Assembly: GCA_002328495.1 (NCBI GenBank)
Contig: DCUJ01000009.1
Coordinates: forward strand, 97,180-161,179
Source of the DNA: Sulfurospirillum sp. UBA2217
GTDB lineage: Bacteria; Campylobacterota; Campylobacteria; Campylobacterales; Sulfurospirillaceae
DNA length: 64,000 nucleotides
Reading direction: 5' to 3'
In this document: positions 1-64,000 of the stretch, in pieces
Numbering within the stretch: the first letter of the stretch is position 1
Layout: every line of letters starts with the position of its first letter
Notes under the pieces: model-generated
What the model saw: the letters and a program-made list of their open reading frames with translations, nothing else
Told to the model about the DNA's origin: nothing
The model's database searches: none
Made by a program: the position numbers and the translations under genes

Positions 1-1730
1 GAGGCTTCATAAATAGCTTCAAATGTTCCAAGTGTTGCGAGTAGCTTTTTTAAGATAGCGTGACCAATTCCTTTGGATGCTAAGAGATTCATCTGTAAAT
101 CATGGCTTCTTTTTTTCTTTTGATGGTAGGCAATGGCAAAACGGTGTGCTTCATCGCGTAAACGTTGGAGAAATTGCAAACGTTTATCACTTGTGGGAAG
201 AGTGAAACAATGCGTACCGTGCCACACACGATCGTTTGCACTGCCTTTGGCACGGTGTGCTTTAGCATCAATTTTTTCTTTGGCAATGGCTAATACAGGG
301 AGGTCATACTGATGCGCTTTTAATAGAGTATGAGCAAGGATTAAGAGGGTTTCACCTCCATCTAAAAGCCACATATCAGGTGGTGGTTCTTTGTCAAAAT
401 CACCCATTCTTCGCTCAAGCATCTCTTTCATCTGAGCGTATTCATCCTTGTGATGTAACGCATAGCGGCGATACGAGGCTTTTTGAAATCCATTTTCCCA
501 AACCACCATAGCCCCCACAGGACTCTCTCCTCCTAAGTGTGAATTGTCAAAAACTTCGATGCGAGAAGGTGTGTGATGCAGGTCAAATAAGGTACAAAGC
601 GATTCACACACATTTTCAGTGCTTTTTGAACGCATGGATTCTAAAAGGGTGAATGCATTTTCTTGTGCTATTTGCGTCAAATAATATTTTTCACCTCGTT
701 TTGGAATACTAATGTCTATTTTCTGAGCAAACTTTTTGCTTAAGAAGTGTTCCATCTCTTTGTGGTCATTAAAATGTTCTGCTACTAAAATATGGTGAGC
801 AACACTTTGATGCATAGGGTTGTAAAATTCAAATAAAGCACGTTGGTACAGCTCGTCTTTATCAAATCCATAGGCATTGTTTACAATAGAATGTGATGTT
901 GAAACGATTTTGCCCTCACGCACAAACAGACGCATAATGCTTGCCATCTTGCCTTCAATAGCAAGCGCAAAAACATCGTAATTTTCCAAACTCAGAAGCT
1001 CGACATGCGTTACATGTAAGGTTTGTTTCAAATGGTTTAAAATATCTCGTAAAATAACAGCTTCTTCAAAATTGAGTTTAAGAGACGCCGCGTGCATTTT
1101 AGCGTTTAATGAAGCAATCAGTGTTCGTGGTTCACGCAATGCCACAAGGGCTTCTTGGACAATGTGTGCATACGCTTGGGGTTCTATTTTCCCTTCACAC
1201 GGGGCTAAACACCGTTTGATTTGGTAAAAAAGACAGGCTTTTTTACCTTGGACGCATCGGCGTTTTTGTACCAAAGGAAATACAAGATATAGAGCATCCA
1301 AGAGGGCTTTGGCTGAGCTTGAGAAAGGTCCAAAATAGCGTCTATTTTTATCATCAATCACTTTACGTGTTATCTCAAAACGCGGGAAACTCTCTGCGAG
1401 ATTGATGGTGATATACGGGTACGTTTTATCGTCACGTAGAAGGATATTATATTTTGGTTTTAATTGTTTGATGAGGGAGTTTTCTAAGATCAGAGCGTCG
1501 TGTTCGCTTTGGACGACAACATACTCTATGCGGTGTATTTCCAAAACCATTTTGTGAATACGGGATGATAAAGTGGGGGCTGGGCTTGGAGGAGTTGTGA
1601 GGCGAAAGTAACTTTTGACACGGTTTTTAAGGACTTTAGCTTTTCCCACGTACAATAACATACCAGTATGGTCGAAAAATTGGTAAATCCCAGCACTTTG
1701 TGGGGCATTTCTAAGCTGTTGGGTGATCAT
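1..1730 (-). CDS. uvrC: Excinuclease ABC subunit C (3' end runs off the left edge; not in the ORF track)
   Basis: Manual translation from ATG at 1730 gives MITQQLRNAPQSAGIYQFFD...LYVGKAKVLKNRVKSYF (GIY-YIG). The same frame carries ENSLIKQLKPKYNILLRDDKTYPYI and, near the left edge, LRDEAHRFAI...KGIG (HhH). Confidence 0.97.
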   Translation of the reverse strand, partial: MITQQLRNAPQSAGIYQFFDHTGMLLYVGKAKVLKNRVKSYFRLTTPPSPAPTLSSRIHKMVLEIHRIEYVVVQSEHDALILENSLIKQLKPKYNILLRDDKTYPYITINLAESFPRFEITRKVIDDKNRRYFGPFSSSAKALLDALYLVFPLVQKRRCVQGKKACLFYQIKRCLAPCEGKIEPQAYAHIVQEALVALREPRTLIASLNAKMHAASLKLNFEEAVILRDILNHLKQTLHVTHVELLSLENYDVFALAIEGKMASIMRLFVREGKIVSTSHSIVNNAYGFDKDELYQRALFEFYNPMHQSVAHHILVAEHFNDHKEMEHFLSKKFAQKIDISIPKRGEKYYLTQIAQENAFTLLESMRSKSTENVCESLCTLFDLHHTPSRIEVFDNSHLGGESPVGAMVVWENGFQKASYRRYALHHKDEYAQMKEMLERRMGDFDKEPPPDMWLLDGGETLLILAHTLLKAHQYDLPVLAIAKEKIDAKAHRAKGSANDRVWHGTHCFTLPTSDKRLQFLQRLRDEAHRFAIAYHQKKKRSHDLQMNLLASKGIGHAILKKLLATLGTFEAIYEA

Positions 1731-2169
1731 GGTGTGTTGAAATTGTCTCTTTGATGGCTTCAAAAAGAGCATTTAATTTTGGGTCTTGGCACGTGTTAGC
1801 AAAGCATCCGCTTGCTCTTTCTGTGTATGTGATGGGTGATGTCGATGGGGTGGGTGTCTCTTTTTCTATTTGGTTCGTGACAAAACTTTGAATTTCTTTT
1901 ACATGTAAGCACTCACACTCTGGGAAATGGATAATAATTTGGCTTAATAGACTCTTTATTAAACTCCGTTTATAATTGAATTCCATTTTGCCAGCGGGAT
2001 GTGAGAGCACAAAAAAGAGTGTCTCATTTTTCGTATAGACAAATCGAACGAGCGTTGTAAAACTTTTAGGAAGCAAACCAAGCAATCGTTCAAAACAGCG
2101 CAAGTGCGCAAATTTTTTCATAGAAGGGTCTTGTACCAAATGAGATATTATACTTTTAGCGTCTTTCAT
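1711..2169 (-). CDS. Conserved hypothetical protein, Cj1247c-like; possible DUF721/DciA-like domain
   Basis: 152-aa ORF overlapping the uvrC start, in the position of the C. jejuni hypothetical gene upstream of uvrC. The LFFVLSHPAGKMEFNY segment resembles DUF721. Confidence 0.75.
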   Translation of the reverse strand: MKDAKSIISHLVQDPSMKKFAHLRCFERLLGLLPKSFTTLVRFVYTKNETLFFVLSHPAGKMEFNYKRSLIKSLLSQIIIHFPECECLHVKEIQSFVTNQIEKETPTPSTSPITYTERASGCFANTCQDPKLNALFEAIKETISTHHDHPTA

Positions 2170-2175
2170 GTGTTG

Positions 2176-2184
2176 ATTATAGCA
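2176..2184 (-). promoter_or_regulatory. Extended -10 promoter (TGcTATAAT) of the Cj1247-like/uvrC operon
   Basis: Minus strand reads TGCTATAAT-caacac-ATG(2169), with no Shine-Dalgarno. Confidence 0.75.
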
Positions 2185-2284
2185 TGTTTAGGCTTTAGCA
2201 TTTTAGGCTGTGGTTACAAAGGTTCTCCTGTTTATAAAGAGACATCTTCTTCTGTTAAAACTCCTAGTAAGAGTTAATTACGGT

Positions 2285-3739
2285 ATGAAAACATCGTACG
2301 ATGTCGTTATCGTTGGCACGGGTATTGCAGGGCTTCATTGCGCTTTGAACTTACCCAAACACTTAAGTGTGCTTCTTGTTGCCAAAGATTACGCTTGGGA
2401 ATGTAACACCTTTTATGCCCAAGGAGGCGTTGCTGTTGCCAAAGATGAAGCGGATATTGCTTTACATGTAAGCGATACGCTTCATGCGGGAGCAGGGCAT
2501 TGCGTCAAAGAAGCGGTGGATGTGTTGTGCTCCGAGGGACCCAAAGCCATTGCTTCATTGATTAAAAGAGGATTTTGCTTTGATAGCGATGAAAAGGGAG
2601 ACCTTTTATACACCAAAGAAGCAGCACACAGCACCCATCGCATTTTGCATGCAGGCGGTGATGCCACGGGTCGACACATTCATCTGTTTATGATGCAACA
2701 TCTCCCTTTTCCCATTTTATACAATACCCAAGTGACAGATTTATTGATGCATGAAAACACCTGTTATGGCGTTCGTGTATTACACGCAGGAGATATAATT
2801 AATCTTTATGGCAAAAAAGTGGTCATTGCTAGTGGTGGGGTGGGCTCTTTGTATGAGTACCATACGAATGCACGCACCATTAGTGCCGATATGCAAGGTA
2901 TGTGTTTGAGTCATAGCATAGAGCTTGCCGATATGGAGATGATGCAGTTTCATCCTACCGCATTTGTTTTAGGCACCGCGGTGCGTAAACAGTTGCTCAG
3001 CGAATCTTTGCGAGGGGAGGGTGCAAAGGTTGTGGATGATGAGGGCAGACGTTTTGTGTTTGATTATCACCCTGATGGTGAGTTGGCACCTCGTGATGTG
3101 GTGAGTCGTGCTATTTTCGATTATAAGCAAAAAAGTGGCAAAGAGGTTTATTTGGATGTGAGTGATTTTGAAGAGAGTCATTTTCAAAAGCGCTTTCCAA
3201 GCATCTATTTTAATATGAAAAATATCGGTTACAATCTCCCCTCAGAACGTATTCCCATCTCTCCCGCCTTTCACTACTCCATGGGAGGTATTCGTACCAC
3301 TATGAATGGCGAAGTGTTACATGTAAAGCATTTGTATGCCATAGGTGAAGCGGCACATACGGGTGTGCATGGAGCAAATCGCTTGGCGAGTAATTCGCTC
3401 TTAGAAGGATTGGTTTTTTCGTACAGAGCAGCTTTAGATATTCAAGCGACGCTTTCAAACGCATCTTCAGTTATCTCCTTTTCAGAAAAAGAGGCTATAC
3501 TTATTTGCGAAGGCGATAAAATTCTCAAAAATGAACTGCGTCATTTGATGTGGTGTCACGCAGGAATCGTACGCAATGAGCAAAACTTGCAGTTTGCACG
3601 CAAACGGGTAAAAGAAATGCTAGAATTGCCCATTGGAAAATTGTTACGCTTAAGGCTTTTAGTTTCACAAGAGATTATTCAAAGTGCATTAAAACGAAAA
3701 GCGTCATTAGGCGCACATTTCATACAAAAGAGGAGTTGA
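2285..3739 (+). CDS. nadB: L-aspartate oxidase
   Basis: DVVIVGTGIAGL FAD-binding motif, TFYAQGGVA, EAAHSTHRILHAGGDATG, QFHPT, LAPRDVVSRAI, HYSMGG, GVHGANRLASNSLLEGLVF. Start moved to MKTSYD at 2285. Confidence 0.97.
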   Translation: MKTSYDVVIVGTGIAGLHCALNLPKHLSVLLVAKDYAWECNTFYAQGGVAVAKDEADIALHVSDTLHAGAGHCVKEAVDVLCSEGPKAIASLIKRGFCFDSDEKGDLLYTKEAAHSTHRILHAGGDATGRHIHLFMMQHLPFPILYNTQVTDLLMHENTCYGVRVLHAGDIINLYGKKVVIASGGVGSLYEYHTNARTISADMQGMCLSHSIELADMEMMQFHPTAFVLGTAVRKQLLSESLRGEGAKVVDDEGRRFVFDYHPDGELAPRDVVSRAIFDYKQKSGKEVYLDVSDFEESHFQKRFPSIYFNMKNIGYNLPSERIPISPAFHYSMGGIRTTMNGEVLHVKHLYAIGEAAHTGVHGANRLASNSLLEGLVFSYRAALDIQATLSNASSVISFSEKEAILICEGDKILKNELRHLMWCHAGIVRNEQNLQFARKRVKEMLELPIGKLLRLRLLVSQEIIQSALKRKASLGAHFIQKRS

Positions 3740-3743
3740 GTCG

Positions 3744-5096
3744 ATGAAGGTATTATTGGTGTTGTTGGCATTCGTCAACACGATTTGGGCAGCTGGAGGG
3801 GGTCAAGACTTGACAACTTCGTGGATTGGTCTTGTTTGTTTGGTTATTTTTGTGGTGGGTTACTATGCGGTAGCCGCTGAGGAGCATTATCATATCAATA
3901 AAGCAAAACCGGCTTTATTTATGGGTACCTTTATGTTTGTCTTGATTGGTATTTACTACGCTATCAATGGGATGGATGCAACGGGTTTACGTTCAGAAGT
4001 TCAACATCTTATCTTAGAAATCTCTGAGATTTTTTTCTTCTTGTTGGTGGCGATGACCTATATTGAAGTGTTAATTGAGCGTCGTGTGTTTGATACGCTC
4101 AAATACAACCTTGTTTCCAAAGGCTACAGTTATAAAAAACTCTTTTGGATGACAGGTTTTATAGCCTTTTTTCTAAGTCCTGTTGCCGATAACTTAACGA
4201 CAGCGTTGATTCTTTCAACGGTTTTAATTACGATTGAAAAAGAAAACAAAAGCTTCTTGGTTCCTGGAGCTATAAACATTGTTGTAGCAGCCAATGCAGG
4301 TGGTGCATGGAGTCCGTTTGGTGACATTACCACGTTGATGGCATGGATGGCAGGTAAAGCGCCTTTTATTGACTTCTTTTATCTTTTCCCCGCTTCGATT
4401 ATCGGTTGGGCTCTCACTGCATGGTTATTATCCCTTTACGTGCCAGCAGATAAACCTCACTTTGATGTCTCTACAGAGAAAAAAGTTACGATTTTAACAG
4501 GTGGTAAAGTGGTTATTGCCTTAGGTGTTACAACCATTGCTTCAGCTGTTTTGTCACAACAAGTGCTCAATATTCCTCCTATGTGGGGTATGGTGTTTGG
4601 TTTGTCTTTACTTAAATTGTACAGTTATCGCTTGAAGCGCAAACAAGGTCAGGAACTTAGTACGTTTAAAGCCATCGGTAAAATAGAACACGATACTTTG
4701 CTCTTTTTCTTTGGTATTTTAGCTGCTGTTGGTGCATTACACTTTTTGGGCTATTTAGGGCTTGCTGTAAAGCTGTACGATACGTTAGGCCCAACCACGG
4801 TCAATATTGGGGTTGGATTTTTATCGGCCATCGTGGATAACGTACCGGTCATGAGTGCTGTTTTAAAATCAAATCCAGATATGGGAATGGATCAGTGGCT
4901 ACTGGTTACCTTGACTGCTGGAATTGGTGGTAGTTTAATTAGCTTTGGTTCGGCTGCAGGTGTAGGTGTTATGGGAAAACTAAGAGGTATTTATACCTTT
5001 GGTTCTCATATGAAATATTCGTGGACGGTTCTTGTGGGATACATCCTTTCATTAATTGTTTGGTATGTTCAGTTTGAGATTTTAGGTTTTTATTAA
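3744..5096 (+). CDS. nhaD: Na+/H+ antiporter, NhaD family
   Basis: Polytopic membrane protein with AEE...NKAKPAL, DNLTTAL, VVAANAGGAWSPFGDITTLM, SAIVDNVP and AGIGGSLISFGSAAGV. Confidence 0.9.
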   Translation: MKVLLVLLAFVNTIWAAGGGQDLTTSWIGLVCLVIFVVGYYAVAAEEHYHINKAKPALFMGTFMFVLIGIYYAINGMDATGLRSEVQHLILEISEIFFFLLVAMTYIEVLIERRVFDTLKYNLVSKGYSYKKLFWMTGFIAFFLSPVADNLTTALILSTVLITIEKENKSFLVPGAINIVVAANAGGAWSPFGDITTLMAWMAGKAPFIDFFYLFPASIIGWALTAWLLSLYVPADKPHFDVSTEKKVTILTGGKVVIALGVTTIASAVLSQQVLNIPPMWGMVFGLSLLKLYSYRLKRKQGQELSTFKAIGKIEHDTLLFFFGILAAVGALHFLGYLGLAVKLYDTLGPTTVNIGVGFLSAIVDNVPVMSAVLKSNPDMGMDQWLLVTLTAGIGGSLISFGSAAGVGVMGKLRGIYTFGSHMKYSWTVLVGYILSLIVWYVQFEILGFY

Positions 5097-5123
5097 TAGT
5101 TTTGGTTTACATGTAAAAGGAAA

Positions 5124-6662
5124 ATGATGAAAGAAGTCCCTATTTTAGTCTTAGATTTTGGTTCGCAATACACTCAGTTGATTGCACGCAAATTACGAGA
5201 GAGTGGTGTGTATTGTGAGATTGTACCTTACAACGAGAAAATTGAAGATATCAAAAAGAGAAACCCTAAAGGAATCATTCTTAGTGGTGGTCCTGCATCG
5301 GTGTATGCAAAAGACTCCTACCACCCTGATGAGGCGGTGTATGCATTGGGACTTCCGATTTTAGGCATTTGTTATGGGATGCAACTTTTAACCCAACATT
5401 TTGGGGGAAGTGTCATCCCTGCAACGCATCAAGAATATGGCAAAGCAGAACTTCAATTTGAAAGCGACCCTAAAATTTTCAAAGACACCAAATGCGGACA
5501 AATTGTTTGGATGAGCCATGGGGATAGAGTAGAAGCGTTGCCAAAAGGTTTTGAGAAAATCGGTTACAGTGAAAATTCACCGTATGCGGCTATTGCCGAT
5601 GAAAAACGCAATATGTACGCATTTCAATTTCACCCAGAAGTTTACCACTCAGAACAAGGAAGCAAACTCTTAAAGAATTTTGCAAAATACATCTGTGGCT
5701 GTGAAAGTACATGGAATATGGGCTCGTTTGCTAAAGAACAAATTGCAAAAATAAGAGCACAAGTAGGCGATAAAAAAGTATTATGTGGCGTCAGTGGTGG
5801 TGTAGACAGTTCCGTAGTTGCAACCCTTTTAGCCGAAGCCATTGGCGATAAACTGGTTTCAGTTTTTGTCGACAATGGACTCCTTCGTGCCAATGAGAGA
5901 GAACAAGTCGAAGCGATGTTTAAACAACGTGGTGTTCCTTTAATCACGGTGGATGCGAGTGAGCAGTTTTTAAGTCGTCTAAATGGGATCACTGACCCTG
6001 AGATGAAGCGAAAAATTATTGGTGAAACTTTTATTCAAGTCTTTGATGAAGAGGCTAAAAAGCACGATGGAATCCAGTTTTTAGCGCAAGGGACACTTTA
6101 CACCGATGTTATCGAATCGGTTTCGGTTAAAGGCCCTTCAAAAACCATTAAATCGCATCACAATGTTGGAGGCTTGCCTGATTGGATGACGTTTGAGCTC
6201 ATTGAGCCTCTTCGTGAAATTTTCAAAGATGAAGTGCGCATTTTAGGAGCAGAACTAGGGCTTCCAAAAGAGATGTTGGGTCGTCATCCATTCCCAGGTC
6301 CTGGTCTTGCGATTCGTATTATGGGGGAAGTGACAAAAGACGATTTAAAACTTCTTAGAGCCGCCGATGTGATTATGCTTGAAGAGCTTCGTGCGACAGG
6401 CTATTATGATAAAACATGGCAAGCCTTTACCGTACTATTAAACGTCAAAAGTGTTGGTGTTATGGGCGATAACCGAACGTATGACAACACCATATGTGTG
6501 AGAATCGTGGATGCTACCGATGGAATGACTGCTACATTTGCACACATTCCTCATACGATTTTGGAAAATATTAGCAGACGTATTATCAATGAGGTCAATG
6601 GCATTAACCGTGTCGTGTATGATATCTCTTCAAAACCACCTGCAACGATTGAATGGGAATAA
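5124..6662 (+). CDS. guaA: GMP synthase (glutamine-hydrolysing)
   Basis: [55 protein letters not shown]. Confidence 0.99.
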
Positions 6663-7303
6663 TGCAGACACCTATCTACCTCTTCAGCGATCAAACGTAT
6701 GAAGGGGTAGTTTCCTTACCTCTTTTTGAAATTCTTTTTCTCCCCTTTGGAGTTGACATTAGCCCTTTTGATGCTCTCATCTTTACCTCTAAAAGCAGTG
6801 TTAAAGCACTTGAACAAAGTCATATACCATGGCACAATAAGCGTTGTTATGCCATTGGTGAAGGCACGGCAAAAGCTATTGAAGATGCAGGGGCACAGGT
6901 ATTCTTTACATGTAAAGAATCGTATGGAGATGTATTTGCCCGTGAGCTTGCCCCAATGTTGGGGGGAAAAAAAGTTTTTTTCCCCCGTGCGAAAGAAGTT
7001 GTTTCCCCGTTGTATGAGATTTTATGTGAGGCAGGCATTGATATAATCCAAGCAGTAGTGTATGAAACTGTGTGTCGTTCTTACCCACTCCATGAAGCAC
7101 CTCCTTCTGAAGCCCTTTTGATTTTTGCATCTCCCTCTACAGTGCACTGTTTTTGTAAGAATTTTACGTGGGATGTGAGCTATAAAGCCATTGCTATTGG
7201 TAAAAAAACAGCAGCCGTTTTACCTTCACATGTAAAGGTTTTTTTAGCAGAAAAACAGACGATTGCTTCGTGTATTGATTTGGCAAAGCAAATTAGAAGC
7301 TAA
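6662..7303 (+). CDS. hemD: Uroporphyrinogen-III synthase
   Basis: LIFTSKSSV, YAIGEGTA, VVYET, IFASPSTV, IAIGKKTA. TAATG coupling with the guaA stop. Confidence 0.88.
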   Translation: MQTPIYLFSDQTYEGVVSLPLFEILFLPFGVDISPFDALIFTSKSSVKALEQSHIPWHNKRCYAIGEGTAKAIEDAGAQVFFTCKESYGDVFARELAPMLGGKKVFFPRAKEVVSPLYEILCEAGIDIIQAVVYETVCRSYPLHEAPPSEALLIFASPSTVHCFCKNFTWDVSYKAIAIGKKTAAVLPSHVKVFLAEKQTIASCIDLAKQIRS

Positions 7304-7310
7304 AATTATC

Positions 7311-7316
7311 TATAAT
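7311..7316 (+). promoter_or_regulatory. -10 box upstream of 6S RNA/purD
   Basis: TATAAT at 7311-7316. Confidence 0.6.
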
Positions 7317-7344
7317 TAATTCACTTGACATTACGTCATTGATT

Positions 7345-7534
7345 GCCTGGGTGACGCGATAACCGTTTTCATGAGGGTCCAACAATTAGTAAAAGTGGAA
7401 CACGTACGGTTTTGGTGTGTCTGTGGTTTTGTTTGAGCTTTTCACAAAGTGAGAAATTGCAGCCTAAAGAAACAGTCGATTCCCAGAAGTTGGCTTATTT
7501 GGGCCACCTTCAATCACGGAACGCTCACTTGGGT
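7345..7534 (+). ncRNA. ssrS: 6S RNA
   Basis: About 190 nt with long end-to-end pairing (GCCUGGGUGA with UCACUUGGGU; CCGU with ACGG; GGUCCAA with UUGGGCC) around a central bubble. Sits upstream of purD, the known 6S location in Helicobacter and Campylobacter. Confidence 0.85.
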
Positions 7535-7559
7535 TTTAAATTTTTTGGAGAAATAACGT

Positions 7560-8828
7560 ATGAAAGTGATGATTGTTGGTAGCGGAGGAAGAGAATATTC
7601 GATAGGTTTGGCACTGAAAAAAGACCCCAAGGTTAGCGAACTTTTTTTTGCCCCTGGAAACGGAGCAACGCCACAGTTAGGAACAAACGTGAGCTTCCAT
7701 AATTATGAAGCCTTGGCAAGTTTTGCACAAGAACAGAGGGTCGATTTGACCGTTGTTGGTCCTGAAGATGCTTTGGTTGCAGGCATCGTTGATATTTTTA
7801 AATCCAAAGGCTTGGTGATTTTTGGTGCGTCTAAATCGGCTGCTAGACTTGAAGGCTCTAAGATTTTTATGAAAAATTTTCTCTCACGTTATGCTATTCC
7901 CACTGCACGCTTTATTGAAACCTGTGACGCACAAAAAGCGTATGACTTTATCGAAACACTACCCTTGCCTATCGTCGTAAAAGCGGATGGTTTGTGTGCG
8001 GGCAAAGGCGTCATCATCGCACAAAGTAAAGAAGAAGCAAAAGAGGCTGTCAACGATATGTTAAGCGGCAAAAGCTTTGGCGATGCGGGACTGGGTGTTG
8101 TGGTTGAAGAGTTTTTAGATGGTTATGAGCTTTCAGTCTTTGTGATTTGTGACGGAGTCGATTATAAAATCCTCCCAGCAGCACAAGACCATAAGCGCCT
8201 CTTGGACAATGATATAGGCCCTAACACTGGCGGTATGGGTGCGTACGCTCCAACGCCACTCATCGATGAGCTTCTCTATAAAAAAGTGGAAGAGCGTGTG
8301 GTGAGACCAACGTTAAAAGGGATGCAAGATGAAAATGCTCCGTTTGAGGGTGTTTTATTTATCGGTTTGATGGTTGTGAACAATGAGCCGATTGTTTTAG
8401 AATACAATGTGCGTTTTGGTGATCCTGAGTGTGAAATTTTAATGCCCCTTTTAAAGACGCCTGCACGTGAACTTTTTTACAAAGCAGCTACCAAAGATTT
8501 GAAAAACCTTAACATTGAATTTTATAACAAATACGCTATTGCTGTCGTGATGGCGAGTGAAAATTATCCGTATGGAAGTTCAAAACCTTCTGAGATTATC
8601 GTTGATACCTCCGTGCATGAAGGCTTGGAAGATACACACATTTCGTATGCAGGTGTGAGCTTGGAAGAGGGTACATTGTACGCAACAGGTGGACGAGTAC
8701 TTTTGTGCATAGGTGTTGGTGATACTATTAAAGAGGCGAGAGAGCGTGCTTATTTGTTGTGCGGACAGGTGCATTTTGCGGGTAAACAATTCCGAAGTGA
8801 CATTGCATATCAGGCTTTAAAGCAATGA
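7560..8828 (+). CDS. purD: Phosphoribosylamine-glycine ligase
   Basis: [55 protein letters not shown]. Confidence 0.99.
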
Positions 8829-9280
8829 CCAACGAAGAGTTAATTGAAAAATTTGAAAGTGAAAACATCACGTTAGCTTCTGTGCGCAAAAGAAGTTTAG
8901 CATACATTATTGATGAGATTTTAATTTCACTGCTGTTTATTTTTATCTATCTTGACCAAATTCCTCAAGATGCTACGACCGAGCAGACCATTGGTATTAT
9001 TAACAGTATGGTGATGTATGTGATGATTTTAAAAGTGGTCTATCAAACCTTTTTTGTGTGGATGTACGGTGCAACTTTGGGACGAATAGCAATGAAAATC
9101 AAGGTTATTTCAACGCAAGATTTAGAAAATCCAACACCGCTTTTATCTCTCACCAGAGCCTCCTTTCGTATTGTCAGTGAATCACTTTTTTATTTAGGAT
9201 TTGTATGGGCGATGCTCAATCCAAAACGGGAAACATGGCATGATAAAGTTGCAAGTACATTGGTTGTCAATGCTGGGTAA
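8825..9280 (+). CDS. RDD family membrane protein
   Basis: [13 protein letters not shown]...GATLGR...[11 protein letters not shown] (RDD signature). Confidence 0.92.
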
Positions 9281-11375
9281 AATTTGTGTAGGACTCATTC
9301 TTTTGTTAAGTAGCCTTTGGGCTGTTGAACCTCAAGTACAAGATATTGAACTTTTGGCTCAAAATGTTACAAAAGAGGGAAGTATTGCGCATGCTGTCGG
9401 GAGTGTCGTTGTTTATAGCCCTAAGTATCTTATCACTGCTGATGAGGCATTTTACAACTACGAGTCAGGTGATTTGGAACTGTTTGGCAATATCACGATG
9501 TTAGAGGGTGTGAGTTACGCTTCTCGCAGTGGACATACTAAACTCAATCTTAAAACAGATCACGGTGTTTCTGATCCACTTTTTTTCTTTGACGAAACGG
9601 CAAATTTGTGGTTAAAATGTGACAACGCTATCTTAAGCCCAGAATCTTATATTACCCAAAAAGCAATCGTTTCGAGTTGTAACAGTCAAGACCCAGATTG
9701 GAAAATAGCTTTTAGTACGGGTGAGTACAACAAAGAAGAAAAATGGATGCACTTGTATAACCCTGTTTTTTATGCAGGGGAGACACCTTTTTTCTACCTT
9801 CCCTATTTTTCATTTTCCACGGATACAACAAGGCGAACAGGGCTATTAAGACCGGATATTGGATTTGGAAGTGAAGGACTTTTTTATTTACAACCCATCT
9901 ATTTTGCCCCTGCGGTTGATTGGGATGTAGAAGTGACTCCTCAAATACGAACCAGTAGAGGAGAAGGGATTCATACAACTTACCGTTTTGTAGACTCACC
10001 ATACTCCTCTGGCGAAATCATAACAGGATATTTTAAAGAAAAAAGCGATTATGCAGAAGAAAAAAATTTAAAGCATGATCAACACTATGGTTTCAAAATG
10101 AGTTATGATAGGAGTGCTCTTTTAAGTACGCAAGACAAGACGATAGAAGATGGATTATGGGTAAATTTGAACTATATTAATGATGTGGATTACTATAATA
10201 CTATCAATGATAAAATTAAAGCCTATAACAAGCTAGTGACTTCCCAAGTTAATTATTATGCAAAAAGAGATGAAGATTATATTGGAATTTATGGAAAGTA
10301 TTATATTGATACGTCATTGGTTTCAAATGATACAACATTGCAACAGCTTCCAACGTTTAATTATCATCGATTTGCAAATCCTTTTTTGTTTGATAATTTA
10401 CTCTATTCTATTGACTACAATGCAAAAAATTACAGTCGAGTAGAAGGTGTAACAGCCTTTCAAAATGAAATCAGCACCCCTTTTGCGCTTCATTTTTCAT
10501 TTTTGGAAGATTACTTACATGTAAGCCTATCTGAAAATATCTATATGACGCATGTTTCGTACGGCAATGGCGCAGAAGATGGAAGCTATGGTCAATATTT
10601 TAATAACTATCATAAAGTGAGTATGTATGTAGATCTTGCTAAAGCTTACGATCATTTTTTTCATACCCTTTATTTTGGGATAGAACAAACACTTCCAAGT
10701 TATCGTAAACAACAAGGCACGTGGGACTATTCTTATGGAGCAAATGATTTAATTCCTCTTACCATGGAAGAAAAAAATACGGCTTTCAAATTAAAACAAT
10801 TTTTTTATGATTCTGAAGGTGAAAAAAAAGTAACGCATACACTTAAACAAACCTATTACAGTGAGCATGATTATAAATACGGTGATTTGGAGAATGATGT
10901 TAAGATTTATGTGACACCAGCATTTAGTATTACTAATAATATTTTGTATTCTCATGAGTATGCGCAACTGGCTCGCACCCAAACGTCTGTAACCTATAAA
11001 GATGATATTTACAGTGCAACCGTTCGGTATACTTATCAAGATACCCCTACAAACACAAGTGGTTCTTTGTCGAGCAAGAATTATAACTATTTGACCCTTC
11101 TTGCGAGTACAGAATATTTTGAAAAATTCAATATGTTTGCTTCTGTGAATTATGATTTGAACGATGATGTGTTTAAGTCATGGAGTTTTGGTGTTAAAAA
11201 ATTGAAAAAATGTTGGGATTATTCCATTACATATAAGGATTTAACCCTTCCTAGTCTTACAAGTTCTGGTGCGGATTCGGTTAATCGACAAGGGGTTATG
11301 TTGTTGTTTAATTTTTATCCTTTGGGGGCTATTGATTATGAAATTACGACATCTGAAACAGAACAAAAATTGTAA
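9270..11375 (+). CDS. lptD: LPS-assembly outer-membrane protein LptD
   Basis: Signal peptide, SSC...PDW, PFFYLPYFSF, RRTGLLRP, PIYFA and an aromatic-rich beta-barrel with KCW near the C-terminus. Position matches Cj1252. Confidence 0.92.
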   Translation: MLGKICVGLILLLSSLWAVEPQVQDIELLAQNVTKEGSIAHAVGSVVVYSPKYLITADEAFYNYESGDLELFGNITMLEGVSYASRSGHTKLNLKTDHGVSDPLFFFDETANLWLKCDNAILSPESYITQKAIVSSCNSQDPDWKIAFSTGEYNKEEKWMHLYNPVFYAGETPFFYLPYFSFSTDTTRRTGLLRPDIGFGSEGLFYLQPIYFAPAVDWDVEVTPQIRTSRGEGIHTTYRFVDSPYSSGEIITGYFKEKSDYAEEKNLKHDQHYGFKMSYDRSALLSTQDKTIEDGLWVNLNYINDVDYYNTINDKIKAYNKLVTSQVNYYAKRDEDYIGIYGKYYIDTSLVSNDTTLQQLPTFNYHRFANPFLFDNLLYSIDYNAKNYSRVEGVTAFQNEISTPFALHFSFLEDYLHVSLSENIYMTHVSYGNGAEDGSYGQYFNNYHKVSMYVDLAKAYDHFFHTLYFGIEQTLPSYRKQQGTWDYSYGANDLIPLTMEEKNTAFKLKQFFYDSEGEKKVTHTLKQTYYSEHDYKYGDLENDVKIYVTPAFSITNNILYSHEYAQLARTQTSVTYKDDIYSATVRYTYQDTPTNTSGSLSSKNYNYLTLLASTEYFEKFNMFASVNYDLNDDVFKSWSFGVKKLKKCWDYSITYKDLTLPSLTSSGADSVNRQGVMLLFNFYPLGAIDYEITTSETEQKL

Positions 11376-11645
11376 GTGATGAAAAAGAGTGAAGCAATTT
11401 TGTGGGCGTTGGAAGTTTTGGAATTTCCAGTGCTGAGTACCAAAGAGGAATTAAAAGAAAAGTACCATCTTTTAGCCAAATCATTCCATCCTGATTGCGG
11501 GGGTGATGAAGAAAAAATGGCACACATTAATGAAGCGTATGAGATTCTGAAAACATATATGGAAGAGTTTAAATTTACCTTTAGCGATGAGGAGATCGCG
11601 AAACAGTTTCCGCAAGAGCTACATGCAAGCCGGTTTAGATTTTAA
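11376..11645 (+). CDS. Small J-domain (DnaJ-like) protein
   Basis: ALEVLE...[34 protein letters not shown], a J-domain with the HPD motif. Confidence 0.88.
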
Positions 11646-11674
11646 AAAGAACACCAAAAGAGGAGAACAAAAGA

Positions 11675-13927
11675 GTGGAATACACACTACATGTAAACAA
11701 CCAAACTGAGATTTATGATATTGGTAAAGTAGCGAAACAAGCAGCGGGAGCTGCGTTGTTGAAAATTAAAAATACAGTTATTTTAGCTACAGTAGCACGT
11801 GACGATAATCAAGTGGCTGAAAATTTTGTACCTTTAACTGTGCAATATATCGAAAAGAGCTATGCGGTAGGAAAAATACCAGGTGGCTACATCAAGAGAG
11901 AGACGAAACCAGGAGATTTTGAAACATTGACTTCACGTATCATCGATAGAAGTCTTCGCCCCCTTTTTCCTAAAGGGTATGCGTATCCAACGCAAATTGT
12001 TATTTTTGTTCTCAGTTGTGATTCAGAAGTGGATTTACAAGTAGCCGCACTGAATGCTGCTAGTGCAGCACTTTATCTTTCCGATATTCCGGTCAATAAA
12101 GCAGTTGCAGGGGTACGTATAGGTTATGTGAATGGTGAATATGTAGTGAACCCTACTAATTCTGTACTTAAAACGAGTGCGCTTGATTTGTATGTCGCTG
12201 GAACCAAAGAAGAATTACTTATGATTGAAATGCGTGCATTGCCTAGTGTTGAAACATTAAGCATGCCAACTATGGCGATTGATCCTATGTTGGATCCTAC
12301 CTTGGCACAGAGTTTGATTGCGAAGCAGTGTGTGAATGAGTTTGATGAAGAGGCTATCTTAAAAGCTATTGATACGGCTCAAAATGCTATTACCCAAGCA
12401 GCAACGGCGTATGAGCAAACCTTCGCCCCTCTTAAAAAAGAGGACGCCCTTTTGGATTATAAAGCAGATTTGGAAAGCGATGCTATCTTTGTTTACATCG
12501 ATGAGTTTTATAAAGAAGAGGTAAACAATGCCATTAATCAAATGGCAAAAAGTGAGCGTGCCAGTGAGCTTAGCCGTATTGTTACTAAAATTTTACAAGA
12601 TGAAGTTGCAACACTTGAGGGATGGAGTAAAGAGCTTGTTAACAGTGTGATTCAGTCCTACAAGAAAAAAGTGGTACGTGAAATGATTATCGAAAAACGT
12701 GTTCGTGCAGATGGACGTGCGCTTAATGAAGTAAGACCCATCACGATAGAAACCAATATTTTACCTATGGCACACGGTTCTTGTCTCTTTACAAGAGGGC
12801 AAACGCAAGCCTTGGTGATTGCAACTTTAGGGAATGATAAAGACGCACAGATGTTTGACCTTTTAACGGAAAAAGGTGGTATTAGCGATACCTTTATGGT
12901 AAATTATAATTTCCCAGGTTTTTCTGTAGGGGAAGCATCGCCGATGAGACCTCCAGGAAGAAGAGAATTAGGTCATGGCAATCTTGCCCGTCGCGCACTA
13001 GACCCCGTACTTGATGTGAACAGACTTCAAACGGTTCGTTTGGTTTCTGAAATTTTAGAATCCAACGGCTCTTCGTCAATGGCTACGGTATGCGGTGGTG
13101 CATTGGCACTTCGAGCAGCTGGAATGGGCATGGAAAAACTGGTGGCTGGAATTGCAATGGGGTTGGTATTTGAAGGTGATAAGCATGCTGTGCTGAGTGA
13201 TATTATGGGGCTTGAAGACCATGATGGTGATATGGATTTTAAAGTTGCTGGGACTATTGATGGTATTACAGCCCTTCAAATGGATATTAAATTAGGTGGT
13301 ATTTCGCGTGATGTGCTTAAAGAAGCATTATATCAAGCGAAAGAAGGACGTGCGCATATCTTAGGAATTATGGAAAAAGCAAGCAGTGAGATTGTCATCA
13401 ACAATTCTATTTTACCAAAGCTTGAGCTTTTTAGTGTAGACCCTTCTAAAATCGTAGATATTATTGGGCAAGCGGGTAAAACGATTCGTGAAATTATCGA
13501 ACGATTTGAAGTATCCATTGACTTAGACCGTGAAAAAGGTGAAGTTAAAATTGCGGGTGAAAATAAAGAAAAAGTAGAAGCCGCCAAAGATCATATTATT
13601 GGGATTGTCAACAAACCTTCTTTTGGTGGACGTGGAGGTCATGGTGGTGGACGCGACCGTGATAGCAGAGGTGCGAGTAGGGAGCGTGAATCAAAACCCG
13701 TACCGACTTTTGTTCAGGATGAAGTGGTTGATGGTGTGGTGAAACGCATTGTTGATTTTGGCGCATTTATTGAACTCCCAGGTGGCATTGATGGGCTTTT
13801 ACATGTATCAAAAATTGCCGATCATCGGGTGGATAAGGTCAGTGATTATTTGGCTTTAGAGCAAAACGTAAAAGTTAAAATTTTGAAGCAAACGGGCAAT
13901 AAAATAGAGTTAGAGCTTCAGCGCTAA
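11675..13927 (+). CDS. pnp: Polyribonucleotide nucleotidyltransferase (PNPase)
   Basis: [61 protein letters not shown], then KH and S1 domains. GTG start with AGGAG RBS. Confidence 0.99.
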
Positions 13928-14028
13928 TTTTAAAGGCTTTTTAACAATTACAAAGATATAATCCCACTCACAAAGTGGAAAGTAGGGATTATATCCGAAC
14001 CGACTTTGATAAAAACAAGGAGTTCTTT

Positions 14029-14328
14029 ATGAAAAAAGTTCTTTTTCTTATGGTAGCATTTGCAACATTTGCATTTGCAGGTGATGGCGAAATGGCTAAA
14101 GCATACTCAGCACTTGCTGTTGGTATCGTTTTGGGTCTTGCAGCTCTTGGTGGTGCAATTGGTATGGGAAATACAGCTTCTTCAGCAATTGCTGGAACAG
14201 CTAGAAACCCAGGTCTTGGTGGTAAATTGGTGACAACTATGTTTATTGCACTTGCGATGATTGAAGCACAAGTTATTTATGCTCTCGTTATTGCGTTAAT
14301 CCTTCTTTACAAAAATCCGTTTCTTTAA
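14029..14328 (+). CDS. atpE: F0F1 ATP synthase subunit c
   Basis: LGGAIGMG...GTARNPG...LAMIEAQVIYAL with the proton-binding Glu. AAGGAG RBS before ATG 14029 and TATAAT at 13957-13962. Confidence 0.97.
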   Translation: MKKVLFLMVAFATFAFAGDGEMAKAYSALAVGIVLGLAALGGAIGMGNTASSAIAGTARNPGLGGKLVTTMFIALAMIEAQVIYALVIALILLYKNPFL

Positions 14329-14335
14329 TAACTAA

Positions 14336-14356
14336 AAGAGGTCATTAAGACCTCTT
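14336..14356 (+). terminator. Stem-loop between atpE and tRNA-Leu
   Basis: AAGAGGTC-atta-(a)GACCTCTT followed by a T-rich tract. Confidence 0.55.
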
Positions 14357-14377
14357 CCTCTTTTTTTAGTCTTCTGT

Positions 14378-14462
14378 GCGGTCGTGGTGAAATTGGTAGA
14401 CATACCATCTTGAGGGGGTGGCGCCTTAGGCAGTACGGGTTCGAGTCCCGTCGACCGCACCA
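14378..14462 (+). tRNA. tRNA-Leu (anticodon GAG)
   Basis: GCGGTCG/CGACCGC acceptor stem, D-arm GGTGAAATTGGTAGAC, anticodon arm CCATC-TTGAGGG-GGTGG, long variable arm, GGTTCGAGTCC, encoded 3' CCA. Confidence 0.97.
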
Positions 14463-14562
14463 TCGTTTTTTTTGGAACCTTCCTAACATCAAAACTTTAT
14501 AAAACTTCATGTTCATTTATGTTATTATCAAATCCTTTTAAATTTTGTGAATAAGGAATTGG

Positions 14563-14823
14563 ATGAGAGAGTTGGAGCTTAAAAATATTATTACAATCCA
14601 TGAGCGAGAGTTTTTAATTTCAACGATTAGTATGCATGTTCGTCACTCTTTTTTTGAAGGGGATGCAAAAAAGCTTGTGTATGAAACGATGGTGTTTGAA
14701 ATTATCAACGATGAAGTCCAATTTCATAAAACTATTTTTAATGAACGCTACAATATGGCAGATGAAGCTATTGCTGAGCATGGTGCTATCATTAAAAATC
14801 CTCAAAACTTTTTTATTATCTAA
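14563..14823 (+). CDS. Hypothetical protein (ISTI...YETMVF...RY...EA..EH pattern)
   Basis: 86-aa ORF with AAGGA RBS. Function not recognised. Confidence 0.75.
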   Translation: MRELELKNIITIHEREFLISTISMHVRHSFFEGDAKKLVYETMVFEIINDEVQFHKTIFNERYNMADEAIAEHGAIIKNPQNFFII

Positions 14824-14828
14824 AACCT

Positions 14829-17003
14829 ATGAAAAAAATCTTTCTTTTGCTTTGTCTTTCACTTTTTTTGCTTGAAGCAAAAGAGACGAAAGATATTTTG
14901 TTGTTTCATTCCTATCACAAAGGGTATAAATGGAGTGATGATATTTCTCGTGTGATTGAAAAAAATTTTTCAGAAAAAAAGAATATTTTTCTCTCTACTG
15001 TTTATATGGATACGAAGCGCATTGATACACCTGCTTATATGGAAGAGTTTTACAACTACTATAAAGCACGTTTTGCTCAGAGCTCATTTGATGTTATTAT
15101 GGTTGCCGACAACAGTGCTTTGGAATTTGTAAAAAAACATCATGACGAACTTTTTAAAAATGTTCCTATTGTTTTTTTAGGGATCAATAATTTTAATAGT
15201 TCTTTGATTGAGGGTATTAAGAATATTAGTGGTGTGGTTGAAAATGTTGATATTAAACGCAATGTTGAACTTATCTTAGAATTGCATCCCCATCTTGAAA
15301 AGCTGCTCATCATCAATGAACGCTCCACCACTGGCAATGCGATGCGCCAAGAAATGGATATGGTGCTTCCCTCGTATGCTAAAAAAATTACTATTGAGCA
15401 CATTGATAGTATGGATATGGCTGAAATAGAAGCCAAGACAAAAGTGCTCAGTAAAAACAGTGCGATCTTATGGGTTTTACTGTTCAAAGACAATACTGGA
15501 CGCTTTTTTACGTACAAAGAAAATTTGCAGCAGATTCGTAATATTGCACATGTGCCTATTTATGGCTTATGGGATTTTTATTTGGATTATGGCATTGTGG
15601 GAGGATTTTTATCCAGCGCACTTTCGCAAGCCGAATCAGCATCTAAAATCGTAGAACAAATTTTAGAAGGCAAACCTGCCTCTTTAATTCCTGTTGTTGA
15701 AAAGAGTCCAAACCGTTATATTTTTGACTATAAAGAATTAGAACATTACAAAATTAACCCTTCGGCTGTTTTGAAAAATTACGAAGAGATTAATAAGCCT
15801 TTTTCATTGTATGAGGAGTACAAACGTTATATTTGGTTAATTATCTCTATTTTTTCCGCCATTGTGATGATTGTGCTTTTTTTGATGCAAAATGTTCGTA
15901 TTCGAAAACAGAGTGAAATGGCACTTAAAAATCAACTTGAATTTATTAAAGTTTTGTTAGACACCATCCCAAATCCTATTTATTTTAGTAACATTAAAGG
16001 CGAGTACGTTGGTAGCAATAAAGCATTTGCCAATTTATATGATTTGAATAAACAAGAAATTATTGGAAAAACAGCATTTGATTTTTTTCCCTCCGAGTGG
16101 GCACAAGAGCGTCGTGAAAATGATTTAGAATTATTACGAACCAAAGGAACAGAGACATTTGAGTTGATGCTTCATATTCCGACGAAACGTCCGCGACTTT
16201 TTACATTTAATAAAGCAGTTTACACACTGATTGATGGAAGTGTGGGTGGTATTGTGTGTGTAATGGACGATACAACGGAGCGTTTGCAACACCGTCAATT
16301 TCTGATTCAGCAAGCTAAATTGACAGAGATGGGTGAGATGATAGCTGGTGTGGCACATCAATGGAATGAACCCTTGGTTGAACTCTCAGCCATTATGCAA
16401 GATATGGAGTTTTGCTTTAATACAGGAGAGATGAATTCTCACAAGATGAAAGAGTTTGTGAGAGATTCAATTATTCAGATTCAGTATATGTCGCAGACTT
16501 TGAAAGATTTTAGAAATTTTTTAAAACCCTCCACGAAAAAAAGTCTTTTTTGTGCCAAAAAAGCACTGAGTGAAGTCTTGGAAATTATTGGGAGACAAAT
16601 ATTTTACTCGCATATCGATTTGAACGTGCATTATTCTAAAGAAGAGGGTGTGTTCCCCGTGTACGGTTATGAAAATGAATTTAAACAAGTGCTACTCAAT
16701 GTCATCAATAACGCAAAAAATAAAATAGTCAAAACACGTAAAGGTGAAAAAATTGATATTAGCATCGCAGAAGGTGATAGTCAAACCAAAATTGTGATAA
16801 CCGATAATGGTGGAAAAGTCCCTGAAAAAATTATAGGATTTATTTTTGATCCCTATTTTACAACCAATAAAAATGGAACGGGACTTGGATTGTACATGGC
16901 AAAGATTATTATAGAAGATAAAATGGGTGGAAGCATTGGTGTTAAAAATATAGGAAACAGTGTCGCATTTACGATACACGTTCCTAATGTTATAAGAGGG
17001 TAA
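14829..17003 (+). CDS. Sensor histidine kinase (periplasmic ABC-substrate-binding-like domain, TM, PAS, HisKA, HATPase)
   Basis: Signal peptide, SYHKGYKWSD sensor start, PAS LLDTIPNPIYF...NKAF, H-box IAGVAHQWNEPL, N-box NEFKQVLLNVINNA, DNGG, GTGLGLY. Confidence 0.93.
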   Translation: MKKIFLLLCLSLFLLEAKETKDILLFHSYHKGYKWSDDISRVIEKNFSEKKNIFLSTVYMDTKRIDTPAYMEEFYNYYKARFAQSSFDVIMVADNSALEFVKKHHDELFKNVPIVFLGINNFNSSLIEGIKNISGVVENVDIKRNVELILELHPHLEKLLIINERSTTGNAMRQEMDMVLPSYAKKITIEHIDSMDMAEIEAKTKVLSKNSAILWVLLFKDNTGRFFTYKENLQQIRNIAHVPIYGLWDFYLDYGIVGGFLSSALSQAESASKIVEQILEGKPASLIPVVEKSPNRYIFDYKELEHYKINPSAVLKNYEEINKPFSLYEEYKRYIWLIISIFSAIVMIVLFLMQNVRIRKQSEMALKNQLEFIKVLLDTIPNPIYFSNIKGEYVGSNKAFANLYDLNKQEIIGKTAFDFFPSEWAQERRENDLELLRTKGTETFELMLHIPTKRPRLFTFNKAVYTLIDGSVGGIVCVMDDTTERLQHRQFLIQQAKLTEMGEMIAGVAHQWNEPLVELSAIMQDMEFCFNTGEMNSHKMKEFVRDSIIQIQYMSQTLKDFRNFLKPSTKKSLFCAKKALSEVLEIIGRQIFYSHIDLNVHYSKEEGVFPVYGYENEFKQVLLNVINNAKNKIVKTRKGEKIDISIAEGDSQTKIVITDNGGKVPEKIIGFIFDPYFTTNKNGTGLGLYMAKIIIEDKMGGSIGVKNIGNSVAFTIHVPNVIRG

Positions 17004-17004
17004 A

Positions 17005-17646
17005 ATGAAAATTTTAGTATTAGAAGACAATCAGCGCTTAAATGCAACGATTGTTAAGCGTTTGGAAGCTAAAGGGTATAAAGTCGATAGTTTTATAGAT
17101 GGAAAAGAGGCTTATGAAGCACTGGATAATGGGTATATGTGTTTTATTTTGGATATCAATGTTCCAAGTCTTGATGGCATCGAAATTCTTAAAAAAATTC
17201 GTGATTTTTACCATGAGACTCCTGTGATTATCATTAGTTCGAGTGTTGAGCTCGATGTCATTCGCGATGCGTACAATTACGGTTGCAACGATTTTATTAA
17301 AAAACCCTTTTTCATTGATGAGTTAGAAATTAAAATTGAAAAATTGTGCAACATTCGTAATGACATCGTTGATCTTGGACATGAGTGTCTTTTTGATTTT
17401 CGAACCTCCTTGTTACGAATTGGAGAGAGTGAAGAGCATTTGTCACGCAAAGAGCGTTTGTTGCTCAATGTTTTAATTTCAGAAAAGGGAAAAGTCGTCT
17501 CTTTTGATAAGATACAAGCGATGGTTTGGGAGGGAAACTTTGCAAGTCTTGATTCAATCCGTTCTTTAATGCGTCGTCTTCGTAAAAAAATTCCTTTTGA
17601 ATGCATCGAAACGGTTGTAGATGTTGGGTACATTTTACGTTTTTGA
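17005..17646 (+). CDS. OmpR-family response regulator
   Basis: MKILVLEDN, ILDINVP, DFIKKPF and a winged-helix C-terminus (RSLMRRLRKK...IETVVDVGY). Confidence 0.95.
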   Translation: MKILVLEDNQRLNATIVKRLEAKGYKVDSFIDGKEAYEALDNGYMCFILDINVPSLDGIEILKKIRDFYHETPVIIISSSVELDVIRDAYNYGCNDFIKKPFFIDELEIKIEKLCNIRNDIVDLGHECLFDFRTSLLRIGESEEHLSRKERLLLNVLISEKGKVVSFDKIQAMVWEGNFASLDSIRSLMRRLRKKIPFECIETVVDVGYILRF

Positions 17647-17780
17647 GATACAAAAAGTAACACAAATCTCTTTTTAGGGTTAGATTTTCCTTACATGTAA
17701 GAGTAATATTAAAATATAACATAAATTTTATACCCTATAACGTATGATGGTTTTGAATTTAAAATTTGTAAGGAGTCTCT

Positions 17781-18845
17781 ATGAAGTTATCTAAGAAAAT
17801 TCTTGGAAGTCTTGCCTTGGCATGTGCTTTAGTCGTATCTGCTAATGCGGCTAGCGATAAAGTCACATGGAAACTAGCAACCTCTTGGGGTGCTGAATTC
17901 CCTCCCTTTACCAACTCTGTTGCCAATATGGCTAAGATGGTTGAGGAGATGAGTGGTGGTGATTTTGTTATTAAAGTCGATGCGGTGAACAAGCATAAGT
18001 CTGCTTTTGGTATTATGGATATGGTGAAGCTTGGTCAATACGAGATGGGTCACACAGCATCGTATTATTACAAAGGAAAAGACCCTGTACTTTTACTTTT
18101 CACAAGTATGCCTTTTGGTATGAACGCTCTTGAGCAGTATGCATGGTTCTACTTTGGTGGCGGTATGGAACTGGCTCAAAAATCGTATGAAAAACACGGC
18201 ATGTACTCATTCCCTGGTGGAAATACGGGTGTTCAAATGGGTGGATGGTTTAGAAAAGAGATCAAATCATTGGACGATCTTAAGGGCTTAAAAATGAGAA
18301 TTCCTGGATTTGCAGGTGAAATTTTTGCAAAACTTGGATGTGCGGTAACAAACATCGCTCCTGGTGAACTCTTTACTTCATTAGAGCGAGGTACCATTGA
18401 TGCTCTTGAATGGGTAGGACCAGGTATGGACGTATCTATGGGATTTCATAAAATTGCACCCTATTACTACACAGGATGGCATGAGCCTGCAACAGAGCTT
18501 CAGTTTGTTGTTAACCGTGCAAAGATGGACAAACTTTCCCCTAAAAACAAAGCCATCTTAGAAACAGCGATGAAAACAGCAGCGTACGATATGCTCATTC
18601 AAAACTATGACATGAGTGCAACGGCGTGGGATAAAATCAAAACAGAATATCCTAATATTAAAATTATGACCTTCCCAAAACCAGTAATGGATGCGATGAA
18701 AGCAGCTAATGAAGATTTAGTAAAAGAAGAATCCGCTAAAAGTGCTGAGTTTAAAACCGTACATGATTCACAGCAAGCATATATGAAAAAAGCGCGTGCG
18801 TGGACCAATATCGGCGAATATGCTTACATTAGAGACAATCAATAA
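17781..18845 (+). CDS. dctP: TRAP transporter substrate-binding protein (DctP/TakP type; alpha-keto/hydroxy-acid)
   Basis: Signal peptide, WKLATSW, GHTASYYYKGKDP, GNTGVQMGGWFRKEI, LKMRIPG, LERGTIDALEWVGP, YYYTGWHEP. Confidence 0.93.
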   Translation: MKLSKKILGSLALACALVVSANAASDKVTWKLATSWGAEFPPFTNSVANMAKMVEEMSGGDFVIKVDAVNKHKSAFGIMDMVKLGQYEMGHTASYYYKGKDPVLLLFTSMPFGMNALEQYAWFYFGGGMELAQKSYEKHGMYSFPGGNTGVQMGGWFRKEIKSLDDLKGLKMRIPGFAGEIFAKLGCAVTNIAPGELFTSLERGTIDALEWVGPGMDVSMGFHKIAPYYYTGWHEPATELQFVVNRAKMDKLSPKNKAILETAMKTAAYDMLIQNYDMSATAWDKIKTEYPNIKIMTFPKPVMDAMKAANEDLVKEESAKSAEFKTVHDSQQAYMKKARAWTNIGEYAYIRDNQ

Positions 18846-18860
18846 ACCATCTGCTACACT

Positions 18861-18934
18861 ATGCCTCTGTATTTTTGGATACAGAGGCATTCTAAAGAGA
18901 CACACAAGCAGGAACAGTGTTTGCGTGTCTCTTT
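18861..18934 (+). terminator. Two tandem stem-loops between dctP and dctQ
   Basis: ATGCCTCTGTAT...ATACAGAGGCAT (18861-18890) and AAAGAGACAC...GTGTCTCTTT (18894-18934). Confidence 0.7.
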
Positions 18935-18959
18935 GTTTATATTATTTCAAAGGAATGAA

Positions 18960-19478
18960 ATGTTAGAGAAGTTACAACGTTTTTTCGACACAATCGCTGA
19001 TTATATCGGATATTTGTGCTCGTTTTTAATGATAGCCATGATGCTTAACATCTTTTACGATGTCTTTATGCGCTACTTGTTTAAGAGTGGCTCCATTGCT
19101 TTTCAAGAATTGGAATGGCACATCTTTTCATTGATTATTTTGTTGGGGACCTCATACGCCCTTAAAGAAGATGGGCATGTACGCGTGGATATTTTGTATA
19201 CGAAGTTTAGTGAAAAGAAAAAGGCGATTGTCAATATTATAGGTGCTTTTATTTTTATTACCCCGATTGCTTTGTTGGTGGCATTAGGCTCTGTGGAATT
19301 TGTCATTGAAGCCTTTACAACGCATGAAGTCAGTGGCGATCCAGGTGGTCTCACACACAGATGGATTATCAAAGCGTTTATTCCTTTTTCTTTTTGGTTA
19401 TTGATTTTTATCTCCGTAGGTTTTGTGATCAAAAATATCAATTTATACCGTAAAGCCTTAGCGCAGGAGTCAAAATGA
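18960..19478 (+). CDS. dctQ: TRAP transporter small permease
   Basis: Four TM helices, YDVFMRYLF, QELEWH, HVRVDILY. Start moved to ATG 18960 after AGGA. Confidence 0.93.
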   Translation: MLEKLQRFFDTIADYIGYLCSFLMIAMMLNIFYDVFMRYLFKSGSIAFQELEWHIFSLIILLGTSYALKEDGHVRVDILYTKFSEKKKAIVNIIGAFIFITPIALLVALGSVEFVIEAFTTHEVSGDPGGLTHRWIIKAFIPFSFWLLIFISVGFVIKNINLYRKALAQESK

Positions 19479-20827
19479 TTGGGATTATAATGTTTTTTGT
19501 GGGCATGGTAATGTTGCTCATAGGTTTTCCCGTTGCTTTTACTTTTGGTGCCGTATCAGTCTTTTTTGGTCTTTTTTCTGGTGTTTTTGAATCGCTAATG
19601 GATGGGGGAACGCTGATTGATGGATTTCAAACGGGTGTCATGATGTTTGCCTTTATGCCTCATCGTATTTGGTCTATTATGAATAACACCATTTTGATGG
19701 CAGTTCCTATGTTTATTTTGATGGGAATTATTCTTCAAAAATCACGCTTGGCTGAACGACTTTTGGAAGCTATGGGCTTTTTATTTGGCGAAGTGCGTGG
19801 TGGTTTGGCGATTAGTACCGTTTTGGTTGGCGCATTGTTAGCGGCATCTACGGGTGTTGTAGGTGCAAGCGTTGTGGCGATGGGTGTTATCTCTTTGCCA
19901 GTCATGCTCAAATACAACTATTCTAAATCGCTTGCATGTGGTACCATCTGTGCGTCTGGAACACTTGGTCAGATTATTCCACCTTCGGTTGTATTGATTA
20001 TTTTAGGGGATGTTTTTCAACTCCCTGTGGGTGATTTGTTTGAAGGGGCCTTTTGGCCAGGCTTGAGTTTGGTTGCTGTGTACATCATTTATATTTTGAT
20101 TGTATCTTTTTTGAATAAAGATGTAGCTCCTGCCATCCCAAAAACTGAATTTACCGATACTAAGGCACGTCAAGTTATCAATGCCTTTAAAGCTATTTTA
20201 CCTCCTTTGGCACTGATTGTTCTTGTTTTGGGATCTATCTTTGAAGGTATTGCAACGCCCACAGAATCTTCAGCTGTTGGGTGTATTGGTGCGATGATTT
20301 TGGCATGGATGTACAAATCATTTTCGTTTAAGATGATTCATGAAGCCTCTTTAGAAACTGTTAAAACAACGGCCATGGTATTTGCTATTTTAATTGGTGC
20401 TACGGCATTTTCAATGGTCTTTAGCTACACCGGTGGTGATGAGATTGTTGAAGAAGTCATGCGTAGCCTTCCAGGTGAAAAATGGGGTTTTGTAATAGTG
20501 TCAATGCTCGCTATTATGGCATTGGGCTTTTTTATAGACTTTGTTGAGATTTCCTATATTATCGTTCCTATTTTAGCACCCATTGCAGAAGCCGTAGGTA
20601 TTAATCCTGTGTGGTATGCTTTGTTGATTGCACTTAATCTTCAAACCTCATTTTTAACACCTCCGTTTGGATTTAGCCTCTTTTACTTACGAGGTGTAGC
20701 TCCTACAAGTGTGAGGACTGTAGATATTTACAAAGGAGTCATTCCTTTCATTATTTTACAAGTATTGGTCATGGCAATTTTTACCTTATTCCCAGAGTGG
20801 TATGGCGTTTCAATGATGCTTAAATAG
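19475..20827 (+). CDS. dctM: TRAP transporter large permease
   Basis: GFPVAF, AVPMFILMG, GGLAIS, ASGTLGQIIPPS, ATPTES, LTPPFG. Confidence 0.95.
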   Translation: MIGIIMFFVGMVMLLIGFPVAFTFGAVSVFFGLFSGVFESLMDGGTLIDGFQTGVMMFAFMPHRIWSIMNNTILMAVPMFILMGIILQKSRLAERLLEAMGFLFGEVRGGLAISTVLVGALLAASTGVVGASVVAMGVISLPVMLKYNYSKSLACGTICASGTLGQIIPPSVVLIILGDVFQLPVGDLFEGAFWPGLSLVAVYIIYILIVSFLNKDVAPAIPKTEFTDTKARQVINAFKAILPPLALIVLVLGSIFEGIATPTESSAVGCIGAMILAWMYKSFSFKMIHEASLETVKTTAMVFAILIGATAFSMVFSYTGGDEIVEEVMRSLPGEKWGFVIVSMLAIMALGFFIDFVEISYIIVPILAPIAEAVGINPVWYALLIALNLQTSFLTPPFGFSLFYLRGVAPTSVRTVDIYKGVIPFIILQVLVMAIFTLFPEWYGVSMMLK

Positions 20828-20846
20828 TCAAAATTTTCTCTCTTTT

Positions 20847-20885
20847 GAGGTGTTACATGTAAAAAGGTAACACCTCTTCTTTTTA
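20847..20885 (+). terminator. Rho-independent terminator containing TTACATGTAA
   Basis: GAGGTGTTAC-atgtaaaaag-GTAACACCTC followed by TTCTTTTT. Confidence 0.85.
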
Positions 20886-20967
20886 AATGCTTTTTAACCT
20901 TGATTATCATACGATTTTTATACCGCATCGTTACACTAAAGCAAAATAAAATTCGTAAGGATACCCC

Positions 20968-23808
20968 ATGACACTCTCTGGCTCTTATCTTGAATTTCAC
21001 CATGAAATTGCAGCGTTTATCCCAAAAACGAGGATATTTACCGATCCTTTACATACGATAGCCTATGGTACGGATGCCTCTTTTTACAGACTCATCCCTA
21101 AAGTGGTTGTGTGGGTGAGCAGTGCTGATGAGGTGAGTAAGATTCTTAAAATTAGCTCTAAATTTTCACTTCCAGTGGTCTTTCGTGCAGCAGGTACGAG
21201 TCTTTCTGGGCAAGCCATTACGGATTCCATTTTATTGGTAACTTCACGTGATTGGAGAGGGATTAAAGTCAATAAAGATGTAAGCCTTGTCACCCTTGAA
21301 CCCTCCGTTGTAGGAGCCGATGCGAATGTTTATTTATTGCCTTATGGTAAAAAAATTGGTCCTGATCCTGCGAGTATTGGTGCGGCGATGATTGGTGGAA
21401 TTGCTGCTAATAATGCGAGTGGTATGTGTTGTGGAACGGTAGATAACTCGTATAAAACCTTACAATACATGAAAATTGTATTTCACGATGGCACAGAGCT
21501 TGATACAGGTTCAGAACAAAGTATTGCTGCATTTAAACAAAGTCATAAAGAACTTGTGGATGCCGTTGATACCTTGGCTAAACGCACCAAAGCGAACCAA
21601 TCACTTCACGATAAAATTGCCCGTAAATTTAAAATTAAAAATACTTGTGGTTATAGCCTCAATGCCGTGATTGATTTTGAAGATCCTATTGATGTCATTG
21701 CTCACTTAATGATAGGCAGTGAGGGAACCTTGGGATTTATTAAAGAAATTACTTTTAGAACGGTTCCTGAGTACAAAGATAAAGCCAGTGCTTTGATGAT
21801 CTTCAAAAATGTGAAAGATGCGTGTGATGCGGTTATCGTAATGCGTACACAATGCAAAACCCGTATGGCAGATGCTGAGGTTGATGCCGCAGAGATGATG
21901 GATCGAGCTGCACTAAGAAGCGTGGAAGACAAAGAGGGTATGCCTGCCTTTTTGAAAACACTAAGCCCCACGGCAACCGCTGTTTTAGTTGAAACCAGAG
22001 CGCCAAATGATGAAGCTTTAAATGCCAATATTGCGGTGATTTTAGAAAAACTTAAACACATTGAACCTGAGATGCCTCTACATTTTACCAAAGATGTATA
22101 CGAATACACCAAATATTGGAAAATCCGTAAAGGTCTTTTTACCGCGGTGGGTGCAGCGCGTGAGAGTGGTACGACGTGTATCATCGAAGACGTGGCGTAT
22201 CCGATTGAATCTTTGGCAGATGCAACCTTAGAGCTTCAAGAATTGTTTGTAAAATACGGTTATACTGAAGCCATTATTTTTGGACATGCGTTGGACAGCA
22301 ACCTTCACTTTGTGTTTAACCAAACCTTTGATGACCCAAAAGAGATTGCGCGTTACGAATCTTTTATGCAAGAAGTGGCAGACCAAGTAGCGACCAAGTA
22401 CCATGGAAGCCTCAAGGCAGAACACGGTACAGGACGTAATATGGCGCCGTTTGTTGAGCTTGAATGGGGCAGTGATGCGTATGAACTCATGAAAGAGATC
22501 AAAGATATTTTTGACCCTAAAGGACTCATCAATCCAGGTGTCATCATCAATGCAGACCCCAAAATTCACCTTAAAAACTTCAAATCCATGCCTATCACCG
22601 ATGAATTGATCGATAAATGTATTGAATGCGGTTTTTGTGAGCCAACGTGTCCTTCTAACTTTTTAACGCTTACGCCGCGTCAGCGCATCGTTGCTAATCG
22701 TCACATGGTGACCCTTAAAAATCAAAATGATACCGCAGGTTTGGAAGCGTTTGTGGAGCAGTACCAATACGATGGTATTGAAACATGTGCAACGTGTTCA
22801 CTGTGTTCACTCACTTGTCCGGTTGGAATTGACACGGGTTCTTTAACTAAAAAATTACGTGCACATCAAATCGGCTCGTTTGGGCACAGTGTGGCAGGTT
22901 TTATGGCCAACAATTACGGTGGCATTTTAAAAACAGGAAGTGTCGCACTCTCATTGGTTAAAGGGGTGAATGCCATCATTCCTGATAGTATGATGCGAGG
23001 TATGAGTGAGGGCTTACGAAGTCTCACTAAAAATGCCATGCCTTTATGGTCGACCAGTTTACCAGCAGGATACAGTTTCAATCCAAGTGTCAAGCGCACA
23101 GGCTCAGCGGATAAAGTCGTCTATTTTTCTTCATGTATCAACCGTACTATGGCGAATCCAAAAGAAAAAAATGGTGAAAAACCACTTGATTTGGTCATTA
23201 TCGGTATTTTGGAAAAAGCAGGATACGATGTCATCATCCCTAACAACGTGGGTGCACTGTGTTGTGGGATGCCTTTTTCAAGCAAAGGGTATAAAGAAGA
23301 GGGTAAACGAAAATCGGACGAACTTGAAAAAGCCTTAAGAGAAGCTAGCGAAAACGGCAAATACCCCATTTTATGTGATATGAGTCCTTGTAGCAAAACG
23401 ATGTCCGCCAACTTCTCTCCTGATGTTAAAATCAACGATACGGTTGAATTTATTTTAGACTATTTGGTCGAACGAGTGGAAATCAAACCTATTGATGAAC
23501 CCATTGTGATTCACACAACGTGCAGTACACGAAAAACTGGCCTAGCGGATAAATTTGAAAAAATTGCGCGTATGTGTAGCACCAAAGTAACGGTTCCCAC
23601 CGATGTAGGCTGTTGTGGTTTTGCGGGGGATCGTGGATTTACATTCCCTGAACTCAACAAATCAGCCCTGCGCCATCTTAAAGCATCTATTCCTAGTGAT
23701 ACCAAACTAGCTTTTTCTACGAGTAAGACCTGTGAAATAGGTTTAAGTGAAGAGAGTGGGCTGGATTATCGTTCTATTTTCTATCTTGTGGAACGTTGTA
23801 TTAACTAA
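20968..23808 (+). CDS. FAD-linked, Fe-S-containing D-lactate dehydrogenase (Dld-II type)
   Basis: YGTDASFYRLIP, FRAAGTSLSGQA, GPDPAS...IGGIAANNASGMCCG, KAEHGTGRNMA, CIECGFCEPTCP, CATCSLCSLTCP and C-terminal CCG domains. Confidence 0.88.
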   Translation: MTLSGSYLEFHHEIAAFIPKTRIFTDPLHTIAYGTDASFYRLIPKVVVWVSSADEVSKILKISSKFSLPVVFRAAGTSLSGQAITDSILLVTSRDWRGIKVNKDVSLVTLEPSVVGADANVYLLPYGKKIGPDPASIGAAMIGGIAANNASGMCCGTVDNSYKTLQYMKIVFHDGTELDTGSEQSIAAFKQSHKELVDAVDTLAKRTKANQSLHDKIARKFKIKNTCGYSLNAVIDFEDPIDVIAHLMIGSEGTLGFIKEITFRTVPEYKDKASALMIFKNVKDACDAVIVMRTQCKTRMADAEVDAAEMMDRAALRSVEDKEGMPAFLKTLSPTATAVLVETRAPNDEALNANIAVILEKLKHIEPEMPLHFTKDVYEYTKYWKIRKGLFTAVGAARESGTTCIIEDVAYPIESLADATLELQELFVKYGYTEAIIFGHALDSNLHFVFNQTFDDPKEIARYESFMQEVADQVATKYHGSLKAEHGTGRNMAPFVELEWGSDAYELMKEIKDIFDPKGLINPGVIINADPKIHLKNFKSMPITDELIDKCIECGFCEPTCPSNFLTLTPRQRIVANRHMVTLKNQNDTAGLEAFVEQYQYDGIETCATCSLCSLTCPVGIDTGSLTKKLRAHQIGSFGHSVAGFMANNYGGILKTGSVALSLVKGVNAIIPDSMMRGMSEGLRSLTKNAMPLWSTSLPAGYSFNPSVKRTGSADKVVYFSSCINRTMANPKEKNGEKPLDLVIIGILEKAGYDVIIPNNVGALCCGMPFSSKGYKEEGKRKSDELEKALREASENGKYPILCDMSPCSKTMSANFSPDVKINDTVEFILDYLVERVEIKPIDEPIVIHTTCSTRKTGLADKFEKIARMCSTKVTVPTDVGCCGFAGDRGFTFPELNKSALRHLKASIPSDTKLAFSTSKTCEIGLSEESGLDYRSIFYLVERCIN

Positions 23809-23824
23809 TTTTCTTAACATCCTT

Positions 23825-23856
23825 TAAAGGCAAATTCAGCGTTTTGGATTTGCCTT
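23825..23856 (+). terminator. Terminator after the lactate dehydrogenase gene
   Basis: AAAGGCAAAT...ATTTGCCTTT followed by pyrimidines. Confidence 0.7.
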
Positions 23857-23969
23857 TCTTCTGCTCGTTTATAACTTTTTCCTAAGGTTTTCTTTAATAA
23901 TAAAAATGCTAAAATACTAAACTTTTCACTACAGCTTTTAGTTAAAATTAAACAAAAAGGGTTGGTTGC

Positions 23970-24218
23970 ATGGAGATTAATCTCATTGCGGAGTCCGTGA
24001 AATTCCTTATCTTAGGGATGTCCACAGTTTTTATGTTTTTGGTGCTCATGGTTTTTGTTTTGGAACTCCAATCCAAGATAATTATGAAGTTTTTCCCTCC
24101 TAAAAAAGAGGAAGACTCTACCGCTTGTAATTCTACTTCAGAATTATCTCGAAACGGTAACTTAGCAGTTGTTGCAGCCATTGCTGCATCTCTTAAATCG
24201 TATAAACAATCAAAATAG
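23970..24218 (+). CDS. oadG: Na+-translocating decarboxylase gamma subunit
   Basis: N-terminal TM with GMSTVFMFLVL and C-terminal VVAAIAASL. TGcTAAAAT promoter at 23907-23915. Confidence 0.9.
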   Translation: MEINLIAESVKFLILGMSTVFMFLVLMVFVLELQSKIIMKFFPPKKEEDSTACNSTSELSRNGNLAVVAAIAASLKSYKQSK

Positions 24219-24236
24219 GATAAAGGGTAACGTAAG

Positions 24237-26054
24237 ATGGGTAAAAAATACATCGATGTGATGGATACAACGTTTAGAGATGGGTTTCAGTCGGTCTTTG
24301 GTGGGCGCGTACTGATGGATGATTTTTTACCAGCAGTGGCAGCAGCAAGAGATGCTGGTATTAGCCATTTTGAATTTGGAGGCGGAGCTCGTTTTCAAAG
24401 CCTCTATTTCTACCTCAATGAAGATGCCTTTGAGATGATGGACAAGTTTCGTGCGATTGCAGGCCCTGATGCGAATCTTCAAACCCTAGCACGTGGTGTT
24501 AATACCGTAATGCTTGATACAGGCAATCGTGAGCTCATCGACCTTCATGCTAAAATGTTTAAAAAGCATGGTACAACAACCATTCGTAACTTTGATGCGC
24601 TGAATGATGTGGAAAACCTCAAGTACAGTGGAGAATGTATCGTTAATCATGGTTTGAAACATGAAATTGTGGTCACCATGATGGATTTACCTCCTGGATG
24701 CAAGGGTGCGCATGATGTGGCATTTTATGAAAAAACCCTTCGTGAAATTTTAGATTCAGGGATTCCTTATCACAGTGTTTGCTTTAAAGATGCCAGTGGA
24801 ACTTCTAGCCCTCAAAAAGTATACGAAACGCTCCAAATGGCACGTAAGCTTTTACCTGATGGAACCCATTTGCGTCTTCACACCCATGAAACAGCAGGTG
24901 TATCGGTCGCATGTTATCTAGCAGCGCTTGAAGCGGGCGTGGATGGCATCGATATGGCAGCAAGCCCTGTGAGTGGTGGAACAAGCCAGCCAGACATCTT
25001 AACCATGCTTCACGCAGTTAAAGGTAAAGCCTATGATTTAGGTGGATTAGAACTTGAAAAAATCCTCAAATACGAAGAAGTCTTGCAAGAGTGTTTAAAA
25101 GATTATTTTATGCCTCCCGAAGCAACCCAAGTTTCTCCACTTATTCCTTTTTCTCCAATGCCAGGTGGTGCGCTCACGGCAAACACCCAAATGCTACGCG
25201 ATAACAACATCCTTCATAAGTTCCCAGAAGTCATCAAAGCGATGCGTGAAGTGGTTGAAAAGGGTGGATATGGCACCAGTGTAACCCCTGTTTCTCAATT
25301 TTATTTCCAGCAAGCTTTTAACAACGTGATGTTTGGACCATGGAATAAAATCGCCGAAGGCTATGGCAAGATGGTGTTAGGCTATTTTGGAAGAACTCCT
25401 GTTACTCCAGATAAAGAGATTGTAGATCTTGCCAGTAAGCAACTCAAGCTTGAACCTACCACTAAAAATGCTATGGATTTAGCCGATGCAGATGAAACAA
25501 AGTCTTTATTACATGTAAAAGAGATTTTACAAAAAGAACGTATTGAAATTACCGATGAGAGCCTTTTTATTGCCGCTTCATGTAAAGAAAAAGGCATCGC
25601 ATTTCTAAAAGGTGAAGCTAAGGCAAATGTACGTAAAAATGCCCCTGAAAAAGCAGAAACTGCTTCTGATGTTTCTACCTTTACTGTTAGTGTCAATGGT
25701 CAAAAGTATCATGTTACATCTGAAAATGGTGCAAAAACAATGCTCATTAACGGTGAAGTGTATGAGATAGATATTAAAGAAGGTTTGGAAGAAGGTGTTC
25801 TCAGCGCTCCAAGTACTGCGGTATCAGGTCCATCAGCAGCGACGGGGTTTGAAGTAAAAGCGGGACTTCCAGGGTCCATCTTTAAAGTCTTGGTGAATGT
25901 GGGAGATAGTGTTTCAGCGGGACAAGCATTAGTTATTATTGAAGCTATGAAAATGGAAATAGAAGTTACAGCACCACAAGCAGGTGTCGTGAGTGCGGTT
26001 AAAGTGAAGCAAGGCGATACCATCGTCAATAACCAACTGCTCGTTATTTTATAA
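24237..26054 (+). CDS. oadA: Oxaloacetate decarboxylase alpha / carboxyltransferase-biotin carrier subunit (PycB/OadA)
   Basis: DTTFRDGFQS, FKDASG, HTHET, PMPGGALT, TSVTPVSQ and a biotinyl domain with EAMKM. Confidence 0.9.
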   Translation: MGKKYIDVMDTTFRDGFQSVFGGRVLMDDFLPAVAAARDAGISHFEFGGGARFQSLYFYLNEDAFEMMDKFRAIAGPDANLQTLARGVNTVMLDTGNRELIDLHAKMFKKHGTTTIRNFDALNDVENLKYSGECIVNHGLKHEIVVTMMDLPPGCKGAHDVAFYEKTLREILDSGIPYHSVCFKDASGTSSPQKVYETLQMARKLLPDGTHLRLHTHETAGVSVACYLAALEAGVDGIDMAASPVSGGTSQPDILTMLHAVKGKAYDLGGLELEKILKYEEVLQECLKDYFMPPEATQVSPLIPFSPMPGGALTANTQMLRDNNILHKFPEVIKAMREVVEKGGYGTSVTPVSQFYFQQAFNNVMFGPWNKIAEGYGKMVLGYFGRTPVTPDKEIVDLASKQLKLEPTTKNAMDLADADETKSLLHVKEILQKERIEITDESLFIAASCKEKGIAFLKGEAKANVRKNAPEKAETASDVSTFTVSVNGQKYHVTSENGAKTMLINGEVYEIDIKEGLEEGVLSAPSTAVSGPSAATGFEVKAGLPGSIFKVLVNVGDSVSAGQALVIIEAMKMEIEVTAPQAGVVSAVKVKQGDTIVNNQLLVIL

Positions 26055-26066
26055 AAGAGTTATGAT

Positions 26067-27368
26067 ATGAAAAAGATGATTCTTCAGCTTCTCCTTGTGT
26101 TGAGCCTTGGCACCTATTTGTGTGCGAGTGATGGCATAAAAGAGAACAAAAACCAAGAGTATAAGTCGAAAAGTGTTTCTGAATTGTTTGGCTCTTTATA
26201 TGAGTCTACAGGGTTAAATGCTTTTCTCAGTCCAAAAGAGGGGGAAGTATCTCACGGCGTTGTTGTCTCAACCTTTAATCAAAGCGGTGGACGTTTGATT
26301 ATGATGGCAATTTGCTTTGCACTCTTTTATTTAGCGATTGCTAAAGGGTTTGAGCCATTGTTATTGATTCCGATAGCTTTTGGTGGATTTTTAGCCAATA
26401 TTCCTATAGCAGATATTGCAGGACCTGAAGGCTTTTTGGGCATACTCTTTAATATGGGCGTGAGTACTGGGCTTTTCCCTTTGCTTATTTTTATGGGTGT
26501 GGGTGCCATGACAGACTTTGGACCTCTTTTAGCCAATCCAAAAACAGCACTTTTAGGAGGGGCTGCTCAATTTGGGATTTTTGGAACCATTGTGGGTGCT
26601 GCTTTTTTATCACAGTACACAGGTTTTATAGATTTTTCACTCAAAGAAGCGGCAGCAATTGGTATTATCGGTGGAGCCGATGGCCCGACGTCTATCTTTG
26701 TGGCTAGCCGTTTAGCACCCGATTTGCTAGGAGCCATTGCCGTGGCTGCGTATTCGTACATGGCATTGGTTCCTATTATCCAGCCACCCATTATGAGAGC
26801 ACTTACCACCAAAGAAGAGCGACAGATTAAGATGGAACAGTTACGTGAAGTCTCAAAGCTTGAAAAAATTCTTTTTCCAATTACCGTTATGGTTTTATGT
26901 GTATTACTCCTTCCTGATGCAACACCGCTTGTTGGTGCATTGGCTTTTGGAAATTTTGTGAAAGAATCGGGTGTAGCTAAGCGTCTTTCGGAGACGATGG
27001 AAAACTCACTCATTAACATCGTCACCATCTTTTTAGGTCTGTCTGTAGGTTCAAAGCTTGCTTCTGAGAAGTTTTTGGTTCCTGAGACCTTGGGCATTAT
27101 TGTTTTAGGTCTGGTAGCTTTTGCGATGGGAACCGCTGGTGGAGTCATTATGGCAAAGATTATGAACAAATTTAGTAAGCATAAAGTTAACCCTTTAATT
27201 GGCTCAGCAGGAGTGAGTGCGGTGCCTATGGCGGCGCGTGTGTCCAATAAAGAAGGGATGAAGGAAAATCCAAGCAATATGCTCTTAATGCATGCTATGG
27301 GTCCCAATGTCGCGGGTGTTATCGGCTCAGCAGTTGCAGCAGGAATTTTGCTGTCCATTTTTAAATAG
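26067..27368 (+). CDS. oadB: Na+-translocating decarboxylase beta subunit
   Basis: [71 protein letters not shown]. Confidence 0.96.
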
Positions 27369-27389
27369 TAAGACAAAGGTAAAAATATC

Positions 27390-28967
27390 ATGTCGAAGAT
27401 CAATGAAATCGAAAAGTTAGGACTTACCAACATCGCTCAGGTATACTATAATCTTAGCTATGATGCTTTATATGAGCATGAGGTTAAAAACAAAGAGGGG
27501 CGAACAACCAGCAATGGTACCTTTAGTGTCGATACCGGTATTTTTACAGGAAGAAGTCCTAAAGATAAATACTTTGTAGACCAAGAACCCTCCAATCAAC
27601 ATATTGCTTGGGGACGCATTAACCATAAAGTGGATAAAAAGATTTTTGATGAGTTGTTTGAAAAGGTTAAAAAACAACTCTCGGGTAAAGATATTTACAT
27701 CCAAGATGCTTACAGTGGTGGCAGTTTAGCGAGTCGAAAAAGCATTCGTGTCGTCACTGAAATTGCATGGCAAGCACACTTTGTCAAAAATATGTTTATT
27801 CGACCCAGCGTTGAAGAGTTGGCAACGTTTAAACCTGATTTCACACTTTATAATGCCTGCAAAATTGTCAATGATGATTACAAACGTAATGAGTTGCATT
27901 CTGATGTTTTTGTAGTCTTTAATGTTGAAGAAAACATAGCGATTATTGGTGGAACATGGTACGGTGGGGAGATTAAAAAAGGTATCTTCTCGATGATGAA
28001 TTACTGGCTTCCATTGGAAGGAAAACTCTCCATGCACTGTTCAGCCAATGTAGGGGAAAAAGGCGATACTGCGCTTTTCTTTGGACTCTCAGGAACGGGT
28101 AAAACCACGCTTTCCACCGATCCGAAACGCAAACTCATTGGCGATGACGAGCATGGGTGGGATGATGAGGGTGTGTTTAATTTTGAAGGGGGATGTTATG
28201 CAAAGTGCATTAACCTAGATTCTAGCAGTGAGCCCGAAATTTTTGGAGCCATCCGTCGTGACGCACTTTTAGAAAATGTGGTGATGGATGAGAACGGTGT
28301 GGTGGATTATAGCGATGGTTCTAAAACGGAAAACACCCGTGTTTCTTACCCTATCTATCATATTGAAAATCATGAAGCAAGCCTTCAAGCAGGGCATCCT
28401 AAAAAAATTATTTTTTTAACGGCGGATGCTTTTGGCATCTTACCCCCAGTGTCAAAACTCTCTAAAGAACAAGCTATGTACTTCTTTTTAAGTGGTTATA
28501 CGGCAAAAGTTGCAGGAACTGAGCGAGGCATTACAGAACCAGTTGCCACGTTTAGTTCGTGTTTTGGTGAGGCATTTTTGCCTTTGCACCCGACCGTTTA
28601 TGCAAAACTTTTAGGTGAAAAAATCGATAAACATGGGGTAGATGTTTACTTGGTCAACACAGGTTGGAGTGGTGGAAGCTATGGCATTGGAAAGCGTATG
28701 AGCATCAAAGCAACACGTGCGTGCATCAATGCTATCTTAGATGGTAGCATTGAAGAGAGTGAATTTGAAGCCATTCCAGTTTTTGGAATTCAGATTCCGA
28801 AAGCTCTTGCTGGTGTGCCAACAGAGATTTTAAATCCGCGTGAAACATGGGAGAATAAAAGCCGTTATGATGCCACCAGAGATGAGTTAGCACAGATGTT
28901 TATTGATAACTTCAAAAAATACATTACCCCAGAGTCTGATTTTTCAAACGCTGGCCCTAAATTATAA
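27390..28967 (+). CDS. pckA: Phosphoenolpyruvate carboxykinase (ATP)
   Basis: [60 protein letters not shown]. Confidence 0.99.
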
Positions 28968-28970
28968 TGC

Positions 28971-29012
28971 TTACATGTAAAGAGATTTGAGAAAATCTCT
29001 TTACATCTTTTT
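28971..29012 (+). terminator. Terminator built from TTACATGTAA after pckA
   Basis: ATGTAAAGAGATTT-gaga-AAATCTCTTTACAT (14-bp stem) followed by CTTTTT. Confidence 0.85.
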
Positions 29013-29035
29013 GACCTATTCCAAGGAGATTTTGT

Positions 29036-30421
29036 ATGTCGAAACTATGGTCTGGCAGATTTGCCAAAAGTGGTGCCAAACTGTTAGATGAATTTAACGC
29101 GTCATTGCCCTTTGACCAAAAATTGTATGAAGAAGATATTAAAGGCTCTATTGCTCATTCTGCGATGTTGGCGAAGCAGGGTATCTTAACGCAAGACGAA
29201 GCGGATGCCATTGCTAAAGGTTTGTTAGACATCAAAGGTGAAATCGAAGCGGGAAGCTTTGTTTTTGATATCGCGCATGAAGATATCCACATGGCAGTCG
29301 AAACCCGCTTAATTGAACTTATTGGCGATGCGGGTAAACGCTTGCATACGGCGCGTTCACGCAATGACCAAGTGGCGGTTGATTTTAGACAGTATGTCCA
29401 AAAACATAATCGCATTTTGGTCGATTGTTTAGAGTCTTTGATGGACGTGTTGCTCAAGATTTCAAAAGAGCATACGACTACCTTGCTTCCAGGAATGACA
29501 CACCTTCAACACGCACAACCCATCAATTTTGCTTTCCATCTTTTAGCCTATGTTGCGATGTTTAAGCGCGATATTGAGCGTTTTGAAAGCTCGTATACAA
29601 GACATAACGTTTTGCCTTTAGGCTGTGCTGCATTGGCAGGAACACCGCATAATATTGACAGGGAAATGGTGGCTCATGCCCTTGGTTTTGATAGTGTCAG
29701 TGTGAATTGTCTTGATACAGTGAGTGATAGAGATTTTGCACTAGAGATTTTGTTTAACATTTCAACCCTTATGATGCACATCTCTCGTTTTGCCGAAGAG
29801 TTAATTTTGTGGTCAAGCTATGAATTCAAATTTGTCACGCTTAGCGATGAGTATTCTACGGGAAGTTCTATCATGCCTCAGAAAAAAAACCCTGATGTGC
29901 CTGAACTTTTGCGCGGGAAAACAGGACGCGTCAATGGCAATCTCATAGGCTTACTCACCGTGCTCAAAGGCTTGCCTTTAGCCTACAACAAAGACATGCA
30001 AGAAGATAAAGAAGGTGTGTTTGACAGCGTGGAAACAGCCTTTATGTCTATCAATATCTTAAAAGAAGCCGTAAGAACCATGAGCATCAATGGTGAGAAA
30101 ATGCGCCAAGCTTGCGAAGTAGGGCATTTAAGTGCGACCGATTTGGCGGATTATTTGGTGCAAAAATGCAATATCCCGTTTCGTGAAGCCCATTTTATCA
30201 CAGGACGCGCCGTGGCGCACGCGGAGCATTTGAACGTCGATTTGAGTCATTTAAGCGTAGAAGAGCTTCAAAAAGTGGATGCGCGTATTGGCGAAGATGT
30301 GCTTCCTTATCTCTCTTTGGAAAATTCAATGAATGCACGAACGTCACAAGGTGGTACCGCAACGGCGTCTACATGTAAACAAATTGAACTCTTTGAAGCG
30401 TGGATGCACGCTCGAAAATAA
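29036..30421 (+). CDS. argH: Argininosuccinate lyase
   Basis: [55 protein letters not shown]. Confidence 0.99.
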
Positions 30422-30425
30422 AGTG

Positions 30426-30542
30426 TTACATGTAAGGAGAAAATTCTCCTTACATCTTAGATTTTGCAAAACTCTAGACACGTCTTTAAGGCAAAGCCTT
30501 AAAGACTACGTTAACACTGGGTTCTCTCACGCAGAGTGCCCA
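30426..30542. terminator. Hairpin cluster between convergent argH and hit
   Basis: ATGTAAGGAGA/TCTCCTTACAT (30430-30455), GTCTTTAAGGC/GCCTTAAAGAC (30482-30506) and an imperfect TGGG..CTCT/AGAG..CCCA (30518-30542). Confidence 0.75.
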
Positions 30543-30592
30543 CGCACCCTTGGTGCTTTCCTATCTTGTAAAATGAGTTTTCAATATGTCTA

Positions 30593-30949
30593 TTATATAA
30601 AATTCTTAGAGTCACTATCTGAGAGATGGTTCCAAGAAAGTTTGGCTCCCCCTAAAAGATGAAAATGCAAATGAAACACCTCTTGCCCGCCATCGCTTCC
30701 ATTGTTCGTAATCAATCGGTATCCTCCTTCATCCAGCCCCATCAGCTTGGCAACCGTCTGAATAAATGTTGTCATCTCACCCATGATAGCAGGGTCTGTC
30801 TCTTGAAAGTTTTTGTACTCAATTTTAGGAATAATCAAAATATGAATGGGTGCTTTGGGATTGATGTCGTGAAAGGCTAAGAAATGGTCATTTTCAAGAA
30901 CTTTGTTGCATGGAATTTCACCATTAATAATCTTACTAAAAATAGTCAT
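30593..30949 (-). CDS. Histidine triad (HIT) nucleotide-binding protein
   Basis: IFSKIINGEIP, FHDINPKAPIHILIIPK, GQEVFHLHFHLLGG. Confidence 0.97.
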   Translation of the reverse strand: MTIFSKIINGEIPCNKVLENDHFLAFHDINPKAPIHILIIPKIEYKNFQETDPAIMGEMTTFIQTVAKLMGLDEGGYRLITNNGSDGGQEVFHLHFHLLGGAKLSWNHLSDSDSKNFI

Positions 30950-31048
30950 CTCACTTCTCCTGGCATTGATGTGAGCTCATTTTAACCTTTTATAATTAAA
31001 GTTTCACTAAAATGGGCGTTCATAATAATGTTTAGGGAAGGTAAAGCC

Positions 31049-32041
31049 TTGAGAGAGATTGAAAATTCGATTGCATCGTGCACATCGCTTAGTGAATTAG
31101 AAAAACAGCGTGTCCATCTTTTTGGCAAAAAAGGTCATTTTGCGGCTCAGTTTGAAGAGCTAAAAAAGCTAGAAGGGGACGCAAAAAAGACCTTTGCACA
31201 AAATCTGAATACTGATAAAGAAAAATTTTTGGCCTTATTTGCTGAAAAAAAGATGATTCTTGAAGCGATTATGATCGAAGAAGAGATGAAAAAAAGCAGT
31301 GTCGATGTTACCTTATTTAACCAAGAAAGTTCAGCAGGTGCCTTGCATCCAGTGATGGATACGATGGATAAAATTATTGAATATTTTATTAGCATGAACT
31401 TTTCCATTGAAGAGGGCCCTTTGGTGGAAGATGATTTTCACAATTTTGAAGCGCTTAATCTTCCAAAATATCACCCTGCGCGTGATATGCAAGACACCTT
31501 TTATTTTAATGATAGCATGTTGCTTCGTACCCACACCTCACCCGTTCAAATCCGAACGATGTTATCTCAAAAGCCTCCAATTCGTATGATTTGTCCAGGG
31601 GCTGTGTTTAGACGCGATTTTGATATTACGCACACACCGATGTTTCATCAGGTGGAAGGTCTTGTGGTGGGCAAAAGCGGAGAGGTTAGTTTTGCCAATC
31701 TCAAATTTATATTGGAAGATTTTTTAAAACATATGTTTGGTGATGTCTTGGTTCGTTTTCGTCCTAGTTTTTTCCCTTTCACAGAACCTAGTGCAGAGGT
31801 GGATATTAGCTGTATTTTCTGTAAAGGTGAAGGGTGTCGCGTCTGTTCTCATACGGGATGGCTTGAAGTGCTAGGCTGTGGCGTGGTGGATTCCAATGTC
31901 TTCAAAGCCGTAGGTTATAAAGATGTGAGTGGGTATGCCTTTGGTTTGGGTGTGGAGCGTTTTGCGATGTTATTACACCGCGTGCCTGATTTACGGTCCT
32001 TATTTGAGGGTGATTTGAGATTGTTGGAGCAGTTTAGATGA
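31049..32041 (+). CDS. pheS: Phenylalanyl-tRNA synthetase alpha subunit
   Basis: [61 protein letters not shown] start at 31049 preferred. Confidence 0.99.
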
Positions 32042-34374
32042 TAGTAACAAAACAGTGGTTAAATGAATGGATTGATTTGGGCTCTATTGATACAGAGCGT
32101 ATCAGTGTGGCACTTAATGCCATTGGACTCGAAGTGGATGGTATTTCAAAAGTACGTATTGCCCAAAATGTGGTGGTTGGAAAAGTTATAAGCTGCGAAA
32201 AACATCCTAATGCCGATAAGCTGAATCTCACCCAAGTTGATGTGGGTGAGAGTATCCAGCAAATCGTCTGTGGGGCTAAAAATGTGGCGGAAGGTCAGAT
32301 GGTTGCTGTTGCCCTTATTGGCGCGGAACTTCCTGGTGGCATCAAAATTAAAAAAGCAAAACTGCGCGACGTCGAATCGTGTGGGATGATATGCTCTTCA
32401 AATGAACTGGGACTTCCTAAAATCAATGATGGTATTATGATTTTGGATGAGAGCATTGGAAAGTTGGTGATTGGTAAGCCCTTGTGCGAATATCCTCTTT
32501 TAAACGACGATGTGATAGAAATAGGATTAACGCCTAATCGTGGAGATTGCCAAAGTATTTTTGGAATTGCTCGGGATTTGAGTGTCTATTTTGACGCCGA
32601 AGTGAGACGTTTGGTCGTAGAAGAAGATGAAGAGAATAAACCAGGTATTGGAAGGGTTTTGCAGGTCAATGGAGCCGAGGGATTAAACAGTGCTTACATG
32701 TACAAAGTATTTGATAACGAATCGATTAGTGTTCCTTTGCTGGTGCAACTACGTTTAGGTTTTGCAGAAGTGGTCAATGCGTGTGAATTAGGACAAATGG
32801 TAGACTATGCGACCTACGTCACAGGGGTATTGTTACGTGCGTACAACCATGCATGTTTTAGTGAGAATGAAGATAAAGCCAAAATCACACTCCTTAAAGA
32901 CGAAAACGGTTTAGATACGGTGTTTGGGAAAGGGATAAAATGTGCGATAACAGGGATTGCGCAAGAGGGAGTTTGTAAAGCAAATGCTTTAGATAAACGC
33001 ATTATTATTGAAGCAAATTATACAACCCCTGAGTCCATTGCCGAAAAAAGTGCTGCTTTAAAATTGGGTGCGGATAGGCATTTGTACCGCTCATCCAGAG
33101 GAAGTGAGCCTGATTTGAATTTTGGACTCAATTACTTTTTTAAAAAGATGGGTGAGTTTTCAAAAATTGTGAGTTATGCTGATGCTCAACATGTCGCCAA
33201 AGAGCCTCTTGAAAAAGTTATCACATTGCATCAAAGCGATTTGACCGCGATGATTGGAGAAGAAATTCCCAAAAATCGCGTGATTAAAATTTTGAAACAA
33301 CTAGGCTTTGAGGTCAATTTTGCGTACGAACAAGATGTAATGAATGTCAAAGTCCCCCCTTTTAGAAGCGATGTGGTCAATATTCAAGATGTGTGTGAAG
33401 AGATTGTGCGTATTGTGGGCATTGATAACATTACTTCAAAACCTTACCATTTTGCAGAAACATTGCACATTAATCAACCCTATCTTAATTTCAAAAAACG
33501 TCAAAAATACCGTCATAAAGCCGTTGCTGTAGGCTTTTTTGAAACCTTACATTTTGTGTTTGATGATGCCAGTAGACTACAACGTTTTGGTTTTGAAACA
33601 CTGGATGCATCGCTTGATGTGGCTAACCCTATCACCAGTGAGCTCAATACTTTAAGGGCATCATTGCTTCCTAATATCTTAAATGCAGTCAGTCAAAATA
33701 TTAAATTTGGCAAGAAGCGTGTGGCATTGTTTGAGGTCGGTAGTGTCTTTGATGCACACCGTCTTGAGACTAAAAATATTGCGTTTGTCTTTAGTGGTGA
33801 AGAAGCACATGCTGATATCACCAATCATGGTAAGCCAGAGACGATTGATTTTTTTGCGTTTGCGCGTAAGATCCAAAGCGTTGTGGGAGCATTTGCTCTC
33901 AAGCCTTTGTGCAATCCCAATGGTCTGTGCAGCCCGTACGAAGTCGCTGAAGTGATTATGGATGGAGTGGTTGCTGGGTATATGGCAAGGGTCAATGTGC
34001 AAGTTGAAAAAGAGCTTGATTTGCCTAAAACGTATGTGTGTGAACTGTGCTTTGATCGCTTAAGGGATGCACAAAAGTGTGCTAAAGAGTATTCGAAGTT
34101 TCCTTCTACTTCACGAGATTTGAGTCTCATGGTTCCCTCTTCCATGCAATACAGTGACCTAGAGGCGTACATTTTAAGCATTGCTCCCAACGAGATGGTG
34201 AAATGCTCGGCAATCGATATTTACAGGCATGAAAGTTTTGGGAGTGCGATGAGTTTAACCCTCAAGTTACAGTTCCAATCCAGTGAAAAAACATTGGATG
34301 AAGAGAGCATCGCTGCTATGATTGAAGCATTATTGGCACGGCTTCATGAGCGTTTTGGAATTGCATTGCGATGA
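32038..34374 (+). CDS. pheT: Phenylalanyl-tRNA synthetase beta subunit
   Basis: [52 protein letters not shown]. Confidence 0.98.
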
Positions 34375-35660
34375 ATGCTTTACATGTAAGCCCTAAGGGA
34401 GATTTTTCACTGAGTATTGATACGATTGCCAGTGATAAATCCATTTCACATCGTTGTGCGATTTTTCCTCTTTTGTGTGATGAACCCTCTTACATTGAAA
34501 ACTACCTGCACGCGGAAGATACCTTATGTACGCTAAACATCGTCCAGATGTTAGGGGCGGATGTAAAAGTGCGTGAAGATGGAATAATGGTGATTACTCC
34601 TCCTCAGGCGATTGTGGAGCCTCCTTGTGTGCTTGATTGTGGCAATGCAGGAACAGCTATACGTTTATTGATGGGTTTTTTATCTTCACGTCAGGGGTAT
34701 TTTGTGCTTTATGGGGACAAATACCTCTGCTCTCGCCCTATGAGGCGCGTGGCAGATCCTTTGCGTTCGATTGGAGCGTGTATTGATGGGCGAAGTGATG
34801 GCAATTATGCTCCTCTTGGCATTCGTGGACAACGCTTAAAAGCCTTTCATTATGAGAGCAAAATCTCTTCAGCACAAGTTAAAAGTGCACTGATCTTAGC
34901 CGCACTTCAAGCCGATGGTATTTCAACTTTTAGTGAGCCAGAACTTAGCCGTGACCACAGTGAGCGTATGCTTAGAGGCATGGGCGCAAAGGTGCTTACC
35001 GAAGGATTGAACGTCACCATTCATCCTCAACGTACTCCTTTAAAACCTTTACATGTAAGGGTTCCAAGTGATCCTTCAAGTGGTTTTTTCTTTGCCGTTG
35101 CCGCTGCTATCCATGAAGGTTGTTCCATTACCTTGCATCACATGCTTTTAAATCCGACACGGATTGAGGCGTATAAAGTGCTTGAACGTATGGGTGCTGA
35201 GGTTTGTTTTATCGAAAAAGAGAATACTTATGAGAGTGTGGGCGATATTTGCATCACTGGACGAGCCCTTAAGGGTGTTGTGGTGGAAGAAAATATTGCG
35301 TGGCTTATCGATGAATTACCAGCGCTTTCCATTGCTTTTGCGTGTGCTATGGGAAAAAGTACAGTGAAAAATGCAGAAGAGTTACGCGTAAAAGAGAGTG
35401 ACCGCATCAGTAGTGTGGTGAAAAATTTGCGTTTGTGTGGTATTGAGGTGGAAGAGTTTAGGGATGGTTACGAAGTGTTAGGCGGTACGCTTCGCAGTGC
35501 AACGATTAACAGCTTTGGTGATCATCGAATTGCTATGAGTTTTGCTATAGCTGGGACTAAAGTAGCGATGCACATCGAAGATGTAGCATGTATTCAGACC
35601 TCGTTTCCAAATTTTACGGAATTATTGGCATGTATTGGAGTTCTGCATTATGGAGATTAG
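34371..35660 (+). CDS. aroA: 3-phosphoshikimate 1-carboxyvinyltransferase (EPSP synthase)
   Basis: [61 protein letters not shown]. Confidence 0.99.
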
Positions 35661-36483
35661 ACTTGCCAAGAGTTATGGGTTTTGCTTTGGAGTGAAGCGT
35701 GCCATTAAAATCGCAGAAAATGCCAGTAATGCTGTAACTATAGGCCCTTTGATTCATAACAATGCAGAGATAAGCCGTCTCAAAGACAATTTTAACGTTA
35801 CCACTTTGCACGATATCCATGAAGCCAAAGGTGCTAAAAAAGCCATTATTCGCACGCATGGAATTCCCAAAAATGATTTAGAACAGTTGCGCGCTGATAA
35901 AGCCGAAGTCATTGATGCTACGTGTCCCTATGTGACTAAACCGCAAGAGATTTGTGAAAAAATGAGCCAAGAAGGCTATGAAATTGTCATCTTTGGTGAT
36001 GCCAATCATCCCGAAGTCAAAGGGGTCGCTAGTTACGCAATTCATGGAGCGGTAGTCGTTCAAAGTGTGGAAGAGTTATCTCACGTGAAACTCAAAGGGC
36101 AAAAAGTATCGGTAGTTTCTCAGACGACCCGAAAAATTAATGAATTTTTAGAAATCACCCGTTATCTTGAATCACGCTATAAAGAAGTACGCATATTTAA
36201 CACCATTTGCAATGCTACTTTTGAGAACCAAGATGCTGCGAAAGATTTGGCAAAAGAGGCGGACGTGGTGGTTATTATTGGGGGGAAAAACTCTTCCAAT
36301 ACAAAGCAATTACATAGTATTTGCAAGGAGTATTGTGAAGACAGTTTCTTGGTAGAAGATGAACACGACCTTGATGAAAAATGGTTTGAGGGCAAGCATT
36401 TGTGTGGTGTGACAGCGGGAGCTTCGACACCTGATTGGATTATTGAAAAAATAGTTGGAAAAATAAGCAAAATTAAAGTATAA
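35650..36483 (+). CDS. ispH: 4-hydroxy-3-methylbut-2-enyl diphosphate reductase
   Basis: [55 protein letters not shown]. Confidence 0.98.
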
Positions 36484-36546
36484 TAGAAAACTTTTGCGCG
36501 AAAAGCGCACTAAATTCACAAAAAAATCACTTAAAAAGGGTAGCAT

Positions 36547-38223
36547 ATGGTTAAAGAGGCGAACAAAACTGTTCATACTGACGTCGCAGACGAGCATGAG
36601 GAGATGGATTTTGCGGCGATGTTGGAGGAGTCTTTCAAAGATACAGAAAGAGAAGCATTGATCAACGGTGTTGTTGTGGCAATTAAAGAAGACGTCATTT
36701 TAGTGGACGTGGGCAAGAAGTCTGAGGGACGCTTGAACGCAAGTGAAGTGATGGATGAAAATGGCAACATTACATGTAAAGTGGGCGATGTTATTCCTGT
36801 TGTCATTACAGGTTTTAGAAATGAAAGACCAGCGGTTTCACATAAAAAAGCACTTCGCAAAAATCATATCAAAGCCTTTATCGCTGAGTTTAATGAAGAA
36901 GATGATATTGCGATTGATGTTAAAATTACGGGTAAAAATAAGGGTGGATTTATCGCTGAAAATAAAGAAGGCATCGAATTTTTCCTTCCACGTTCACAAG
37001 CAGCCGTTAAAGATTTAAACACACTCGTGGGCAAATCACTCAAAGTTAAAATTATAAAAATCGATAACGATACAGAATCCATCATCATTTCACGTAAAAA
37101 ATTCTTAGACGATGATCGTAAAAAACGCAAAGAGATCGTTCAAGAGCTTATTGACCGCAATGAAGTCGTTGAAGGAACCATCAAAAAAATTACCACGTAC
37201 GGTATGTTTGTCGATGTGGGTGGCATTGATGGTTTAGTGCATTACTCAGAAATCAGTTACAAAGGTCCCGTAAATCCAGGAACCATTTACCAAGAGGGTG
37301 AGACCATTCAGGTTAAAGCTATCAAATATGACAAAGATAAGCGACATCTTTCACTTTCTATTAAAGCGGCAATGCCAGATCCTTGGGATGAGATTAAAGA
37401 TGAGCTCGAAGTGGGTGATTCCATTCAAGTGACCATCAGCAACATTGAGCCATACGGTGCGTTTGTTGATTTGGGCAATGACATTGAAGGTTTCTTGCAC
37501 ATCTCTGAAATTTCATGGGATAAAAACATTAAGCATCCACGTGATTACATTGAAGAGGGTCAGGTTGCAGACGTAGAAGTCATCGAAATCGATGCCAAAG
37601 AGCGTCGTTTACGTGTTTCTTTGAAAAATGTCCTTCCAAAGCCTTTTGATGATTTTATGAAAAAATTTAAAGTGGGTGATGTGGTTAAAGGGACAGTGAC
37701 TACTATCACAGCCTTTGGTGCTTTCTTGAAAATCGGTGGTATCGAAGGTTTATTGCACAATGAAGACGCCTCATGGGATCGTAACAACAAATGTAAAGAG
37801 TTGTTCAATGTGGGTGATGAAGTTGAAGTCAAAATTGTTAAAGTAGATGTTGAGAGTGAAAAAATCTCATTAAGTAAAAAAGAGCTTGAAGACAGCCCGA
37901 TTCAAAAATACGCAAAATCACATGAAAATGGTGACATTGTCAATGGAAAAATTCGCGATATCAAAGAATTTGGTATTTTTGTTGAGCTTGAAGAGAATGT
38001 GGATGCCTTGATCCGTAAAGAAGACTTAGGACAAGTCAGTGAATCCGATCTTAAAATCGGTGATGAAATCGAAGCGGCCATTACCTTTATTGACGATAAG
38101 AAAAATCGTATTCGTCTCTCCATCAGACGTCTTTCTAAACTCAAAGAGAGAGAAGCACTGAAAGAGATCAATAAAGAAGAAAAAATGACGCTTGGAGATA
38201 TCTTAAAAGATCAATTGAAATAA
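36547..38223 (+). CDS. rpsA: 30S ribosomal protein S1
   Basis: Tandem S1 repeats (YGMFVDVGGIDGLVH, YGAFVDLG..IEGFLH) and C-terminal TLGDIL. Confidence 0.98.
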   Translation: MVKEANKTVHTDVADEHEEMDFAAMLEESFKDTEREALINGVVVAIKEDVILVDVGKKSEGRLNASEVMDENGNITCKVGDVIPVVITGFRNERPAVSHKKALRKNHIKAFIAEFNEEDDIAIDVKITGKNKGGFIAENKEGIEFFLPRSQAAVKDLNTLVGKSLKVKIIKIDNDTESIIISRKKFLDDDRKKRKEIVQELIDRNEVVEGTIKKITTYGMFVDVGGIDGLVHYSEISYKGPVNPGTIYQEGETIQVKAIKYDKDKRHLSLSIKAAMPDPWDEIKDELEVGDSIQVTISNIEPYGAFVDLGNDIEGFLHISEISWDKNIKHPRDYIEEGQVADVEVIEIDAKERRLRVSLKNVLPKPFDDFMKKFKVGDVVKGTVTTITAFGAFLKIGGIEGLLHNEDASWDRNNKCKELFNVGDEVEVKIVKVDVESEKISLSKKELEDSPIQKYAKSHENGDIVNGKIRDIKEFGIFVELEENVDALIRKEDLGQVSESDLKIGDEIEAAITFIDDKKNRIRLSIRRLSKLKEREALKEINKEEKMTLGDILKDQLK

Positions 38224-38226
38224 GCA

Positions 38227-38706
38227 ATGCACAAAAAAATCCTTGGCGCACTGTTCGTTCTGCTCTTTATAGGAGTAGGGTCTTTACTCTACAAACTCTT
38301 GAATCAAGGGGTTGACGTGAAGGTAGAACAGGTCAAGGATCGCTCCCTTGCTCCTCAAGAAACTATCAAAAGTTCGAGTGAGCGTGCGTGGGTCAAAGAG
38401 CTGGCTCAAAAAGAGGCACGCTCTTTTATTTATCCTGTGAATGAACTTTTTATGCAAATTGACCTTCAAGGTCCTAATGCAGAAAAGGTTAAATCCTTCC
38501 GTTTAGTGATTGATCGGCTTGATCGTTATTCTCTCTTTTGTATCATCCAAACGCTTACCTCTTTTAATCTCTCGTATATGATTGTCAAAGAAGAAAAAGC
38601 ACCTTTGATTTACGTGCAAGAGAAAAACGAGAAAGCCTTAGAAAAAGTGTTGCGTGAACTTGAAAAATACGATATCAAATCAAAAATTGTTGAGGTTTTA
38701 TTATGA
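38227..38706 (+). CDS. Conserved hypothetical membrane-anchored periplasmic protein (Cj0892c-like)
   Basis: N-terminal TM helix. Lies between rpsA and serA as in Campylobacter. Confidence 0.8.
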   Translation: MHKKILGALFVLLFIGVGSLLYKLLNQGVDVKVEQVKDRSLAPQETIKSSSERAWVKELAQKEARSFIYPVNELFMQIDLQGPNAEKVKSFRLVIDRLDRYSLFCIIQTLTSFNLSYMIVKEEKAPLIYVQEKNEKALEKVLRELEKYDIKSKIVEVLL

Positions 38707-40289
38707 AGCAAAAAAAGATTATTGTCTGTGATGCCATCCATGAAAAAGGATTTCAGATTTTACGTTCCGAAGAGGGCATTGAAGTTATCGATGCGGTGAG
38801 TGTTCCTAAAGATGTTTTATTGACAATTTTAGGTGATGCGGATGTTGCCATCACGCGTAGTTCAACCGATGTGGATGAAAAGTTTTTAAATGCAGCCACA
38901 AATCTTAAAGCGATTGTCCGTGCGGGTGTAGGTGTGGATAACGTGGATCAGGAAGGATGTTCTCGTAGAGGCATCATTGCAATGAACGTTCCAACGGCAA
39001 ATACCATTGCTGCGGTTGAACTTACGATGGCACATCTTCTTGGAACGGCTCGAAGCTTCACCAATGCGAATAACCATCTCAAACTTGATCGTGTATGGAA
39101 CCGTGAAAAGTGGTATGGGGTCGAATTGTGTGATAAGCGCTTAGGTGTTATCGGATTTGGTAATATCGGAAGCCGTGTTGCGATTCGTGCTAAAGCCTTT
39201 GGTATGGAAGTGATTGCGTATGACCCTTACATTTCAGCGTCCAAAGTAACTGATTTGGGTATGACGTACACTGAGAATTTTGAGGATATCTTGGCATGTG
39301 ATTTTATTACCATTCATACGCCTAAAAATAAAGAAACGACCAATATGATTTCGCATGCTGAAATCGCACGCATGAAAGAGGGTGTCCGTTTGGTGAATTG
39401 TGCACGTGGTGGACTTTATAATGAAGACGCCTTGTGTGAAGGGATTAAAAGTGGAAAAATTGCTTTTGCGGGTATTGATGTATTTTCAAAAGAGCCTGCC
39501 ACAAACCATCCTTTGCTCGACCTTGAAAATGTCTGTGTGACAGCGCACTTAGGAGCTAACACCCTTGAATCTCAAGAAAAAATTGCGATTCAAGCGGCTG
39601 AAAATGCTATCTCAGCCGCACGTGGTATTAGCTATCCCCATGCGTTAAATCTACCGATTAAAGCCGAAGACCTCCCTGCTTTTGTGGAGCCTTATTTGGA
39701 ATTAGTGCAAAAAATGGGCTTTTTAGCTGCCCAGCTCAATCGTTCCGCACTCAAATCCATTCGTTTGGAATTGGAAGGTGAGATTGGGGGATATGGAAAA
39801 TCGCTTCTTACGTTTGGTATTGTGGGAGCACTTAAAGACGTGGTAGAAGATAAAGTCAACTATGTCAATGCCGCCTTCGTTGCCACGGAAAAAGGCATCG
39901 AAACCAAACACGAAGTCGTGAGCAGTTTAAGTGGGTATAAAAACCGAATCACGCTTACCTTAACCACGGAAAAAGATGTGATTAGCATTAGTGGTACAGT
40001 ATTTGGTGAAGATGAACAACGCATTGTGGGTATCAATAACTTCAAATTTGACTTTAAGCCAAAAGGCAAGATGATTATCTTTAAAAACCATGACGTACCA
40101 GGGGTTATTGCTAATATCACGTCGATTTTAGCCGAATCTCACATTAACATTGCTGACTTTAGACTTGGACGTGGTGCCAATCAGTTTGCGATGGCGGTTA
40201 TCTTGGTAGATAGTAACGTTGAAAAAGAGATTATTGCACGACTCAACAAGCTTGAAAGCTGTGTTTGGGTTGAGTACGCGGTACTGTGA
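38703..40289 (+). CDS. serA: D-3-phosphoglycerate dehydrogenase
   Basis: RAGVGVDN, NTIAAVE, GFGNIG, NCARGG, HLGANT and a C-terminal ACT domain (HDVPGVI...NIA). Confidence 0.97.
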   Translation: MKQKKIIVCDAIHEKGFQILRSEEGIEVIDAVSVPKDVLLTILGDADVAITRSSTDVDEKFLNAATNLKAIVRAGVGVDNVDQEGCSRRGIIAMNVPTANTIAAVELTMAHLLGTARSFTNANNHLKLDRVWNREKWYGVELCDKRLGVIGFGNIGSRVAIRAKAFGMEVIAYDPYISASKVTDLGMTYTENFEDILACDFITIHTPKNKETTNMISHAEIARMKEGVRLVNCARGGLYNEDALCEGIKSGKIAFAGIDVFSKEPATNHPLLDLENVCVTAHLGANTLESQEKIAIQAAENAISAARGISYPHALNLPIKAEDLPAFVEPYLELVQKMGFLAAQLNRSALKSIRLELEGEIGGYGKSLLTFGIVGALKDVVEDKVNYVNAAFVATEKGIETKHEVVSSLSGYKNRITLTLTTEKDVISISGTVFGEDEQRIVGINNFKFDFKPKGKMIIFKNHDVPGVIANITSILAESHINIADFRLGRGANQFAMAVILVDSNVEKEIIARLNKLESCVWVEYAVL

Positions 40290-41458
40290 TGAAGGATGTG
40301 ATGATGCTTCGTGAAAAATTTTCACCTATTTGTTTTCTTTCTGCTTTAGGGGCTGGAGGATTGTCCGTTTCGTTTTACATGTATTTGATGTTTATGATTC
40401 CCCATCGTGGTGTTCCCATGACCACGTTTGACTTTTGGTATCCTACCGTCCTTAAAGGCGATTGGCTATCTGCCGTCAGTGTTGTATGTGCTATAGGTAT
40501 TGTCTATTTTGCGGTGTTGCATTTTAAATTACTCTGGTGGAATATCCAACAATTTAAGCTTTATAAGCAATCTTCTGCTTATCAAATCATGGCAAGTTCC
40601 AATGCAGAAGTGACACTGATGACCATTCCTTTGACGCTTAGCATGACCATCAATGTCTGCTTTGTTTTAGGTGCTTTGTTTGTGCCAAAACTTTGGAGTG
40701 TCGTTGAGTATCTTTTTCCTTTTGCTATTTTAGGATTTTTGATTGCGGGGGCATATGCTTTAAAGATTTTTATGGACTATTTTTCACGACTTATTGTTAA
40801 AGGTGATTTTGATTTTGCCAACAACAATAATCTTTCGCAAATGATTTCTATCTTTGCTTTTGCGATGATAGCGGTTGGTCTTGCTGCACCTGGCGCTATG
40901 AGTCAGTATTTGGTAGTAAATGCCATCGGTATTTTTGCAGCCATTTTCTTTAGTGCCATCGCTATTTTGCTTTTGCTTATCAAGCTTATTTTTGGGTTTC
41001 AAAATATTTTCCAGCATGGTATTGCAAAAGAAGCAAGCCCATCATTGTGGATTATGATTCCTATTTTAACGCTTTTGGGCATCACATATATTCGCATTAG
41101 TTTTGGACTGGATCATCACTTTGACCAAAAATTGGTGAACTCTTCACTGTTTACATTTACTAGCTTGGTCTTTTCATTACAGCTTATTTTTGGATTGATT
41201 GGCTATAAAGTGATGAAGCATATCGGCTATTTTGAAGAGTTTGTAGAATCTTCTAACCGTTCACCCGTAAGCTTTGCACTGATTTGTCCAGGGGTGGCTT
41301 TGATGGTATTTGGTATGTTTTTCATTCACATAGGCCTAGTCCCCAATAATGTTTTAGAAGTCAATACTATTGCTTATTTTATTGTGATGGCACCTTTTAT
41401 GTATGTGCAGTACATCACCATTATCTACTTCTTTAAACTCAAGCGAAAATTTTTTTAA
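40289..41458 (+). CDS. Polytopic membrane protein of unknown function (resembles TsoY-type/TDT-like proteins)
   Basis: About 10 hydrophobic helices. Motifs SPICFLSALGAGGLSVSFYMYLMF, IPLTLSMTINVCF, SLWIMIPILTLLGI, SFALICPGVA. TGATG coupling to serA. Confidence 0.7.
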   Translation: MKDVMMLREKFSPICFLSALGAGGLSVSFYMYLMFMIPHRGVPMTTFDFWYPTVLKGDWLSAVSVVCAIGIVYFAVLHFKLLWWNIQQFKLYKQSSAYQIMASSNAEVTLMTIPLTLSMTINVCFVLGALFVPKLWSVVEYLFPFAILGFLIAGAYALKIFMDYFSRLIVKGDFDFANNNNLSQMISIFAFAMIAVGLAAPGAMSQYLVVNAIGIFAAIFFSAIAILLLLIKLIFGFQNIFQHGIAKEASPSLWIMIPILTLLGITYIRISFGLDHHFDQKLVNSSLFTFTSLVFSLQLIFGLIGYKVMKHIGYFEEFVESSNRSPVSFALICPGVALMVFGMFFIHIGLVPNNVLEVNTIAYFIVMAPFMYVQYITIIYFFKLKRKFF

Positions 41459-41527
41459 TAGACTTCTTGCAGTTTTGCAAGAAGTCTATTAGACAAGAAG
41501 GCTTAAGCCTTCTTGTTAACAGTTAAC
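41457..41527. terminator. Tandem perfect inverted repeats downstream of the membrane protein gene
   Basis: AATAGACTTCTTGCA-gttt-TGCAAGAAGTCTATT (41457-41490) and the loop-less 24-bp palindrome ACAAGAAGGCTTAAGCCTTCTTGT (41493-41516). Confidence 0.8.
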
Positions 41528-41636
41528 TTTAGGTTTATGCCTTTCTAAAGGATTGGGCTTAATTTTTTACCGTCAATCAAATCCTATAATCCCTATGATA
41601 GTATCTTTTCAATAATGATAATAATAAGGTTATGGT

Positions 41637-42983
41637 ATGCGCTTGCTTTTTTTTCTATTTTTTTCACTTTGTATCTCTTATGCGACTGAGCAGATAACCC
41701 TCTCACAAGCACTAGAGAAAGTACGCCAGAGCAATCTTGAACTCTCTATTGCAACATTAGATGAAGACATTGCTCAGTTGGAGCAAAAGGTTGCGGAAGG
41801 TCAAACGTGGGGAAGCCTTGATTTAACCCAAAGTGCCCTTCGCTCAAACGATGCGCTCTCTGTCTTTGGCTTTAAATTACAATCTCGCGAAGCAACCTTT
41901 GGTGATTTTGGTTTTTCACAGTTTGATTCTACCAACCCAAATGTCTTACATGTAGTGCCCAATGACTTAAATGAGCCACAGGTGAGAAATCATTTTCAAA
42001 CCGCATTAGAGTACACCATCCCGCTTTATACGGGTGGAAGAATGCAAGCCCATCAAAAGATAGCGCATGCCATCAAGGTGATTAAGACTTTGAGTAAAGA
42101 AGAGCTTCTAGTGCAAAAACAGTTTGAGGTTAAAAAGACATTTCATACCCTCTCACTCTTACACTACCATATAGCACAGCTTCGCATTGTTGCCTCCAAT
42201 GTTGCTAAAATCGAACAGATGACTCAAGCGATGCTTGAAGAAGGTTACGCTAAAAACGTGGATCTTTTGGAAGTACAAGCACGCAAAAGTGATGTACAGA
42301 GGCTGTTACATCAAAGCGAATCCAATCAAAAACTCTTATACCATTTTCTCTCTTTTTTGCTTCAAATGCCCATTGAGGGAATCACTTTAGTGGAGGAAGA
42401 TGGTACTTTTGATGTAAAAAGTGAAACTATGGTGCTTGAAAGCAATAGTGCTATTCAAAAAGCACTCAAGGGCTTGGATATTTCTAAAATGCAGATTGAC
42501 CTCGCACACAGTGCATTTTTACCGCAAATTGGAGCGTTTGCCAGTTATGGAAGCAGTGATAATCACTTTTTAAATGATTTTGAAGAGAAGCAAAGTTATA
42601 CCGTAGGGCTTCAAATGCGTTGGAATATTTTACGTGGTGGGATCGATAAAAACACTTTGGAAAAATCACGTGTTGAACATCTTAAAGCACAACTTCAATT
42701 ACGTTTAGCACAAGAATCAACCCTTTTACGATGGCGCAAACTCAAAACGCAGATAGACAATGATAGTTTTGAAATTGAGAGTTTGAAAAAAGAGCTTCGT
42801 TTAGCAGAAGCCATTTATGAAAATTATGCAGGGCGATATCGTGAAAAATTGGTTTCTATTCATGAAGTCTTACTTAAGCAATCCGATGAGATTGGAAAAC
42901 GCTTGAAATTGCGAGAATTACAAAACAGACGCAATGAAACATTTTTTGAACTTGAAACACTTATCAGTAAGGAGATTTTGTGA
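41637..42983 (+). CDS. TolC-family outer-membrane efflux protein
   Basis: Signal peptide, ITLSQAL..V..SN, YTIPLYTGG, AFLPQIG, WNILRGG. Confidence 0.9.
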   Translation: MRLLFFLFFSLCISYATEQITLSQALEKVRQSNLELSIATLDEDIAQLEQKVAEGQTWGSLDLTQSALRSNDALSVFGFKLQSREATFGDFGFSQFDSTNPNVLHVVPNDLNEPQVRNHFQTALEYTIPLYTGGRMQAHQKIAHAIKVIKTLSKEELLVQKQFEVKKTFHTLSLLHYHIAQLRIVASNVAKIEQMTQAMLEEGYAKNVDLLEVQARKSDVQRLLHQSESNQKLLYHFLSFLLQMPIEGITLVEEDGTFDVKSETMVLESNSAIQKALKGLDISKMQIDLAHSAFLPQIGAFASYGSSDNHFLNDFEEKQSYTVGLQMRWNILRGGIDKNTLEKSRVEHLKAQLQLRLAQESTLLRWRKLKTQIDNDSFEIESLKKELRLAEAIYENYAGRYREKLVSIHEVLLKQSDEIGKRLKLRELQNRRNETFFELETLISKEIL

Positions 42984-43792
42984 AATCATTACATGTAAAG
43001 AGGTTGGTATTTTTTTTATTATGGAGTGCAAGCCTTCAAGCAGCTTCCATTACCTTAAGTGGCGTGGTGACATCGGACAATGAAAAGAGCATTGCGAGCC
43101 GTTATATGGGCTATATCAAAGAGGTTTTGGTAGATGAGGGTAGTGTGGTAAAAAAAGGCGATTTGCTTTACACCATAGACTCCAATGAAATCGATACCGC
43201 CAAAGTACAGGTGGAACAAAGCATCGCCCAAGCAGAGCTTAACGTTCAAATGTACGAAAACCAATACGCCAATGCCTTGCTCAATTTAGAGCGCCATCAA
43301 AGGCTTTTGCAACAAGATATGGTGTCAAAATTTGATGTCGAAAATCTTGAACTCTCTTCTAAAAATCTCAAAGCTATGCTAGAGATTGCTAAAAAACAAC
43401 GTCTACAAGCCCATGCAAAACTCAAAGAAGTTCACAATCAATACCACTACCTCGATGTGCGCTCACCAAGTGATGGTGTTGTGATTGCTAAAAAAATCAG
43501 AGCAGGGGAAATGGCATTACCTGGGGTACCTGCATTGGTGTTGGTTGACCTTGCACATGTGAAAATTCTAGCCGAAGTCTCTGAAAATCATCTCTCCTCA
43601 CTTAAACTTGGCGATAAAGTCTCTTTTTCCATTCGTTCTATCTCACACCAAGGGGAAGGAAAGGTTGTGGCGATTGTCCCCAATTCCAATGCACTCTCTC
43701 ATAGTTTTAAAGTAAAAATTGCATTTGATACCACACCGCTCATTTATCCAGGGATGTATGCTGAAGTGGTCTTTGATAGGTTAAATCCATGA
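42980..43792 (+). CDS. RND periplasmic adaptor (membrane fusion protein)
   Basis: IASRYMGYI..V.VDEGS.VKKGDLL lipoyl halves, coiled coil, VRSPSDGVV, IYPGMYAEV. Confidence 0.93.
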   Translation: MKSLHVKRLVFFLLWSASLQAASITLSGVVTSDNEKSIASRYMGYIKEVLVDEGSVVKKGDLLYTIDSNEIDTAKVQVEQSIAQAELNVQMYENQYANALLNLERHQRLLQQDMVSKFDVENLELSSKNLKAMLEIAKKQRLQAHAKLKEVHNQYHYLDVRSPSDGVVIAKKIRAGEMALPGVPALVLVDLAHVKILAEVSENHLSSLKLGDKVSFSIRSISHQGEGKVVAIVPNSNALSHSFKVKIAFDTTPLIYPGMYAEVVFDRLNP

Positions 43793-45378
43793 GTTACCGC
43801 TATAAAGAACGCTACCTTGCTGGCTACCTTGCGCGCCTATTTTTACACAATCCTCTCACCAGTGTGCTAGGGGTTACGCTGATTCTTTTAGGCGTGATTG
43901 CCCTTTGGTTTATGCCCCGTGAGGAAGATCCTCAGATTTCGATTAGTGGGGGAACGGTCATCGTAGGGTTAGCAGGTGCAAGTGCTGAAGAGGTGGAACG
44001 CGTGATTGTGCGCCCTTTAGAGCGACGTATTAAAGAGATTAAGGGGGTTGAACATATCTATGGTGTCGCAAGTGACAATGTGGGTGTGGTCAATGTCATG
44101 TACTACATCGGAGAAAACAGAGAAGCTTCCAATCTCAAACTCTACGATAAAGTGATGCAAAACATGGATCAACTTCCTCAAGGTGCGACAACACCGCTCG
44201 TGCGTCCTTTTGACATTGACATTGATATTCCTATTCTTTCCATTGCATTTTACGCCAAAGAAGGTAGCGTAGTGGAGAGTGTCGAGCTTTATAAGCGCAT
44301 TGAAGAGATACGAAACGCCTTAGGAAATGTCCCCAATGTGGCAAAGACGGAGCTTAAAGGGGAGCTAAAAGAGCAGTTTAATGTTGAAGTTGATTTGGGA
44401 AAACTAGCAGGATACCACCTCTCCTTAGCACATATTCAAACCGCTCTCAAAGCTCTTAGCGTTAGCATGCCCGATATTAAAAATCGCACGGGAGATGGGA
44501 AATTGCTTGTTTTTGGGATCGCCAATGCGATTGAGAGTGTGGAAGATATTCAAAATGTCATCATCGCGCAATACGCAGGCTCGGCTATCTATCTGAAAGA
44601 CGTGGCAACGGTAAGTGCTGGGACTGAGATACAAAATCTTAAACGCGCTCATATCAGTTACACAACAGACAATGGTTTCACCCCTTTGCGTGAGCAAGTA
44701 ACCCTAAGCGTTTCAAAGCTCAAAGGCTCCAACGCCGTGGTGATTGCCGAAGATGTATTGGAGCGTATTGAGAGTTTTAAGGCGTGCTTGGACAGTGTAG
44801 GCATTGGCTACATTATTACTCGAAATTATGGAGAACGTGCCAATGAAGCGGTCAATGAATTGGTTTTTCATTTGCTTATTTCGATTGTAATCATTGCTGT
44901 TTTACTCATTTTTATCTTAGGGTTTAGGGAGGGGATGATTGTCACGCTTACCGTTCCTGCGATTTTAGCGATTACGATTTTTATAGCATACATGAGCGAT
45001 CAAACCATCAACCGCATCACGTTGTTTGCTTTTTTACTCAGCCTTGGACTTTTAGTGGACGATGTGATCGTGGTGATTGAAAATATTCACCGACATTTAC
45101 ACGATAAACTCTCCGCTCAAAAACCTTTTGATGAGATTCTCATTGAAGCAACCGATGAGATAGGCGCACCGACCAATTTAGCCACGATAGCTATTATCCT
45201 CACGATGGTGCCAATGGCGTTTGTGGGGCAGATGATGGGAGAGTTTATGAAACCCATTCCGTTGAATGTGCCTGTTGCGATGTTGGCTTCTTTGCTGATA
45301 GCGTATATTTTTACACCATTTTTAGCGCAACTCTTTTTGAAAAAGAAGCACCATGCAAAAGGAGAGAGCGATGCATAG
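43789..45378 (+). CDS. RND (AcrB/CzcA-like) permease, N-terminal half (TM1-6)
   Basis: MPREEDPQI, GASAEEVE..IVRPLE, IKGVEHI, VPAILA, TINRITLFA, GLLVDDVIVVIENI, VPMAF, AYIFTPFL. 529 aa. Confidence 0.9.
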   Translation: MSYRYKERYLAGYLARLFLHNPLTSVLGVTLILLGVIALWFMPREEDPQISISGGTVIVGLAGASAEEVERVIVRPLERRIKEIKGVEHIYGVASDNVGVVNVMYYIGENREASNLKLYDKVMQNMDQLPQGATTPLVRPFDIDIDIPILSIAFYAKEGSVVESVELYKRIEEIRNALGNVPNVAKTELKGELKEQFNVEVDLGKLAGYHLSLAHIQTALKALSVSMPDIKNRTGDGKLLVFGIANAIESVEDIQNVIIAQYAGSAIYLKDVATVSAGTEIQNLKRAHISYTTDNGFTPLREQVTLSVSKLKGSNAVVIAEDVLERIESFKACLDSVGIGYIITRNYGERANEAVNELVFHLLISIVIIAVLLIFILGFREGMIVTLTVPAILAITIFIAYMSDQTINRITLFAFLLSLGLLVDDVIVVIENIHRHLHDKLSAQKPFDEILIEATDEIGAPTNLATIAIILTMVPMAFVGQMMGEFMKPIPLNVPVAMLASLLIAYIFTPFLAQLFLKKKHHAKGESDA

Positions 45379-47029
45379 ATTGGAGCAGTTTATTTATGGC
45401 ATTTTAACCTCTCCCCAAAAGAAAAAAATGGTACTTTTGCTGACTTTTTTAGCCTTTTTAGGCTCTGTGTTGATGTTCCCGACCAACATTGTTTTAGCCA
45501 AAATGTTACCAGGGAAAAGTACCAATACCTTTTCTATTTATGTGGATTTACCCAATGGAAGCTCATTTGATGAAAACCAAAAAGTTAACCAATGCGTTGT
45601 CTCTTTGTTGCAAAAGGAGAAAGAGGTACGTAACATTGAAGTGTTTAGCGGTATGGGCTCACCCCTTGATTATGCAGGCTTAGTGAAAGGTTCTGGTTTT
45701 AAAATGGGAGAGCACCTCAGTGAAATCGTGGTCAATTTAAGCGATTTGCATGAGAGGGATGAGCGTTCGTATAGCATGGTGCACAGGTTGCGTCCCCTCA
45801 TTCAAAAGGCGTGTGAACCTTTGGTCGAACGCACAAGCATCAAAATGGTAGAACAACCCGCTGGCCCTCCGACACTCTCAGCACTCGTGATTGAATTGTA
45901 TGGAGAAGATGAGCAGAGCTTAAGAGGGCTTTCAAAAGAGCTCAAGTCGATTTTAGAACACACACCTGATTTGGTGGATGTGGATATCTTAAATGACGAC
46001 ATCTACACCAAATACACTTTAATCCTTGATACGCAAAAAGTGATGCACTCTAACGTTGCCATTGATGCTTTGCACTCCCTTTTGTATCTCTCCTTTGAAG
46101 GAGCGGCCGTTGCGCATAAAAACAGTGATATGTCGCCTGCGCAAGTGCCTATATTTGTAGTTTTAAGTGAGGGTTCTAAAAAAATAGCTCAGCTTTCACG
46201 AGAGCATCTTGAAGCCAAATTAGCCTCAGTGATGATACCCAATCACATGGGCACGCTGATACCTCTAAATACCTTGGTTCGCGTTGAGGAGACACAATCC
46301 ACCCCGACCATCATGTCTAAAAATTTGCAAAAAATGGTGACCATCGTGGCAGAAGCCGATTTGGTCTCCCAAGTCTATCCGCTCTTAGATGCACGCAGTG
46401 CTATTAAAGAGAAGCTTAAAGAGCGTTATGAGATTCGAAGTAGTCATCTTTTTGATTTGGAACTTAAAGACAAACGAAGTGGGGAAGTGTTCCAGTTGGT
46501 GTGGGATGGTGAGATGAAAGTCACTATGGATACGTTTCGAGACTTGGGCGGGGCATTTATCGCAGCCTTGGTCTTGATTTTTCTTTTGATGGTGGTTTAT
46601 TATAAAAGTTTTGCAATTTCAGGGGTCATTCTTTTGGGTAGCTTTCTTTCTATCATTGGGGTGATTGTAGGGCATTGGGTGATGGATGTTTTGGTTCAGG
46701 GTACGTTCTTTTTGACCGCAACATCACTCATTGGCTTCATCTCGCTTATGGGGATTAGCTCTCGAAATTCGCTTTTATTGATAGATTTTAGTATGACGTT
46801 GATGCACAAAGGGATGGAGAAAAAACGCTCCATCGCCATCGCTGTTGCCACGCGGGCTAAACCTATTTTTCTAACGGCTTTGGCGATTATTTTAGCCAGT
46901 ACACTTTTGGCGACCGACCCTGTCTTTGGAGGGCTTGGAGTGGCTCTTATCTTTGGAACCATCGCCGCAGTTATCGTCTCATTGATTGTGGTTCCTGTTT
47001 TGATGGATGACACAAAAGCAGTCCATTAA
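45371..47029 (+). CDS. RND permease, C-terminal half (TM7-12)
   Basis: Own GGAG RBS and ATG. LPGKSTNTF, AGPP, LIFLLMVVYY.SF, GFISLMGISSRNSLLLIDF, RAKPIFLTAL, DPVFGGLG. Confidence 0.9.
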   Translation: MHRLEQFIYGILTSPQKKKMVLLLTFLAFLGSVLMFPTNIVLAKMLPGKSTNTFSIYVDLPNGSSFDENQKVNQCVVSLLQKEKEVRNIEVFSGMGSPLDYAGLVKGSGFKMGEHLSEIVVNLSDLHERDERSYSMVHRLRPLIQKACEPLVERTSIKMVEQPAGPPTLSALVIELYGEDEQSLRGLSKELKSILEHTPDLVDVDILNDDIYTKYTLILDTQKVMHSNVAIDALHSLLYLSFEGAAVAHKNSDMSPAQVPIFVVLSEGSKKIAQLSREHLEAKLASVMIPNHMGTLIPLNTLVRVEETQSTPTIMSKNLQKMVTIVAEADLVSQVYPLLDARSAIKEKLKERYEIRSSHLFDLELKDKRSGEVFQLVWDGEMKVTMDTFRDLGGAFIAALVLIFLLMVVYYKSFAISGVILLGSFLSIIGVIVGHWVMDVLVQGTFFLTATSLIGFISLMGISSRNSLLLIDFSMTLMHKGMEKKRSIAIAVATRAKPIFLTALAIILASTLLATDPVFGGLGVALIFGTIAAVIVSLIVVPVLMDDTKAVH

Positions 47030-47031
47030 TC

Positions 47032-47070
47032 TTTACATGTAAGAAGTTTTTTTATCTTCTTACATGTAAA
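47032..47070. terminator. Bidirectional terminator whose two arms are each TTACATGTAA
   Basis: TTTACATGTAAGAAG-9 nt-CTTCTTACATGTAAA, between convergent genes. Confidence 0.85.
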
Positions 47071-47216
47071 AATCTTCGGGTCATCACATAAAATTTCATC
47101 ATTCTGTAGGTGAAATAGCGCTTATTGACCAAATATGCTCTATGACATTTCTCATTTTTTAAACACTCAAACACCTCTTCTAACGCCCGTTTTTCACACA
47201 CACTCAGATTGGTCAT
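47052..47216 (-). CDS. Small basic hypothetical protein (54 aa; below the ORF-track cutoff)
   Basis: MTNLSVCEKRALEEVFECLKNEKCHRAYLVNKRYFTYRMMKFYVMTRRFLHVRR. ATGA overlap with the HTH gene stop and AAGGA RBS. Confidence 0.55.
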   Translation of the reverse strand: MTNLSVCEKRALEEVFECLKNEKCHRAYLVNKRYFTYRMMKFYVMTRRFLHVRR

Positions 47217-47461
47217 ACCGCTTCCTTTTGCCCGTCATTTATCTTGCGTACCAGTCTTACTATATCTGCATCTTTCAATTTACCTAACATATTAAAAACA
47301 ACAGGAATCGCCATAGGTGCACTGTTTCCTAGTCTCCACTCTTGATACGTTCGCATCGAAATACCAAACTCATCTGCCATTTTTTTTTGAGAAATCTTTT
47401 TCCCCAAATGTTCGGCTTCAATAGCATTATGCAAAAGATTGATGATGTCGTTTGTTTTCAT
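47213..47461 (-). CDS. Cro/C1-type (XRE) HTH DNA-binding protein
   Basis: ISQKKMADEFGISMRTYQEWRLGNSAP, an XRE HTH signature. Confidence 0.88.
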   Translation of the reverse strand: MKTNDIINLLHNAIEAEHLGKKISQKKMADEFGISMRTYQEWRLGNSAPMAIPVVFNMLGKLKDADIVRLVRKINDGQKEAV

Positions 47462-47637
47462 CGTATTATTGTAGTAAAAACTGTATTAAATATAAATTAA
47501 TTAGTGTAAAAAATACATATAAAATTATATTTTAAACAATTAAAAAGATATTATATCAATAATTATGAATTTATTAATCAATAAAATTGTTATAGTATAC
47601 AATATAATGTATAAAAATATTTCTCTAAACTTTTTTT

Positions 47638-47646
47638 TGCTATAAT
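47638..47646 (+). promoter_or_regulatory. Extended -10 promoter of efp
   Basis: TGCTATAAT preceded by a long AT-rich tract and followed by AGGAG RBS. Confidence 0.75.
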
Positions 47647-47673
47647 CTCACAAACTTACATTTAGGAGAAATT

Positions 47674-48237
47674 ATGGCCTCTATCGGAATGGGCGACTTA
47701 AAAAAAGGGTTAAAAATCGAGCTTAACGGCGTTCCTTATAAAATCGTTGAGTATCAACATGTCAAACCAGGTAAGGGTGCGGCATTTGTACGCTGTAAAA
47801 TCAAATCATTTACCAATGGAAAAGTCATTGAGAAGACGTTTCATGCGGGCGATAAGTGTGAAACACCCAATCTTGAAGATAAAGTCATGCAATTTTTATA
47901 TGACGATGGTGAATTCTTGCAGTTTATGGACAGTGTCAGTTATGAGCAAATTGGGCTTACCCGTGACCAAGTGGGCGAAGCGGCAGATTGGATTATTGAT
48001 GGGATGAATGTGGATATGTTGTTCCACAACGGTCAGCCTATCGGTGTAGACGCACCTGCATTTGTTGAGCTTAAAATCGTTGAAACACCCCCTAACTTTA
48101 AAGGCGACACCCAAGGTGGAAGAAAACCTGCAACACTAGAAAGTGGTGCGGTGGTTCAAGTACCGTTTCATATTTTAGAAGGCGATACCATTAAAGTAGA
48201 CACGGTTCGTGGTGAATACTTAGAAAAAGTGAAGTAA
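47674..48237 (+). CDS. efp: Elongation factor P
   Basis: [47 protein letters not shown]. Confidence 0.99.
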
Positions 48238-48241
48238 CCCA

Positions 48242-48793
48242 ATGTCTCGCAAAGTATTGATCCCTTTAGCTTTAGGATTTGAGGAAATTGAAGCGATTAG
48301 TGTTGCTGATATTTTACGTCGAGCAAAAGTTGATGTGGTGCTTGCGGGATTAACGACTTTGCACGTTCAAGGAGCGCATGGCATTTGTGTGGTTGCCGAT
48401 GCGCTTTTAAAAGAGATTGATGGTGATGCGTTTGATATGATAGTCCTCCCTGGAGGACTTCCTGGTGCTTTGCATTTAGCCCAAGATGCGCACCTTCAAG
48501 CTCTTTTAAAAACATTTGACGCTCAAGAAAAATTTATAGCTGCCATTTGCGCTGCTCCTTATGCCCTTAAATGTGCAGGAGTGCTTAAAAATAACTACAC
48601 ATGTTACCCTTCCTTTGAAACAAAAATCGACCATGATGGTTATACTTCTATGCAAAAAATTGTTTGTGATGAAAATATTATCACCTCGCAAGGTCCTAGC
48701 ACGGCGATGCTTTTTGCTTTGAAACTGGTTGAAATCTTATGCGGTCATGACATCGCACAACACCTCCAACAAGATTTATTACTCACACGCTGA
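48242..48793 (+). CDS. DJ-1/PfpI family (YajL/ThiJ-like) protein
   Basis: GFEEIEA..DILRRA, IVLPGGLPGA, IAAICAAP, TCYP, TSQGPSTA. Confidence 0.95.
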   Translation: MSRKVLIPLALGFEEIEAISVADILRRAKVDVVLAGLTTLHVQGAHGICVVADALLKEIDGDAFDMIVLPGGLPGALHLAQDAHLQALLKTFDAQEKFIAAICAAPYALKCAGVLKNNYTCYPSFETKIDHDGYTSMQKIVCDENIITSQGPSTAMLFALKLVEILCGHDIAQHLQQDLLLTR

Positions 48794-49035
48794 TTTTTTT
48801 GTTTAGGGCGTTAAGTGTAACATTTTTACATGATTTACCCCCCCCTCTTTGGTTGTTTACTGTGTGACCCATATGTGACCTTTCGTATGTTACACTACAA
48901 AAATAATTTTGCATGTCTCTTTTGTCGTGCATCAGGGGCTCATGGGTGTGAGGTTTTTTTGTTTCAAAAGAAGCAAAATATGTGTCAAGACACTTTGAAA
49001 AATGTGTCTAAGATTTTAGATGAAGGATTTTAGAG

Positions 49036-50649
49036 ATGGCATTTACGACCATAAAAGGTAAACTAACGCTTTTGTTGCTGGCTTTAGTTCTCGGGTTTGG
49101 CGCTGTGAGTTTTCAAGTAGTTAAAGCTATTAACGATGGCAAAATGGCGGCAGTGAGACTCTCAGGCATCGGTGATGTAGACGCGGGATTGTCTGCTTGT
49201 ATGATGGAACTTCGAGGGTTTCAGCTTATGTGTAATCCGAAACGTTTGGAATCGTTTGAAGTACAGTATAGAAAGGCGGTCAAACATATTGAAATACTTA
49301 ATGCCATTTTAACGTCCAAAGCCAATCAAGAACGCATCGTAAAGCTTCAAAAAGATGTCCTTGCATGGTATCAACTCAATCTCCCTGGTGTTGAAATGCT
49401 TAAAAAATACGGCACAGAGGTCAATACGCCTTCATTTGCATTTGATCATAAAGCAGATTTTGAGCTTTTAGGCTCTTTAACCCAACAATCTGCCACACTG
49501 TTTGATGATATTTTAAAACAAGTAGATGCATTGGATGAGAATGTTAAAAAGAATAACTTTGCTCGTTTAGAAACCAATAAAGTTATGGTAGAAGTCACTT
49601 TGGGTGTGGTCTTCTTGTTTGTATTGATCCTTAGCATAGCCATCATGCGCTCCATTCAAAAATCGGTTTCAAAAGCTAAAGAGGGCATTGAGACGATGCG
49701 CCACAATAAAGCCTTACATGTAAAGCTTGAAACGGGTTCAAAAGATGAGATGAATGACATCGTACAGATGCAAAATTTGCTTTTTGCTGACATCAATAGT
49801 GCTATGATTGGTGCTAAAAATACTGCACATGAAAATGCATCTGTAGCAGAAGAACTCTCTTCTACGAGTTTAGAAATCGGTAAACGTGCTGAAGAAGAAG
49901 CCAATGTTGTGGCGCAAACGACACAAGAAGCCAAGGTGGTAGCCGTACAGATTCAAGAGGCAAGTGAGCAAGCCCAAGAGGTGAAAGAGATGACACTCAA
50001 GGCGCAAAACAGTCTTTCTTTAGCCCAAAAACTTTTGGGTGAGACCATCGCGCAACTTGAAGCCACTGCATCCGCAGAGACACAGATGAACGAACGACTA
50101 AATCACCTCACCACCGATGCCGCACAGGTCAAGTCTGTTTTAGAAGTGATTGGCGATATCGCAGACCAAACCAATCTTTTAGCACTGAACGCTGCCATCG
50201 AGGCCGCACGTGCGGGTGAGCATGGACGTGGGTTTGCCGTTGTCGCTGATGAAGTGCGCAAATTGGCGGAGCGAACACAAAAAAGTTTATTGGAAACCAA
50301 TGCCACGGTCAATGTCATTGTCCAATCCATCAGCGATATCAGCGGTGAGATGAATGTCAATGCAAAACGCATTACCGATTTGGCAGAGTTTTCCGATAAA
50401 GTAACCATTCAAACCCAAGATGCGGTAAGTGTGTTAGGTCAAAGTGTTGTTGCTACCGAAGGTGTCGTACGCAAAGCGGAGCAGAATGTGAAGCTTATCA
50501 ATGAATCTGTGGTTGATAAAATGGGCACAATCAACACCCTCTCAAGTTCCAATGCCAGAAGTGTCGAAGAGATAGCTGCTGCATCAGAGCATTTGGCACG
50601 TCTAGCAGGCAATCTCAGTAACACGCTTTCTCAGTTTAAAACCGCTTAA
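49036..50649 (+). CDS. Methyl-accepting chemotaxis protein
   Basis: Two TM helices, HAMP-like segment, [41 protein letters not shown]. Confidence 0.97.
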
Positions 50650-50655
50650 AAAGCG

Positions 50656-50686
50656 TTACATGTAAAGAGTGATTTTCACTCTTTAC
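50656..50686. terminator. Bidirectional terminator between MCP and mutS-HNH, starting from TTACATGTAA
   Basis: GTAAAGAGTGA-ttt-TCACTCTTTAC, overlapping the mutS stop codon. Confidence 0.8.
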
Positions 50687-53610
50687 TTCTCTTCAAAATG
50701 CAATTTCAATCCATCACTGCTCATCACAAAACCACTAATGGTGATTTTACCCTCATGCACCATTTTATGATGTTTGGAACACAGCGGAATAAGATTGAAA
50801 CGATGATTTTGGTGAAAATGTTCAATTTGACCATGCTCATTGGCACTCTCTTGCGCTTTGATGTGATGCACTTCATCGACGTATTCATCGCACAGAGCGC
50901 ATTTAGAGAGGTAGAGGTTTTTGTTGTATTTACTGCGTTTTTTCTGTTTTAAAAGCTCCACATCACCCAGTTCTCCTGCTAAGTGTCGCCTGATATCATA
51001 CGCCATTTTGATAAACTCTTTATCCATGTGCAAGGACTTCGCAAACTCCAAGCCATAAAGCGAGCTTCCACTGCCAAGCTCTAATTTTCGGTTGTAAAGC
51101 AGTCTATCGTTCTCTTCATCGTAGCTCACACCCAAATGCAAAGGGATGACTTTTGTAAGCTCTTTCATGAGACGTAAGTGTCCTAGTTGGTGCAAATGAG
51201 TCGCAAAAACAAACAAAGAACCCAGCGTGTCCATCTTTTTTATCGCACTGGCGACAATGGCTAAAGCCGATTCTGTCTCCGTTCCATGGCTGATTTCATC
51301 GCCCAAAACCAAAGAATTTGGCGTAGCACGGTTGAAAATATTTTTAAGCTCCAGCATCTCAACGGTGAAGGTTGAAAGACCTTTATAGAGATTGTCATGA
51401 CTCATAATGCGGGTAAAAAGCTTATCAAAGAGGCTAAAGCGCAAACTCGCACACGGAACAAAAAAGCCCGATTGTGCCATGATGACTGCCATACCCAGGC
51501 TTTTCATGAGTGAAGACTTACCGCTAGAGTTGATACCATACAGCAAGATACCTTGTACCTCAGGCGCATCGGTGGCTTCAAGGGTGATGTGATCGTGCGT
51601 GATGCTCTCTTTTCGTGTGCCCAAAAAGAGGTCATTGGGGATATAAATGCCATTTTCTTCACGGGATTCGATGAGCGGATGACGCAGTCCGATAGCTTCC
51701 ACAAAACGCTCCCCCGTAGGGCAAAGTTCAGGGCGGACGTAGTTGAAAAGAGAGGCGCATTTGGCGTTGCTAAGAGCCACATCAAGTGTGCCAACAAACG
51801 CGATGAGGTGCTCTAGGGTGAGGGCATAGTGGGTTTCGATTTTCTCTAGCATCTCATCATAACGCTCTTTGACGAGGGCTATCATCTGCATGTTGCTGAG
51901 GCTGATTTCTTGTGAAATCTCTTCAATCAAGGAAGCGGATATCTTCACACTGTTTTTAAGATGTCTAAAGGTAAAGTCTTTGAAAAAGTAGTGTTTTTCA
52001 CCAATGGTGATAAAGCTTTGCATGAGCTTCTCTTCAATCAACGCAAAACGGTTTTTACTAAGACTGATATAATGCCCCTCGCTCTCCAACCACTCGATGC
52101 TAATCGTTGAGCGATTGTTCTCTTCAAAAAAACTTTCTATGGTTTTAGCAATACGTTCTAATGCGCTAAAACGCTCTTTTTTAGCCTGTTCGATTTTATC
52201 AATCTGTGGATAGACCCCTTTGACAAAAAGGTTTTCGCTGATTTGGTCTTTGCGAAATTTAGCGCAACTGTCTAAGAGAAAGGTATTTTGAAGCATCAAA
52301 AAGAGGGCTTCACTTTCATCAAAGAGCTCTTTGGGTGTGGGGATTTTTTTAAATTGTGCCTCTTTTAAAATGCCCAAGATTGCCTCAAGTGAGGTGCTTA
52401 AATAATCAAGCTCCAAAGGATGCAGTTTTTTCAAAGCAATGCGCCTTAAAATGCGCTCCAAATCGTACACTTGCTTGAGGGCAATTTCAAATTTTTTATA
52501 CTCTTTCATCAGCTGTGTGCTCAAATCAAAACGCTCGTTAAGGGTTTTGATATCGCAGATGGGATTGAGCAAACGCTCTTTTAGCAGACGTTTTCCAATC
52601 GCCGTTGAGGTCTGGTCGATAAGATTTAAGAGCGTCATCTCGTTAGGGTTTCGTGAGATGATATCCAGTTGTTCAAGGGCGTTGTTGCCTAAATAGAGGT
52701 AACGACTGTTGCCCACCAAAATAGGACGGCTCATCTTCTCAATGATGTTCGCATCGTGTTCGATGATAAAATCGCACAAAATCGCCAACGATTCACTCGC
52801 ATAGGGGTAACGTTCAATGTCTAAGTACTCAATGGGAGACAGAAGCGAGCGAATGGCGTAAATACGTGCAAAAAGCTCATTTTGGTAGGTGATTTTGAGG
52901 CGTGTTTTATTGAGGCTGTGCGATACACTTTGGTTGATTTCAAGGTAGTTTTGCACCCACTCTTTATCGATGGATTCGGAGTTAAACGTGAGGACGACTT
53001 CACTGGTTTTATAGGTTTGCAAGAGATTGAATATTTCATCCAGAGCATAGGTTTTATCTTCTCTGGTGCCATGCACTTCGTTGATGATGGTCTTTCCTGT
53101 ACTCACATCAATGGCAGCATACCCCACCGAGTAAATCTGATGGTTACAGTCAATGAGGAGTGAGACAAGGTAGTTTTCACTCGACTCCATCACATAATCA
53201 AAATTGGTTCCAGGGCTGATGATGTTAGCAATGTAGCGTTTGACATGGGGCGGTTCACCCTTTTGGCGCACTAAAACGATGGTGTATTTTTTACTCTGAA
53301 CGAGGCGTGAGAGGTAACGCTCCAAAGAAACAGAAGGAATGCCAGCCAGCAGAGGATTTTGTAAGGAATTTTCGATGATGGATTTGTTTTTACGGGTGAG
53401 TTGGATGTTTAAAAGTTCACTCACCTCTTTGGCTTTACCGATTTGATGGGTTTCGTTATTGACTTCATAGGTTTCAAAAAAAGAGCCAATTTCCATAAAG
53501 ACAATGGTGTTTTTGCCATATTTTTCTTCAAAAAAGAGTTGTAAATCAAAATAGATTTCGCTTAAGAGCTTCTCTTTGGCGTTTAATAATTTGGCTATAT
53601 TTTCGAGCAT
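50683..53610 (-). CDS. MutS-family mismatch-recognition ATPase fused to a C-terminal HNH endonuclease (MutS7 type)
   Basis: Domain [12 protein letters not shown] (Phe-X-Glu), DLERILRR, Walker [43 protein letters not shown] and C-terminal CALC...EVHHI...[14 protein letters not shown]. Confidence 0.93.
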
Positions 53611-53715
53611 TGAAACCTTTACATGTAAAAGAAATAAGCTAAATTATACAGAATGGAAGCATAAAAAAAGGGCTTGTTTGATACAATAAAGAGACTATTT
53701 TTGAAGGATATTTTT

Positions 53716-54126
53716 ATGGAAATTGAAATTTCTACCCCCGCACTGCTTTTTCCCGCAGTCTCGCTTTTATTGCTCGCATATACCAACCGTTTTTTGGCTA
53801 CAGCTCAACTCATTCGCTCTCTTCATCGTCAAAAACAAGAGCGTGAAAACTGCGATGAATACTTGCAAATTGAAAACCTAAAGCATCGCTTGGAGCTAAC
53901 CAAATGGATGCAATTTTTTGGCGTACTCTCCATTTTACTCTGTACCCTATCCATGTTTCAACTTTTTTTAGGCTACCTTGATTTGGGTAAAAAAGTCTTT
54001 GGCTTGAGCCTTTTGGTCATGTGTGCATCACTCTTTATCTCGTTATGGGAAGTGCTCATCTCTACCAAAGCCCTTAATCTTGAACTGAGCGACATGCACG
54101 ATAAATGCAAAGTGAGCAAAAAATGA
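53716..54126 (+). CDS. DUF2721-like membrane protein
   Basis: STPALLFPAVSLLLLAYTNRF...QI..LKHRL...SLWEV.IST.ALN. Confidence 0.85.
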   Translation: MEIEISTPALLFPAVSLLLLAYTNRFLATAQLIRSLHRQKQERENCDEYLQIENLKHRLELTKWMQFFGVLSILLCTLSMFQLFLGYLDLGKKVFGLSLLVMCASLFISLWEVLISTKALNLELSDMHDKCKVSKK

Positions 54127-54962
54127 ACCAGTACTTACTCGTAGGCGAAGTCAATCGCCTTAAAATCAACCGCTACACGGACAACGGCGTTTATCTTATC
54201 TGTACTGACAATGACGAAGTGCTCATGCCCAATCAATACGTTACGTATGGAATGAAAGAGGGCGATGAAATTGACGTGTTTGTCTATTTTGACTCGGAAG
54301 ATCGTATCGTGGCAAGTACGGTGTTTCCTAAAGCCATGTTAGACCAATTTGGCTGTTTTGAAGTGGTCGATGTCACCTCTTTTGGGGCATTTTTGGATTG
54401 GGGTTTGCCCAAAGATTTACTCGTACCCAAAGCGCTTCAAAAGTTTCCCTTTTATGTGGGGATGAAAGTGGTGGTGCGGGTCTGTTTGGACGATGAGAGC
54501 GGACGCATCATCGGAAGCCAAAAGTATAACGATGATTTGAGTAAGGATTTAAAATCACTCAAACTCAAACAAGAGGTCAACCTTTTGGTGAGAGAGCGCA
54601 CACCCCTTGGCTTTAAAGTGATTGTCAATAACCTCTACGATGGGATGATTTTTCACAATGAGATTTTTGAGAGCATCGAAGTGGGAGATGAAAAAAAAGG
54701 CTTTATCAAAACCTTACGACCCGATGGAAAGCTTGACATCATCTTGCAACCCGTGGGAGATAAAAGCGATGAATTTGCGATGCAAAAGGTCTTAGAACTT
54801 CTTAGCCTCACGGGAGGGGTGAGTGATTTGACCTATAAAAGTGAGCCTGAGGAGATTTCACAGCGTGTTGGTCTTAGTCGTAAAGCCTTTAAACGTGCCC
54901 TTACGAAACTTATCGACGCTAAAAAAATTGAAGTGACGTTAGAAGGTATGCGGCTGTTATGA
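54123..54962 (+). CDS. CvfB-family S1-domain RNA-binding protein
   Basis: VFVYFDSEDRIVAST, FGAFLDWGLPKDLLVP, GMIFHNEIF, LRPDGKLD, GLSRKAFKRAL. Confidence 0.92.
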   Translation: MNQYLLVGEVNRLKINRYTDNGVYLICTDNDEVLMPNQYVTYGMKEGDEIDVFVYFDSEDRIVASTVFPKAMLDQFGCFEVVDVTSFGAFLDWGLPKDLLVPKALQKFPFYVGMKVVVRVCLDDESGRIIGSQKYNDDLSKDLKSLKLKQEVNLLVRERTPLGFKVIVNNLYDGMIFHNEIFESIEVGDEKKGFIKTLRPDGKLDIILQPVGDKSDEFAMQKVLELLSLTGGVSDLTYKSEPEEISQRVGLSRKAFKRALTKLIDAKKIEVTLEGMRLL

Positions 54963-56176
54963 ACGTAGCGATTATCGGAGGAGGAGCGTCGGGACTGGTC
55001 TGTGCTATTGAAGCAGCACGAGGGGGACATCGTGTCAGCGTGTTTGAAAAAAATGCCAAACTGGGGCGCAAAATCTTAGCTACGGGAAATGGCAAGTGCA
55101 ATATCTCCAATCTTCACTTAAATCCCACTCGCTATCATGGGGAATTTCCACAGTTTGTCACGCCTATTTTAAAACGCTTTAATACCCTTACATGTAAAGA
55201 TTTTTTTCGCACACTTGGTCTTGAGATGCGTGAGGGTGAAGCGGGAAGACTTTACCCCATGAGCCATCATGCGTCAAGTGTTGTGGATATCTTGGTGCAT
55301 GAGGCTAGAGAGCTTGGTGTGAAGTTTTTGTGTGAAAGCGAAGTGAAACGCATAGCACACAAAGGTGAGCAGTTTGAGTTACATGTAAACGACCAAACCT
55401 CCCTTTTTGATGCGTGTGTCATCGCCTCAGGAAGCTTTGCGTATCCGAGTTTAGGAAGCTCTGGAAGTGGCTATGCGTTTGCAAAATGCTTGGGTCATAC
55501 CGTGATAGAACCCTACCCAACGTTGGTGCAACTCTTAAGCGATGAAGCACACCTAAGCCTTGCCAATGGGGTCAAGATAGACGCTGGCGTAGAGCTGTTT
55601 GTGAGTGGTACGATGAGGCAACGGGTGCAAGGCGATGTCTTGTTTACCACCTATGGACTCTCAGGTTCTGCTATCTTAGATATCAGCCGTGCTGCCTCAC
55701 GCGCATGTGTCGAAAATGAGCCGTCGTGGGTCGTGCTTGATCTGCTCCCAACCTTTAGCAAAGAAGCCGTGCAATCCTTACTTCAAAAACGCTTAGCCTA
55801 CGCAGGGAAAAAATCACTCATTTTATGGCTAGAGGGCATCATTCCTAAAAAATTGGCACTTTTTCTCATTCATGCTAACACATTAGAACACCTCACATCC
55901 GCCTCACTCCTAAGCCCAAAAGAGCTTAAAAGACTCTGCTTTTCGCTGAAGGCATTACGCTTACATGTAAAGGGAACCAAAGGCTTTGAAAGTGCCGAAG
56001 TGTGCTCTGGAGGCGTGGATGTCAGAGAAGTGGATGAAAAAAGTTTGATGTCAAAAAAAGTGAAAAATCTCTACTTTTGTGGGGAAGTCTTAGACATCGA
56101 TGGGGATTGCGGAGGGTTCAATCTGCACTTTGCGTGGGGTTCGGGCTACGTGGTAGGACAGAGCATCAAAGCGTAG
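54959..56176 (+). CDS. HI0933/YhiN-family flavoprotein oxidoreductase
   Basis: IIGGGASGL, GRKILATGNGKCNISN, GRLYP, LFTTYGLSGSAIL, AEVCSGGV, GEVLDIDGDCGGFNLHFAWGSG. Confidence 0.95.
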   Translation: MNVAIIGGGASGLVCAIEAARGGHRVSVFEKNAKLGRKILATGNGKCNISNLHLNPTRYHGEFPQFVTPILKRFNTLTCKDFFRTLGLEMREGEAGRLYPMSHHASSVVDILVHEARELGVKFLCESEVKRIAHKGEQFELHVNDQTSLFDACVIASGSFAYPSLGSSGSGYAFAKCLGHTVIEPYPTLVQLLSDEAHLSLANGVKIDAGVELFVSGTMRQRVQGDVLFTTYGLSGSAILDISRAASRACVENEPSWVVLDLLPTFSKEAVQSLLQKRLAYAGKKSLILWLEGIIPKKLALFLIHANTLEHLTSASLLSPKELKRLCFSLKALRLHVKGTKGFESAEVCSGGVDVREVDEKSLMSKKVKNLYFCGEVLDIDGDCGGFNLHFAWGSGYVVGQSIKA

Positions 56177-56600
56177 TCTTTTCTTTTTTAAGAAAAACCA
56201 GTCGTATATTTTTATAAAAGATGATAGGCGCAACGACCATACAGACTATAAGTCCATAAGGAACGTAAAAAAAACCTGCGATATTGCCTTCTACGGGGAG
56301 TGAAAATGCCACAAAAAGGGCTACCGTAGGCATTCCCCAACGATGATTTTTGAGAAATGAAAGCCATAATTCTTGTGGATTGAACTCCCTTTTTTGCCAA
56401 CGCATTAATGCTTTTAAAAGCAGAAAACGAAGGTATAAAAAGAGTAAAAGAAGTCCCCAAAAAAAAGGTATATTGACCCATCTGACATTGGTTTCGATGT
56501 AATACGAAAAATGCGAATGCGCAATAAAAAAGCCTAGCATGACATAAAAAGGATGTGCGCTTAGAGCATAAAACGTCCATAAAAGGGTTGAGAGTTTCAT
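56166..56600 (-). CDS. Hypothetical membrane protein
   Basis: Hydrophobic ORF with AAGGAG RBS before MKLSTL and a TGcTACAAT promoter upstream. Confidence 0.7.
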   Translation of the reverse strand: MKLSTLLWTFYALSAHPFYVMLGFFIAHSHFSYYIETNVRWVNIPFFWGLLLLFLYLRFLLLKALMRWQKREFNPQELWLSFLKNHRWGMPTVALFVAFSLPVEGNIAGFFYVPYGLIVCMVVAPIIFYKNIRLVFLKKEKTTL

Positions 56601-56740
56601 AGAGCGCACTCCTTAAAATCTTTTGGGCATTGTAGCAAAAAAGAGAAGTTTCGTGTATGCGAATTGTTTCACCGTAGACTCACAGTTACTCTCTAAAATG
56701 GCACAAATGTTTGTTGTTTTATAGCTAATTGAGGTTTATT

Positions 56741-56824
56741 ATGACGACAATCATCGATGCAAAGAGCGCTATGGGGGGCATCATGCACTACCACCATGGG
56801 CACAAGAGGCATGATGAACGCTAG
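56741..56824 (+). CDS. Putative 27-aa His-rich small protein
   Basis: MTTIIDAKSAMGGIMHYHHGHKRHDER. GAGG RBS 6 nt upstream and TAAAAT at 56694-56699. Confidence 0.4.
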   Translation: MTTIIDAKSAMGGIMHYHHGHKRHDER

Positions 56825-56831
56825 AAATATC

Positions 56832-57338
56832 TTACTTCTTTGGCTTCATAATCATAAAAACAATCAAGGCAAAAAGTCCCACCATCAAAAGGGTGAAAAG
56901 CCATGAAAAACTTTTGACAATGACATAGGTGACAATGAGAATGGAAAGCAAGGTGGGGACTTCGTTGTAGGCTCGGAAAAATTTCCCACTTTTGGTACAC
57001 AGATTGCAGGCTAATTGAACGCGAAAGTATTCGAGTGAAAATGAATACACGCTAAGTAAAAGGGCGATAAAAAGCTTGGCATCCAGCCAAAATCCAGTTT
57101 GAAATAAGATGGGATTGAGGCTTAACATCGCAACACCGCTGATAAGTGTCGCCCAAAAAGCAGGAAGACCGATGAATGTGTAGATTTTGTATTCTTGGAT
57201 TTTAACGACTTCGACAAACTCTTTTTTGTGGGCATATTCGACATGGTAGACAAATAAACGTGGTAGGTAAAAGAGCATTGCCATCCATGACATGACTGAC
57301 ATAATGTGAAATGTCACAATCCAACTGTAGTATTGCAT
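56832..57338 (-). CDS. hemJ: Protoporphyrinogen oxidase HemJ
   Basis: FHIMSVMSWMAMLFYLPRLFVYHVE, WLDAKL, FFRAYNEVPT. Confidence 0.93.
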   Translation of the reverse strand: MQYYSWIVTFHIMSVMSWMAMLFYLPRLFVYHVEYAHKKEFVEVVKIQEYKIYTFIGLPAFWATLISGVAMLSLNPILFQTGFWLDAKLFIALLLSVYSFSLEYFRVQLACNLCTKSGKFFRAYNEVPTLLSILIVTYVIVKSFSWLFTLLMVGLFALIVFMIMKPKK

Positions 57339-57396
57339 ACAAAGCTCCCTCAAAAATATGCGTAATGTAGCACAGATTGAGGGATATTTTTAGGGC

Positions 57397-57729
57397 TTAC
57401 TTTGAAATTGTGATGAGTTTATAATAACCCAAGAAGAGAAGGGAGGCACATTTTAAGCAATAGTAAAAAAAATCTTTTGGTGCGACATAGAGGATGATTC
57501 GAAACTCTTTTATGGTACGAGCTTTGAGCTGTAGCCAACAAAATCGAAACAAAGAAAAACGATTTTTGCGGTGGAGTAAAAATGCTGTGTGCGGATAAGA
57601 GGCGATAGCCATCATCTCTTCAATGCGATTACTCACCAAAAGAGTGCCTTTTTGCGCGCTTACATGTAAGGCTTCGTGCGTGGACATGATAAGCGGTTTA
57701 AGACGTCCCTTTTCAAAGCAATACAGCAT
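57397..57729 (-). CDS. Hypothetical protein
   Basis: 110 aa. ATG directly after the upstream gene's stop, with AAGGAG RBS. Confidence 0.6.
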   Translation of the reverse strand: MLYCFEKGRLKPLIMSTHEALHVSAQKGTLLVSNRIEEMMAIASYPHTAFLLHRKNRFSLFRFCWLQLKARTIKEFRIILYVAPKDFFYYCLKCASLLFLGYYKLITISK

Positions 57730-59145
57730 CTAAGCTCCTTTTCGAACAGCACGGATGAGGTTGTTTGCCATCCCTTTGAAGACAAAAAAATGTAAAGGGA
57801 TAAGTACAAACCAATAAAGCCTTCCAGCTAATCCATGCGGGTAAAAGTAAGCGGTTTGGTAAAAATGCCCCTCTTGAATGAGAAATTCTAACCATGCAAT
57901 GCCAGGAAGCTTCATCTGCGCAAAGAGCAAGAGGCGTTTCCCCTCTTGCAAATCCACTACCTTCCAAAAATCGACACTATCGCCGATGCGTAAATGCAAA
58001 GGATCTCGTCTACCACGGGAGAGTCCATAGCCACCCACAAGTTTGTCAATAGCCCCTCGCATACGCCACAAAATATCAAAACCAAACCAGCCACGTTTAC
58101 CGCCTACACTGCAAAACATTTGGTAAACATCTGGTGCTTCGCTTGGAGCGATGGCGATGATTTGTCGGTCTGAAAAAATGGCATTGGCAAGGTCATTGTG
58201 GTTGACTTCCCACGCATGACCTGAAGCGTCTGACCAACGGCTGATGACTTGTTCATGTTTGATTTCATCGACAGCGTTTGCGACGGCTTCTTCGTACGAG
58301 ATGGGAATGATGGTTGGGAACAGTGTGCGTGCATGGTCATTTTTGATAAGTACCTCACTCTTAAGTCCTTCGATAAGTGCGGAAGCAATAGAATAGGGTA
58401 CGGGCGTCATGAGGGTGAGCCAATACGAGGAGAGTTTTGGCGTAAAAAAAGGTACAGGAATAAGCGTTCGACGAAGTCCTACGACGTTAGCATAGCCCAA
58501 GAGAAGTTCTTTATAAGAGAGCACTTGGGAGCCAATATCGATGATGGTATTGCCCGTTTTGGGTAAAAAAGCTGCAAGGCAAAGGTATTCTATCACATCG
58601 TTTTGTGCACTGGGTTGGCAGAGTGTATTGACCCATTTTGGAGTGATCATAAAAGGGAGCTTCTCGACCAAATGGCGGATAATTTCAAAACTAGCAGACC
58701 CAGAGCCTATGATAACGCCCGCACGAAACCACAGGGTTTCAATGGCATCGGGACGTGAACTTAGAACTTCACCCACTTCGATGCGTGAGAGTAAGTGCTC
58801 ACTGGCACTCTGTTTTTCGCCAAGCCCCCCAAGATAAACAATACGCTTTACGCCTTGCATGATACATGCGTCCAAAAAGTTTTGAGCACTTTGTCGATCG
58901 CGTTCGCGGTAGTTGGCACTCTCCATCGAATGAATCAAATAATACGCTACATCAATGCCTTGAAGGGCAGCATTGAGACTGGGAATATCAAAGGTATTGC
59001 CCGTACACACTTCGATACCATCTTTAACAGATGAACTTTTGTCTCGTTTCATAAAAAGCCTAAGTGTGCCCTCTTTTTCACTCGATAAACGGTGCTTAAG
59101 CCGTCTTCCGATATACCCAGTAGCCCCTGTGATGAGAATGTTCAT
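57730..59145 (-). CDS. SDR/NAD(P)-binding protein with DUF2867 C-terminal domain (YbjT-like)
   Basis: ILITGATGYIG, VAYYLIHSM, IVYLGGLG, HLLSR, FRAGVIIGSGSASFE, LRIGDSVDFWKV, AQMKLPG.AWLEF, G..GRLYW. Confidence 0.92.
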   Translation of the reverse strand: MNILITGATGYIGRRLKHRLSSEKEGTLRLFMKRDKSSSVKDGIEVCTGNTFDIPSLNAALQGIDVAYYLIHSMESANYRERDRQSAQNFLDACIMQGVKRIVYLGGLGEKQSASEHLLSRIEVGEVLSSRPDAIETLWFRAGVIIGSGSASFEIIRHLVEKLPFMITPKWVNTLCQPSAQNDVIEYLCLAAFLPKTGNTIIDIGSQVLSYKELLLGYANVVGLRRTLIPVPFFTPKLSSYWLTLMTPVPYSIASALIEGLKSEVLIKNDHARTLFPTIIPISYEEAVANAVDEIKHEQVISRWSDASGHAWEVNHNDLANAIFSDRQIIAIAPSEAPDVYQMFCSVGGKRGWFGFDILWRMRGAIDKLVGGYGLSRGRRDPLHLRIGDSVDFWKVVDLQEGKRLLLFAQMKLPGIAWLEFLIQEGHFYQTAYFYPHGLAGRLYWFVLIPLHFFVFKGMANNLIRAVRKGA

Positions 59146-59232
59146 AGCGTATCCTTTTCATAGCATTATAAACCGATACGCAAATCATTGGTAGTTTGAA
59201 ATTGGCTTTTCATAGAAGAGGGAGGATGGGCT

Positions 59233-59270
59233 AATGGATAGTAAGCCTACATGTAAGCTTACTATCCATT
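59233..59270. terminator. 14-bp hairpin whose loop is the motif variant CTACATGTAA
   Basis: AATGGATAGTAAGC-ctacatgtaa-GCTTACTATCCATT. Confidence 0.85.
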
Positions 59271-59282
59271 TATGATTTGAAG

Positions 59283-59471
59283 CTAACCTCTGATATCAAG
59301 GTTCGCTCCAATGCCTTGGTCTGCCAGTCCTGAAACGGTAGCGGTGGAACTCTCCATTTGGCTTTGAAGTGAATCAAGCAGTTTGGCTACCATCTCTTCT
59401 TGCACCTTTACGGATTTTTTCATCGCGTACATCTCAGGTGACAACGGGTTTGTTGCACTGAGTGCGTCCAT
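59283..59471 (-). CDS. YjfB-like putative motility protein
   Basis: MYAMKKSVKVQEEMVAKLLDSL...GIGANLDIRG, matching the typical G.N.D C-terminus. AAGGAG RBS. Confidence 0.8.
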   Translation of the reverse strand: MDALSATNPLSPEMYAMKKSVKVQEEMVAKLLDSLQSQMESSTATVSGLADQGIGANLDIRG

Positions 59472-59498
59472 GGTTCACTCCTTATAAGAGTTGAAAGT

Positions 59499-59506
59499 AT
59501 ATCGGC
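59499..59506 (-). promoter_or_regulatory. Sigma-28 (FliA) -10 element
   Basis: GCCGATAT 27 nt upstream of the YjfB-like start. Confidence 0.65.
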
Positions 59507-59511
59507 ATTTT

Positions 59512-59814
59512 TTAACAACACTCCAATTCTGCTTTTTCCATTAAAGCAATGCCTTTTTCAAAGTCATACGTTTCAAATAATGCAGAGAGATAAAAGACAT
59601 GCGAACAGATGTGGTACAAAATGTCTTTGGAATCGTGTTTGGCAAAAACGGCTTTATAATCTTGTGGAATTAAAGCTTCAAACCGAATCCAGAGCTCATT
59701 TTTGGATTCGGGATGAAGGGCAAAGAGTTCATAGAGTGCGTCAAGCACTTGGGTAGCATTTTCATAGCAGTCTATGTTGGTAAAACTAACATAGCGATCT
59801 CGTACAGGGTTCAT
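59512..59814 (-). CDS. Conserved hypothetical protein
   Basis: MNPVRDRYVSF.NIDCY...YHICSHVFY...LMEKAELECC. Confidence 0.7.
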   Translation of the reverse strand: MNPVRDRYVSFTNIDCYENATQVLDALYELFALHPESKNELWIRFEALIPQDYKAVFAKHDSKDILYHICSHVFYLSALFETYDFEKGIALMEKAELECC

Positions 59815-59879
59815 TGCTTGCAACCTTTTTAGGCTTTTTGTGCATTTTGCATTCCCTGTGAGAAAAGCAAGATGCTCTG

Positions 59880-60908
59880 CTAAAAGGCGCGTGCGTAAGC
59901 AGGCTCAATGGACGTTTTGTCGCCACTCTCTTTCATGAAAAACTGTACCATATTGGGACTACGTAAAAGTTCCCTTCCATACGCCACCAAATCACATACT
60001 CCTTCTTTCAAAAGTGTTTCACCTTGTTCTTGGGTGGTGATGAGACCCACCGCAATGGTTGGTATGGCACTCTTTTCTTTGATACTGCGTGCATAGTCCG
60101 TTTGGTAGGAGGGTACCAATGGGGGAATAAGCGTTTGTTTCGCATGATTACCGCCCGCAGAGACATGCATCATGGAAACACCGATGTCATGGAGTTTTTG
60201 AGACAGATAGAGCGAATCGTTGATGTTCCAACCTCCCTCCATCCACTCATCCGCAGAGAGTCGTACGATGAGAGGAAGTGGTACGGCTGTTAAGATAGCC
60301 TCACATACTTTGATGAGAAGTTTGCATCGGTTTTCCAAGCTTCCGCCGTAGCGGTCCGTGCGAACGTTGGTTAAAGGGGAGAGAAATTCACCCAGTAAAT
60401 AGCCATGTGCACCATGAAGTTCTAACACGTCATAGCCTGCTTTGTGCGCGCGTTTAGCCGCTTCCACAAAAGCGATAATAATCTCTTCTATCTCCATATT
60501 GCACAGGGCAATGGGTGTTTTAAATCCACCTGTATCGCTAAACAAAAGAGGACTTGGGGCAACGGGGATGGAAGATTTGCAGATGCTTTTACGCCCAGCA
60601 TGCGCTAGCTGAATTGCCATAGTTGCACCAAGTTCATGAACGATTTTGACCAGTTTTTGATGTCCCTCTATCTGCGCATCATTCCATAGTCCAAGATCAT
60701 TGTCAGTGATGCGCCCACGAGGTTCAACCGCTGTGGCTTCAACGATGATAAGCCCAACGCCTCCAATGGCACGCGCGCCATAGTGTGTTTCATGAAAGAG
60801 TGTCACACATCCATCTTCTTCCGCTTTGTACATACACATAGGGGGCATGACCACTCTGTTTTTAAGAGAAATGTTTCCAAGGGGGTAAGGCGTAAAAAGT
60901 AGACTCAT
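59880..60908 (-). CDS. NADH:flavin oxidoreductase, Old Yellow Enzyme (YqjM/NamA-like)
   Basis: LKNRVVMPPMCMY, HYGARAIGG, IQLAHAGRK, ELHGAHGYLLGEFLSP, NVRTDRYGGSLENR, GRELLRSP, YARA. Confidence 0.95.
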   Translation of the reverse strand: MSLLFTPYPLGNISLKNRVVMPPMCMYKAEEDGCVTLFHETHYGARAIGGVGLIIVEATAVEPRGRITDNDLGLWNDAQIEGHQKLVKIVHELGATMAIQLAHAGRKSICKSSIPVAPSPLLFSDTGGFKTPIALCNMEIEEIIIAFVEAAKRAHKAGYDVLELHGAHGYLLGEFLSPLTNVRTDRYGGSLENRCKLLIKVCEAILTAVPLPLIVRLSADEWMEGGWNINDSLYLSQKLHDIGVSMMHVSAGGNHAKQTLIPPLVPSYQTDYARSIKEKSAIPTIAVGLITTQEQGETLLKEGVCDLVAYGRELLRSPNMVQFFMKESGDKTSIEPAYARAF

Positions 60909-62305
60909 TGTTTGTCTCCTAATAGATTTTTTTCATTCCAACCGCTTCCGAGTGCTTTGAAAAGTTCTGCTTGCGAAACAAGGTAAGCTTGTTGGGATGT
61001 TGTGGCATTGAGGCGTGCCATAAGTAGCCCTTTTTGTGCGTCCAAAACTTCAAGATAACTGATGGAACCCGCATTAAAGCGTTTTGTACTGATGTGAAGT
61101 GATCTTTCGTAAGCCGCAATTTCATCTTCATGTGTACGCACTTTTTCTTTTAGAATTGCATGGCGTCCAAGGGCATCGCTAATCTCTTTGTAAGCTTTTT
61201 TTACAGTTTGTTCGTAACTTTCCAGTGCGATTTTAAGCTCTGTTTCGGAAATGCTAACACGTGCTTTAATGCGTCCAAAATCAAAAATAGGCACAGACAA
61301 AGAGGGACCAAAACTCCATCGATTTGCACTGGATTGTAAGATGTTATCTAGGCTTTCGCTTTGTTGTCCATAACTTCCCGTTAAACTAATACTTGGAAAA
61401 TAGGCGGCTTTTTCTACTCCGATGAGTGCATTTTTACTTTTTAAGGTAAAGAGGGCTTCTTGAATGTCAGGACGACTTTCTAAGATAGAAGAGGGAATGC
61501 CTTTGGGAATAGTGATGGCTTTTGGCAATGCGTTGATTCGTGTTGCGTTCGCTTCAAAGAATGCTTTAGGACTTTTCCCTAATAGGAGCAAAAGAGCATT
61601 TTCTTGTAGTTTTTTGCTCTCTAATAGAGTCGATTGTGTGGTGAGTGTACTAAGGTATTGTGCCTTTGCTTGGGCAACAAGCAATTCATTGATCGTTCCA
61701 CGTTCGTGTTGTTTGAGACGAAATTCATAGGCAGCTTTATAGGTTTGAATGGTTTCATCTACGATATTGAGGCGTACAGACAAGGAAACGAGGTTAAGGT
61801 AGGATGAAATGGTATCATGAATCAATGTATTTTTAACCGTTTGTGCGGCAGAAGCTGAAGCTAAGTAAAGCTCCCAGTTGGACTCCGCTTGTGAGCTTAA
61901 TTTTCCCCAAAAATCGATTTCATAGCTTAGATTTAATGCCATGGCATTATCGGTATACAACGAGCGGTTATGCTGATACGTTTCAGCACTGGTTTGTTGT
62001 CGTGTTGAGCCTGCATTTGCGTTGAGGCTTGGGTACAGTGTGGCATCACTCAGACCATATGCTTGTTTGGCTTTAAGAATGCGAAGTGCGGAGAGTTTGA
62101 TGTCATAATTGGATTGTAATGCCTCAGCAACGAGTAAATTGAGTGACGCATCACCAAAATTTTCCCACCAAGTGGCATTTACATGTAAGGTATTCTCTTC
62201 GCTTATAGGCAGTTCCATCGAAGGCACATTGAGGTCTGGCTTAAGGGAGCATCCACCTAAAAAGAGCAAGGAAGAGAGAGAAAAAATTAAGATATTACGC
62301 TGCAT
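60905..62305 (-). CDS. NodT/CmeC-family efflux outer-membrane lipoprotein
   Basis: Lipobox LFLGGC, WWENFGD, SYEIDFWGK, LESRPDIQ, AAYFPSISLTG, VPIFDFGR, YLEVLDAQ, LFKALGSGW. Confidence 0.93.
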   Translation of the reverse strand: MQRNILIFSLSSLLFLGGCSLKPDLNVPSMELPISEENTLHVNATWWENFGDASLNLLVAEALQSNYDIKLSALRILKAKQAYGLSDATLYPSLNANAGSTRQQTSAETYQHNRSLYTDNAMALNLSYEIDFWGKLSSQAESNWELYLASASAAQTVKNTLIHDTISSYLNLVSLSVRLNIVDETIQTYKAAYEFRLKQHERGTINELLVAQAKAQYLSTLTTQSTLLESKKLQENALLLLLGKSPKAFFEANATRINALPKAITIPKGIPSSILESRPDIQEALFTLKSKNALIGVEKAAYFPSISLTGSYGQQSESLDNILQSSANRWSFGPSLSVPIFDFGRIKARVSISETELKIALESYEQTVKKAYKEISDALGRHAILKEKVRTHEDEIAAYERSLHISTKRFNAGSISYLEVLDAQKGLLMARLNATTSQQAYLVSQAELFKALGSGWNEKNLLGDKQ

Positions 62306-64000
62306 GGTTGCTTCCTTTTGTAAAAAACTTCTCTTTGGTTCGCATGATGAGGTAGAAAAAGAGAGGAACAAAAAACGTACCAATGAGGGTCAGTGTTATC
62401 ATCCCGCCCACCACTGTGGTACCAATAACATGACGGCTATTTGCTCCAGCCCCTGTGCTCATGGCAAGGGGCAATGTCCCTGCAATAAAGGCAAATGAGG
62501 TCATGATAATTGGGCGAAAACGAATACGCGCCCCTTCGATAGTGGCGTCAATGAGGCTATGTCCAAGTGCTAATTTTTGCATGGCAAATTCGACCATTAA
62601 GATGGCATTTTTAGCCGATAATCCGACTAACGTGACCAAGCCTACTTGGAAGTAGATGTCATTTTGCAAATCACGCATCCAAATGCCAAGCGTTGCACCA
62701 AAAAGAGCAAAAGGGACCGCTAGAACGATGGCAAAAGGAATCGTCCAACTCTCATACAAGGCTGCTAAAATCAAGAAGACAAATAAAATGGCATAAATAA
62801 ATGCGGTATTGCCTCCTTTTTCGAGCTGTTTTTCTTGGTACGATGTTCCTGCCCACGCGATGGTATAGCCTTGAGGCAACACCTCTTTTGCAATTTCCTC
62901 GATCACCTTCAAGGCTTCGCCCGAGCTGTGACCTGCGGAGGGTTGACCTGAGATTTGCGCCGCTTGAAACATATTGAATTTTTGCACAATGGAAGGTCCG
63001 ACCACACGTTTAATGGTGGAGAGGGAACTGATGGGAATAAACCGTCCTTCATTGGTTTTGACAAAAACATCGTTATAGTTTTCAGCCCCTTCTCTAAAGG
63101 TGCTCTCTGCTTGAACATTGACACGGTAGGTGCGTCCAAAGAGGTTAAAGTCGTTGGCATAGGTGTTTCCAAAACTGGCTTGGATGGTGGTGAAGATATC
63201 GTTAATCTCAACACCCAAGGCTTTGGCTTTGGCGGTATCCACACTGATAAGATACTGAGGCACACTTGTGTTAATGGTCGTTCGCATGGCGGTCAATTCT
63301 GGTCTGGTTGATGCGCGCGCTATGATTTCCTTAGCATAGGTGTCCATATTTTGAATATCAGAGCCAGTTCTATCTTGGATGTACATCTCAAAACCACCCG
63401 TCGTACTCATTCCCATAATAGGAGGAGGTGTAACGGCTATGAGCATCGCTTCTTTATTTTGCGATAAAGAGCGCATCATGGCTCCAGCAACGGCTTGAGA
63501 AGTTTGGTTAGCATCAGGACGATGTTCCCAGTCACTTAAACGCACAAAGCTAATACCCGCATCGGTTTTATAGGCTCCTGTGATAAAATCAAGTCCGTAC
63601 AAGCCTCCCGTTTTTTCAACCAGAGGATTTTTTGAAACTATGTCGCTTACGTGCAAACTGACATCGCGGGTACGAGACAGCGCGGCACCGGGCATGAGGT
63701 TGTTGATAATAAGAATAGAGCCTTTATCTTCGTTGGGAACCAGTCCTGTTGGGGTTTTTGAATTAATGATGTAAATTCCAGCAATCATCACACCAAAGAG
63801 CAACACATTTAAAAAGCCAAAACGAATCGTTTTGCGTACACCTGTGGAAAAGAGGCGGGTTCCAAACTCAAAGAGTTCGTTAAATTTTTTAATGGGCCAA
63901 AACGGCTCACTCTCATGCTTTTGTAAGAAAAGCGCACACAACGATGGGGTAAGGGTGAGGGCTACAAGTCCAGAAATAACGACGGAAATGATGATGGTGA
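62295..64000 (-). CDS. HAE1 RND multidrug efflux permease (CmeB/AcrB-like); 5' part lies beyond the right edge
   Basis: Frame stays open to the edge (VALTLTPSLCA). VPNEDKG, LAALYESWTIP, VGLSAKNAILMVEFA, RFRPIIMTSFAF, TFFVPLFF. Confidence 0.95.
   Translation of the reverse strand, partial: TIIISVVISGLVALTLTPSLCALFLQKHESEPFWPIKKFNELFEFGTRLFSTGVRKTIRFGFLNVLLFGVMIAGIYIINSKTPTGLVPNEDKGSILIINNLMPGAALSRTRDVSLHVSDIVSKNPLVEKTGGLYGLDFITGAYKTDAGISFVRLSDWEHRPDANQTSQAVAGAMMRSLSQNKEAMLIAVTPPPIMGMSTTGGFEMYIQDRTGSDIQNMDTYAKEIIARASTRPELTAMRTTINTSVPQYLISVDTAKAKALGVEINDIFTTIQASFGNTYANDFNLFGRTYRVNVQAESTFREGAENYNDVFVKTNEGRFIPISSLSTIKRVVGPSIVQKFNMFQAAQISGQPSAGHSSGEALKVIEEIAKEVLPQGYTIAWAGTSYQEKQLEKGGNTAFIYAILFVFLILAALYESWTIPFAIVLAVPFALFGATLGIWMRDLQNDIYFQVGLVTLVGLSAKNAILMVEFAMQKLALGHSLIDATIEGARIRFRPIIMTSFAFIAGTLPLAMSTGAGANSRHVIGTTVVGGMITLTLIGTFFVPLFFYLIMRTKEKFFTKGSNHAA

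Follow-up and report, generated by a model that had tools for sequence, protein, structure and literature searches.

Hyper-abundant genome words, among them HIP1, DUS and USS, are rare, and HIP1 has lacked an explanation for 30 years. A 64,000-nucleotide stretch of Sulfurospirillum sp. UBA2217 DNA (referred to below as the window) raises a question of the same kind: what keeps the 10-bp palindrome TTACATGTAA so common? A first-pass annotation had read this word as a HIP1- or DUS-like signature not previously described for the lineage, and had offered a methylation-linked version of that reading.

Abundance and form of the word

All 26 exact copies that the annotation had listed, from 1010 to 62188, were recovered at exactly those coordinates. 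Dinucleotide shuffles of the window contain a mean of 0.17 copies and never more than 1, in line with the earlier estimate of about 0.2, and the ACATGT hexamers, put at about 40, number exactly 40 (19.6 in the shuffles). The one-mismatch copies had been counted as eight, but there are ten, seven of which deviate solely at position 1 or 10. The abundance is not confined to the window, as the 2.42-Mb genome contains 934 copies spaced evenly at one per 2.5–2.8 kb on each contig longer than 30 kb. Neither the Markov expectation (3–11 copies for orders 0–4) nor the codon expectation accounts for this, with 658 copies in coding DNA compared with 50±7 after synonymous-codon shuffling. Moreover, 87% of Leu-His-Val tripeptides are encoded as TTACATGTA, and the signal therefore resides at the DNA level. 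The word is thus a short perfect palindrome that is strongly over-represented genome-wide, in both coding and non-coding sequences.

The symmetry of the flanks noted in the annotation is real, with C at position −2 in 52% of copies, T (55%) or C (29%) at −1, and these 5′ preferences mirrored on the 3′ side. The full form approximates AAAAA-N-C-T/C-TTACATGTAA-A/G-G-N-TTTTT with the core TACATGTA, such that symmetric AT-rich arms surround a 10–14-bp palindrome in a footprint of about 26 bp. Sequence conservation does not extend past about ±8 nt, and the copies are therefore not fragments of a longer repeat or MITE, a possibility that the annotation had left for checking. The C/G variants at positions 1 and 10 number 80 and 81 copies, respectively, and one-off variants of the inner eight positions occur only 1–14 times each, compared with 934 for the word itself; because these inner variants are at background, all eight positions are needed.

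The palindromes are nested, with CATG inside ACATGT inside TACATGTA, and this favors a HIP1-type explanation in the sense of Elhai (2015), in which the CATG/ACATGT core carries a mark set by a methyltransferase, and mismatch repair guided by methylation turns near-matches into the word. The window encodes a MutS7-HNH nicking mismatch protein that might serve such a process. A further word, TATCATGATA, is also CATG-centred and presumably belongs to another Campylobacterales clade. The clustering of one-nucleotide deviations at the first and last positions also resembles HIP1 (PMC4390886). However, one-off variants are not depleted (about 115 observed, about 110 expected at random), and MutS7 is intact at 88–89% identity in motif-poor genomes. 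The methyltransferases fit no better: PF00145 C5-methylases are absent from the complete motif-rich genomes G018 and G022 (about 1230 copies), among others, and the only PF01555 enzyme of this genome, a Type III Mod, is missing from the majority of motif-rich genomes, with no relatives in G010, G023, G017, G019, G018 or G022. This genome has no D12 methylase and, by a DPPY/NPPY motif grep, no orphan N6 methylase, and it encodes three HsdM-like (gamma-class) genes. Because no C5 or beta-class methyltransferase is conserved among the genomes examined wherever the word is abundant, a HIP1-style methylation link is unsupported, and we regard this explanation as improbable.

Placement relative to genes

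Across the genome 70% of copies are coding and 30% intergenic. Coding copies are distributed flatly along genes and use two reading frames, Leu-His-Val and Thr-Cys-Lys. Both are represented in the window, where copies were placed by crude gene calling in which some ORFs are doubtful. The Leu-His-Val frame is used at 1010..1019 (as TTA-CAT-GTA, in a long minus-strand ORF running off the left end of the window), at 2462..2471 and 3317..3326 in the FAD_binding_2 flavoprotein ORF 2210..3739 (+), at 10515..10524 in ORF 9201..11375 (+), at 25509..25518 in ORF 24237..26054 (+), a carboxylase/biotinyl subunit, and at 49714..49723 in the MCP gene 49036..50649 (+). The HI0933-like flavoprotein gene 54959..56176 (+) contains two further Leu-His-Val copies (55379..55388 and 55961..55970) and one in the Thr-Cys-Lys frame (55188..55197), which is also used at 6906..6915 in ORF 6653..7303 (+), as x-Thr-Cys-Lys, and at 36770..36779 in ORF 36547..38223 (+), as Ile-Thr-Cys-Lys. 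One more coding copy, 35049..35058, lies in ORF 34371..35660 (+).

Intergenic density is 5-fold above genic, ranging from 1.0/kb in divergent spacers to 2.8/kb in convergent ones, and there is a sharp peak 1–10 nt after stop codons. Examples in the window include copies 3 nt past the stop of 27390..28967 (+) at 28971..28980, 4 nt past that of the argininosuccinate lyase gene 29036..30421 (+) at 30426..30435, and 10 nt past that of 3744..5096 (+) at 5107..5116, within the 27-nt spacer before the next gene. Two copies 6 nt past a stop extend into the beginning of a following ORF: 34380..34389 follows 32038..34374 and forms codons 4–6 of 34371..35660, and 42989..42998 follows 41637..42983 (+) and lies among the first codons of 42980..43792. 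The copy at 50656..50665 is between convergent genes, 6 nt past the MCP stop and 17 nt past the MutS7-HNH stop, and 53619..53628 is in a divergent spacer 9 nt upstream of the MutS7-HNH start. Longer distances are seen at 20853..20862 (25 nt past the stop of 19475..20827 (+)) and 17691..17700 (44 nt past that of 17005..17646 (+)), and at 57660..57669, which is either 60 nt past the stop of 57730..59145 (−) or within a doubtful 110-aa ORF. Two copies are intergenic by the crude calling, with 1899..1908 overlapping a doubtful 152-aa ORF, 1711..2169 (−), and 62179..62188 falling at the 5′ edge of the long-ORF version of 60905..62383 (−).

Inverted pairs are a second feature of the spacers. Genome-wide, 27 pairs of copies 18–28 bp apart form hairpins, with an excess of spacings at about two helical turns. 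In the window, 47033..47042, which is 3 nt past the stop of 45353..47029 (+), is paired with 47060..47069, 27 bp away and upstream of efp, and 30426..30435 forms TTACATGTAAGGAGAAAATTCTCCTTACAT together with a degenerate partner, TTACATCTTA. The enrichment downstream of genes and the inverted pairs resembling terminator hairpins are of the kind seen for DUS and USS.

This arrangement raises the alternative that the word acts as RNA, with UUACAUGUAA in transcripts signalling processing, stability or termination at the 3′ ends of genes. The post-stop peak is consistent with this, as are the 10–13-bp stems followed by T runs that paired copies produce and the terminator-like hairpins, which are present at 45% of word-bearing gene ends and at 33% of the others. 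However, the majority of copies are inside coding sequences, single copies do not continue as stems, 174 of the 276 intergenic copies having no pairing beyond the word itself, and an RNA signal does not need a palindrome readable on both strands. An RNA-level role for the word as a whole is thus very unlikely.

Distribution, retention and decay across lineages

A survey of Sulfurospirillum and its order, of the kind that the annotation had proposed, shows a genus-wide word that is absent from the neighboring families: all 28 Sulfurospirillum species genomes carry it, with 49–1496 copies each, whereas sixteen other families of the order have 0–6. A sister clade uses the dialect word CTCTACATGTAGAG. 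The word is therefore found throughout a clade whose sublineages have other words or have lost it, as for HIP1, and it is genus-specific at about 0.4/kb with a dialect in a sister clade, as for DUS and USS.

At orthologous sites the word is kept in 89 of 179 site-by-genome comparisons (50%), although identity of the flanks is 68–83% (about 75%) and neutral retention of about 5% would be expected. Sites were gained through synonymous or point changes, with no indels involved. As judged from these alignments, the word is shown to be held at its sites far longer than neutral DNA, and to arise by ordinary point substitutions wherever the DNA tolerates it. An origin by insertion of MITE or REP elements was rejected, since orthologous sites differ by substitutions and not by indels; the lack of conservation past ±8 nt and the 70% of copies in genes likewise exclude a MITE or REP-RAYT source.

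Individual copies in the window differ widely in retention. The most broadly kept, 34380..34389, is shared by 22 of the 24 aligned species, among them the motif-poor G011, G020, G042 and G001. The pair 47033..47042 and 47060..47069 is kept in nine and eight of ten genomes, respectively, and 28971..28980 in nine of 12 species, four of which have a hairpin-forming pair there, with decay in G020 and G042. The copy between convergent genes at 50656..50665 is kept in seven of nine, with the one-off TGACATGTAA in motif-poor G042, and the divergent-spacer copy at 53619..53628 in only one of ten. Among coding copies, 25509..25518 is kept in six of 11 species, the others differing by substitutions only (for example ACGCATGTAA), and 36770..36779 in eight of 30, relatives differing by synonymous changes only (ATT ACA TGT vs ATA ACA TGC). 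In the HI0933-like flavoprotein gene, 55188..55197 is kept in 6/9, 55961..55970 in 6/10, and 55379..55388 in 3/10, with TTACATGTCA at that site in four other genomes. The copy at 35049..35058 is private to this genome (0/26 aligned species) and is thus a recent gain by substitution.

The species tree places motif-poor species nested among motif-rich ones, such that loss is derived and repeated. In motif-poor G011 only 25 of 572 sites are kept and the word shows the same identity as its flanks; 23 of the 32 copies remaining are ancestral, and Leu-His-Val and Thr-Cys-Lys relics persist in its proteins. Where the holding force has apparently been lost, this comparison shows decay of the word at the neutral rate. 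Because close relatives have lost the maintaining force and their words are decaying neutrally, the responsible gene should be searchable by phylogenetic profiling.

One candidate for that force is an abundant dimeric sequence-specific protein inside the cell, such as a nucleoid-associated, roadblock or gene-end factor, with a cis function selected at each site and decay of the sites in lineages that lose the protein. The perfect 10–14-bp palindrome with its symmetric arms and ~26-bp footprint, the need for all eight inner positions, the strong positional conservation of individual sites, the intergenic, convergent and post-stop preferences, and the excess of pairs two helical turns apart are all consistent with such a site. 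However, the flat distribution of the genic majority fits poorly with a gene-end factor, many copies are within operons in spacers too short for a terminator, and only 37 of 198 post-stop copies form part of a hairpin. Repeated loss of nucleoid proteins within a genus is also rare, and no candidate protein was found in this analysis. We consider this explanation somewhat unlikely.

The low-GC accessory islands of the genome, which are presumably foreign, lack the word. This is also expected of a Chi-like recombination signal, a self marker for AddAB that protects native ends and promotes RecA loading, and whose palindromic form would let it be read in both directions. The density of one per 2.5 kb resembles that of Chi words, an AddA/AddB-like pair is encoded, and the same idea has been raised for HIP1 in a preprint (bioRxiv 10.1101/2024.09.10.611283). 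However, known Chi words are short, asymmetric and enriched a few-fold, whereas TTACATGTAA is palindromic and enriched more than 100-fold; there is no tie to replication direction, and the AddAB-like pair of G011 is intact (84–86% identity, full length) despite decay of the word. A Chi-like role thus seems quite improbable.

A candidate self-DNA tag and its relatives

Abundance, active maintenance, and decay in a few nested lineages together indicate that the word behaves like the Neisseria and Haemophilus uptake words or HIP1. The original view of a lineage-specific HIP1/DUS-like signature is thus upheld by its genus-wide presence, dialects, conservation at orthologous sites and absence from foreign islands, and a search of the literature found no published description of the word as a genomic motif; the methylation-linked version is the part that is not supported. 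We tentatively favor the explanation that TTACATGTAA is a Sulfurospirillaceae self-DNA tag kept by biased uptake or recombination. The word settles where it is tolerated, in two reading frames, in spacers after stops and in inverted pairs doubling as hairpins, and under such a self-DNA tag the holding force would be a sequence-specific bias in DNA exchange. Word-carrying DNA would be preferred by a receptor, probably dimeric, within the pilus/ComEC transformation machinery. Word-carrying alleles would replace word-less ones by the kind of molecular drive proposed for DUS and USS, and there would be discrimination against foreign DNA. Competence is dispensable and the drive can be lost, which we propose as the explanation for the repeated, nested motif-poor lineages. 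The more specific form, in which a Cts-type pilus machine has a dimeric receptor for a palindromic 10–14-bp uptake signal, with no need for methylation, is possible, and we hold it more cautiously.

The hardware for uptake is encoded in this genome: ComEC, two prepilin genes adjoining priA/dnaB/comEC, two PilT/PilU ATPases (family match 418 bits), and a Cts-like secretin/AAA_22/TPR/T2SSE/T2SSF pilus cluster, whose secretin/ATPase/X/T2SSE/T2SSF order we take to be that of ctsD-P-X-E-F. As for DUS and USS, pilus/secretin and ComEC machinery thus accompany the word. By sequence the two prepilins match only pilin N-termini in the PDB, a single-sequence model of a pilin (pLDDT 46) was unusable, and no candidate receptor, such as a ComP-like minor pilin or equivalent, was identified in this analysis. 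In motif-poor G011 one PilT/PilU gene has a CAG>TAG nonsense codon and is the only broken component, with ComEC, the Cts-like pilus cluster, AddAB and MutS7 intact; this single recent change might be coincidental, secondary or an assembly artifact.

Several observations speak for uptake: restriction to the genus, the dialect, site retention, island absence, the post-stop peak and the hairpin pairs, together with derived repeated loss, the uptake hardware and the G011 nonsense codon. Precedents are the RAATTY system of C. jejuni in the same phylum and the link of HIP1 to transformation. On the other side, the motif-poor genomes that were examined still have ComEC, secretin, pilus cluster and both pilins in intact form, and the literature searched contains no report of natural transformation in Sulfurospirillum. 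Known DUS and USS are asymmetric, whereas an AT-armed perfect palindrome of 10–14 bp is what a dimeric DNA-binding protein of the cytoplasm classically leaves as its footprint. The preference for the first 10 nt after stops could reflect a gene-end function instead.

If the word is an uptake signal it would be the first classical sequence-encoded one outside the Neisseriaceae and Pasteurellaceae, and would link DUS/USS to the RAATTY system of C. jejuni and to HIP1 of cyanobacteria, with several natural knock-out lineages in which the visibly decaying word could be used to find the receptor. More generally, TTACATGTAA adds an independent example from a different phylum, in non-pathogenic bacteria that can be cultured (S. 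multivorans and S. deleyianum, for instance), and the apparent absence of a methyltransferase link separates an iterated palindrome from a methylation site. The word is a sharp marker for native versus acquired DNA in Sulfurospirillum genomes, and its inclusion in constructs might improve genetic manipulation of organohalide-respiring strains.

Among known systems, REP/RAYT elements and MITEs are likewise short, palindromic and dispersed in hundreds of copies, but they are 20–150 bp, extragenic and spread by insertion, whereas TTACATGTAA is mostly genic and originates through substitution; a single RAYT-like gene was found in this genome and has its own GTAG-type repeats (4 copies). C. jejuni takes up only DNA with the methylated palindrome RAATTY (PMC10046745), and this CtsM system is in the same phylum, with the secretin/ATPase/X/T2SSE/T2SSF cluster also present in Sulfurospirillum. 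However, RAATTY is a 6-mer common by composition that works only when methylated by an orphan methylase, whereas in Sulfurospirillum the information is in a rare 10–14-mer and no conserved methylase was found (C5 and beta-class).

HIP1 (GCGATCGC) and the alternate HIPs are also hyper-abundant short perfect palindromes in genes and spacers; they occur throughout their clade, give way to replacement words in sublineages, are retained at orthologous sites and are occasionally lost from particular lineages (PMC4390886, PMC5861425, PMC13756078), with one-nucleotide deviations mostly at outer positions (PMC4390886). HIP1 differs as a GC-rich 8-mer of cyanobacteria, whereas TTACATGTAA is AT-rich, 10–14 bp with AT-rich arms and from another phylum, and has no cognate methyltransferase conserved with it (C5 and beta-class tested; D12 absent here). 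A link to transformation is now emerging for HIP1 (bioRxiv 10.1101/2024.09.10.611283; PMC13756078). The DUS of Neisseriaceae and USS of Pasteurellaceae differ from the palindromic TTACATGTAA in being asymmetric; near-matches of TTACATGTAA are at background, and no ComP-like receptor was found. They share with it a density of about 0.4/kb, specificity to a genus or family, dialects, permissive reading frames, enrichment after genes, inverted hairpin pairs, absence from foreign islands and the presence of pilus and ComEC machinery, and the AT-rich flanks of TTACATGTAA resemble those of USS.

Abundance, form and placement of the palindrome

All 26 exact copies of the palindrome TTACATGTAA reported by the first-pass annotation are present in the window at their reported positions, where dinucleotide-preserving shuffles give a mean of 0.17 copies and never more than one. 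The ACATGT hexamers, put at about 40, number exactly 40, and copies with a single mismatch are ten rather than the eight first counted, seven of them deviating solely at the first or last position. The proposed genome signature extends well beyond the window, which is C12:97180-161179; the 2.42-Mb assembly (13 contigs, 39.5% G+C) contains 934 copies, evenly spread at one per 2.5–2.8 kb on every contig longer than 30 kb, against the 3 to 11 expected under Markov models of orders 0 to 4. The commonest 8-, 10-, 12- and 14-mers of this genome are all sub-words of the motif.

The inner eight positions, TACATGTA, are essentially invariant, with each of the 24 possible inner single-mismatch variants occurring 1 to 14 times, approximately the random expectation, compared with the 934 perfect copies. 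The outer positions are looser, with C at position 1 in 80 copies and G at position 10 in 81. The symmetry was correctly described as continuing beyond the 10-mer, with T or C at −1, C at −2, an A-rich segment from −8 to −4, and the mirror image on the other side. Copies inside genes have the A-rich arm as well, so the arm is part of the word itself and cannot be put down to nearby stop codons. The full form is approximately AAAAA-N-C-T/C-TTACATGTAA-A/G-G-N-TTTTT, and CTTTACATGTAAAG occurs 110 times in the genome. Nothing is conserved in the flanks past ±8 nt, and substitutions account for the differences between orthologous sites, which rules out a fragment of a MITE, a REP or another longer repeat.

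Using crude longest-ORF gene calls, by which 92.6% of the genome is coding, 658 copies are genic and approximately 272 intergenic, a five-fold higher density between genes. The genic copies are evenly spread along gene length and occupy the two stop-free frames, TTA-CAT-GTA (Leu-His-Val; 411 copies) and xTT-ACA-TGT-AAx (Thr-Cys-Lys/Asn; 234 copies). Shuffling synonymous codons within genes, which preserves every protein as well as codon usage gene by gene, reduces the 658 coding copies to 50±7; the enrichment is real and genome-wide, and is not a codon effect. Leu-His-Val and Thr-Cys-Lys exceed amino-acid expectation 4.9-fold and 7.6-fold respectively, VHL and KCT, the same tripeptides in reverse, show no enrichment, and 87% of Leu-His-Val is encoded by TTACATGTA, from which we conclude that the word shapes the proteins and not the reverse. 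The shuffling result and the lack of enrichment of the reversed tripeptides rule out peptide selection.

Intergenic copies pile up directly past stop codons, with the word starting at +1 to +10 nt in more than 120 cases and most often at +3, and their density is highest in convergent spacers (2.8/kb) and lowest in divergent ones (1.0/kb). There is an excess of pairs spaced 18–28 bp apart (27 pairs), forming stems of 10–13 bp such as TTACATGTAAGGAAAAATCCTTACATGTAA; among unpaired intergenic copies, the majority show no extension into a stem. A terminator-like hairpin is present at 89 of the 198 gene ends that have a copy within 40 nt, with the copy upstream of the hairpin at 45 of these ends, overlapping at 37 and downstream at 7. 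Many copies occupy spacers within operons that leave no room for a terminator. The word is therefore at times built into terminators, yet is not itself a terminator, and we regard a role as an RNA signal, to which the paired stems and overlapping hairpins might point, as highly improbable.

Several other elements were noted in the window. A dispersed repeat of approximately 135 bp lies 3′ of argH (about 30465–30600), with at least one further copy at C9:75392-75504 on another contig; each genome of the genus has many copies at 80–90% identity. The repeat matches no Rfam family and may be a small RNA or a MITE. A purD RNA motif (7404–7534, plus strand; 90.8 bits) precedes the open reading frame at 7560..8828, and a tRNA gene is located at 14378–14459 on the plus strand.

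Distribution, retention and decay

The EF-P locus places the UBA2217 genome in Sulfurospirillum, with 99% identity to a Sulfurospirillum MAG and 90% to S. cavolei. All 28 species-representative Sulfurospirillum genomes carry the word, with 49 to 1496 copies each, compared with 0 to 6 copies in 16 genomes representing other families within the order, and it is absent from the Arcobacter, Campylobacter and Helicobacter loci examined. A sister group of Sulfurospirillaceae MAGs (∼35% G+C) has CTCTACATGTAGAG as its repeated word, and genomes resembling S. arcachonense contain a mixture of words; the whole family thus shares the core, in several dialects. The palindrome is a DNA-level, lineage-specific signature. 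A CATG-centred word, TATCATGATA, is reported from another Campylobacterales clade. Three IMG/VR viral contigs found in a 14-mer scan have a host-like palindrome density (L278, 4 in 4.1 kb; L266, 3 in 5.4 kb; L281, 6 in 12.2 kb), and may represent Sulfurospirillaceae phages or prophages.

DNA identity between species of the genus is only 70–80%, and nonetheless the word is kept at the same orthologous sites. In comparisons of 14 window sites with up to 30 genomes it is retained in 89 of 179, where approximately 5% would be expected neutrally at 75% identity, and retention at single sites reaches 22/24, 9/12, 9/10 and 8/10. Where a site has changed, the cause is substitution, in many cases synonymous (ATT ACA TGT versus ATA ACA TGC), and not insertion. 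The copy at 35049 is private to this genome (0/26), indicating that gain of the word is still ongoing. The word is therefore created by substitution, and is held site by site by a force that acts on all ten bases.

This force has been lost in places. A midpoint-rooted maximum-likelihood tree, built on a single 778-residue marker and with certain forks lacking resolution, nests the motif-poor genomes G011, G020, G042 and G001 (19, 30, 85 and 107 copies per Mb) within a clade of motif-rich ones (407–499 per Mb, including G015, G016, G018, G022, G010 and G023), with additional declines in G012/G014 and in G003/G004/G013. Low density is thus derived and arose more than once. In G011, whose 2.61-Mb genome was examined in its entirety, half-site remnants are frequent and k-mer spectra of 400 kb reveal no replacement word. 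It retains 25 of 572 alignable sites (4.4%), 23 of its 32 alignable copies coincide exactly with copies in the UBA2217 genome, and per-position identity is equal in the word (0.62–0.75) and its flanks (0.56–0.82). Its proteins still have a two-fold excess of Leu-His-Val and Thr-Cys-Lys, with the codons randomised, a fossil of the lost word. Stretches longer than 11 kb without the word in the UBA2217 genome are mostly low-G+C islands missing from G011. The word is thus lacking in acquired DNA, and decays neutrally wherever the holding force is lost. The only large motif-free stretch other than the accessory islands is C4:36662-52008 (15.3 kb, approximately six copies expected), which has normal G+C and 26 genes, all conserved in G011.

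Candidate agents in the genomes

A methylation-guided repair drive would suit a word with a palindromic core, and is among the less likely explanations; we consider it quite unlikely. Across the 28 genomes of the genus, ten lack C5 methylases, G018 and G022, both complete and motif-rich, among them, which rules out an m5C methylase with Vsr-type repair. The UBA2217 genome has no D12 enzyme and no orphan N6 methylase found by searching for (D/N/S)PP(Y/F/W), and has three HsdM-like genes. The one PF01555 enzyme it encodes, a Type III Mod with Res adjacent, is excluded as the driver by the lack of relatives in most motif-rich genomes. A converter feeding on near-matches is disfavoured because the single-mismatch variants are not below random expectation. 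A MutS7-type MutS with a C-terminal HNH (50683–53610, minus strand; 975 residues; domains I, II, III and V) is intact in motif-poor species at 88–89% identity, ruling it out as the factor lost there. This conservation is unusual, since other proteins of the same species are ∼72% identical, and palindrome copies flank the gene on both sides.

A Chi-like recombination signal is also less likely, and we judge it improbable; an AddA/AddB-like pair is intact in motif-poor G011 and AddAB is therefore ruled out as the lost factor. ComEC and the secretin are excluded on the same grounds, being intact in the motif-poor G011, G020, G042 and G001, as well as in G015. Two prepilin genes adjoin priA, dnaB and comEC in both UBA2217 and G011; a prepilin structure model was too poor for comparison with ComP. 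The DnaB-like helicase gene directly upstream of comEC (C1:87375-89819) encodes 814 residues compared with 476 in G011, with 91% identical flanks and a middle segment of ∼338 residues missing in G011, a pattern suggestive of an intein confined to one species. Both genomes also keep a cluster of secretin, AAA_22 ATPase, TPR protein, T2SSE with an MshEN domain, and T2SSF, an order that probably matches C. jejuni ctsD-P-X-E-F. Homology hits of the ATPase in the CtsP position were confined to Sulfurospirillaceae proteins annotated as ATP-binding or ExeA, with no C. jejuni names among them.

A screen for disrupted genes in G011 yielded only two convincing cases, a GGDEF protein and one of two PilT/PilU ATPase paralogues (TIGR01420, 418 bits). 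The latter (G011:C1:240465-241667; L161 465-1667) is interrupted at codon 189, where CAG has mutated to TAG, a single change, and is otherwise 84% identical to its orthologue (C11:129222-130415, minus strand). The stop is recent relative to decay of the word, and so is at most a symptom. The second paralogue (C12:87192-88259) lies 10 kb to the left of the window and remains intact, with 92% identity.

Comparison of gene content between motif-rich and motif-poor species, involving one complete genome, leaves 571 candidates, 339 open reading frames without a hit in G011 and 232 with weak hits only. A complete T2SS cluster (GspC-D-E-F-pseudopilin; C9:43715-53758) is missing from G011 and lies within a 15.9-kb palindrome-free stretch; it is probably an acquired island, and so an unlikely driver. 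An IS200/RAYT-like Y1 transposase (C12:68466-69134, minus strand), flanked by inverted AGTAGCCTGTCCCCTTT repeats and missing from G011, is ruled out because it has its own GTAG-type inverted repeats, which number only four in the UBA2217 genome and do not occur in G011.

The holding force and relationship to known systems

We tentatively favour a bias in DNA exchange by the pilus/ComEC system, which would act at uptake or in the steps just after. The whole pattern parallels DUS and USS point for point, and a dispensable process would explain the repeated loss. Moreover, a palindromic self-tag for uptake is known in the same phylum, the methylated RAATTY of C. jejuni (PMC10046745), and recent work ties HIP1, too, to transformation (bioRxiv 10.1101/2024.09.10.611283; PMC13756078). 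Chief among the rivals is an abundant dimeric DNA-binding protein that would serve a function inside the cell. It would account for the palindrome being perfect, for the ∼26-bp footprint and for the sharp placement past stop codons; we think it rather unlikely.

The literature searched contains no mention of the word as a genomic feature, in agreement with the first-pass impression that it is undescribed in this lineage. The closest known systems are HIP1 and its alternates, and the DUS and USS uptake sequences, whose defining genomic behaviour the Sulfurospirillum word shares. Unlike HIP1, it is AT-rich, is longer and has no conserved cognate methylase among the C5 and PF01555 enzymes compared; unlike DUS and USS, it is a palindrome. 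The word is therefore classed beside HIP1, DUS and USS, as a member of neither family.

Follow-up and report, generated by a model that had tools for sequence, protein, structure and literature searches.

In Campylobacter jejuni, DNA uptake is methylation-dependent, and the RAATTY mark is made by the orphan methylase CtsM. RAATTY is not known to be hyperabundant or to leave an imprint on proteins. In cyanobacteria, HIP1 (GCGATCGC) and alternate highly iterated palindromes have been described (Elhai 2015, PMC4390886; Xu, Lawrence and Durand 2018, PMC5861425). Transformation increases when HIP1 is methylated (bioRxiv 10.1101/2024.09.10.611283; PMC13756078), and the methylated palindrome is now proposed as a self-DNA tag in cyanobacterial natural transformation. 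Uptake sequences, in turn, alter how often particular tripeptides occur and lie at residues of low conservation (Findlay and Redfield 2009, PMC2817400).

Here, we analyzed a window, that is, the whole 64-kb stretch of Sulfurospirillum DNA shown above, together with its source genome (an assembly of 13 contigs). The window contained 26 exact copies of TTACATGTAA, compared with 0.17 expected and a maximum of 1 in dinucleotide shuffles, and 33 copies of the 8-bp core TACATGTA, compared with 0.72 expected. This perfect 10-letter palindrome was far above compositional expectation genome-wide, with 934 copies (0.39 per kb) against ~3 expected from an order-3 Markov model, or ~300 times chance. No published description of TTACATGTAA was found in the literature. 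The strict core of the word is TACATGTA, and its internal one-mismatch variants remained at background level (3-22 copies each in the genome; observed/expected ratios mostly 0.5-1.4, with 3.5 for the C-to-T variant). Variation was seen only at positions 1 and 10 (T > C > G > A), where the variants numbered 161, 65, and 17. The fuller form is C-T-TTACATGTAA-A-G, with A/T-rich symmetric shoulders; flanks of genic and intergenic copies were alike, and flank information was gone beyond ~2-3 nt per side. The word was found throughout Sulfurospirillum and sister genera, and a second family of the Campylobacterales has gathered the same word at different sites. As argued below, TTACATGTAA is very probably a lineage-specific signal that is preserved as DNA, and Leu-His-Val (LHV) and Thr-Cys-Lys (TCK), which it encodes, are very probably passive by-products.

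The window copies were placed on the open reading frames, giving 17 intragenic copies (14 in phase 0, LHV; three in phase 1, TCK) and nine intergenic ones. The first-pass annotation had reported the same 14 TTA-CAT-GTA and three ACA-TGT-AAx readings, and its gene list was reproduced exactly. Its gene names agreed with Pfam, except for LptD, which had no Pfam match. The copies, their variants, and the DJ-1 gene are as follows (strand is given for genes where it applies).

1010..1019: exact, UvrC (gene name by Pfam), phase 0, T-LHV-T
1899..1908: exact, 152-aa ORF (1711-2169, minus strand), phase 0, C-LHV-K
2462..2471: exact, NadB, phase 0, A-LHV-S; outgroups LHI/PHI/FHI, His conserved; word in 17 of 25 congeners
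3317..3326: exact, NadB, phase 0, V-LHV-K; outgroups variable (EKF, GEF, PNV, DGM, PGL)
5107..5116: intergenic, 11 bp past the stop of a 450-aa gene
6906..6915: exact, HemD, phase 1, F-TCK-E
10515..10524: exact, 724-aa LptD-like ORF, phase 0, Y-LHV-S
11687..11696: variant CTACATGTAA, PNPase codons 5-7, T-LHV-N
13799..13808: variant TTACATGTAT, PNPase, phase 0, L-LHV-S
17691..17700: intergenic, 45 bp past a stop codon
20853..20862: intergenic, 26 bp past the DctM stop
25509..25518: exact, OadA, phase 0, L-LHV-K
28971..28980: intergenic, 4 bp past a stop codon
30369..30378: variant CTACATGTAA, 461-aa gene, phase 1, S-TCK-Q
30426..30435: intergenic, 5 bp past a stop codon; hairpin with a degenerate downstream copy
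32694..32703: variant TTACATGTAC, stop-containing phase, A-YMY-K, TAC in place of TAA
34380..34389: exact, AroA codons 4-6 (MNALHV); the sole window site kept in 8 of 8 compared species, word-poor ones included
35049..35058: exact, AroA, phase 0, P-LHV-R; gain private to the source genome, 7 of 7 relatives differ
36770..36779: exact, ribosomal protein S1 (RpsA), phase 1, I-TCK-V; ATAACATGCAAAG at this site in three other species
40375..40384: variant TTACATGTAT, stop-containing phase, F-YMY-L
41946..41955: variant TTACATGTAG, OMF gene, phase 0, V-LHV-V
42989..42998: exact, MFP, codons 4-6 of the gene (V/M-KSLHV)
47033..47069: two intergenic copies (47033, 47060), 27 bp apart, an inverted pair starting 4 bp past the RND-C stop
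48242..48793, plus strand: DJ-1 gene; LHV coded TTG-CAC-GTT, perfect word there in G019, G017, and G010
49714..49723: exact, MCP, phase 0, A-LHV-K
50656..50665: intergenic, convergent MCP / MutS-HNH spacer, 7 bp past the MCP stop
53619..53628: intergenic, divergent spacer, 9 bp upstream of MutS-HNH
55188..55197: exact, HI0933-like gene, phase 1, L-TCK-D
55379..55388: exact, HI0933-like gene, phase 0, E-LHV-N
55961..55970: exact, HI0933-like gene, phase 0, R-LHV-K
57660..57669: exact, 110-aa ORF (57397-57729, minus strand), phase 0, A-LHV-S
59247..59256: variant CTACATGTAA, intergenic as placed on the ORFs
62179..62188: exact, OMF (60905-62383, minus strand), phase 0, T-LHV-N

The 110-aa ORF at 57397-57729 had no Pfam match, so the copy at 57660..57669 may be intergenic. 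Genome-wide, the word occupied both coding and non-coding DNA, with 647 genic copies (~70%; 417 LHV and 230 TCK) and 272 intergenic ones (29%). The LHV:TCK ratio of 14:3 in the window was steeper than the genomic 1.8:1, although not significantly (binomial P = 0.09). Because one of its phases contains a stop codon, the word can encode just two peptides. As the first-pass annotation had stated, the TAA-containing frame is excluded: in the window, only broken variants occurred there (TAA to TAT or TAC at 32694 and 40375, giving YMY), and all exact copies found in this phase genome-wide (11 cases) supplied the stop that ends a gene.

With the word kept at ~300 times chance, LHV or TCK has been written into hundreds of unrelated proteins. 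The LHV frequency of the proteome was far above expectation, and codon use within LHV, whose agreement with general codon bias would have spoken against DNA-level pressure, was far from that bias. LHV was over-represented 4.9-fold and TCK 7.5-fold, and the six most over-represented tripeptides were TCK, FTC, LHV, TCN, HVK, and LTC. After subtraction of word-coded copies, LHV fell to 0.6 times expectation, like neighbouring tripeptides. TTA-CAT-GTA encoded 522 of 597 LHV (87%), compared with 3.1% expected from codon usage, indicating that the codons are locked as had been claimed; for TCK, ACA-TGT-AAR encoded 227 of 239. The DJ-1 exception noted earlier (TTG-CAC-GTT) was real and sits exactly at the perfect-word site of three other species, so that one peptide occurs there with and without the DNA word. 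Copies had also been pointed out in variable N-termini. The examples were real (MNALHV, VKSLHV, VEYTLHV), but no N-terminal enrichment was observed genome-wide, where 20 copies lay in the first 10 codons compared with 18.6 expected, and genic copies showed uniform relative positions along genes.

Next, word sites were compared with those of an outgroup of the same order (G039), which has 6 word copies genome-wide. At word sites, L, H, and V were matched in the outgroup at 0.33, 0.17, and 0.40, compared with 0.60, 0.49, and 0.52 for ordinary L, H, and V of the same proteins. Similarly, T, C, and K were matched at 0.25, 0.25, and 0.50, compared with 0.50, 0.49, and 0.55 for ordinary residues. 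Of the 30 LHV sites, 2 had the whole tripeptide conserved, as did 1 of the 16 TCK sites. Conservation of LHV/TCK in relatives lacking the word had been named as the observation that would speak against DNA-level pressure; this outgroup seldom has these residues, below baseline. The view that copies occupy unconserved sites thus held for outgroup identity, but some sites were pre-adapted, as at NadB residue 86, where His is conserved in all relatives and the sole change is Ile to Val. Forty-six of 50 genic sites aligned with the outgroup without gaps, indicating that the copies arose by substitution.

The same alignments bear on whether a small mobile element (MITE/REP-like) left the copies behind, as footprints or by insertion, or whether they are target-site duplications. 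Many dispersed identical copies and REP-hairpin-like intergenic pairs would fit such an origin, which is nevertheless very unlikely given the gap-free sites, the lack of conservation past ~2 nt on each side, the reading frame that is always intact, and orthologous sites that differ from the word by point changes. For genic copies, REP/MITE-type insertion was rejected on the basis of gap-free alignment and the lack of conserved flanks.

We then analyzed synonymous positions, considering those at which the two species share the amino acid and scoring whether the codon was shared as well. In the word-rich species G019, G017, G010, and G024, TTA and GTA retention was 0.79-1.00 inside the word compared with 0.24-0.48 outside. 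For G011 and G001, both word-poor congeners, and for the outgroup, retention inside the word equalled that outside. Word sites were orthologous between species with 60-90% identical proteins. At 19-30 copies per Mb, the word-poor G011 and G020 branch within a set of species that carry 430-500 per Mb. In G011, a remnant with 1-2 mismatches was found at 39 of 95 sites, with decay greatest at third codon positions, and in word-poor congeners the peptide was often retained while codons drifted. Therefore, synonymous positions are frozen in word-rich species and drift at background level in nested word-losing lineages, indicating that the pressure acts on DNA and not on protein, as the first-pass annotation had proposed.

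That LHV and TCK are selected as peptides, for instance as motifs for metal binding or processing, with the word as their preferred coding, is extremely unlikely. His and Cys are chemically special and the N-terminal LHV of AroA was kept in 8 of 8 compared species, but 29% of copies are intergenic, a single word encodes two unrelated peptides, and one of 48 possible codon triplets is used in 87% of LHV against 3% expected. Furthermore, DJ-1 retains LHV with other codons, the peptide often stays in word-poor congeners while its codons drift, and outgroups are without the residues. Peptide-level selection was thus rejected by the outgroup-residue, codon-lock, and codon-drift tests.

Intergenic copies showed a distribution of their own. 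Genome-wide, density was highest in convergent spacers (3.4 per kb), followed by divergent spacers (1.0) and genes (0.29), so that convergent spacers were 11-fold denser than genes. Copies clustered just past stop codons, at a median distance of 24 bp. The genome contained 24 intergenic pairs, mostly 19-26 bp apart, which were inverted and formed terminator-like hairpins with 12-bp stems, several followed by T runs. Spacing between copies was approximately exponential (CV 1.08), thus showing no sign of even spacing, and no short-range phasing was observed except in the hairpin pairs. The word might be bound by some abundant protein of the chromosome, or it might belong to a signal that acts in transcription termination or at the RNA level; selection would then concern chromosome structure or the formation of 3′ ends, and not DNA exchange. 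The dense convergent spacers, the position past stop codons, the inverted pairs, and the palindrome with symmetric A/T-rich shoulders are consistent with such a role. We consider it unlikely, however, since 70% of copies are genic at uniform relative positions, a lone copy can form no more than a 5-bp A/T stem, distances between copies are exponential apart from the hairpin pairs, and no candidate protein was found.

An orphan D12 adenine methylase was found at a conserved locus in the genus. Across the entire protein, it shares 51% identity with the enzyme encoded at the cysE-(iceA)-hpyIM locus of an H. pylori-type genome, and hpyIM is CATG-specific (PMC4450513); by this similarity, the orphan enzyme is predicted to target CATG. 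Among the 22 genus genomes with a completeness of 90% or more, 14 encoded it, and median word density was 436 copies per Mb with the methylase compared with 107 without it. The methylase was absent from the source genome, although its flanking genes were found within contig C9, indicating that the absence is not an assembly gap. Word copies in this genome were under full synonymous constraint relative to the sister species, and other word-rich genomes (G310, G158, G149, G319) also lack the methylase. Many genomes with a ~50%-identity homologue, in contrast, showed no word enrichment (genus g18, Helicobacter-like g54). Thus, the orphan methylase tracks word density, yet it is neither necessary nor sufficient. 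ComEC was present in 27 of 28 genus genomes and did not separate word-poor from word-rich species among these 28.

The methylase association is also what would be expected if a repair or gene-conversion drive makes and restores a functionless word, with the peptides as collateral; such a drive could be biased gene conversion or the methylation-dependent short-patch mismatch repair that Elhai suggested for HIP1. In line with this, the presumed target of the methylase is the word centre, lineages lacking the methylase show word decay, deviations gather at the outermost positions as for HIP1 (PMC4390886), and one of the genes in the window is a MutS-HNH fusion. Conversion should, however, deplete near-words, whereas internal variants were not below expectation (mostly 0.5-1.4; C-to-T 3.5). 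Copies also lie at the same orthologous positions across species and are not continually re-created elsewhere, a conservation that indicates selection for HIP1 according to Xu et al. (PMC5861425). Furthermore, the source genome retains the word without the methylase, and MutS-HNH also occurs in word-poor G011 at 88% identity. Such a drive is therefore doubtful.

In a word maintained at the DNA level, a genic copy is limited to the two TAA-free phases, forcing (x)LHV(K/S/N) or (F/L)TCK. New copies arise by point substitution, mostly at positions that are open to change or at which the protein was already similar to the peptide, after which all ten bases are held fixed, synonymous ones included. 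A symmetric (dimeric) factor may read the word as double-stranded DNA, and the central CATG may be methylated in most species by the conserved orphan M.HpyAI-like N6-adenine methylase. The most likely role would be to tag self DNA during natural transformation (uptake and/or recombination), as is now proposed for methylated HIP1, and copies just past stop codons may have been co-opted as hairpins. Transformation or self-DNA tagging is a realistic, if tentative, candidate for what exerts the pressure on DNA; a different role in protein binding (nucleoid or termination) is improbable, and so is a functionless methylation-linked repair or conversion drive. In its full form, the proposal is that TTACATGTAA, with CATG methylated by the M.HpyAI-like enzyme, could be a palindromic self-recognition tag for transformation in Sulfurospirillaceae and part of the second Campylobacterales family, and that loss of the marking or reading system would stop its upkeep, followed by neutral decay (G011 and G020); this we regard as speculative and somewhat doubtful. 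If true, this would make it a second HIP1-type system of independent origin, in non-phototrophs that can be cultured, and a single mechanism would connect highly iterated palindromes, uptake sequences, and methyl-dependent uptake in Campylobacter.

Compared with known systems, TTACATGTAA and HIP1 are alike in being short perfect palindromes that are hundreds-fold over-represented in genes and spacers, with sites conserved among related genomes beyond neutral expectation and one-base deviations mostly at outer positions. In both, the word is lost in some lineages of the clade, and a peptide or RNA role is not evident. HIP1 tends to co-occur with an orphan methylase for its inner core; with TTACATGTAA, an orphan methylase of presumed inner-core target is associated with word density, but imperfectly. 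Unlike HIP1, TTACATGTAA is another word, A/T-rich and 10 bp long, in another phylum (Campylobacterota); it carries a stop codon in one phase and gives two peptides only, its density is lower (0.39 per kb), and its associated methylase, probably of the m6A CATG type, is missing from the source genome. HIP1 has a reported periodicity of 10-90 kb; for TTACATGTAA, the spacing analysis covered the short range, where copies are random. USS of Pasteurellaceae and DUS of Neisseriaceae resemble TTACATGTAA in that they are lineage-specific (~0.4-1 copy per kb), shift tripeptide frequencies, prefer poorly conserved residues, are rare in low-GC islands, and are concentrated downstream of genes, where inverted pairs form terminator-like hairpins, with related lineages differing in their words. 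However, USS and DUS are asymmetric and read in one orientation, whereas TTACATGTAA is a perfect palindrome with an imperfect methylase link and a larger proteome effect (5-7.5-fold compared with ~2-fold). Sulfurospirillum is not known to show uptake bias, an uptake receptor, or a competence phenotype. RAATTY/CtsM of C. jejuni, in the same phylum, likewise combines an orphan N6-adenine methylase with a short palindromic site, which marks self DNA for transformation in C. jejuni and is only proposed to do so in Sulfurospirillum. In its abundance and its imprint on proteins, TTACATGTAA matches HIP1 and DNA uptake sequences, but in another phylum; given the different word and the Sulfurospirillum host, it is an analogue of HIP1 and not HIP1 itself.

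The palindrome TTACATGTAA occurred 26 times in the window, compared with 0.17 times in dinucleotide-preserving shuffles (maximum, 1), and its 8-bp core, TACATGTA, occurred 33 times where 0.72 were expected. In the whole source genome (2.42 Mb in 13 contigs, ~40% G+C), 934 exact copies (0.39 per kb) were found where an order-3 Markov model predicted ~3, and the commonest 10-mers were the word and its one-base extensions. Where it lay outside TACATGTA, the hexamer ACATGT was ~2-fold under-represented in the source genome, and in G039, an outgroup from the same order, it was 3-fold under-represented (0.10 per kb). Expansion of the word has therefore taken place where its own core is otherwise avoided.

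Next, each window copy was assigned to a frame by placing it on the window ORFs. The first-pass annotation had counted 14 copies in phase 0 (TTA-CAT-GTA, Leu-His-Val; LHV) and 3 in phase 1 (ACA-TGT-AAx, Thr-Cys-Lys; TCK), and both the counts and the gene lists were reproduced; 9 copies were intergenic. Pfam confirmed the gene names except that of the 724-aa LptD-like ORF, which had no Pfam match. The third phase (TAC-ATG-TAA) was indeed excluded inside window genes, which in that phase had only near-copies with TAA changed to TAT or TAC.

Word readings in the window
Phase 0, LHV: UvrC, 152-aa ORF, NadB (two), 724-aa LptD-like ORF, OadA, AroA (two), membrane-fusion protein, MCP, HI0933-like protein (two), 110-aa ORF, outer-membrane factor
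Phase 1, TCK: HemD, ribosomal protein S1, HI0933-like protein
Stop-containing phase, near-copies: 32694 and 40375, peptide YMY

Genome-wide, 417 copies were read as LHV, 230 as TCK, 272 were intergenic and 4 lay at gene edges; these genic and intergenic counts are approximate because our home-made ORF and codon-score gene caller missed a few short genes and over-extended some starts. Exact copies in the TAA phase numbered 11, every one providing the real stop codon of a gene. The LHV:TCK ratio was steeper in the window (14:3) than in the genome (1.8:1), although not significantly (P = 0.09). As a process acting on DNA only would give 1:1, the LHV excess suggests that new cysteines are selected against at the protein level.

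The first-pass annotation had also proposed that the pressure acts on DNA and not on protein, and four independent tests agreed with this. Intergenic copies made up 29% of the total, whereas only ~7% of the genome is intergenic. The flanks of genic and intergenic copies were alike, with C at −2, T at −1 and A-rich positions from −4 to −8, mirrored on the opposite side. We then compared orthologs with G039, which carries 6 word copies genome-wide, using 400 kb of its sequence. Word sites aligned without gaps in 46 of 50 cases, indicating that the copies arose by substitution and not by insertion. The G039 residue was L, H or V at only 0.33, 0.17 and 0.40 of LHV sites, compared with 0.60, 0.49 and 0.52 for L, H and V elsewhere in those proteins. 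Similarly, it was T, C or K at 0.25, 0.25 and 0.50 of TCK sites (0.50, 0.49 and 0.55 for ordinary residues), and the full tripeptide was common to both species at 2 of 30 LHV and 1 of 16 TCK sites.

In a synonymous test, codon identity was scored where the amino acid was identical in both species. TTA and GTA within the word were retained at 0.79–1.00 in the word-rich congeners G019, G017, G010 and G024 (the sister species), compared with 0.24–0.48 elsewhere, whereas G011 and G001, both word-poor congeners, and the outgroup retained these codons equally inside and outside the word. The DJ-1 gene, singled out earlier as an exception, did encode LHV by TTG-CAC-GTT in the source genome and in G011; the same position held a perfect word in G019, G017 and G010.

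The suggestion that copies sit at unconserved sites was only partly borne out. The second NadB site was hypervariable in outgroups, but His at NadB residue 86 was invariant in relatives, and the word there needed just a conservative Ile-to-Val change plus synonymous changes. Likewise, the N-terminal copies MNALHV, VKSLHV and VEYTLHV were real, but copies were spread evenly along genes genome-wide, with codons 1–10 containing 20 copies where 18.6 were expected, a test that is approximate for the reason of gene calling given for the counts. The longest stretches free of the word were the ribosomal-protein operon and low-GC islands (0.31–0.34 G+C) that carry type I restriction genes; the two longest islands were probably acquired recently. 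Therefore, the word accumulates in resident DNA, confined to places where proteins tolerate it.

Word-free stretches of the source genome (G000)
C8:279713-310091: 30 kb, low-GC island, 0.34 G+C, type I-like N6 methylase genes
C3:216359-242102: 26 kb, low-GC island, 0.34 G+C, type I-like N6 methylase genes
C4:36663-52009: 15 kb, ribosomal-protein operon

The imprint on the proteome was strong. Amino-acid composition predicted 121 LHV and 32 TCK; the proteome contained 597 (4.9-fold) and 239 (7.5-fold), compared with the approximate doubling of tripeptides encoded by the DNA uptake sequences USS and DUS (PMC2817400). The six most over-represented tripeptides were TCK, FTC, LHV, TCN, HVK and LTC, all of which are readings of the extended word. 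The codons proved locked as proposed: TTA-CAT-GTA encoded 522 of the 597 LHV, where codon usage predicted 3.1%, and ACA-TGT-AAR encoded 227 of the 239 TCK. Without its word-coded copies, LHV fell to ~0.6 times expectation, similar to its neighbours LHI, IHV and VHL. Since ~3% of the histidines and 3.5% of the cysteines in the proteome exist only through the DNA word, LHV or TCK 'motifs' in these proteins are not to be taken as evidence of function, a practical point for annotation and for studies of protein evolution.

Intergenic copies showed an anatomy of their own. Copy density was 3.4 per kb in convergent spacers, 1.0 in divergent spacers and 0.29 in genes, and intergenic copies lay a median of 24 bp behind the nearest stop codon. 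Spacing between copies was exponential overall (CV 1.08), with an excess of pairs 19–22 bp apart; of the close pairs (60 bp or less), 24 were intergenic. As the palindrome equals its own reverse complement, paired copies form hairpins with a ~12-bp stem, often followed by T runs, as at window 47033/47060. USS and DUS are likewise paired in terminators.

Several other features of the window were observed. An Rfam purD RNA motif lay at 7404-7534, upstream of a 422-aa gene at 7560, and an Rfam tRNA match at 14378-14459. The RND transporter at 43789-47029 was present as two half-size ORFs, in the first of which Pfam ACR_tran covered profile positions 3-497 of 1021.

The word was carried by all 27 other Sulfurospirillum species genomes searched (49 to 1496 copies). 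Within Sulfurospirillum, its copies lay at orthologous positions in species with proteins just 60–90% identical. Among 401 Campylobacterales genomes, it was abundant only in the Sulfurospirillum family and part of a second family, f16; the remaining families had at most 10 copies.

Word copies by genus
Sulfurospirillum family: g1, abundant; g19, 22-614; g20, 446 and 663; g21, 265; g18, only 5-23
Family f16: g63, 367, 589, 145 and 48; three g16 genomes, 340, 96 and 32

In a NadB tree (a single gene with moderate support), the word-poor G011 and G020 (19 and 30 per Mb) and G001 (107 per Mb) were nested in clades with 430–500 per Mb. At word sites of the source genome, G011 was 1–2 mismatches from the word in 39 of 95 cases, with the worst match at third codon positions, whereas outgroup distances peaked at 7; no replacement word was found in G011. 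The nested position and these remnants indicate that maintenance was lost and that the word is decaying neutrally, with the peptide partly retained. In the second family, 400 kb of the G133 genome contained 62 copies; their flank, CTTACATGTAAG, differed slightly, and 32 were read as LHV to 11 as TCK. Of 47 + 16 sites in 218 orthologous proteins, a single one coincided with a site in the source genome, indicating that accumulation in G133 was independent and not due to shared ancestry.

The outgroup G039 (genus g16), of the same family as G133, has its own asymmetric hyperabundant word, CTCACGCA. This 8–9-mer, bCTCACGCAr, occurred 219 times on both strands of G039:C1:1-400000 against ~10 expected, with flanks that were not conserved, and looks like an uptake sequence. 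G133 lacks it and has TTACATGTAA instead. An intergenic repeat of ~110–130 bp at window 30469-30598, with an internal hairpin and no Rfam match, contains CTCACGCAG, the hyperabundant word of G039; it has at least 11 copies in the source genome and more in G002 and G024. A few viral contigs (IMG/VR L245, L242 and L230) carried 3–6 word copies within 4–12 kb, some clustered within 120 bp. Viral contigs with the 14-mer CTTTACATGTAAAG were considered as Sulfurospirillum phages, but their G+C content of 28–48% does not point there.

We then searched for candidate causes. A D12-class N6-adenine methylase (~325 aa) occupied a conserved locus with no restriction gene present, in the order response regulator, kinase, methylase, transglutaminase-like protein, MerT-like protein and DEAD helicase; in the sister species, this locus lies on G024:C32. 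Over its full length, the enzyme shared 51% identity with a methylase from a 1.67-Mb Helicobacter-type genome. The gene for the latter sits between an ABC-transporter/HAD pair and cysE-atpE-pnp, which is the hpyIM locus. hpyIM methylates CATG (PMC4450513), and CATG is the centre of TTACATGTAA. No PDB homologue was found at E < 0.01, and names in a large protein database were only the generic 'DNA adenine methylase'.

Among genus genomes at least 90% complete, the 14 bearing the methylase had 147–512 copies per Mb (median 436), compared with 19, 30, 61, 85, 107, 153, 386 and 415 (median 107) in the 8 without it (Mann-Whitney P = 4e-4, uncorrected for phylogeny), with roughly four or five independent losses by our count. 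In f16, a homologue was present in 5 of 7 word-rich and 3 of 31 word-poor genomes (P = 0.002). However, the whole locus is missing from the source genome, in which the flanking genes for fatty-acid synthesis lie mid-contig in C9. Despite this, synonymous constraint on the word copies of the source genome was full in comparison with the sister species G024, and it has lost only 2–3 of ~24 shared sites. Several further word-rich genomes also lack the methylase, and genus g18 and Helicobacter-like genomes have a homologue but not the word. Thus, the methylase is associated with the word but is neither required nor enough for it. If the methylase is involved, the ten bases would be read by something else.

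Other candidates, examined singly, were rejected. The three C5 cytosine methylases of the source genome had no orthologue in five word-poor congeners; the orphan-looking one was missing from all other word-rich species too, and the three are strain-specific restriction-modification genes. The C-to-T neighbour word was not depleted as expected for a Vsr-type process (20 observed, 5.7 expected). Of 28 genus genomes, 27 had ComEC, and word-poor genomes were among them. A MutS-HNH protein was conserved at 84–88% identity in each of the five congeners examined, of which G011 and G001 are word-poor, and is therefore not the discriminating factor. Word copies flank its gene at 50656 and 53619.

50683-53610, minus strand: MutS-HNH, 975 aa; domains I, II, III and V; weak C-terminal HNH match

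The window genes absent from word-poor species (OadB, a TRAP transporter and unannotated ORFs) had no plausible relation to the word.

As to function, we tentatively rank first a putative methylation-marked self-DNA tag for transformation, although the odds are somewhat against even this reading. Behind it, and unlikely, come another role in which a protein binds the word and, with the same low probability, a repair drive in which the word has no function. Several word carriers appear to be cultured species, so the function is directly testable.

Both the original observation and the DNA-level pressure hold. The phenomenon is a hyperabundant word in Campylobacterota that resembles HIP1 and USS, and its kind is already known: tripeptide imprinting by uptake sequences has been described (PMC2817400), as have the conservation of the cyanobacterial palindrome HIP1 and its methylase link (PMC5861425, PMC4390886). 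Our literature search found no paper on this word in bacteria or in this clade, and no reported palindrome or methylome of Sulfurospirillum. New here are the contrast at synonymous sites between congeners that maintain the word and those that do not, the association, though imperfect, of the word with an orphan methylase resembling hpyIM, its independent build-up in a second family, and the finding that intergenic copies lie close behind stop codons. Why HIP1 saturates cyanobacterial genomes has been open for ~30 years. Recent hints are that methylated HIP1 aids transformation (PMC13756078; bioRxiv 10.1101/2024.09.10.611283). For HIP1, a phylogenetically corrected regression (PGLS) of word density against gene content has also been carried out (PMC13756078). 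The present word is an independent example from another phylum with a different sequence, and it offers natural controls absent from HIP1 research: congeneric species in which the word was lost and decays neutrally, genomes with and without the candidate methylase, and a second family that gained the same word at different sites.

What the first reader, a model, noticed from the sequence alone, without database searches (positions are those of the whole stretch)
20847..59270. The palindrome is built into transcription-terminator hairpins, like DUS/USS inverted repeats
Seen: about 9 of 26 perfect copies lie in intergenic DNA that makes up only about 5% of the window. Six hairpins just after stop codons use the motif. 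At 47032-47070 both arms are the motif. At 28975-29006 and 30430-30455 the left arm starts inside the motif and the right arm ends TTACATCTT, a shared design. At 50662-50686 the stem starts in the motif. At 20847-20876 it spans arm and loop. At 59233-59270 a one-mismatch copy is exactly the loop of a 14-bp stem. Established: paired uptake sequences forming rho-independent terminators are the hallmark of Neisseria DUS and Haemophilus USS. Inference: this favours a selected or drive-propagated signal over random palindrome bias.
Basis: partly seen in the sequence, partly recalled or inferred. Interest (0 to 1): 0.8.

Follow-up and report, generated by a model that had tools for sequence, protein, structure and literature searches.

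The report
Genome-signature palindrome built into 3'-end hairpins
A ten-letter DNA palindrome kept about 300 times more often than chance in this probable Sulfurospirillum genome sits preferentially in the stem-loops that follow genes, as DNA-uptake sequences do in Neisseria and Haemophilus, but what keeps the word there is still unknown.

Summary
The palindrome is TTACATGTAA. It has 26 copies in the window and 934 in the 2.42-Mb genome, against about 3 expected. Nine of the 26 window copies lie in the 5% of the window that is intergenic, and all six named hairpins are real and stable.

Genome-wide, intergenic stems of at least 10 bp cover 4.4% of intergenic bases but hold 27% of intergenic copies. 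These hairpins lie almost only at gene 3' ends.

A motif-poor congener keeps hairpins at the same sites without the motif. Two window hairpins show compensatory changes across species. So the hairpins are selected in their own right and the word rides in them, as DUS and USS do.

Only about a quarter carry a T-tract, so "rho-independent terminator" fits a minority.

The word occurs throughout the genus. Its positions are conserved among motif-rich species, it has decayed in two nested species, and it is scarce in islands. Something therefore maintains it actively. Whether that is DNA uptake is untested. No conserved methylase or Vsr was found, and dprA is broken in this strain.

The scan had already found this word in other Sulfurospirillum genomes.

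The parts
20847..20876 (+). Hairpin A. GAGGTGTTAC / GTAACACCTC with a 10-nt loop. The motif (20853-20862) spans the arm end and the loop. The tail is TTCTTTTT. It lies 20 nt after the stop of the TRAP dctM-like gene.
   Evidence: (-14.8 kcal/mol, z -4.3). The gene cluster and the hairpin are absent from the five congeners sampled.
28975..29006 (+). Hairpin B. A 14-bp stem after pckA, with the motif at 28971-28980 overlapping the 5' base of the stem. The tail is CTTTTTG, so this is a canonical intrinsic-terminator form.
   Evidence: -16.4 kcal/mol, z -6.0. It is conserved in six species, with 5 of 11 pairs showing compensatory changes and none broken in the core. It is kept without the motif in G011.
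30430..30455 (+). Hairpin C. An 11-12-bp stem after argH, with the motif at 30426-30435 at the 5' base. The tail is CTTAGATTTT.
   Evidence: -14.9 kcal/mol. Four congeners carry a different hairpin (GAAGAGGT...ACCTCTTC) at this place, so the motif form is a replacement in the G000/G024 lineage.
47032..47070 (+). Hairpin D. Two motif copies (47033-47042 and 47060-47069) form the arms of a 15-17-bp stem 3 nt after the stop of the RND permease half-gene. There is no T-tract.
   Evidence: -18.2 kcal/mol, z -7.9. Both copies are conserved in all five congeners, including the motif-poor G011 and G001.
50662..50686 (.). Hairpin E. An 11-bp stem between convergent genes (an MCP on + and mutS7 on -), with the motif at 50656-50665 at one base. 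The mutS7 stop codon lies in the other arm.
   Evidence: -13.9 and -14.2 kcal/mol on the two strands. It is conserved in five species, with 4 of 10 pairs compensatory. In G011 the unpaired half of the motif has decayed while the stem is kept.
59233..59270 (-). Hairpin F. A 38-nt near-perfect palindrome with 14-bp arms around the one-off copy CTACATGTAA. It lies 13 nt after a 62-aa ORF on the minus strand.
   Evidence: -23.3 kcal/mol on -, -21.1 on +. The region is specific to G000.
5107..5116 (.). An intergenic copy 11 nt after a stop codon and directly before the next gene's AAGGA ribosome-binding site. It is not in a hairpin.
17691..17700 (.). An intergenic copy 45 nt after a stop codon, at the upstream edge of the strain-specific TRAP cluster.
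53619..53628 (.). An intergenic copy in the divergent spacer upstream of mutS7. It overlaps a TTTACA hexamer that resembles a -35 element.
   Evidence: It is conserved only in G024.
1010..62188 (.). Seventeen copies inside ORFs: 1010, 1899, 2462, 3317, 6906, 10515, 25509, 34380, 35049, 36770, 42989, 49714, 55188, 55379, 55961, 57660, 62179.
   Evidence: Most are conserved at the same positions in the motif-rich congeners G024, G015 and G016, and have diverged in G011 and G001.

Best explanation
TTACATGTAA is a genome-wide signature word of the genus, which is very probably Sulfurospirillum. Its core is TACATGTA and its extended form is C-T/C-TTACATGTAA-A/G-G with AT-rich shoulders. Some process that acts on the DNA word itself keeps it in place.

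Shown: the stem-loops that follow genes are separately selected structures. A minority look like intrinsic terminators. The rest are 3'-end hairpins without a U-tract.

Inferred: a stem only has to pair, so a palindrome costs nothing there, and the word accumulates in these hairpins in three ways:
- at the apex of a longer palindrome;
- as two copies forming the two arms;
- as a half-site at the base of the stem.
The motif is therefore a passenger in 3' hairpins, the same relationship that DUS and USS have with terminators.

Inferred only, the maintaining force. My odds are:
- a sequence-specific step in DNA exchange (uptake or recombination of 'self' DNA): about 0.4;
- a HIP1-like process (methylation, repair or nucleoid-linked): about 0.25;
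- an abundant DNA-binding protein with another role: about 0.15.
For: Abundance and sharpness:
- 934 sites against about 3 expected.
- One-off variants are enriched only at the outermost position.
- Flank preferences are the same in coding and intergenic copies.

Taxon specificity and maintenance:
- All 24 congeners sampled hold 49-1496 copies. Other genera of the order hold 6 or fewer.
- Window sites are conserved in 14 of 15 (G024), 15 of 19 (G015) and 10 of 13 (G016) cases, against 8-13% for random aligned 10-mers.
- In G011, which is nested among motif-rich species (89% MutS7 identity), only 9 of 361 mapped sites survive. No replacement word exists there.
- The largest motif-free gaps are low-GC islands. 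One is a Tn7-like insertion with 1 copy in 34.5 kb.

The hairpins are selected independently of the motif:
- Stems of at least 10 bp occur in 67.5% (G000) and 52.5% (G011) of convergent spacers, 17.8% and 14.9% of tandem spacers, and 9.5% of divergent spacers in both.
- Where G000 has a motif hairpin, G011 has a hairpin of at least 10 bp in 48% of cases. The figure is 38% where G000 has a non-motif hairpin and 9.4% where G000 has none.
- Arm changes are compensatory, for example TTACGTGTAA paired with TTACACGTAA.
- Hairpins B and E show covariation.

Colonisation of the hairpins:
- Density is 10.5 per kb inside hairpins and 1.26 per kb elsewhere in intergenic DNA.
- Stems of at least 10 bp occur at 29% of intergenic copies but only 5% of coding copies of the same palindrome.
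- There is an excess of pairs 19-22 bp apart.
- Hairpin C is a lineage-specific replacement of a non-motif hairpin.

Parallel in the literature: about 55% of high-confidence Neisseria terminators contain the DUS, with long stems and fewer tail thymines (PMC1852404).
Against: - No uptake, recombination, methylation or binding assay exists for this word. No paper in the library describes it.
- Known uptake sequences are not palindromes, and their one-mismatch variants are also enriched. Here they are not.
- dprA is split by a transposon in this strain.
- ComEC is present in every genome of the order, whether or not it has the motif, so it does not correlate.
- The hairpin statistics rest on my own crude ORF-based gene calls and a simple inverted-repeat finder, not on TransTermHP or transcript ends.
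- The motif-poor comparison uses one genome, of which I hold 56%.
- Part of the hairpin enrichment is circular, because a palindrome seeds stems. The coding-copy and G011 controls reduce this problem but do not remove it.
Confidence: 0.6

Rival explanations
1. HIP1-type palindrome. The word is created and kept by a methyltransferase-linked biased repair ratchet, or serves nucleoid organisation. Its presence in hairpins is only a by-product of low constraint.
For: - It is a palindrome found in both coding and non-coding DNA.
- Positions are conserved, as for HIP1 (PMC5861425).
- Loss in nested lineages without a replacement word resembles HIP1-poor cyanobacteria.
- An earlier scan note (e1-4447405) claims that a solitary enzyme methylates CATG in cultured Sulfurospirillum.
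Against: - This genome has no Vsr and no D12-class methylase.
- It has no small solitary N6/N4 methylase in any ORF of at least 150 aa.
- It has no homologue of the adenine methylase on the Sulfurospirillum plasmid.
- Its three C5 methylases have no close orthologues in the genus. The complete genomes G018 and G022, each with more than 1200 copies, have no C5 methylase at all.
- MutS7 is present in motif-poor species and in other genera.
Confidence: 0.25
2. The word's primary function is in the RNA or DNA hairpins themselves, as a dedicated terminator, processing or protein-binding element. Coding copies would then be incidental.
For: - Eight-fold enrichment in intergenic hairpins.
- Placement a median of 9-12 nt after stop codons.
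- The pair at 47033/47060 is kept even in motif-poor species.
- Close pairs are relatively better retained in G011: 8 of its 49 copies lie in pairs.
Against: - 70% of copies are inside genes, with the same flanks and the same positional conservation.
- G011 keeps the hairpins but not the word.
- Motif hairpins are no richer in T-tracts than other hairpins.
- The motif shows no orientation bias relative to transcription.
Confidence: 0.07
3. It is the binding site of an abundant dimeric DNA-binding protein, such as a nucleoid-associated or global regulatory protein, unrelated to DNA exchange.
For: - A 10-14-bp perfect dyad with AT-rich shoulders at 9-13 bp from the centre.
- An all-or-none core.
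- Preferred pair spacing of 19-22 bp, about two helical turns.
- Some copies overlap promoter-like hexamers, for example at 53618.
Against: - Copies are rarest, among spacer types, in divergent (promoter) spacers, and commonest after stop codons.
- No bacterial regulator I know of has about 1000 exact sites with no graded variants.
- No candidate protein was identified.
Confidence: 0.1
4. It is a REP/REPIN- or MITE-like mobile palindrome spread by a transposase.
For: Paired copies form hairpins in extragenic DNA, which resembles REPIN doublets.
Against:
- Sequence information stops about 2 bp beyond the 10-mer, apart from the AT-rich shoulders.
- Orthologous sites differ by substitutions, not insertions.
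- Positions are conserved between species that differ by about 25% at the nucleotide level.
Confidence: 0.03

Closest known systems
DNA uptake sequences in terminators: Neisseria DUS (GCCGTCTGAA) and Pasteurellaceae USS (AAGTGCGGT)
   Same: - A short exact word at roughly one per 1-3 kb.
- Restricted to one taxon and shared by its species.
- Positions conserved between species.
- Scarce in acquired DNA.
- Present in genes in tolerated frames.
- A strong excess of closely spaced complementary copies forming long-stemmed hairpins just after genes, with relatively weak T-tails (Kingsford et al. 2007, PMC1852404).
- AT-rich flanks, as in the Haemophilus USS.
   Different: - The word is a perfect palindrome, so a single copy can sit at a hairpin apex.
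- One-mismatch variants are not enriched.
- It occurs in Campylobacterota, where no uptake sequence is known.
- No uptake preference or receptor has been shown.
- dprA is disrupted in this strain.
- Some congeners have lost the word without gaining a dialect.
HIP1 (GCGATCGC) and alternative highly iterated palindromes of cyanobacteria
   Same: - A palindromic word, hyper-abundant in coding and non-coding DNA.
- Positions conserved across species.
- One-off variants differ mainly at the outer positions (PMC4390886).
- Lineages with low abundance exist.
- HIP1 has recently been linked to natural transformation efficiency (bioRxiv 10.1101/2024.09.10.611283).
   Different: - It is 10-14 bp and AT-rich rather than 8 bp and GC-rich.
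- No conserved cognate orphan methylase was found here.
- The marked concentration in 3'-end hairpins and in close pairs is, to my knowledge, not a reported HIP1 feature.
Methylation-dependent DNA discrimination in Campylobacter jejuni (CtsM, RAATTY); cited from my own knowledge, Beauchamp et al. 2017
   Same: The same phylum, a palindromic recognition element, and a Cts-type (type II secretion-like) machinery, which this genome also encodes.
   Different: RAATTY is a common 6-mer and is not hyper-abundant. Discrimination there depends on a methylase, and none matching was found here.
REP/REPIN elements mobilised by RAYT transposases
   Same: Extragenic inverted doublets that form hairpins.
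   Different: REPs are longer, imperfect, extragenic only and spread by transposition. This word lies mostly inside genes and arises by substitution.

Membership tests
DNA uptake sequence (DUS/USS) | DNA carrying the word is taken up or transformed preferentially by competent cells | not testable with these tools
   This needs uptake or transformation competition assays.
DNA uptake sequence (DUS/USS) | Hyper-abundant exact word, hundreds to thousands of copies per genome | tested here: met
   934 sites in 2.42 Mb against about 3 expected. It is the most frequent 10-mer.
DNA uptake sequence (DUS/USS) | Restricted to one taxon and shared by its species | tested here: met
   24 of 24 congeners hold 49-1496 copies. 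Sixteen other genera of the order hold 0-6.
DNA uptake sequence (DUS/USS) | Excess of close complementary copies forming hairpins at gene 3' ends | tested here: met
   26 pairs at 15-30 bp against 5.4 expected. 84 of 92 motif hairpins lie in tandem or convergent spacers. 23 of 70 3' hairpins of at least 10 bp carry the word.
DNA uptake sequence (DUS/USS) | Host is naturally transformable with an intact machinery | tested here: inconclusive
   Present: ComEC, two pilin genes near it, and a Cts-like cluster (T2SSE ATPase, secretin, pseudopilins). dprA is split by a 34.5-kb Tn7-like element. No report of competence in the genus was found.
DNA uptake sequence (DUS/USS) | Graded signal: one-mismatch variants also enriched (typical of the family, not strictly defining) | tested here: not met
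   Variants at the eight inner positions number 115 observed against about 90 expected. Only the outermost position varies: C 54-fold, G 19-fold.
Highly iterated palindrome (HIP1 type) | Palindromic word hyper-abundant in both coding and non-coding DNA, with positions conserved between species | tested here: met
Highly iterated palindrome (HIP1 type) | Cognate, usually orphan, DNA methyltransferase recognising the inner sequence, present wherever the word is abundant | tested here: not met
   No Vsr, no D12-class and no small N6/N4 methylase. The C5 methylases are strain-specific and absent from the motif-rich genomes G018 and G022. Families outside those searched cannot be excluded.
Rho-independent (intrinsic) terminator | Stable stem-loop directly after the gene | tested here: met
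   The six window hairpins fold at -13.9 to -23.3 kcal/mol. Hairpins start a median of 9-12 nt after the stop. Stems are AT-rich, with GC about 0.33.
Rho-independent (intrinsic) terminator | U-rich tract immediately 3' of the stem on the transcribed strand | tested here: not met
   Only 28% of motif hairpins in tandem spacers have at least 5 T in the next 8 nt, against 9% on the antisense side and 23% for non-motif hairpins. In the window, hairpins A and B have a clear T-tract, C and E a weaker T-rich tail, and D and F none.
Rho-independent (intrinsic) terminator | Transcript 3' ends map to the site | not testable with these tools
REP/REPIN | Extragenic, 20-40-nt imperfect palindromes spread by a RAYT transposase | tested here: not met
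   70% of copies are in ORFs. Conserved sequence spans about 14 bp. Orthologous differences are substitutions. The RAYT gene was not searched for.

The most novel reading that the evidence does not exclude
Sulfurospirillum uses TTACATGTAA as a 'self' tag in DNA exchange. It would be the first uptake- or recombination-type signal in Campylobacterota and the first palindromic one. Species nested within the genus that have lost the word (49 and 74 copies, against about 1000 in their relatives) would offer a natural experiment for finding the protein that reads it.
Probability: 0.3. Interest if true: 0.85.

Novelty: new variant of a known kind. Interest (0 to 1): 0.62.

Why it matters
Words such as DUS, USS and HIP1 are among the strongest non-coding signals in bacterial genomes. 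How they arise and what reads them is still debated: the USS receptor is unknown, and so is the function of HIP1.

This case combines features of both classes, being a palindrome like HIP1 and sitting in hairpin pairs at gene ends like DUS and USS. It occurs in a culturable genus of a phylum where no such signal has been described. Closely related species have lost it, which makes comparative identification of the machinery and direct uptake, methylome and Term-seq tests feasible.

There is also a practical consequence. In these genomes a third of 3'-end hairpins are made of the word, so terminator and small-RNA predictions will be affected by it.

Tried and rejected
1. m5C / very-short-patch repair drive. 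Rejected: there is no Vsr. The C5 methylases are strain-specific and absent from two complete motif-rich genomes.
2. MutS7 (the MutS-HNH gene next to hairpin E) as the driver. Rejected: it is present in motif-poor congeners and in other genera.
3. Loss of ComEC as the explanation for motif-poor species. Rejected: ComEC is universal in the order.
4. A 'dialect' replacing the word in G011, G020 or G001. None was found in 200 kb, 100 kb and 67 kb respectively.
5. A solitary adenine methylase. None was found by catalytic-motif scans of all ORFs. The two large hits were a histidine kinase and an aconitase-like protein. There is no homologue of the pSDCE1 methylase.
6. Differential gene content between G000 and G011, to find the reader protein. 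244 genes in 73 synteny gaps were absent, which is too many and mostly islands, and no convincing DNA-binding candidate emerged.
10. A strict terminator scan of my own found only 128 sites, 21 of them with the motif. The tool's scan in the window is no richer than shuffles. Canonical terminators are therefore scarce here.
11. A motif-on-the-5'-side design rule. Rejected: 10 against 9.
Full report
**What the motif is.** Reading the six named places shows that the palindrome is TTACATGTAA. The window holds 26 perfect copies against 0.17 expected from dinucleotide-preserving shuffles. The whole 2.42-Mb assembly (13 contigs) holds 934 sites, about one per 2.6 kb on every large contig, and it is the most frequent 10-mer. 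An order-3 Markov model expects about 3 sites.

The signal is unusually sharp. Single-mismatch variants at the eight inner positions occur at chance level, 115 against about 90. Only the outermost base varies, with C enriched 54-fold and G 19-fold. The flanks prefer C then T/C before the word and A/G then G after it, with AT-rich shoulders 4-8 bp out. This holds equally for coding and intergenic copies.

**Organism.** The window carries a purD RNA motif, a family I know from Campylobacterota. The best outside ArgH matches are Campylobacterota MAGs. The word is enriched more than 100-fold on plasmid pSDCE1 of Sulfurospirillum diekertiae, with 4 copies in 39.9 kb against 0.03 expected. Earlier notes of this scan report the same word in other Sulfurospirillum genomes. 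I therefore take the genus to be Sulfurospirillum.

**Checking the observation.** With an ORF-based gene caller of my own, 9 of the 26 window copies are intergenic, and intergenic DNA is 5.2% of the window. All six hairpins have the stated geometry. As RNA they fold at -13.9 to -23.3 kcal/mol, with z-scores of -3.5 to -7.9. The tool's terminator scan picks 28975-29006, 30430-30455 and 50662-50686 as its longest-stemmed hits. The scan as a whole finds no more hits than in shuffled sequence.

**Genome-wide placement.**
- 281 of 934 copies lie in the 7.4% of the genome I call intergenic.
- Density per kb is 3.2 in convergent spacers, 1.7 in tandem spacers, 1.0 in divergent spacers and 0.29 in coding DNA. 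It reaches about 8 per kb in the first 10 nt after a stop codon.
- Inverted repeats with stems of at least 12 bp overlap 24% of intergenic copies. The figure is 2.7% for random intergenic positions and 2% for coding copies of the same palindrome, so the palindrome's own symmetry does not explain the result.
- Intergenic hairpins of at least 10 bp cover 4.35% of intergenic bases but hold 76 of 277 intergenic copies. That is 10.5 against 1.26 per kb, p about 1e-38. 57 of 256 such hairpins contain the word.

**Hairpin designs.** Three designs recur:
- the word at the apex of a longer perfect palindrome (35 cases, arms up to 16 bp);
- two copies forming the two arms (about 20-25 pairs);
- a half-site at the base of a stem (about 20-35, depending on the stem cut-off).

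Spacing between successive copies is otherwise exponential. It shows 26 pairs at 15-30 bp against 5.4 expected, with a peak at 19-22 bp. Of 92 distinct motif hairpins, 47 are in tandem, 37 in convergent and 8 in divergent spacers. In tandem spacers they start a median of 12 nt after the stop codon and end 70 nt before the next start.

**Are they terminators?** Only partly.
- In tandem spacers, 28% of motif hairpins have at least 5 T in the 8 nt after the stem on the sense side, against 9% on the antisense side.
- Non-motif hairpins give 23% and 16%.
- Stems are AT-rich, with GC about 0.33.
- A strict hairpin-plus-T-tract scan finds only 128 sites in the genome, 21 of them with the word.
- For single-copy base designs, the motif sits on the 5' side 10 times and on the 3' side 9 times. 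The 'shared design' seen in the window is therefore not a general rule.

Motif hairpins thus behave like this genome's ordinary 3'-end hairpins, and only a minority of those are canonical intrinsic terminators.

- Of 361 G000 motif sites that map to G011, 9 are intact. That is 1.5% of coding sites against 7.7% for random coding 10-mers.
- G011 still has hairpins in the same spacers. Where G000 has a motif hairpin, G011 has a stem of at least 10 bp in 48% of cases. The figure is 38% where G000 has a non-motif hairpin and 9.4% where G000 has none.
- Both genomes have such stems in 67.5% / 52.5% of convergent, 17.8% / 14.9% of tandem and 9.5% / 9.5% of divergent spacers.
- Several G011 hairpins are degenerate versions with compensatory arm changes, for example TTACGTGTAA opposite TTACACGTAA. 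Others are unrelated replacement hairpins.

For the window's own sites:
- Hairpin B (after pckA) is present in six species with a T-tract in most. It has 5 of 11 pairs with compensatory changes and none broken in the core.
- Hairpin E (MCP / mutS7) is present in five species, with 4 of 10 pairs compensatory. In G011 only the unpaired half of the word has decayed.
- Hairpin C replaces a different ancestral hairpin in the G000/G024 lineage.
- The pair D is conserved in all five congeners, including the motif-poor ones.
- Hairpins A and F lie in strain-specific DNA.

**The word is actively maintained.**
- All 24 congeners sampled carry it, with 49-1496 copies. Sixteen other genera of the order carry 0-6.
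- In syntenic regions at about 70-80% nucleotide identity, window sites are intact in 14 of 15 (G024), 15 of 19 (G015) and 10 of 13 (G016) cases. Random aligned 10-mers are intact in 8-13% of cases. In the motif-poor G011 and G001 only about 3 in 20 are intact.
- G011 and G020 have 89% MutS7 identity to G000. That equals the motif-rich G015 and G016 and exceeds several other motif-rich species, so the loss is secondary and nested.
- No replacement word exists in the motif-poor genomes.
- The longest motif-free stretches are low-GC islands. The largest lies in a 34.5-kb Tn7-like element, with TnsA, a TnsB-like transposase, TniQ, a type I methylase subunit and an MksE-like protein. That element splits dprA and holds one copy where 13 would be expected.

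Against a HIP1-style methylation and repair ratchet:
- There is no Vsr and no D12-class methylase.
- PF01555 gives only a type III Mod, and the N6_Mtase hits are HsdM-like proteins.
- No small N6/N4 methylase exists in any ORF of at least 150 aa.
- There is no homologue of the plasmid adenine methylase.
- The three C5 methylases lack close orthologues in the genus. Two complete genomes with more than 1200 copies have none.

MutS7 and ComEC do not correlate with the word.

In favour of a link to DNA exchange there is only the pattern. That pattern is taxon specificity, positional conservation, scarcity in islands, AT-rich flanks and hairpin pairs, which together match DUS and USS. About 55% of high-confidence Neisseria terminators contain the DUS, with long stems and fewer tail thymines (PMC1852404). 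The genome also has machinery: ComEC, pilin genes near it, and a Cts-like cluster with a T2SSE ATPase, a secretin and pseudopilins. HIP1 itself has recently been reported to raise natural transformation efficiency in a cyanobacterium (bioRxiv 10.1101/2024.09.10.611283), so the two analogies may converge.

Against the exchange reading: the word is a palindrome, it has no graded variants, and dprA is broken in this strain.

**Literature.** No paper in the library mentions TTACATGTAA or TACATGTA as a bacterial genomic word, and none reports competence or a methylome for Sulfurospirillum.

**Previous notes of this scan.** At least eight follow-ups on other Sulfurospirillum genomes reached a 'HIP1- or DUS-like watermark' verdict. 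The word itself is therefore not new to the scan. New here are:
- the quantified link to 3'-end hairpins;
- the evidence that the hairpins persist without the word;
- the nested motif-poor species;
- the negative methylase inventory.

I found no such gene in this genome.

**Limits.**
- Gene calls and hairpin detection are my own simple scripts.
- The motif-poor comparison rests on 56% of one genome.
- Kin are not independent.
This prevented the read-based test and the genus-wide presence/absence search for the reader protein.

**Verdict.** The analogy with DUS and USS in terminators is supported for arrangement and evolutionary behaviour. The label 'rho-independent terminator' fits only a minority of the hairpins. 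The function of the word remains inferred.

Noticed in passing
G000:C8:271524-306878 (outside the window): dprA is split into an N-terminal 111-aa ORF and a C-terminal 162-aa ORF by a low-GC element of about 34.5 kb. The element carries TnsA, a TnsB-like transposase, TniQ, a type I methylase subunit and an MksE-like (Wadjet-type) gene. It holds a single motif copy.
   Followed up: partly
G011:C1:2012501-2018409 and 400839-421391: The motif-poor congener has local clusters of the word: 5 copies in 6 kb and 4 in 20 kb. These could be DNA imported from motif-rich relatives.
   Followed up: no
G000:C9:39384-55361 (outside the window): The Cts-like cluster (two pseudopilins, a T2SSE ATPase and a secretin) lies in a 15.9-kb motif-free stretch with GC 0.37. 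Paired-motif hairpins bound the stretch at both ends.
   Followed up: no
window 17781-20827 and 57397-59471: A TRAP transporter cluster and a second block are absent from all five congeners sampled. Each block has the word, or its one-off form, in the spacer at an edge (17691 and 20853; 59233-59270).
   Followed up: no
window 50683-53610 (-): A MutS-HNH (MutS7-type) gene whose stop codon lies inside hairpin E. Homologues are present in 23 of 24 congeners and in 8 of 16 other genera of the order sampled.
   Followed up: partly
window 7404-7534 (+): A purD RNA motif (Rfam RF01069, 90.8 bits) upstream of the gene at 7560-8828.
   Followed up: no
window 53618-53647: The motif copy in the divergent spacer upstream of mutS7 supplies a TTTACA hexamer that the promoter scan reads as a -35 element.
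   Followed up: no
L187 (Sulfurospirillum diekertiae plasmid pSDCE1) 1917, 20493, 21354, 39643: The plasmid carries four copies of the word. That is about a quarter of the chromosomal density but far above chance. One copy lies inside its DNA adenine methylase gene.
   Followed up: partly

Follow-up and report, generated by a model that had tools for sequence, protein, structure and literature searches.

The 64,000-nucleotide stretch of the Sulfurospirillum sp. UBA2217 genome analysed here (hereafter the window) carries an intact open reading frame for a MutS-family protein at 50683..53610 on the minus strand, with an ATG start, 975 codons and a stop codon at 50683-50685. The initial annotation had reported a MutS with a series of quoted motifs at this place; the reading frame and every motif hold, and the strand, which it had left unstated, is minus. 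Upstream of the gene, a candidate extended -10 promoter box (TGTATAAT; 53643..53650, minus strand) about 32 nt from the ATG and a predicted AAAGG ribosome-binding site (53616-53620, minus strand) can be read from the sequence. The next gene lies 33 bp from the mutS7 3' end, and between mutS7 and this convergent MCP gene sits a hairpin with an 11-bp stem (50662..50686, no strand assigned) that overlaps the mutS7 stop codon and, by pattern match only, is a candidate bidirectional terminator. The neighbours are housekeeping genes whose synteny is maintained across the genus, while no conserved adjacent partner gene was found beyond it. mutS7 is a resident, single-copy gene of this Sulfurospirillum (Campylobacterota) chromosome, and proteins 97% identical to its product are entered as "DNA mismatch repair protein [Sulfurospirillum sp.]".

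The domains of the protein, all encoded on the minus strand, begin with the mismatch-binding MutS domain I at residues 32-137 (53200..53517; Pfam MutS_I, E 1.2e-10). It contains the GSFFE motif (53473..53487; GSFFET at residues 42-47), in which Phe44 and Glu46 correspond to Phe36 and Glu38 of E. coli MutS and align to F36/E38 in all seven MutS1 references. The connector, MutS domain II, follows at residues 146-243 (52882..53175) with a weak Pfam match (MutS_II, E 3.4e-4), and at its end lies a highly conserved YQNELF patch (residues 242-247; 52870..52887) that aligns with E. coli MutS 208-213, an alignment consistent with the coordinates of the Pfam MutS_II profile. The patch thereby appears to fall at about the position of Gln211/Gln212, the MutL-contact site of E. 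coli MutS (PMC4521584); Campylobacterota sequences do not vary at Q243 and N244, and Y242 and Q243 remain at least 90% conserved once viral sequences are added. Domain III, the lever and core, occupies residues 310-616 (51763..52683; Pfam MutS_III, E 1.5e-27) and has a beta-rich, clamp-like region inserted at about residues 504-558 according to the secondary structure of an AF2 model. Domain V, the ATPase, spans residues 689-877 (50980..51546; Pfam MutS_V, E 3.7e-42), with Walker A as GINSSGKS at residues 692-699 (51514-51537), Walker B as D771/E772 and His805 as the catalytic histidine. Its residues N694, K698, S746, D771, E772 and H805 are invariant and align to E. coli N616, K620, S668, D693, E694 and H728, so that Walker A, Walker B, signature serine and catalytic histidine of the ABC-type ATPase are all conserved. 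The Phe-X-Glu motif, read as intact from the letters, and the ATPase named with it are borne out by the Pfam matches and by alignment to the E. coli recognition and catalytic residues. Neither the N terminus nor the linker shows a beta-clamp-binding motif that is conserved in the alignments; a QLFF at residues 24-27, considered as such a motif, was rejected as it is not conserved among orthologues.

A basic, flexible linker (residues 878-903; 50902..50979, minus strand) joins the MutS core to the C-terminal tail. Its residues 882-888 have pLDDT values below 50 in the full-length AF2 model, and its S-x-Y-N motif is conserved and common to the viral homologues. The tail itself (50686..50901, minus strand) forms a nuclease domain of the HNH (beta-beta-alpha-Me) type, whose CxxC...CxxH zinc site consists of C904, C907, C944 and H947. 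All pieces of the zinc-binding HNH motif that had been described for the C terminus were located (CALC 904-907, HHI 915-917, N939 and CSKHHKMVH 944-952). The candidate catalytic residues are H915, H916, N939, H948 and H952, followed by a predicted terminal beta-hairpin; bacterial and viral homologues show little or no variation at H915/H916, N939 and H948/H952. Pfam HNH_2 matches weakly when the whole protein is searched (E 8e-4) and passes its cut-off of 21 bits, with 24.7, on the tail alone. The tail aligns end to end with viral tails, among which the C, C, H, H, N, C and H positions are invariant, and 30 of the 38 homologous giant-virus tails match PF01844 HNH. AF2 folds the isolated tail with a pLDDT of 92.6 into strand-strand-helix; a fold search of this model against the PDB returned nothing significant, the best match being the HNH enzyme TagI at E 1.5.

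The full-length AF2 model (pLDDT 85.7, pTM 0.77) superposes on mismatch-bound E. coli MutS with a TM score of 0.82-0.87, normalised to the target, over about 885 columns. The connector (II) and clamp (IV) regions, listed as absent from MutS7 on the basis of Pfam and SMART (PMC3166940, PMC8438181), are structurally present in this model. A sequence search of the PDB found no solved MutS7, and its top match, E. coli MutS at E 1e-47, covers the core only. Foldseek against BFVD, by comparison, matched "MutS subfamily 7 [Tetraselmis virus 1]" with E 2.9e-64 and a TM score of 0.73-0.75 over 1004 columns, whereas that virus's "subfamily 8" protein reached only E 1e-13; fold matches to giant-virus MutS7 range from E 2.9e-64 to 4.3e-76.

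Across 46 bacterial and giant-virus sequences, F44, E46, N694, K698, D771, E772 and H805 of the MutS core are invariant, as are C904, C907, H915, H916, N939, C944 and H948 of the tail. Purifying selection acts on every domain of MutS7, with dN/dS values of about 0.03-0.07 in each of them, the HNH tail included, against 11 congeners at near-saturated dS.

The protein is almost certainly a member of MutS7, the HNH-MutS family that Ogata et al. 2011 and Bilewitch & Degnan 2011 (PMC3166940) defined in Epsilonproteobacteria/Campylobacterota. The MutS7-type fusion proposed at the outset is borne out by domains I, III and V followed by HNH, by full-length homology to giant-virus MutS that extends through the HNH tail, and by the profile searches suggested at the time, in which MutS_I, MutS_III and MutS_V matched and HNH_2 passed on the tail alone. 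Models of the other families fall short: NCBIfam PRK05399 (MutS1) reaches 389.7 bits where its cut-off is 480, TIGR01070 (MutS1) 289.9 bits where it is 641.7, and the NCBIfam MutS2 model is likewise below its cut-off. Domain I is present and an Smr domain absent, which sets the protein apart from MutS2. Clustering with canonical MutS1 or MutS2, named in advance as the outcome that would speak against MutS7, was not seen, since all three trees recover MutS1 (seven named references) and MutS2 as two clades with 100% support each, and the protein lies outside both.

Within these trees, which drew on a small data set of bacterial and giant-virus MutS7 together with MutS1 and MutS2, the Sulfurospirillum protein sits within a Campylobacterota clade supported at 100%. 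Beyond the phylum, it is most closely related to MutS-HNH proteins from giant-virus contigs, and the LG+G4 trees, with or without the HNH columns, unite it with IMG/VR giant-virus MutS-HNH in one clade (SH-aLRT 99). In the LG+C20 tree, the long MutS1 stem branches from within the viral group, weakly supported (43/33), and for this small data set an AU test does not reject a grouping of Campylobacterota with MutS1 (p = 0.144). The gene has been inherited vertically, is a typical representative of the MutS7 lineage as published and adds nothing new to the family.

Compared to Campylobacterota MutS7, the protein has an identical architecture of domains I, III and V plus C-terminal HNH and no substantive difference; it is the orthologue of another species, 76% identical to a RefSeq "MutS-related protein" of Sulfurospirillum arcachonense and 60-63% identical to proteins of Nitrosophilus, Hydrogenimonas, Sulfuricurvum and Sulfurovum. 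Giant-virus MutS7 of Mimiviridae and relatives, such as Tetraselmis virus 1 and Aureococcus anophagefferens virus, shares 29-36% identity over the full length including linker and HNH (E down to 1e-176) and has the same invariant residues, but carries extra insertions to reach up to about 1075 aa and in most copies uses Cys (CxxCH) as fourth zinc ligand where Sulfurospirillum MutS7 has His (CxxHH). Octocoral mtMutS, according to published descriptions (PMC3166940, PMC8438181), has the same domain order and HHNH residues and differs by its mitochondrial genetic system and eukaryotic host. Canonical MutS1 of E. coli or Thermus has the same fold, mismatch-binding Phe-X-Glu and ATPase residues at about 22% identity, but where it has a tetramerisation and beta-clamp tail, MutS7 has HNH, and canonical MutS1 pairs with MutL, with or without MutH, whereas no MutL was found in the Sulfurospirillum genome. 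Plant MSH1 (MutS plus GIY-YIG) is likewise a MutS sensor with a small C-terminal nuclease that has been proposed to act without MutL, yet it is an independent fusion on a different MutS lineage, and its GIY-YIG fold is unrelated to HNH, which makes it an analogue in the nuclease part. MutS2 (MutS-Smr) shares the MutS ATPase and a C-terminal nuclease domain but differs by the lack of domain I and by its Smr domain.

The Sulfurospirillum genome is 99.4% complete, and its MutS proteins are MutS7 and one separate MutS2 only (733 aa, MutS_V plus Smr), with no MutS1, MutH or Dam found anywhere in it. Searches for MutL gave no match with TIGR00585 or PF01119 and a chance-level one with PF08676 (MutL_C; E 0.26), and the reported lack of mutL and mutH around mutS7 extends from its neighbours to the whole genome. 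RecJ and UvrD-family helicases are present. At the scale of the phylum, MutS1 exceeded its cut-off in none of 401 Campylobacterota genomes, and MutL did so in one; that genome, G230, has a 365-aa N-terminal MutL-like ORF only and no MutS1, and was rejected as evidence for a canonical system in the phylum. MutS7 was detected in about 105 of the 401 genomes; nearly all of the small families are represented, but the 276 genomes from the two largest yielded no copy. This reproduces the distribution that the initial annotation had stated. Where a family has the gene, almost every member carries it as a single copy; stops interrupt it in a few genomes, one of which is a complete congeneric genome (G317). 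With no copy found in the two largest families and a reading frame broken in these few genomes, mutS7 is dispensable.

The most likely function of MutS7, we infer, is MutL-independent, mismatch-triggered DNA incision. The protein is a full MutS mismatch sensor in which the tetramerisation and clamp-binding tail at the C terminus of MutS1 has given way to the flexible basic linker and the zinc-stabilised HNH domain. A MutS7 dimer would scan DNA and recognise a mispair via Phe44/Glu46, ADP-to-ATP exchange in domain V would then bring it into the clamp state, and, instead of recruiting MutL, which is absent from the genome, the tethered HNH domain would incise DNA near the mismatch. The tract could then be replaced by UvrD-type helicase, RecJ-type exonuclease, polymerase and ligase. 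Dimerisation, a nuclease activity that depends on mismatch and ATP, a nick as opposed to a double cut and the choice of the new strand, if there is any, are the elements of this scheme that we infer. Self-contained repair is a published hypothesis for MutS7 and mtMutS (PMC3166940). Our literature searches found no enzymology or genetics of any bacterial MutS7, which agrees with the earlier remark that its biochemistry is largely uncharacterised. We regard sensing and incision of mismatches by this one protein as about evenly balanced between right and wrong, and the identity of MutS7 together with its proposed mechanism as somewhat on the probable side. In a more far-reaching and unlikely version, MutS7 would be the only mismatch-repair system of MutL-less free-living Campylobacterota, with its nuclease licensed by the conformational switch that loads MutL elsewhere, such that the HNH domain docks at YQNELF once the ATP-bound clamp forms and serves as a built-in MutL endonuclease.

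Several observations weigh against MutL-independent incision by MutS7: no signal for strand discrimination is apparent, as neither Dam nor MutH nor a conserved beta-clamp-binding motif was found; the gene is dispensable; and the isolated HNH model has no significant neighbour in the PDB. The missing strand signal favours a rather unlikely alternative, break-and-recombine repair of the kind proposed for plant MSH1, in which strand discrimination is not needed: both HNH domains of a dimer would cut, and the double-strand break at the mismatch would be repaired by homologous recombination from a sister copy. Each subunit of a dimer would bring its own flexibly tethered HNH domain, a 924-aa UvrD-family helicase ORF in the genome is possibly AddA-like, and a parallel between MSH1 and MutS7 has been drawn (10.1101/2020.02.13.947598). 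The present data do not separate a nick from a double cut, but one double-strand break per replication error would be costly for a bacterium with a single chromosome. Many HNH enzymes are nickases, which also counts against breakage.

Mismatches also arise in heteroduplex from transformation or homeologous recombination, which an intact domain I would recognise as well, and it is conceivable, though distinctly improbable, that MutS7 serves recombination surveillance rather than the repair of replication errors, with its HNH domain destroying such heteroduplex and limiting the uptake of diverged DNA. Nuclease-fused MutS-family proteins such as MutS2-Smr act against recombination; the genome, however, already has a MutS2-Smr, and MutS7 retains a complete mismatch-recognition apparatus of the MutS1 type, which MutS2 does not have. 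One role need not preclude the other, as MutS1 systems perform both.

The conserved YQNELF at about the MutL-contact position could mean that a partner surface has been kept and that MutS7 is a MutS1-like sensor handing over to a non-homologous substitute of MutL, with HNH as an accessory or structural zinc module. We consider this very improbable, given that the catalytic-type residues of HNH are invariant from bacteria to giant viruses under strong purifying selection and that the search for a conserved adjacent partner gene beyond the genus came up empty. A defence or selfish element, in which a MutS-like ATPase with HNH attacks foreign DNA or acts as a homing-type nuclease, is the least credible reading and was rejected, as PADLOC gave a P-loop-only match (E 0.003) and nothing further for a gene with housekeeping neighbours, stable synteny, near-universal single-copy presence in its families and, at 33 bp from the next gene, nothing inserted at its 3' end, common as HNH domains and P-loop ATPases are in defence systems.

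MutS7 is a described candidate for a one-protein mismatch-repair system, and the Sulfurospirillum gene is a clean, intact and well-conserved orthologue from a non-pathogenic genus, and thus a reasonable choice when protein is needed for enzymological work. If MutS7 alone cuts at mismatches, this would raise a clear question of strand choice, and it would explain replication fidelity without MutL in free-living Campylobacterota, some giant viruses and the mitochondria of octocorals.

The mutS7 gene (window 50683-53610, minus strand) is an uninterrupted reading frame of 975 codons, and the plus strand of this interval carries stops throughout. Its product contains every motif quoted by the initial annotation in proposing a MutS-HNH fusion, including GSFFET (residues 42-47) and, in the HNH tail, CALC (904-907), HHI (915-917), N939 and CSKHHKMVH (944-952), alongside the Walker A sequence GINSSGKS (692-699). 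Pfam matched all four of the domains proposed for an HMM check, i.e., MutS_I (E 1.2e-10), MutS_III (E 1.5e-27), MutS_V (E 3.7e-42) and HNH_2, of which the last is weak in the whole protein, as is MutS_II. Searched with the last 91 residues alone, HNH_2 scores 24.7 bits and thus above its gathering cut-off of 21, and of the 38 homologous tails taken from giant-virus contigs, 30 match the classical HNH profile PF01844. Upstream of the ATG, we read from the sequence an AAAGG ribosome-binding site and, at a distance of ca. 32 nt, a candidate extended -10 promoter box (TGTATAAT; window 53643-53650, minus strand), and a strong hairpin lies between the 3' end of mutS7 and the convergent chemoreceptor gene.

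A MutS with C-terminal HNH as in this protein defines MutS7, which the literature reports from epsilonproteobacteria, giant viruses and octocoral mitochondria (PMC3166940, PMC8438181). Both this family with its architecture and its occurrence in Campylobacterota are already published, as is the idea of self-contained repair, and RefSeq labels the orthologues "MutS-related protein". The NCBIfam equivalog models for canonical MutS1 and for MutS2 both match the window protein below cut-off. In every tree, calculated with seven named MutS1 references (from E. coli, Ralstonia, Sinorhizobium, Thermomicrobium, Bacteroides, Bacillus and Fusobacterium) and two MutS2 sequences, the protein fell inside a Campylobacterota clade, and the clustering with MutS1 or MutS2 that had been named as evidence against a MutS7 assignment did not occur, since both form separate clades that exclude it at 100% support each.

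With a profile built from 11 Campylobacterota MutS7 proteins, IMG/VR yielded more than 500 relatives, and the 80 loci kept lie for the most part on giant-virus MAG contigs. These relatives match residues ca. 20-970 of the window protein at 29-36% identity (E down to 1e-176), and their MutS-HNH reading frames of 930-1075 aa share its Phe-X-Glu motif and tail. Under LG+G4, bacterial and viral MutS-HNH form one clade whether or not the HNH columns are included (SH-aLRT 99). Under a site-heterogeneous model, the long MutS1 stem (3.0 changes per site) is placed, weakly supported, within the viral group, and a grouping of Campylobacterota with MutS1 was not rejected by the AU test (p = 0.144), so that this small data set does not settle whether MutS7 is strictly monophyletic. 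Independent evidence of a common origin of the bacterial and viral proteins comes from the HNH tail, which they share and which can be aligned between them. The giant virus MAG contigs with MutS7 closest to the bacterial ones (L047-L055; 33-36% identity), which sit near the bacterial clade in the trees, are mostly short (8-67 kb), with the exception of L048 on a 213-kb contig; among the short contigs, some might represent bacterial DNA (e.g., of CPR bacteria) that was mis-binned, and not viral DNA.

An AlphaFold2 model of the window protein (46-sequence alignment; mean pLDDT 85.7, pTM 0.77) superposes over ca. 885 columns on mismatch-bound E. coli MutS with a target-normalised TM of 0.82-0.87, and residues 882-888, which join core and tail, are disordered. 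This superposition implies that the protein has both a connector (II) and a clamp (IV) region, which sequence profiles pick up barely or not at all; the predicted structure spans them at residues 146-616 (window 51763-53175, minus strand). Published domain tables list domains II and IV as absent from MutS7 and mtMutS (PMC3166940, PMC8438181), which, judging from our model, probably reflects the detection limit of sequence profiles. The best matches among predicted viral structures are giant-virus MutS proteins such as "MutS subfamily 7 [Tetraselmis virus 1]" (E 2.9e-64), while a "subfamily 8" protein of the same virus reaches only E 1e-13; a sequence search of the PDB found no solved MutS7 structure. 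Modelled in isolation, the HNH tail (pLDDT 92.6) adopts a strand-strand-helix fold with terminal hairpin, for which a PDB fold search gave nothing significant (top match the HNH enzyme TagI, E 1.5).

Across 46 bacterial and viral sequences, residues of mismatch recognition (G42, F44, E46), the ATPase (N694, G697, K698, S746, D771, E772, H805) and the HNH (C904, C907, H915, H916, N939, C944, H948) are invariant; E. coli MutS counterparts in the first two groups are F36, E38, N616, K620, S668, D693, E694 and H728. Against 11 congeners, dN/dS is ca. 0.03-0.07 in each domain including the tail, values that are rough because dS is near saturation. A near-invariant YQNELF (residues 242-247) aligns, to within a few residues, with positions 208-213 of E. 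coli MutS, and the coordinates of the Pfam MutS_II match in each of the two proteins are consistent with this. That stretch includes Gln211/Gln212, which are buried in the E. coli MutS-MutL interface (PMC4521584).

The source assembly (2.42 Mb, 13 contigs, 99.4% complete) encodes no MutL by three models, and neither MutH nor Dam was found. Just two of its genes bear MutS_V, mutS7 and a 733-aa MutS2 with Smr domain, and RecJ and several UvrD-family helicases are encoded as well. Among 401 evenly drawn Campylobacterota genomes (each at least 98% complete), none has MutS1 above cut-off, the only strong matches to that model being MutS7 loci at 220-341 bits versus a cut-off of 641.7, and one has MutL above cut-off. 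This lone match (L036, G230:C138:72412-76371), in a fragmented genome without MutS1, is a 365-aa reading frame that matches MutL in its N-terminal ATPase half only and may be an orphan MutL-N homologue or contamination.

In the same sample, MutS7-type matches (at least 44% identity) occur in ca. 105 genomes, for the most part full-length with a few split or interrupted. The claimed distribution holds: nearly every genome of families f1, f5, f7, f8, f9, f11, f12 and f14 and 12 of 20 in f4 carry MutS7, compared to 0 of 276 in the two largest, f2 and f3, which from family size and small genomes are probably Helicobacteraceae and Campylobacteraceae. Species-representative genomes, when scanned, gave at least 576 loci, with Sulfurospirillum, Sulfurovum, Nitratiruptor, Hydrogenimonas, Sulfuricurvum, Sulfurimonas, Thiovulum, Nitratifractor and Arcobacter among the named carriers listed. 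Two Candidatus Magasanikbacteria (CPR/Patescibacteria) genomes also have full-length homologues (L196, L209), so the family reaches beyond the three host groups of published lists. Stop codons interrupt mutS7 in a few sample genomes (G317, G363, G397, G319), including a complete one of the same genus as the window (L019, G317:C1:783274-786205); such genomes could mark natural mutator lineages, or the stops could be errors of sequencing. Loss or interruption of mismatch-repair genes is common, and mutS7 is likewise dispensable in nature, with no match in two large families and a broken reading frame in a few genomes. Genus g43 of family f8 has a second paralogue of 626-678 aa alongside the full-length gene (G174, G285, G231, G364). 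The single copy examined (L044, G174:C29:40500-42900) lacks domain I and Phe-X-Glu and retains the ATPase and QNELF; its HNH looks degenerate, with CxxC kept and the catalytic HH strand absent.

Proteins with 97% identity are labelled Sulfurospirillum sp., and mutS7 is flanked by housekeeping genes, namely efp, a DJ-1 glyoxalase and the chemoreceptor to one side and genes for DUF2721, a CvfB-like protein and a flavoprotein to the other. The order chemoreceptor-mutS7-DUF2721-CvfB is conserved in the congeneric genomes examined, and only 33 bp separate the mutS7 3' end from the next gene, so nothing is inserted there. Elsewhere in the window, an RND (AcrB-type) efflux permease (43789-47029, plus strand) apparently consists of two overlapping reading frames (529 and 558 aa), of which the second matches only profile positions 525-1016 of 1021; a frameshift, an error in sequencing or a true split of the gene could explain this.

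Rival functions can be proposed for such a protein. One is break-and-recombine repair of the kind put forward for plant MSH1, another is heteroduplex rejection; alternatively, an unrecognised MutL substitute might take over from it. A defence role is poorly supported, since a defence-system search at mutS7 gave no match. For strand choice, no Dam or MutH system was found in the genome and no conserved clamp-binding motif among the orthologues aligned. Our analysis establishes which parts the protein has, that these are conserved and that canonical partners are absent, and of the possible readings the published hypothesis of self-contained repair has the best support, although we infer all of its activities: MutS7 would recognise the mismatch and undergo an ATP switch, and its own HNH would then incise the DNA in place of MutL or MutH, followed by excision by helicase and exonuclease.
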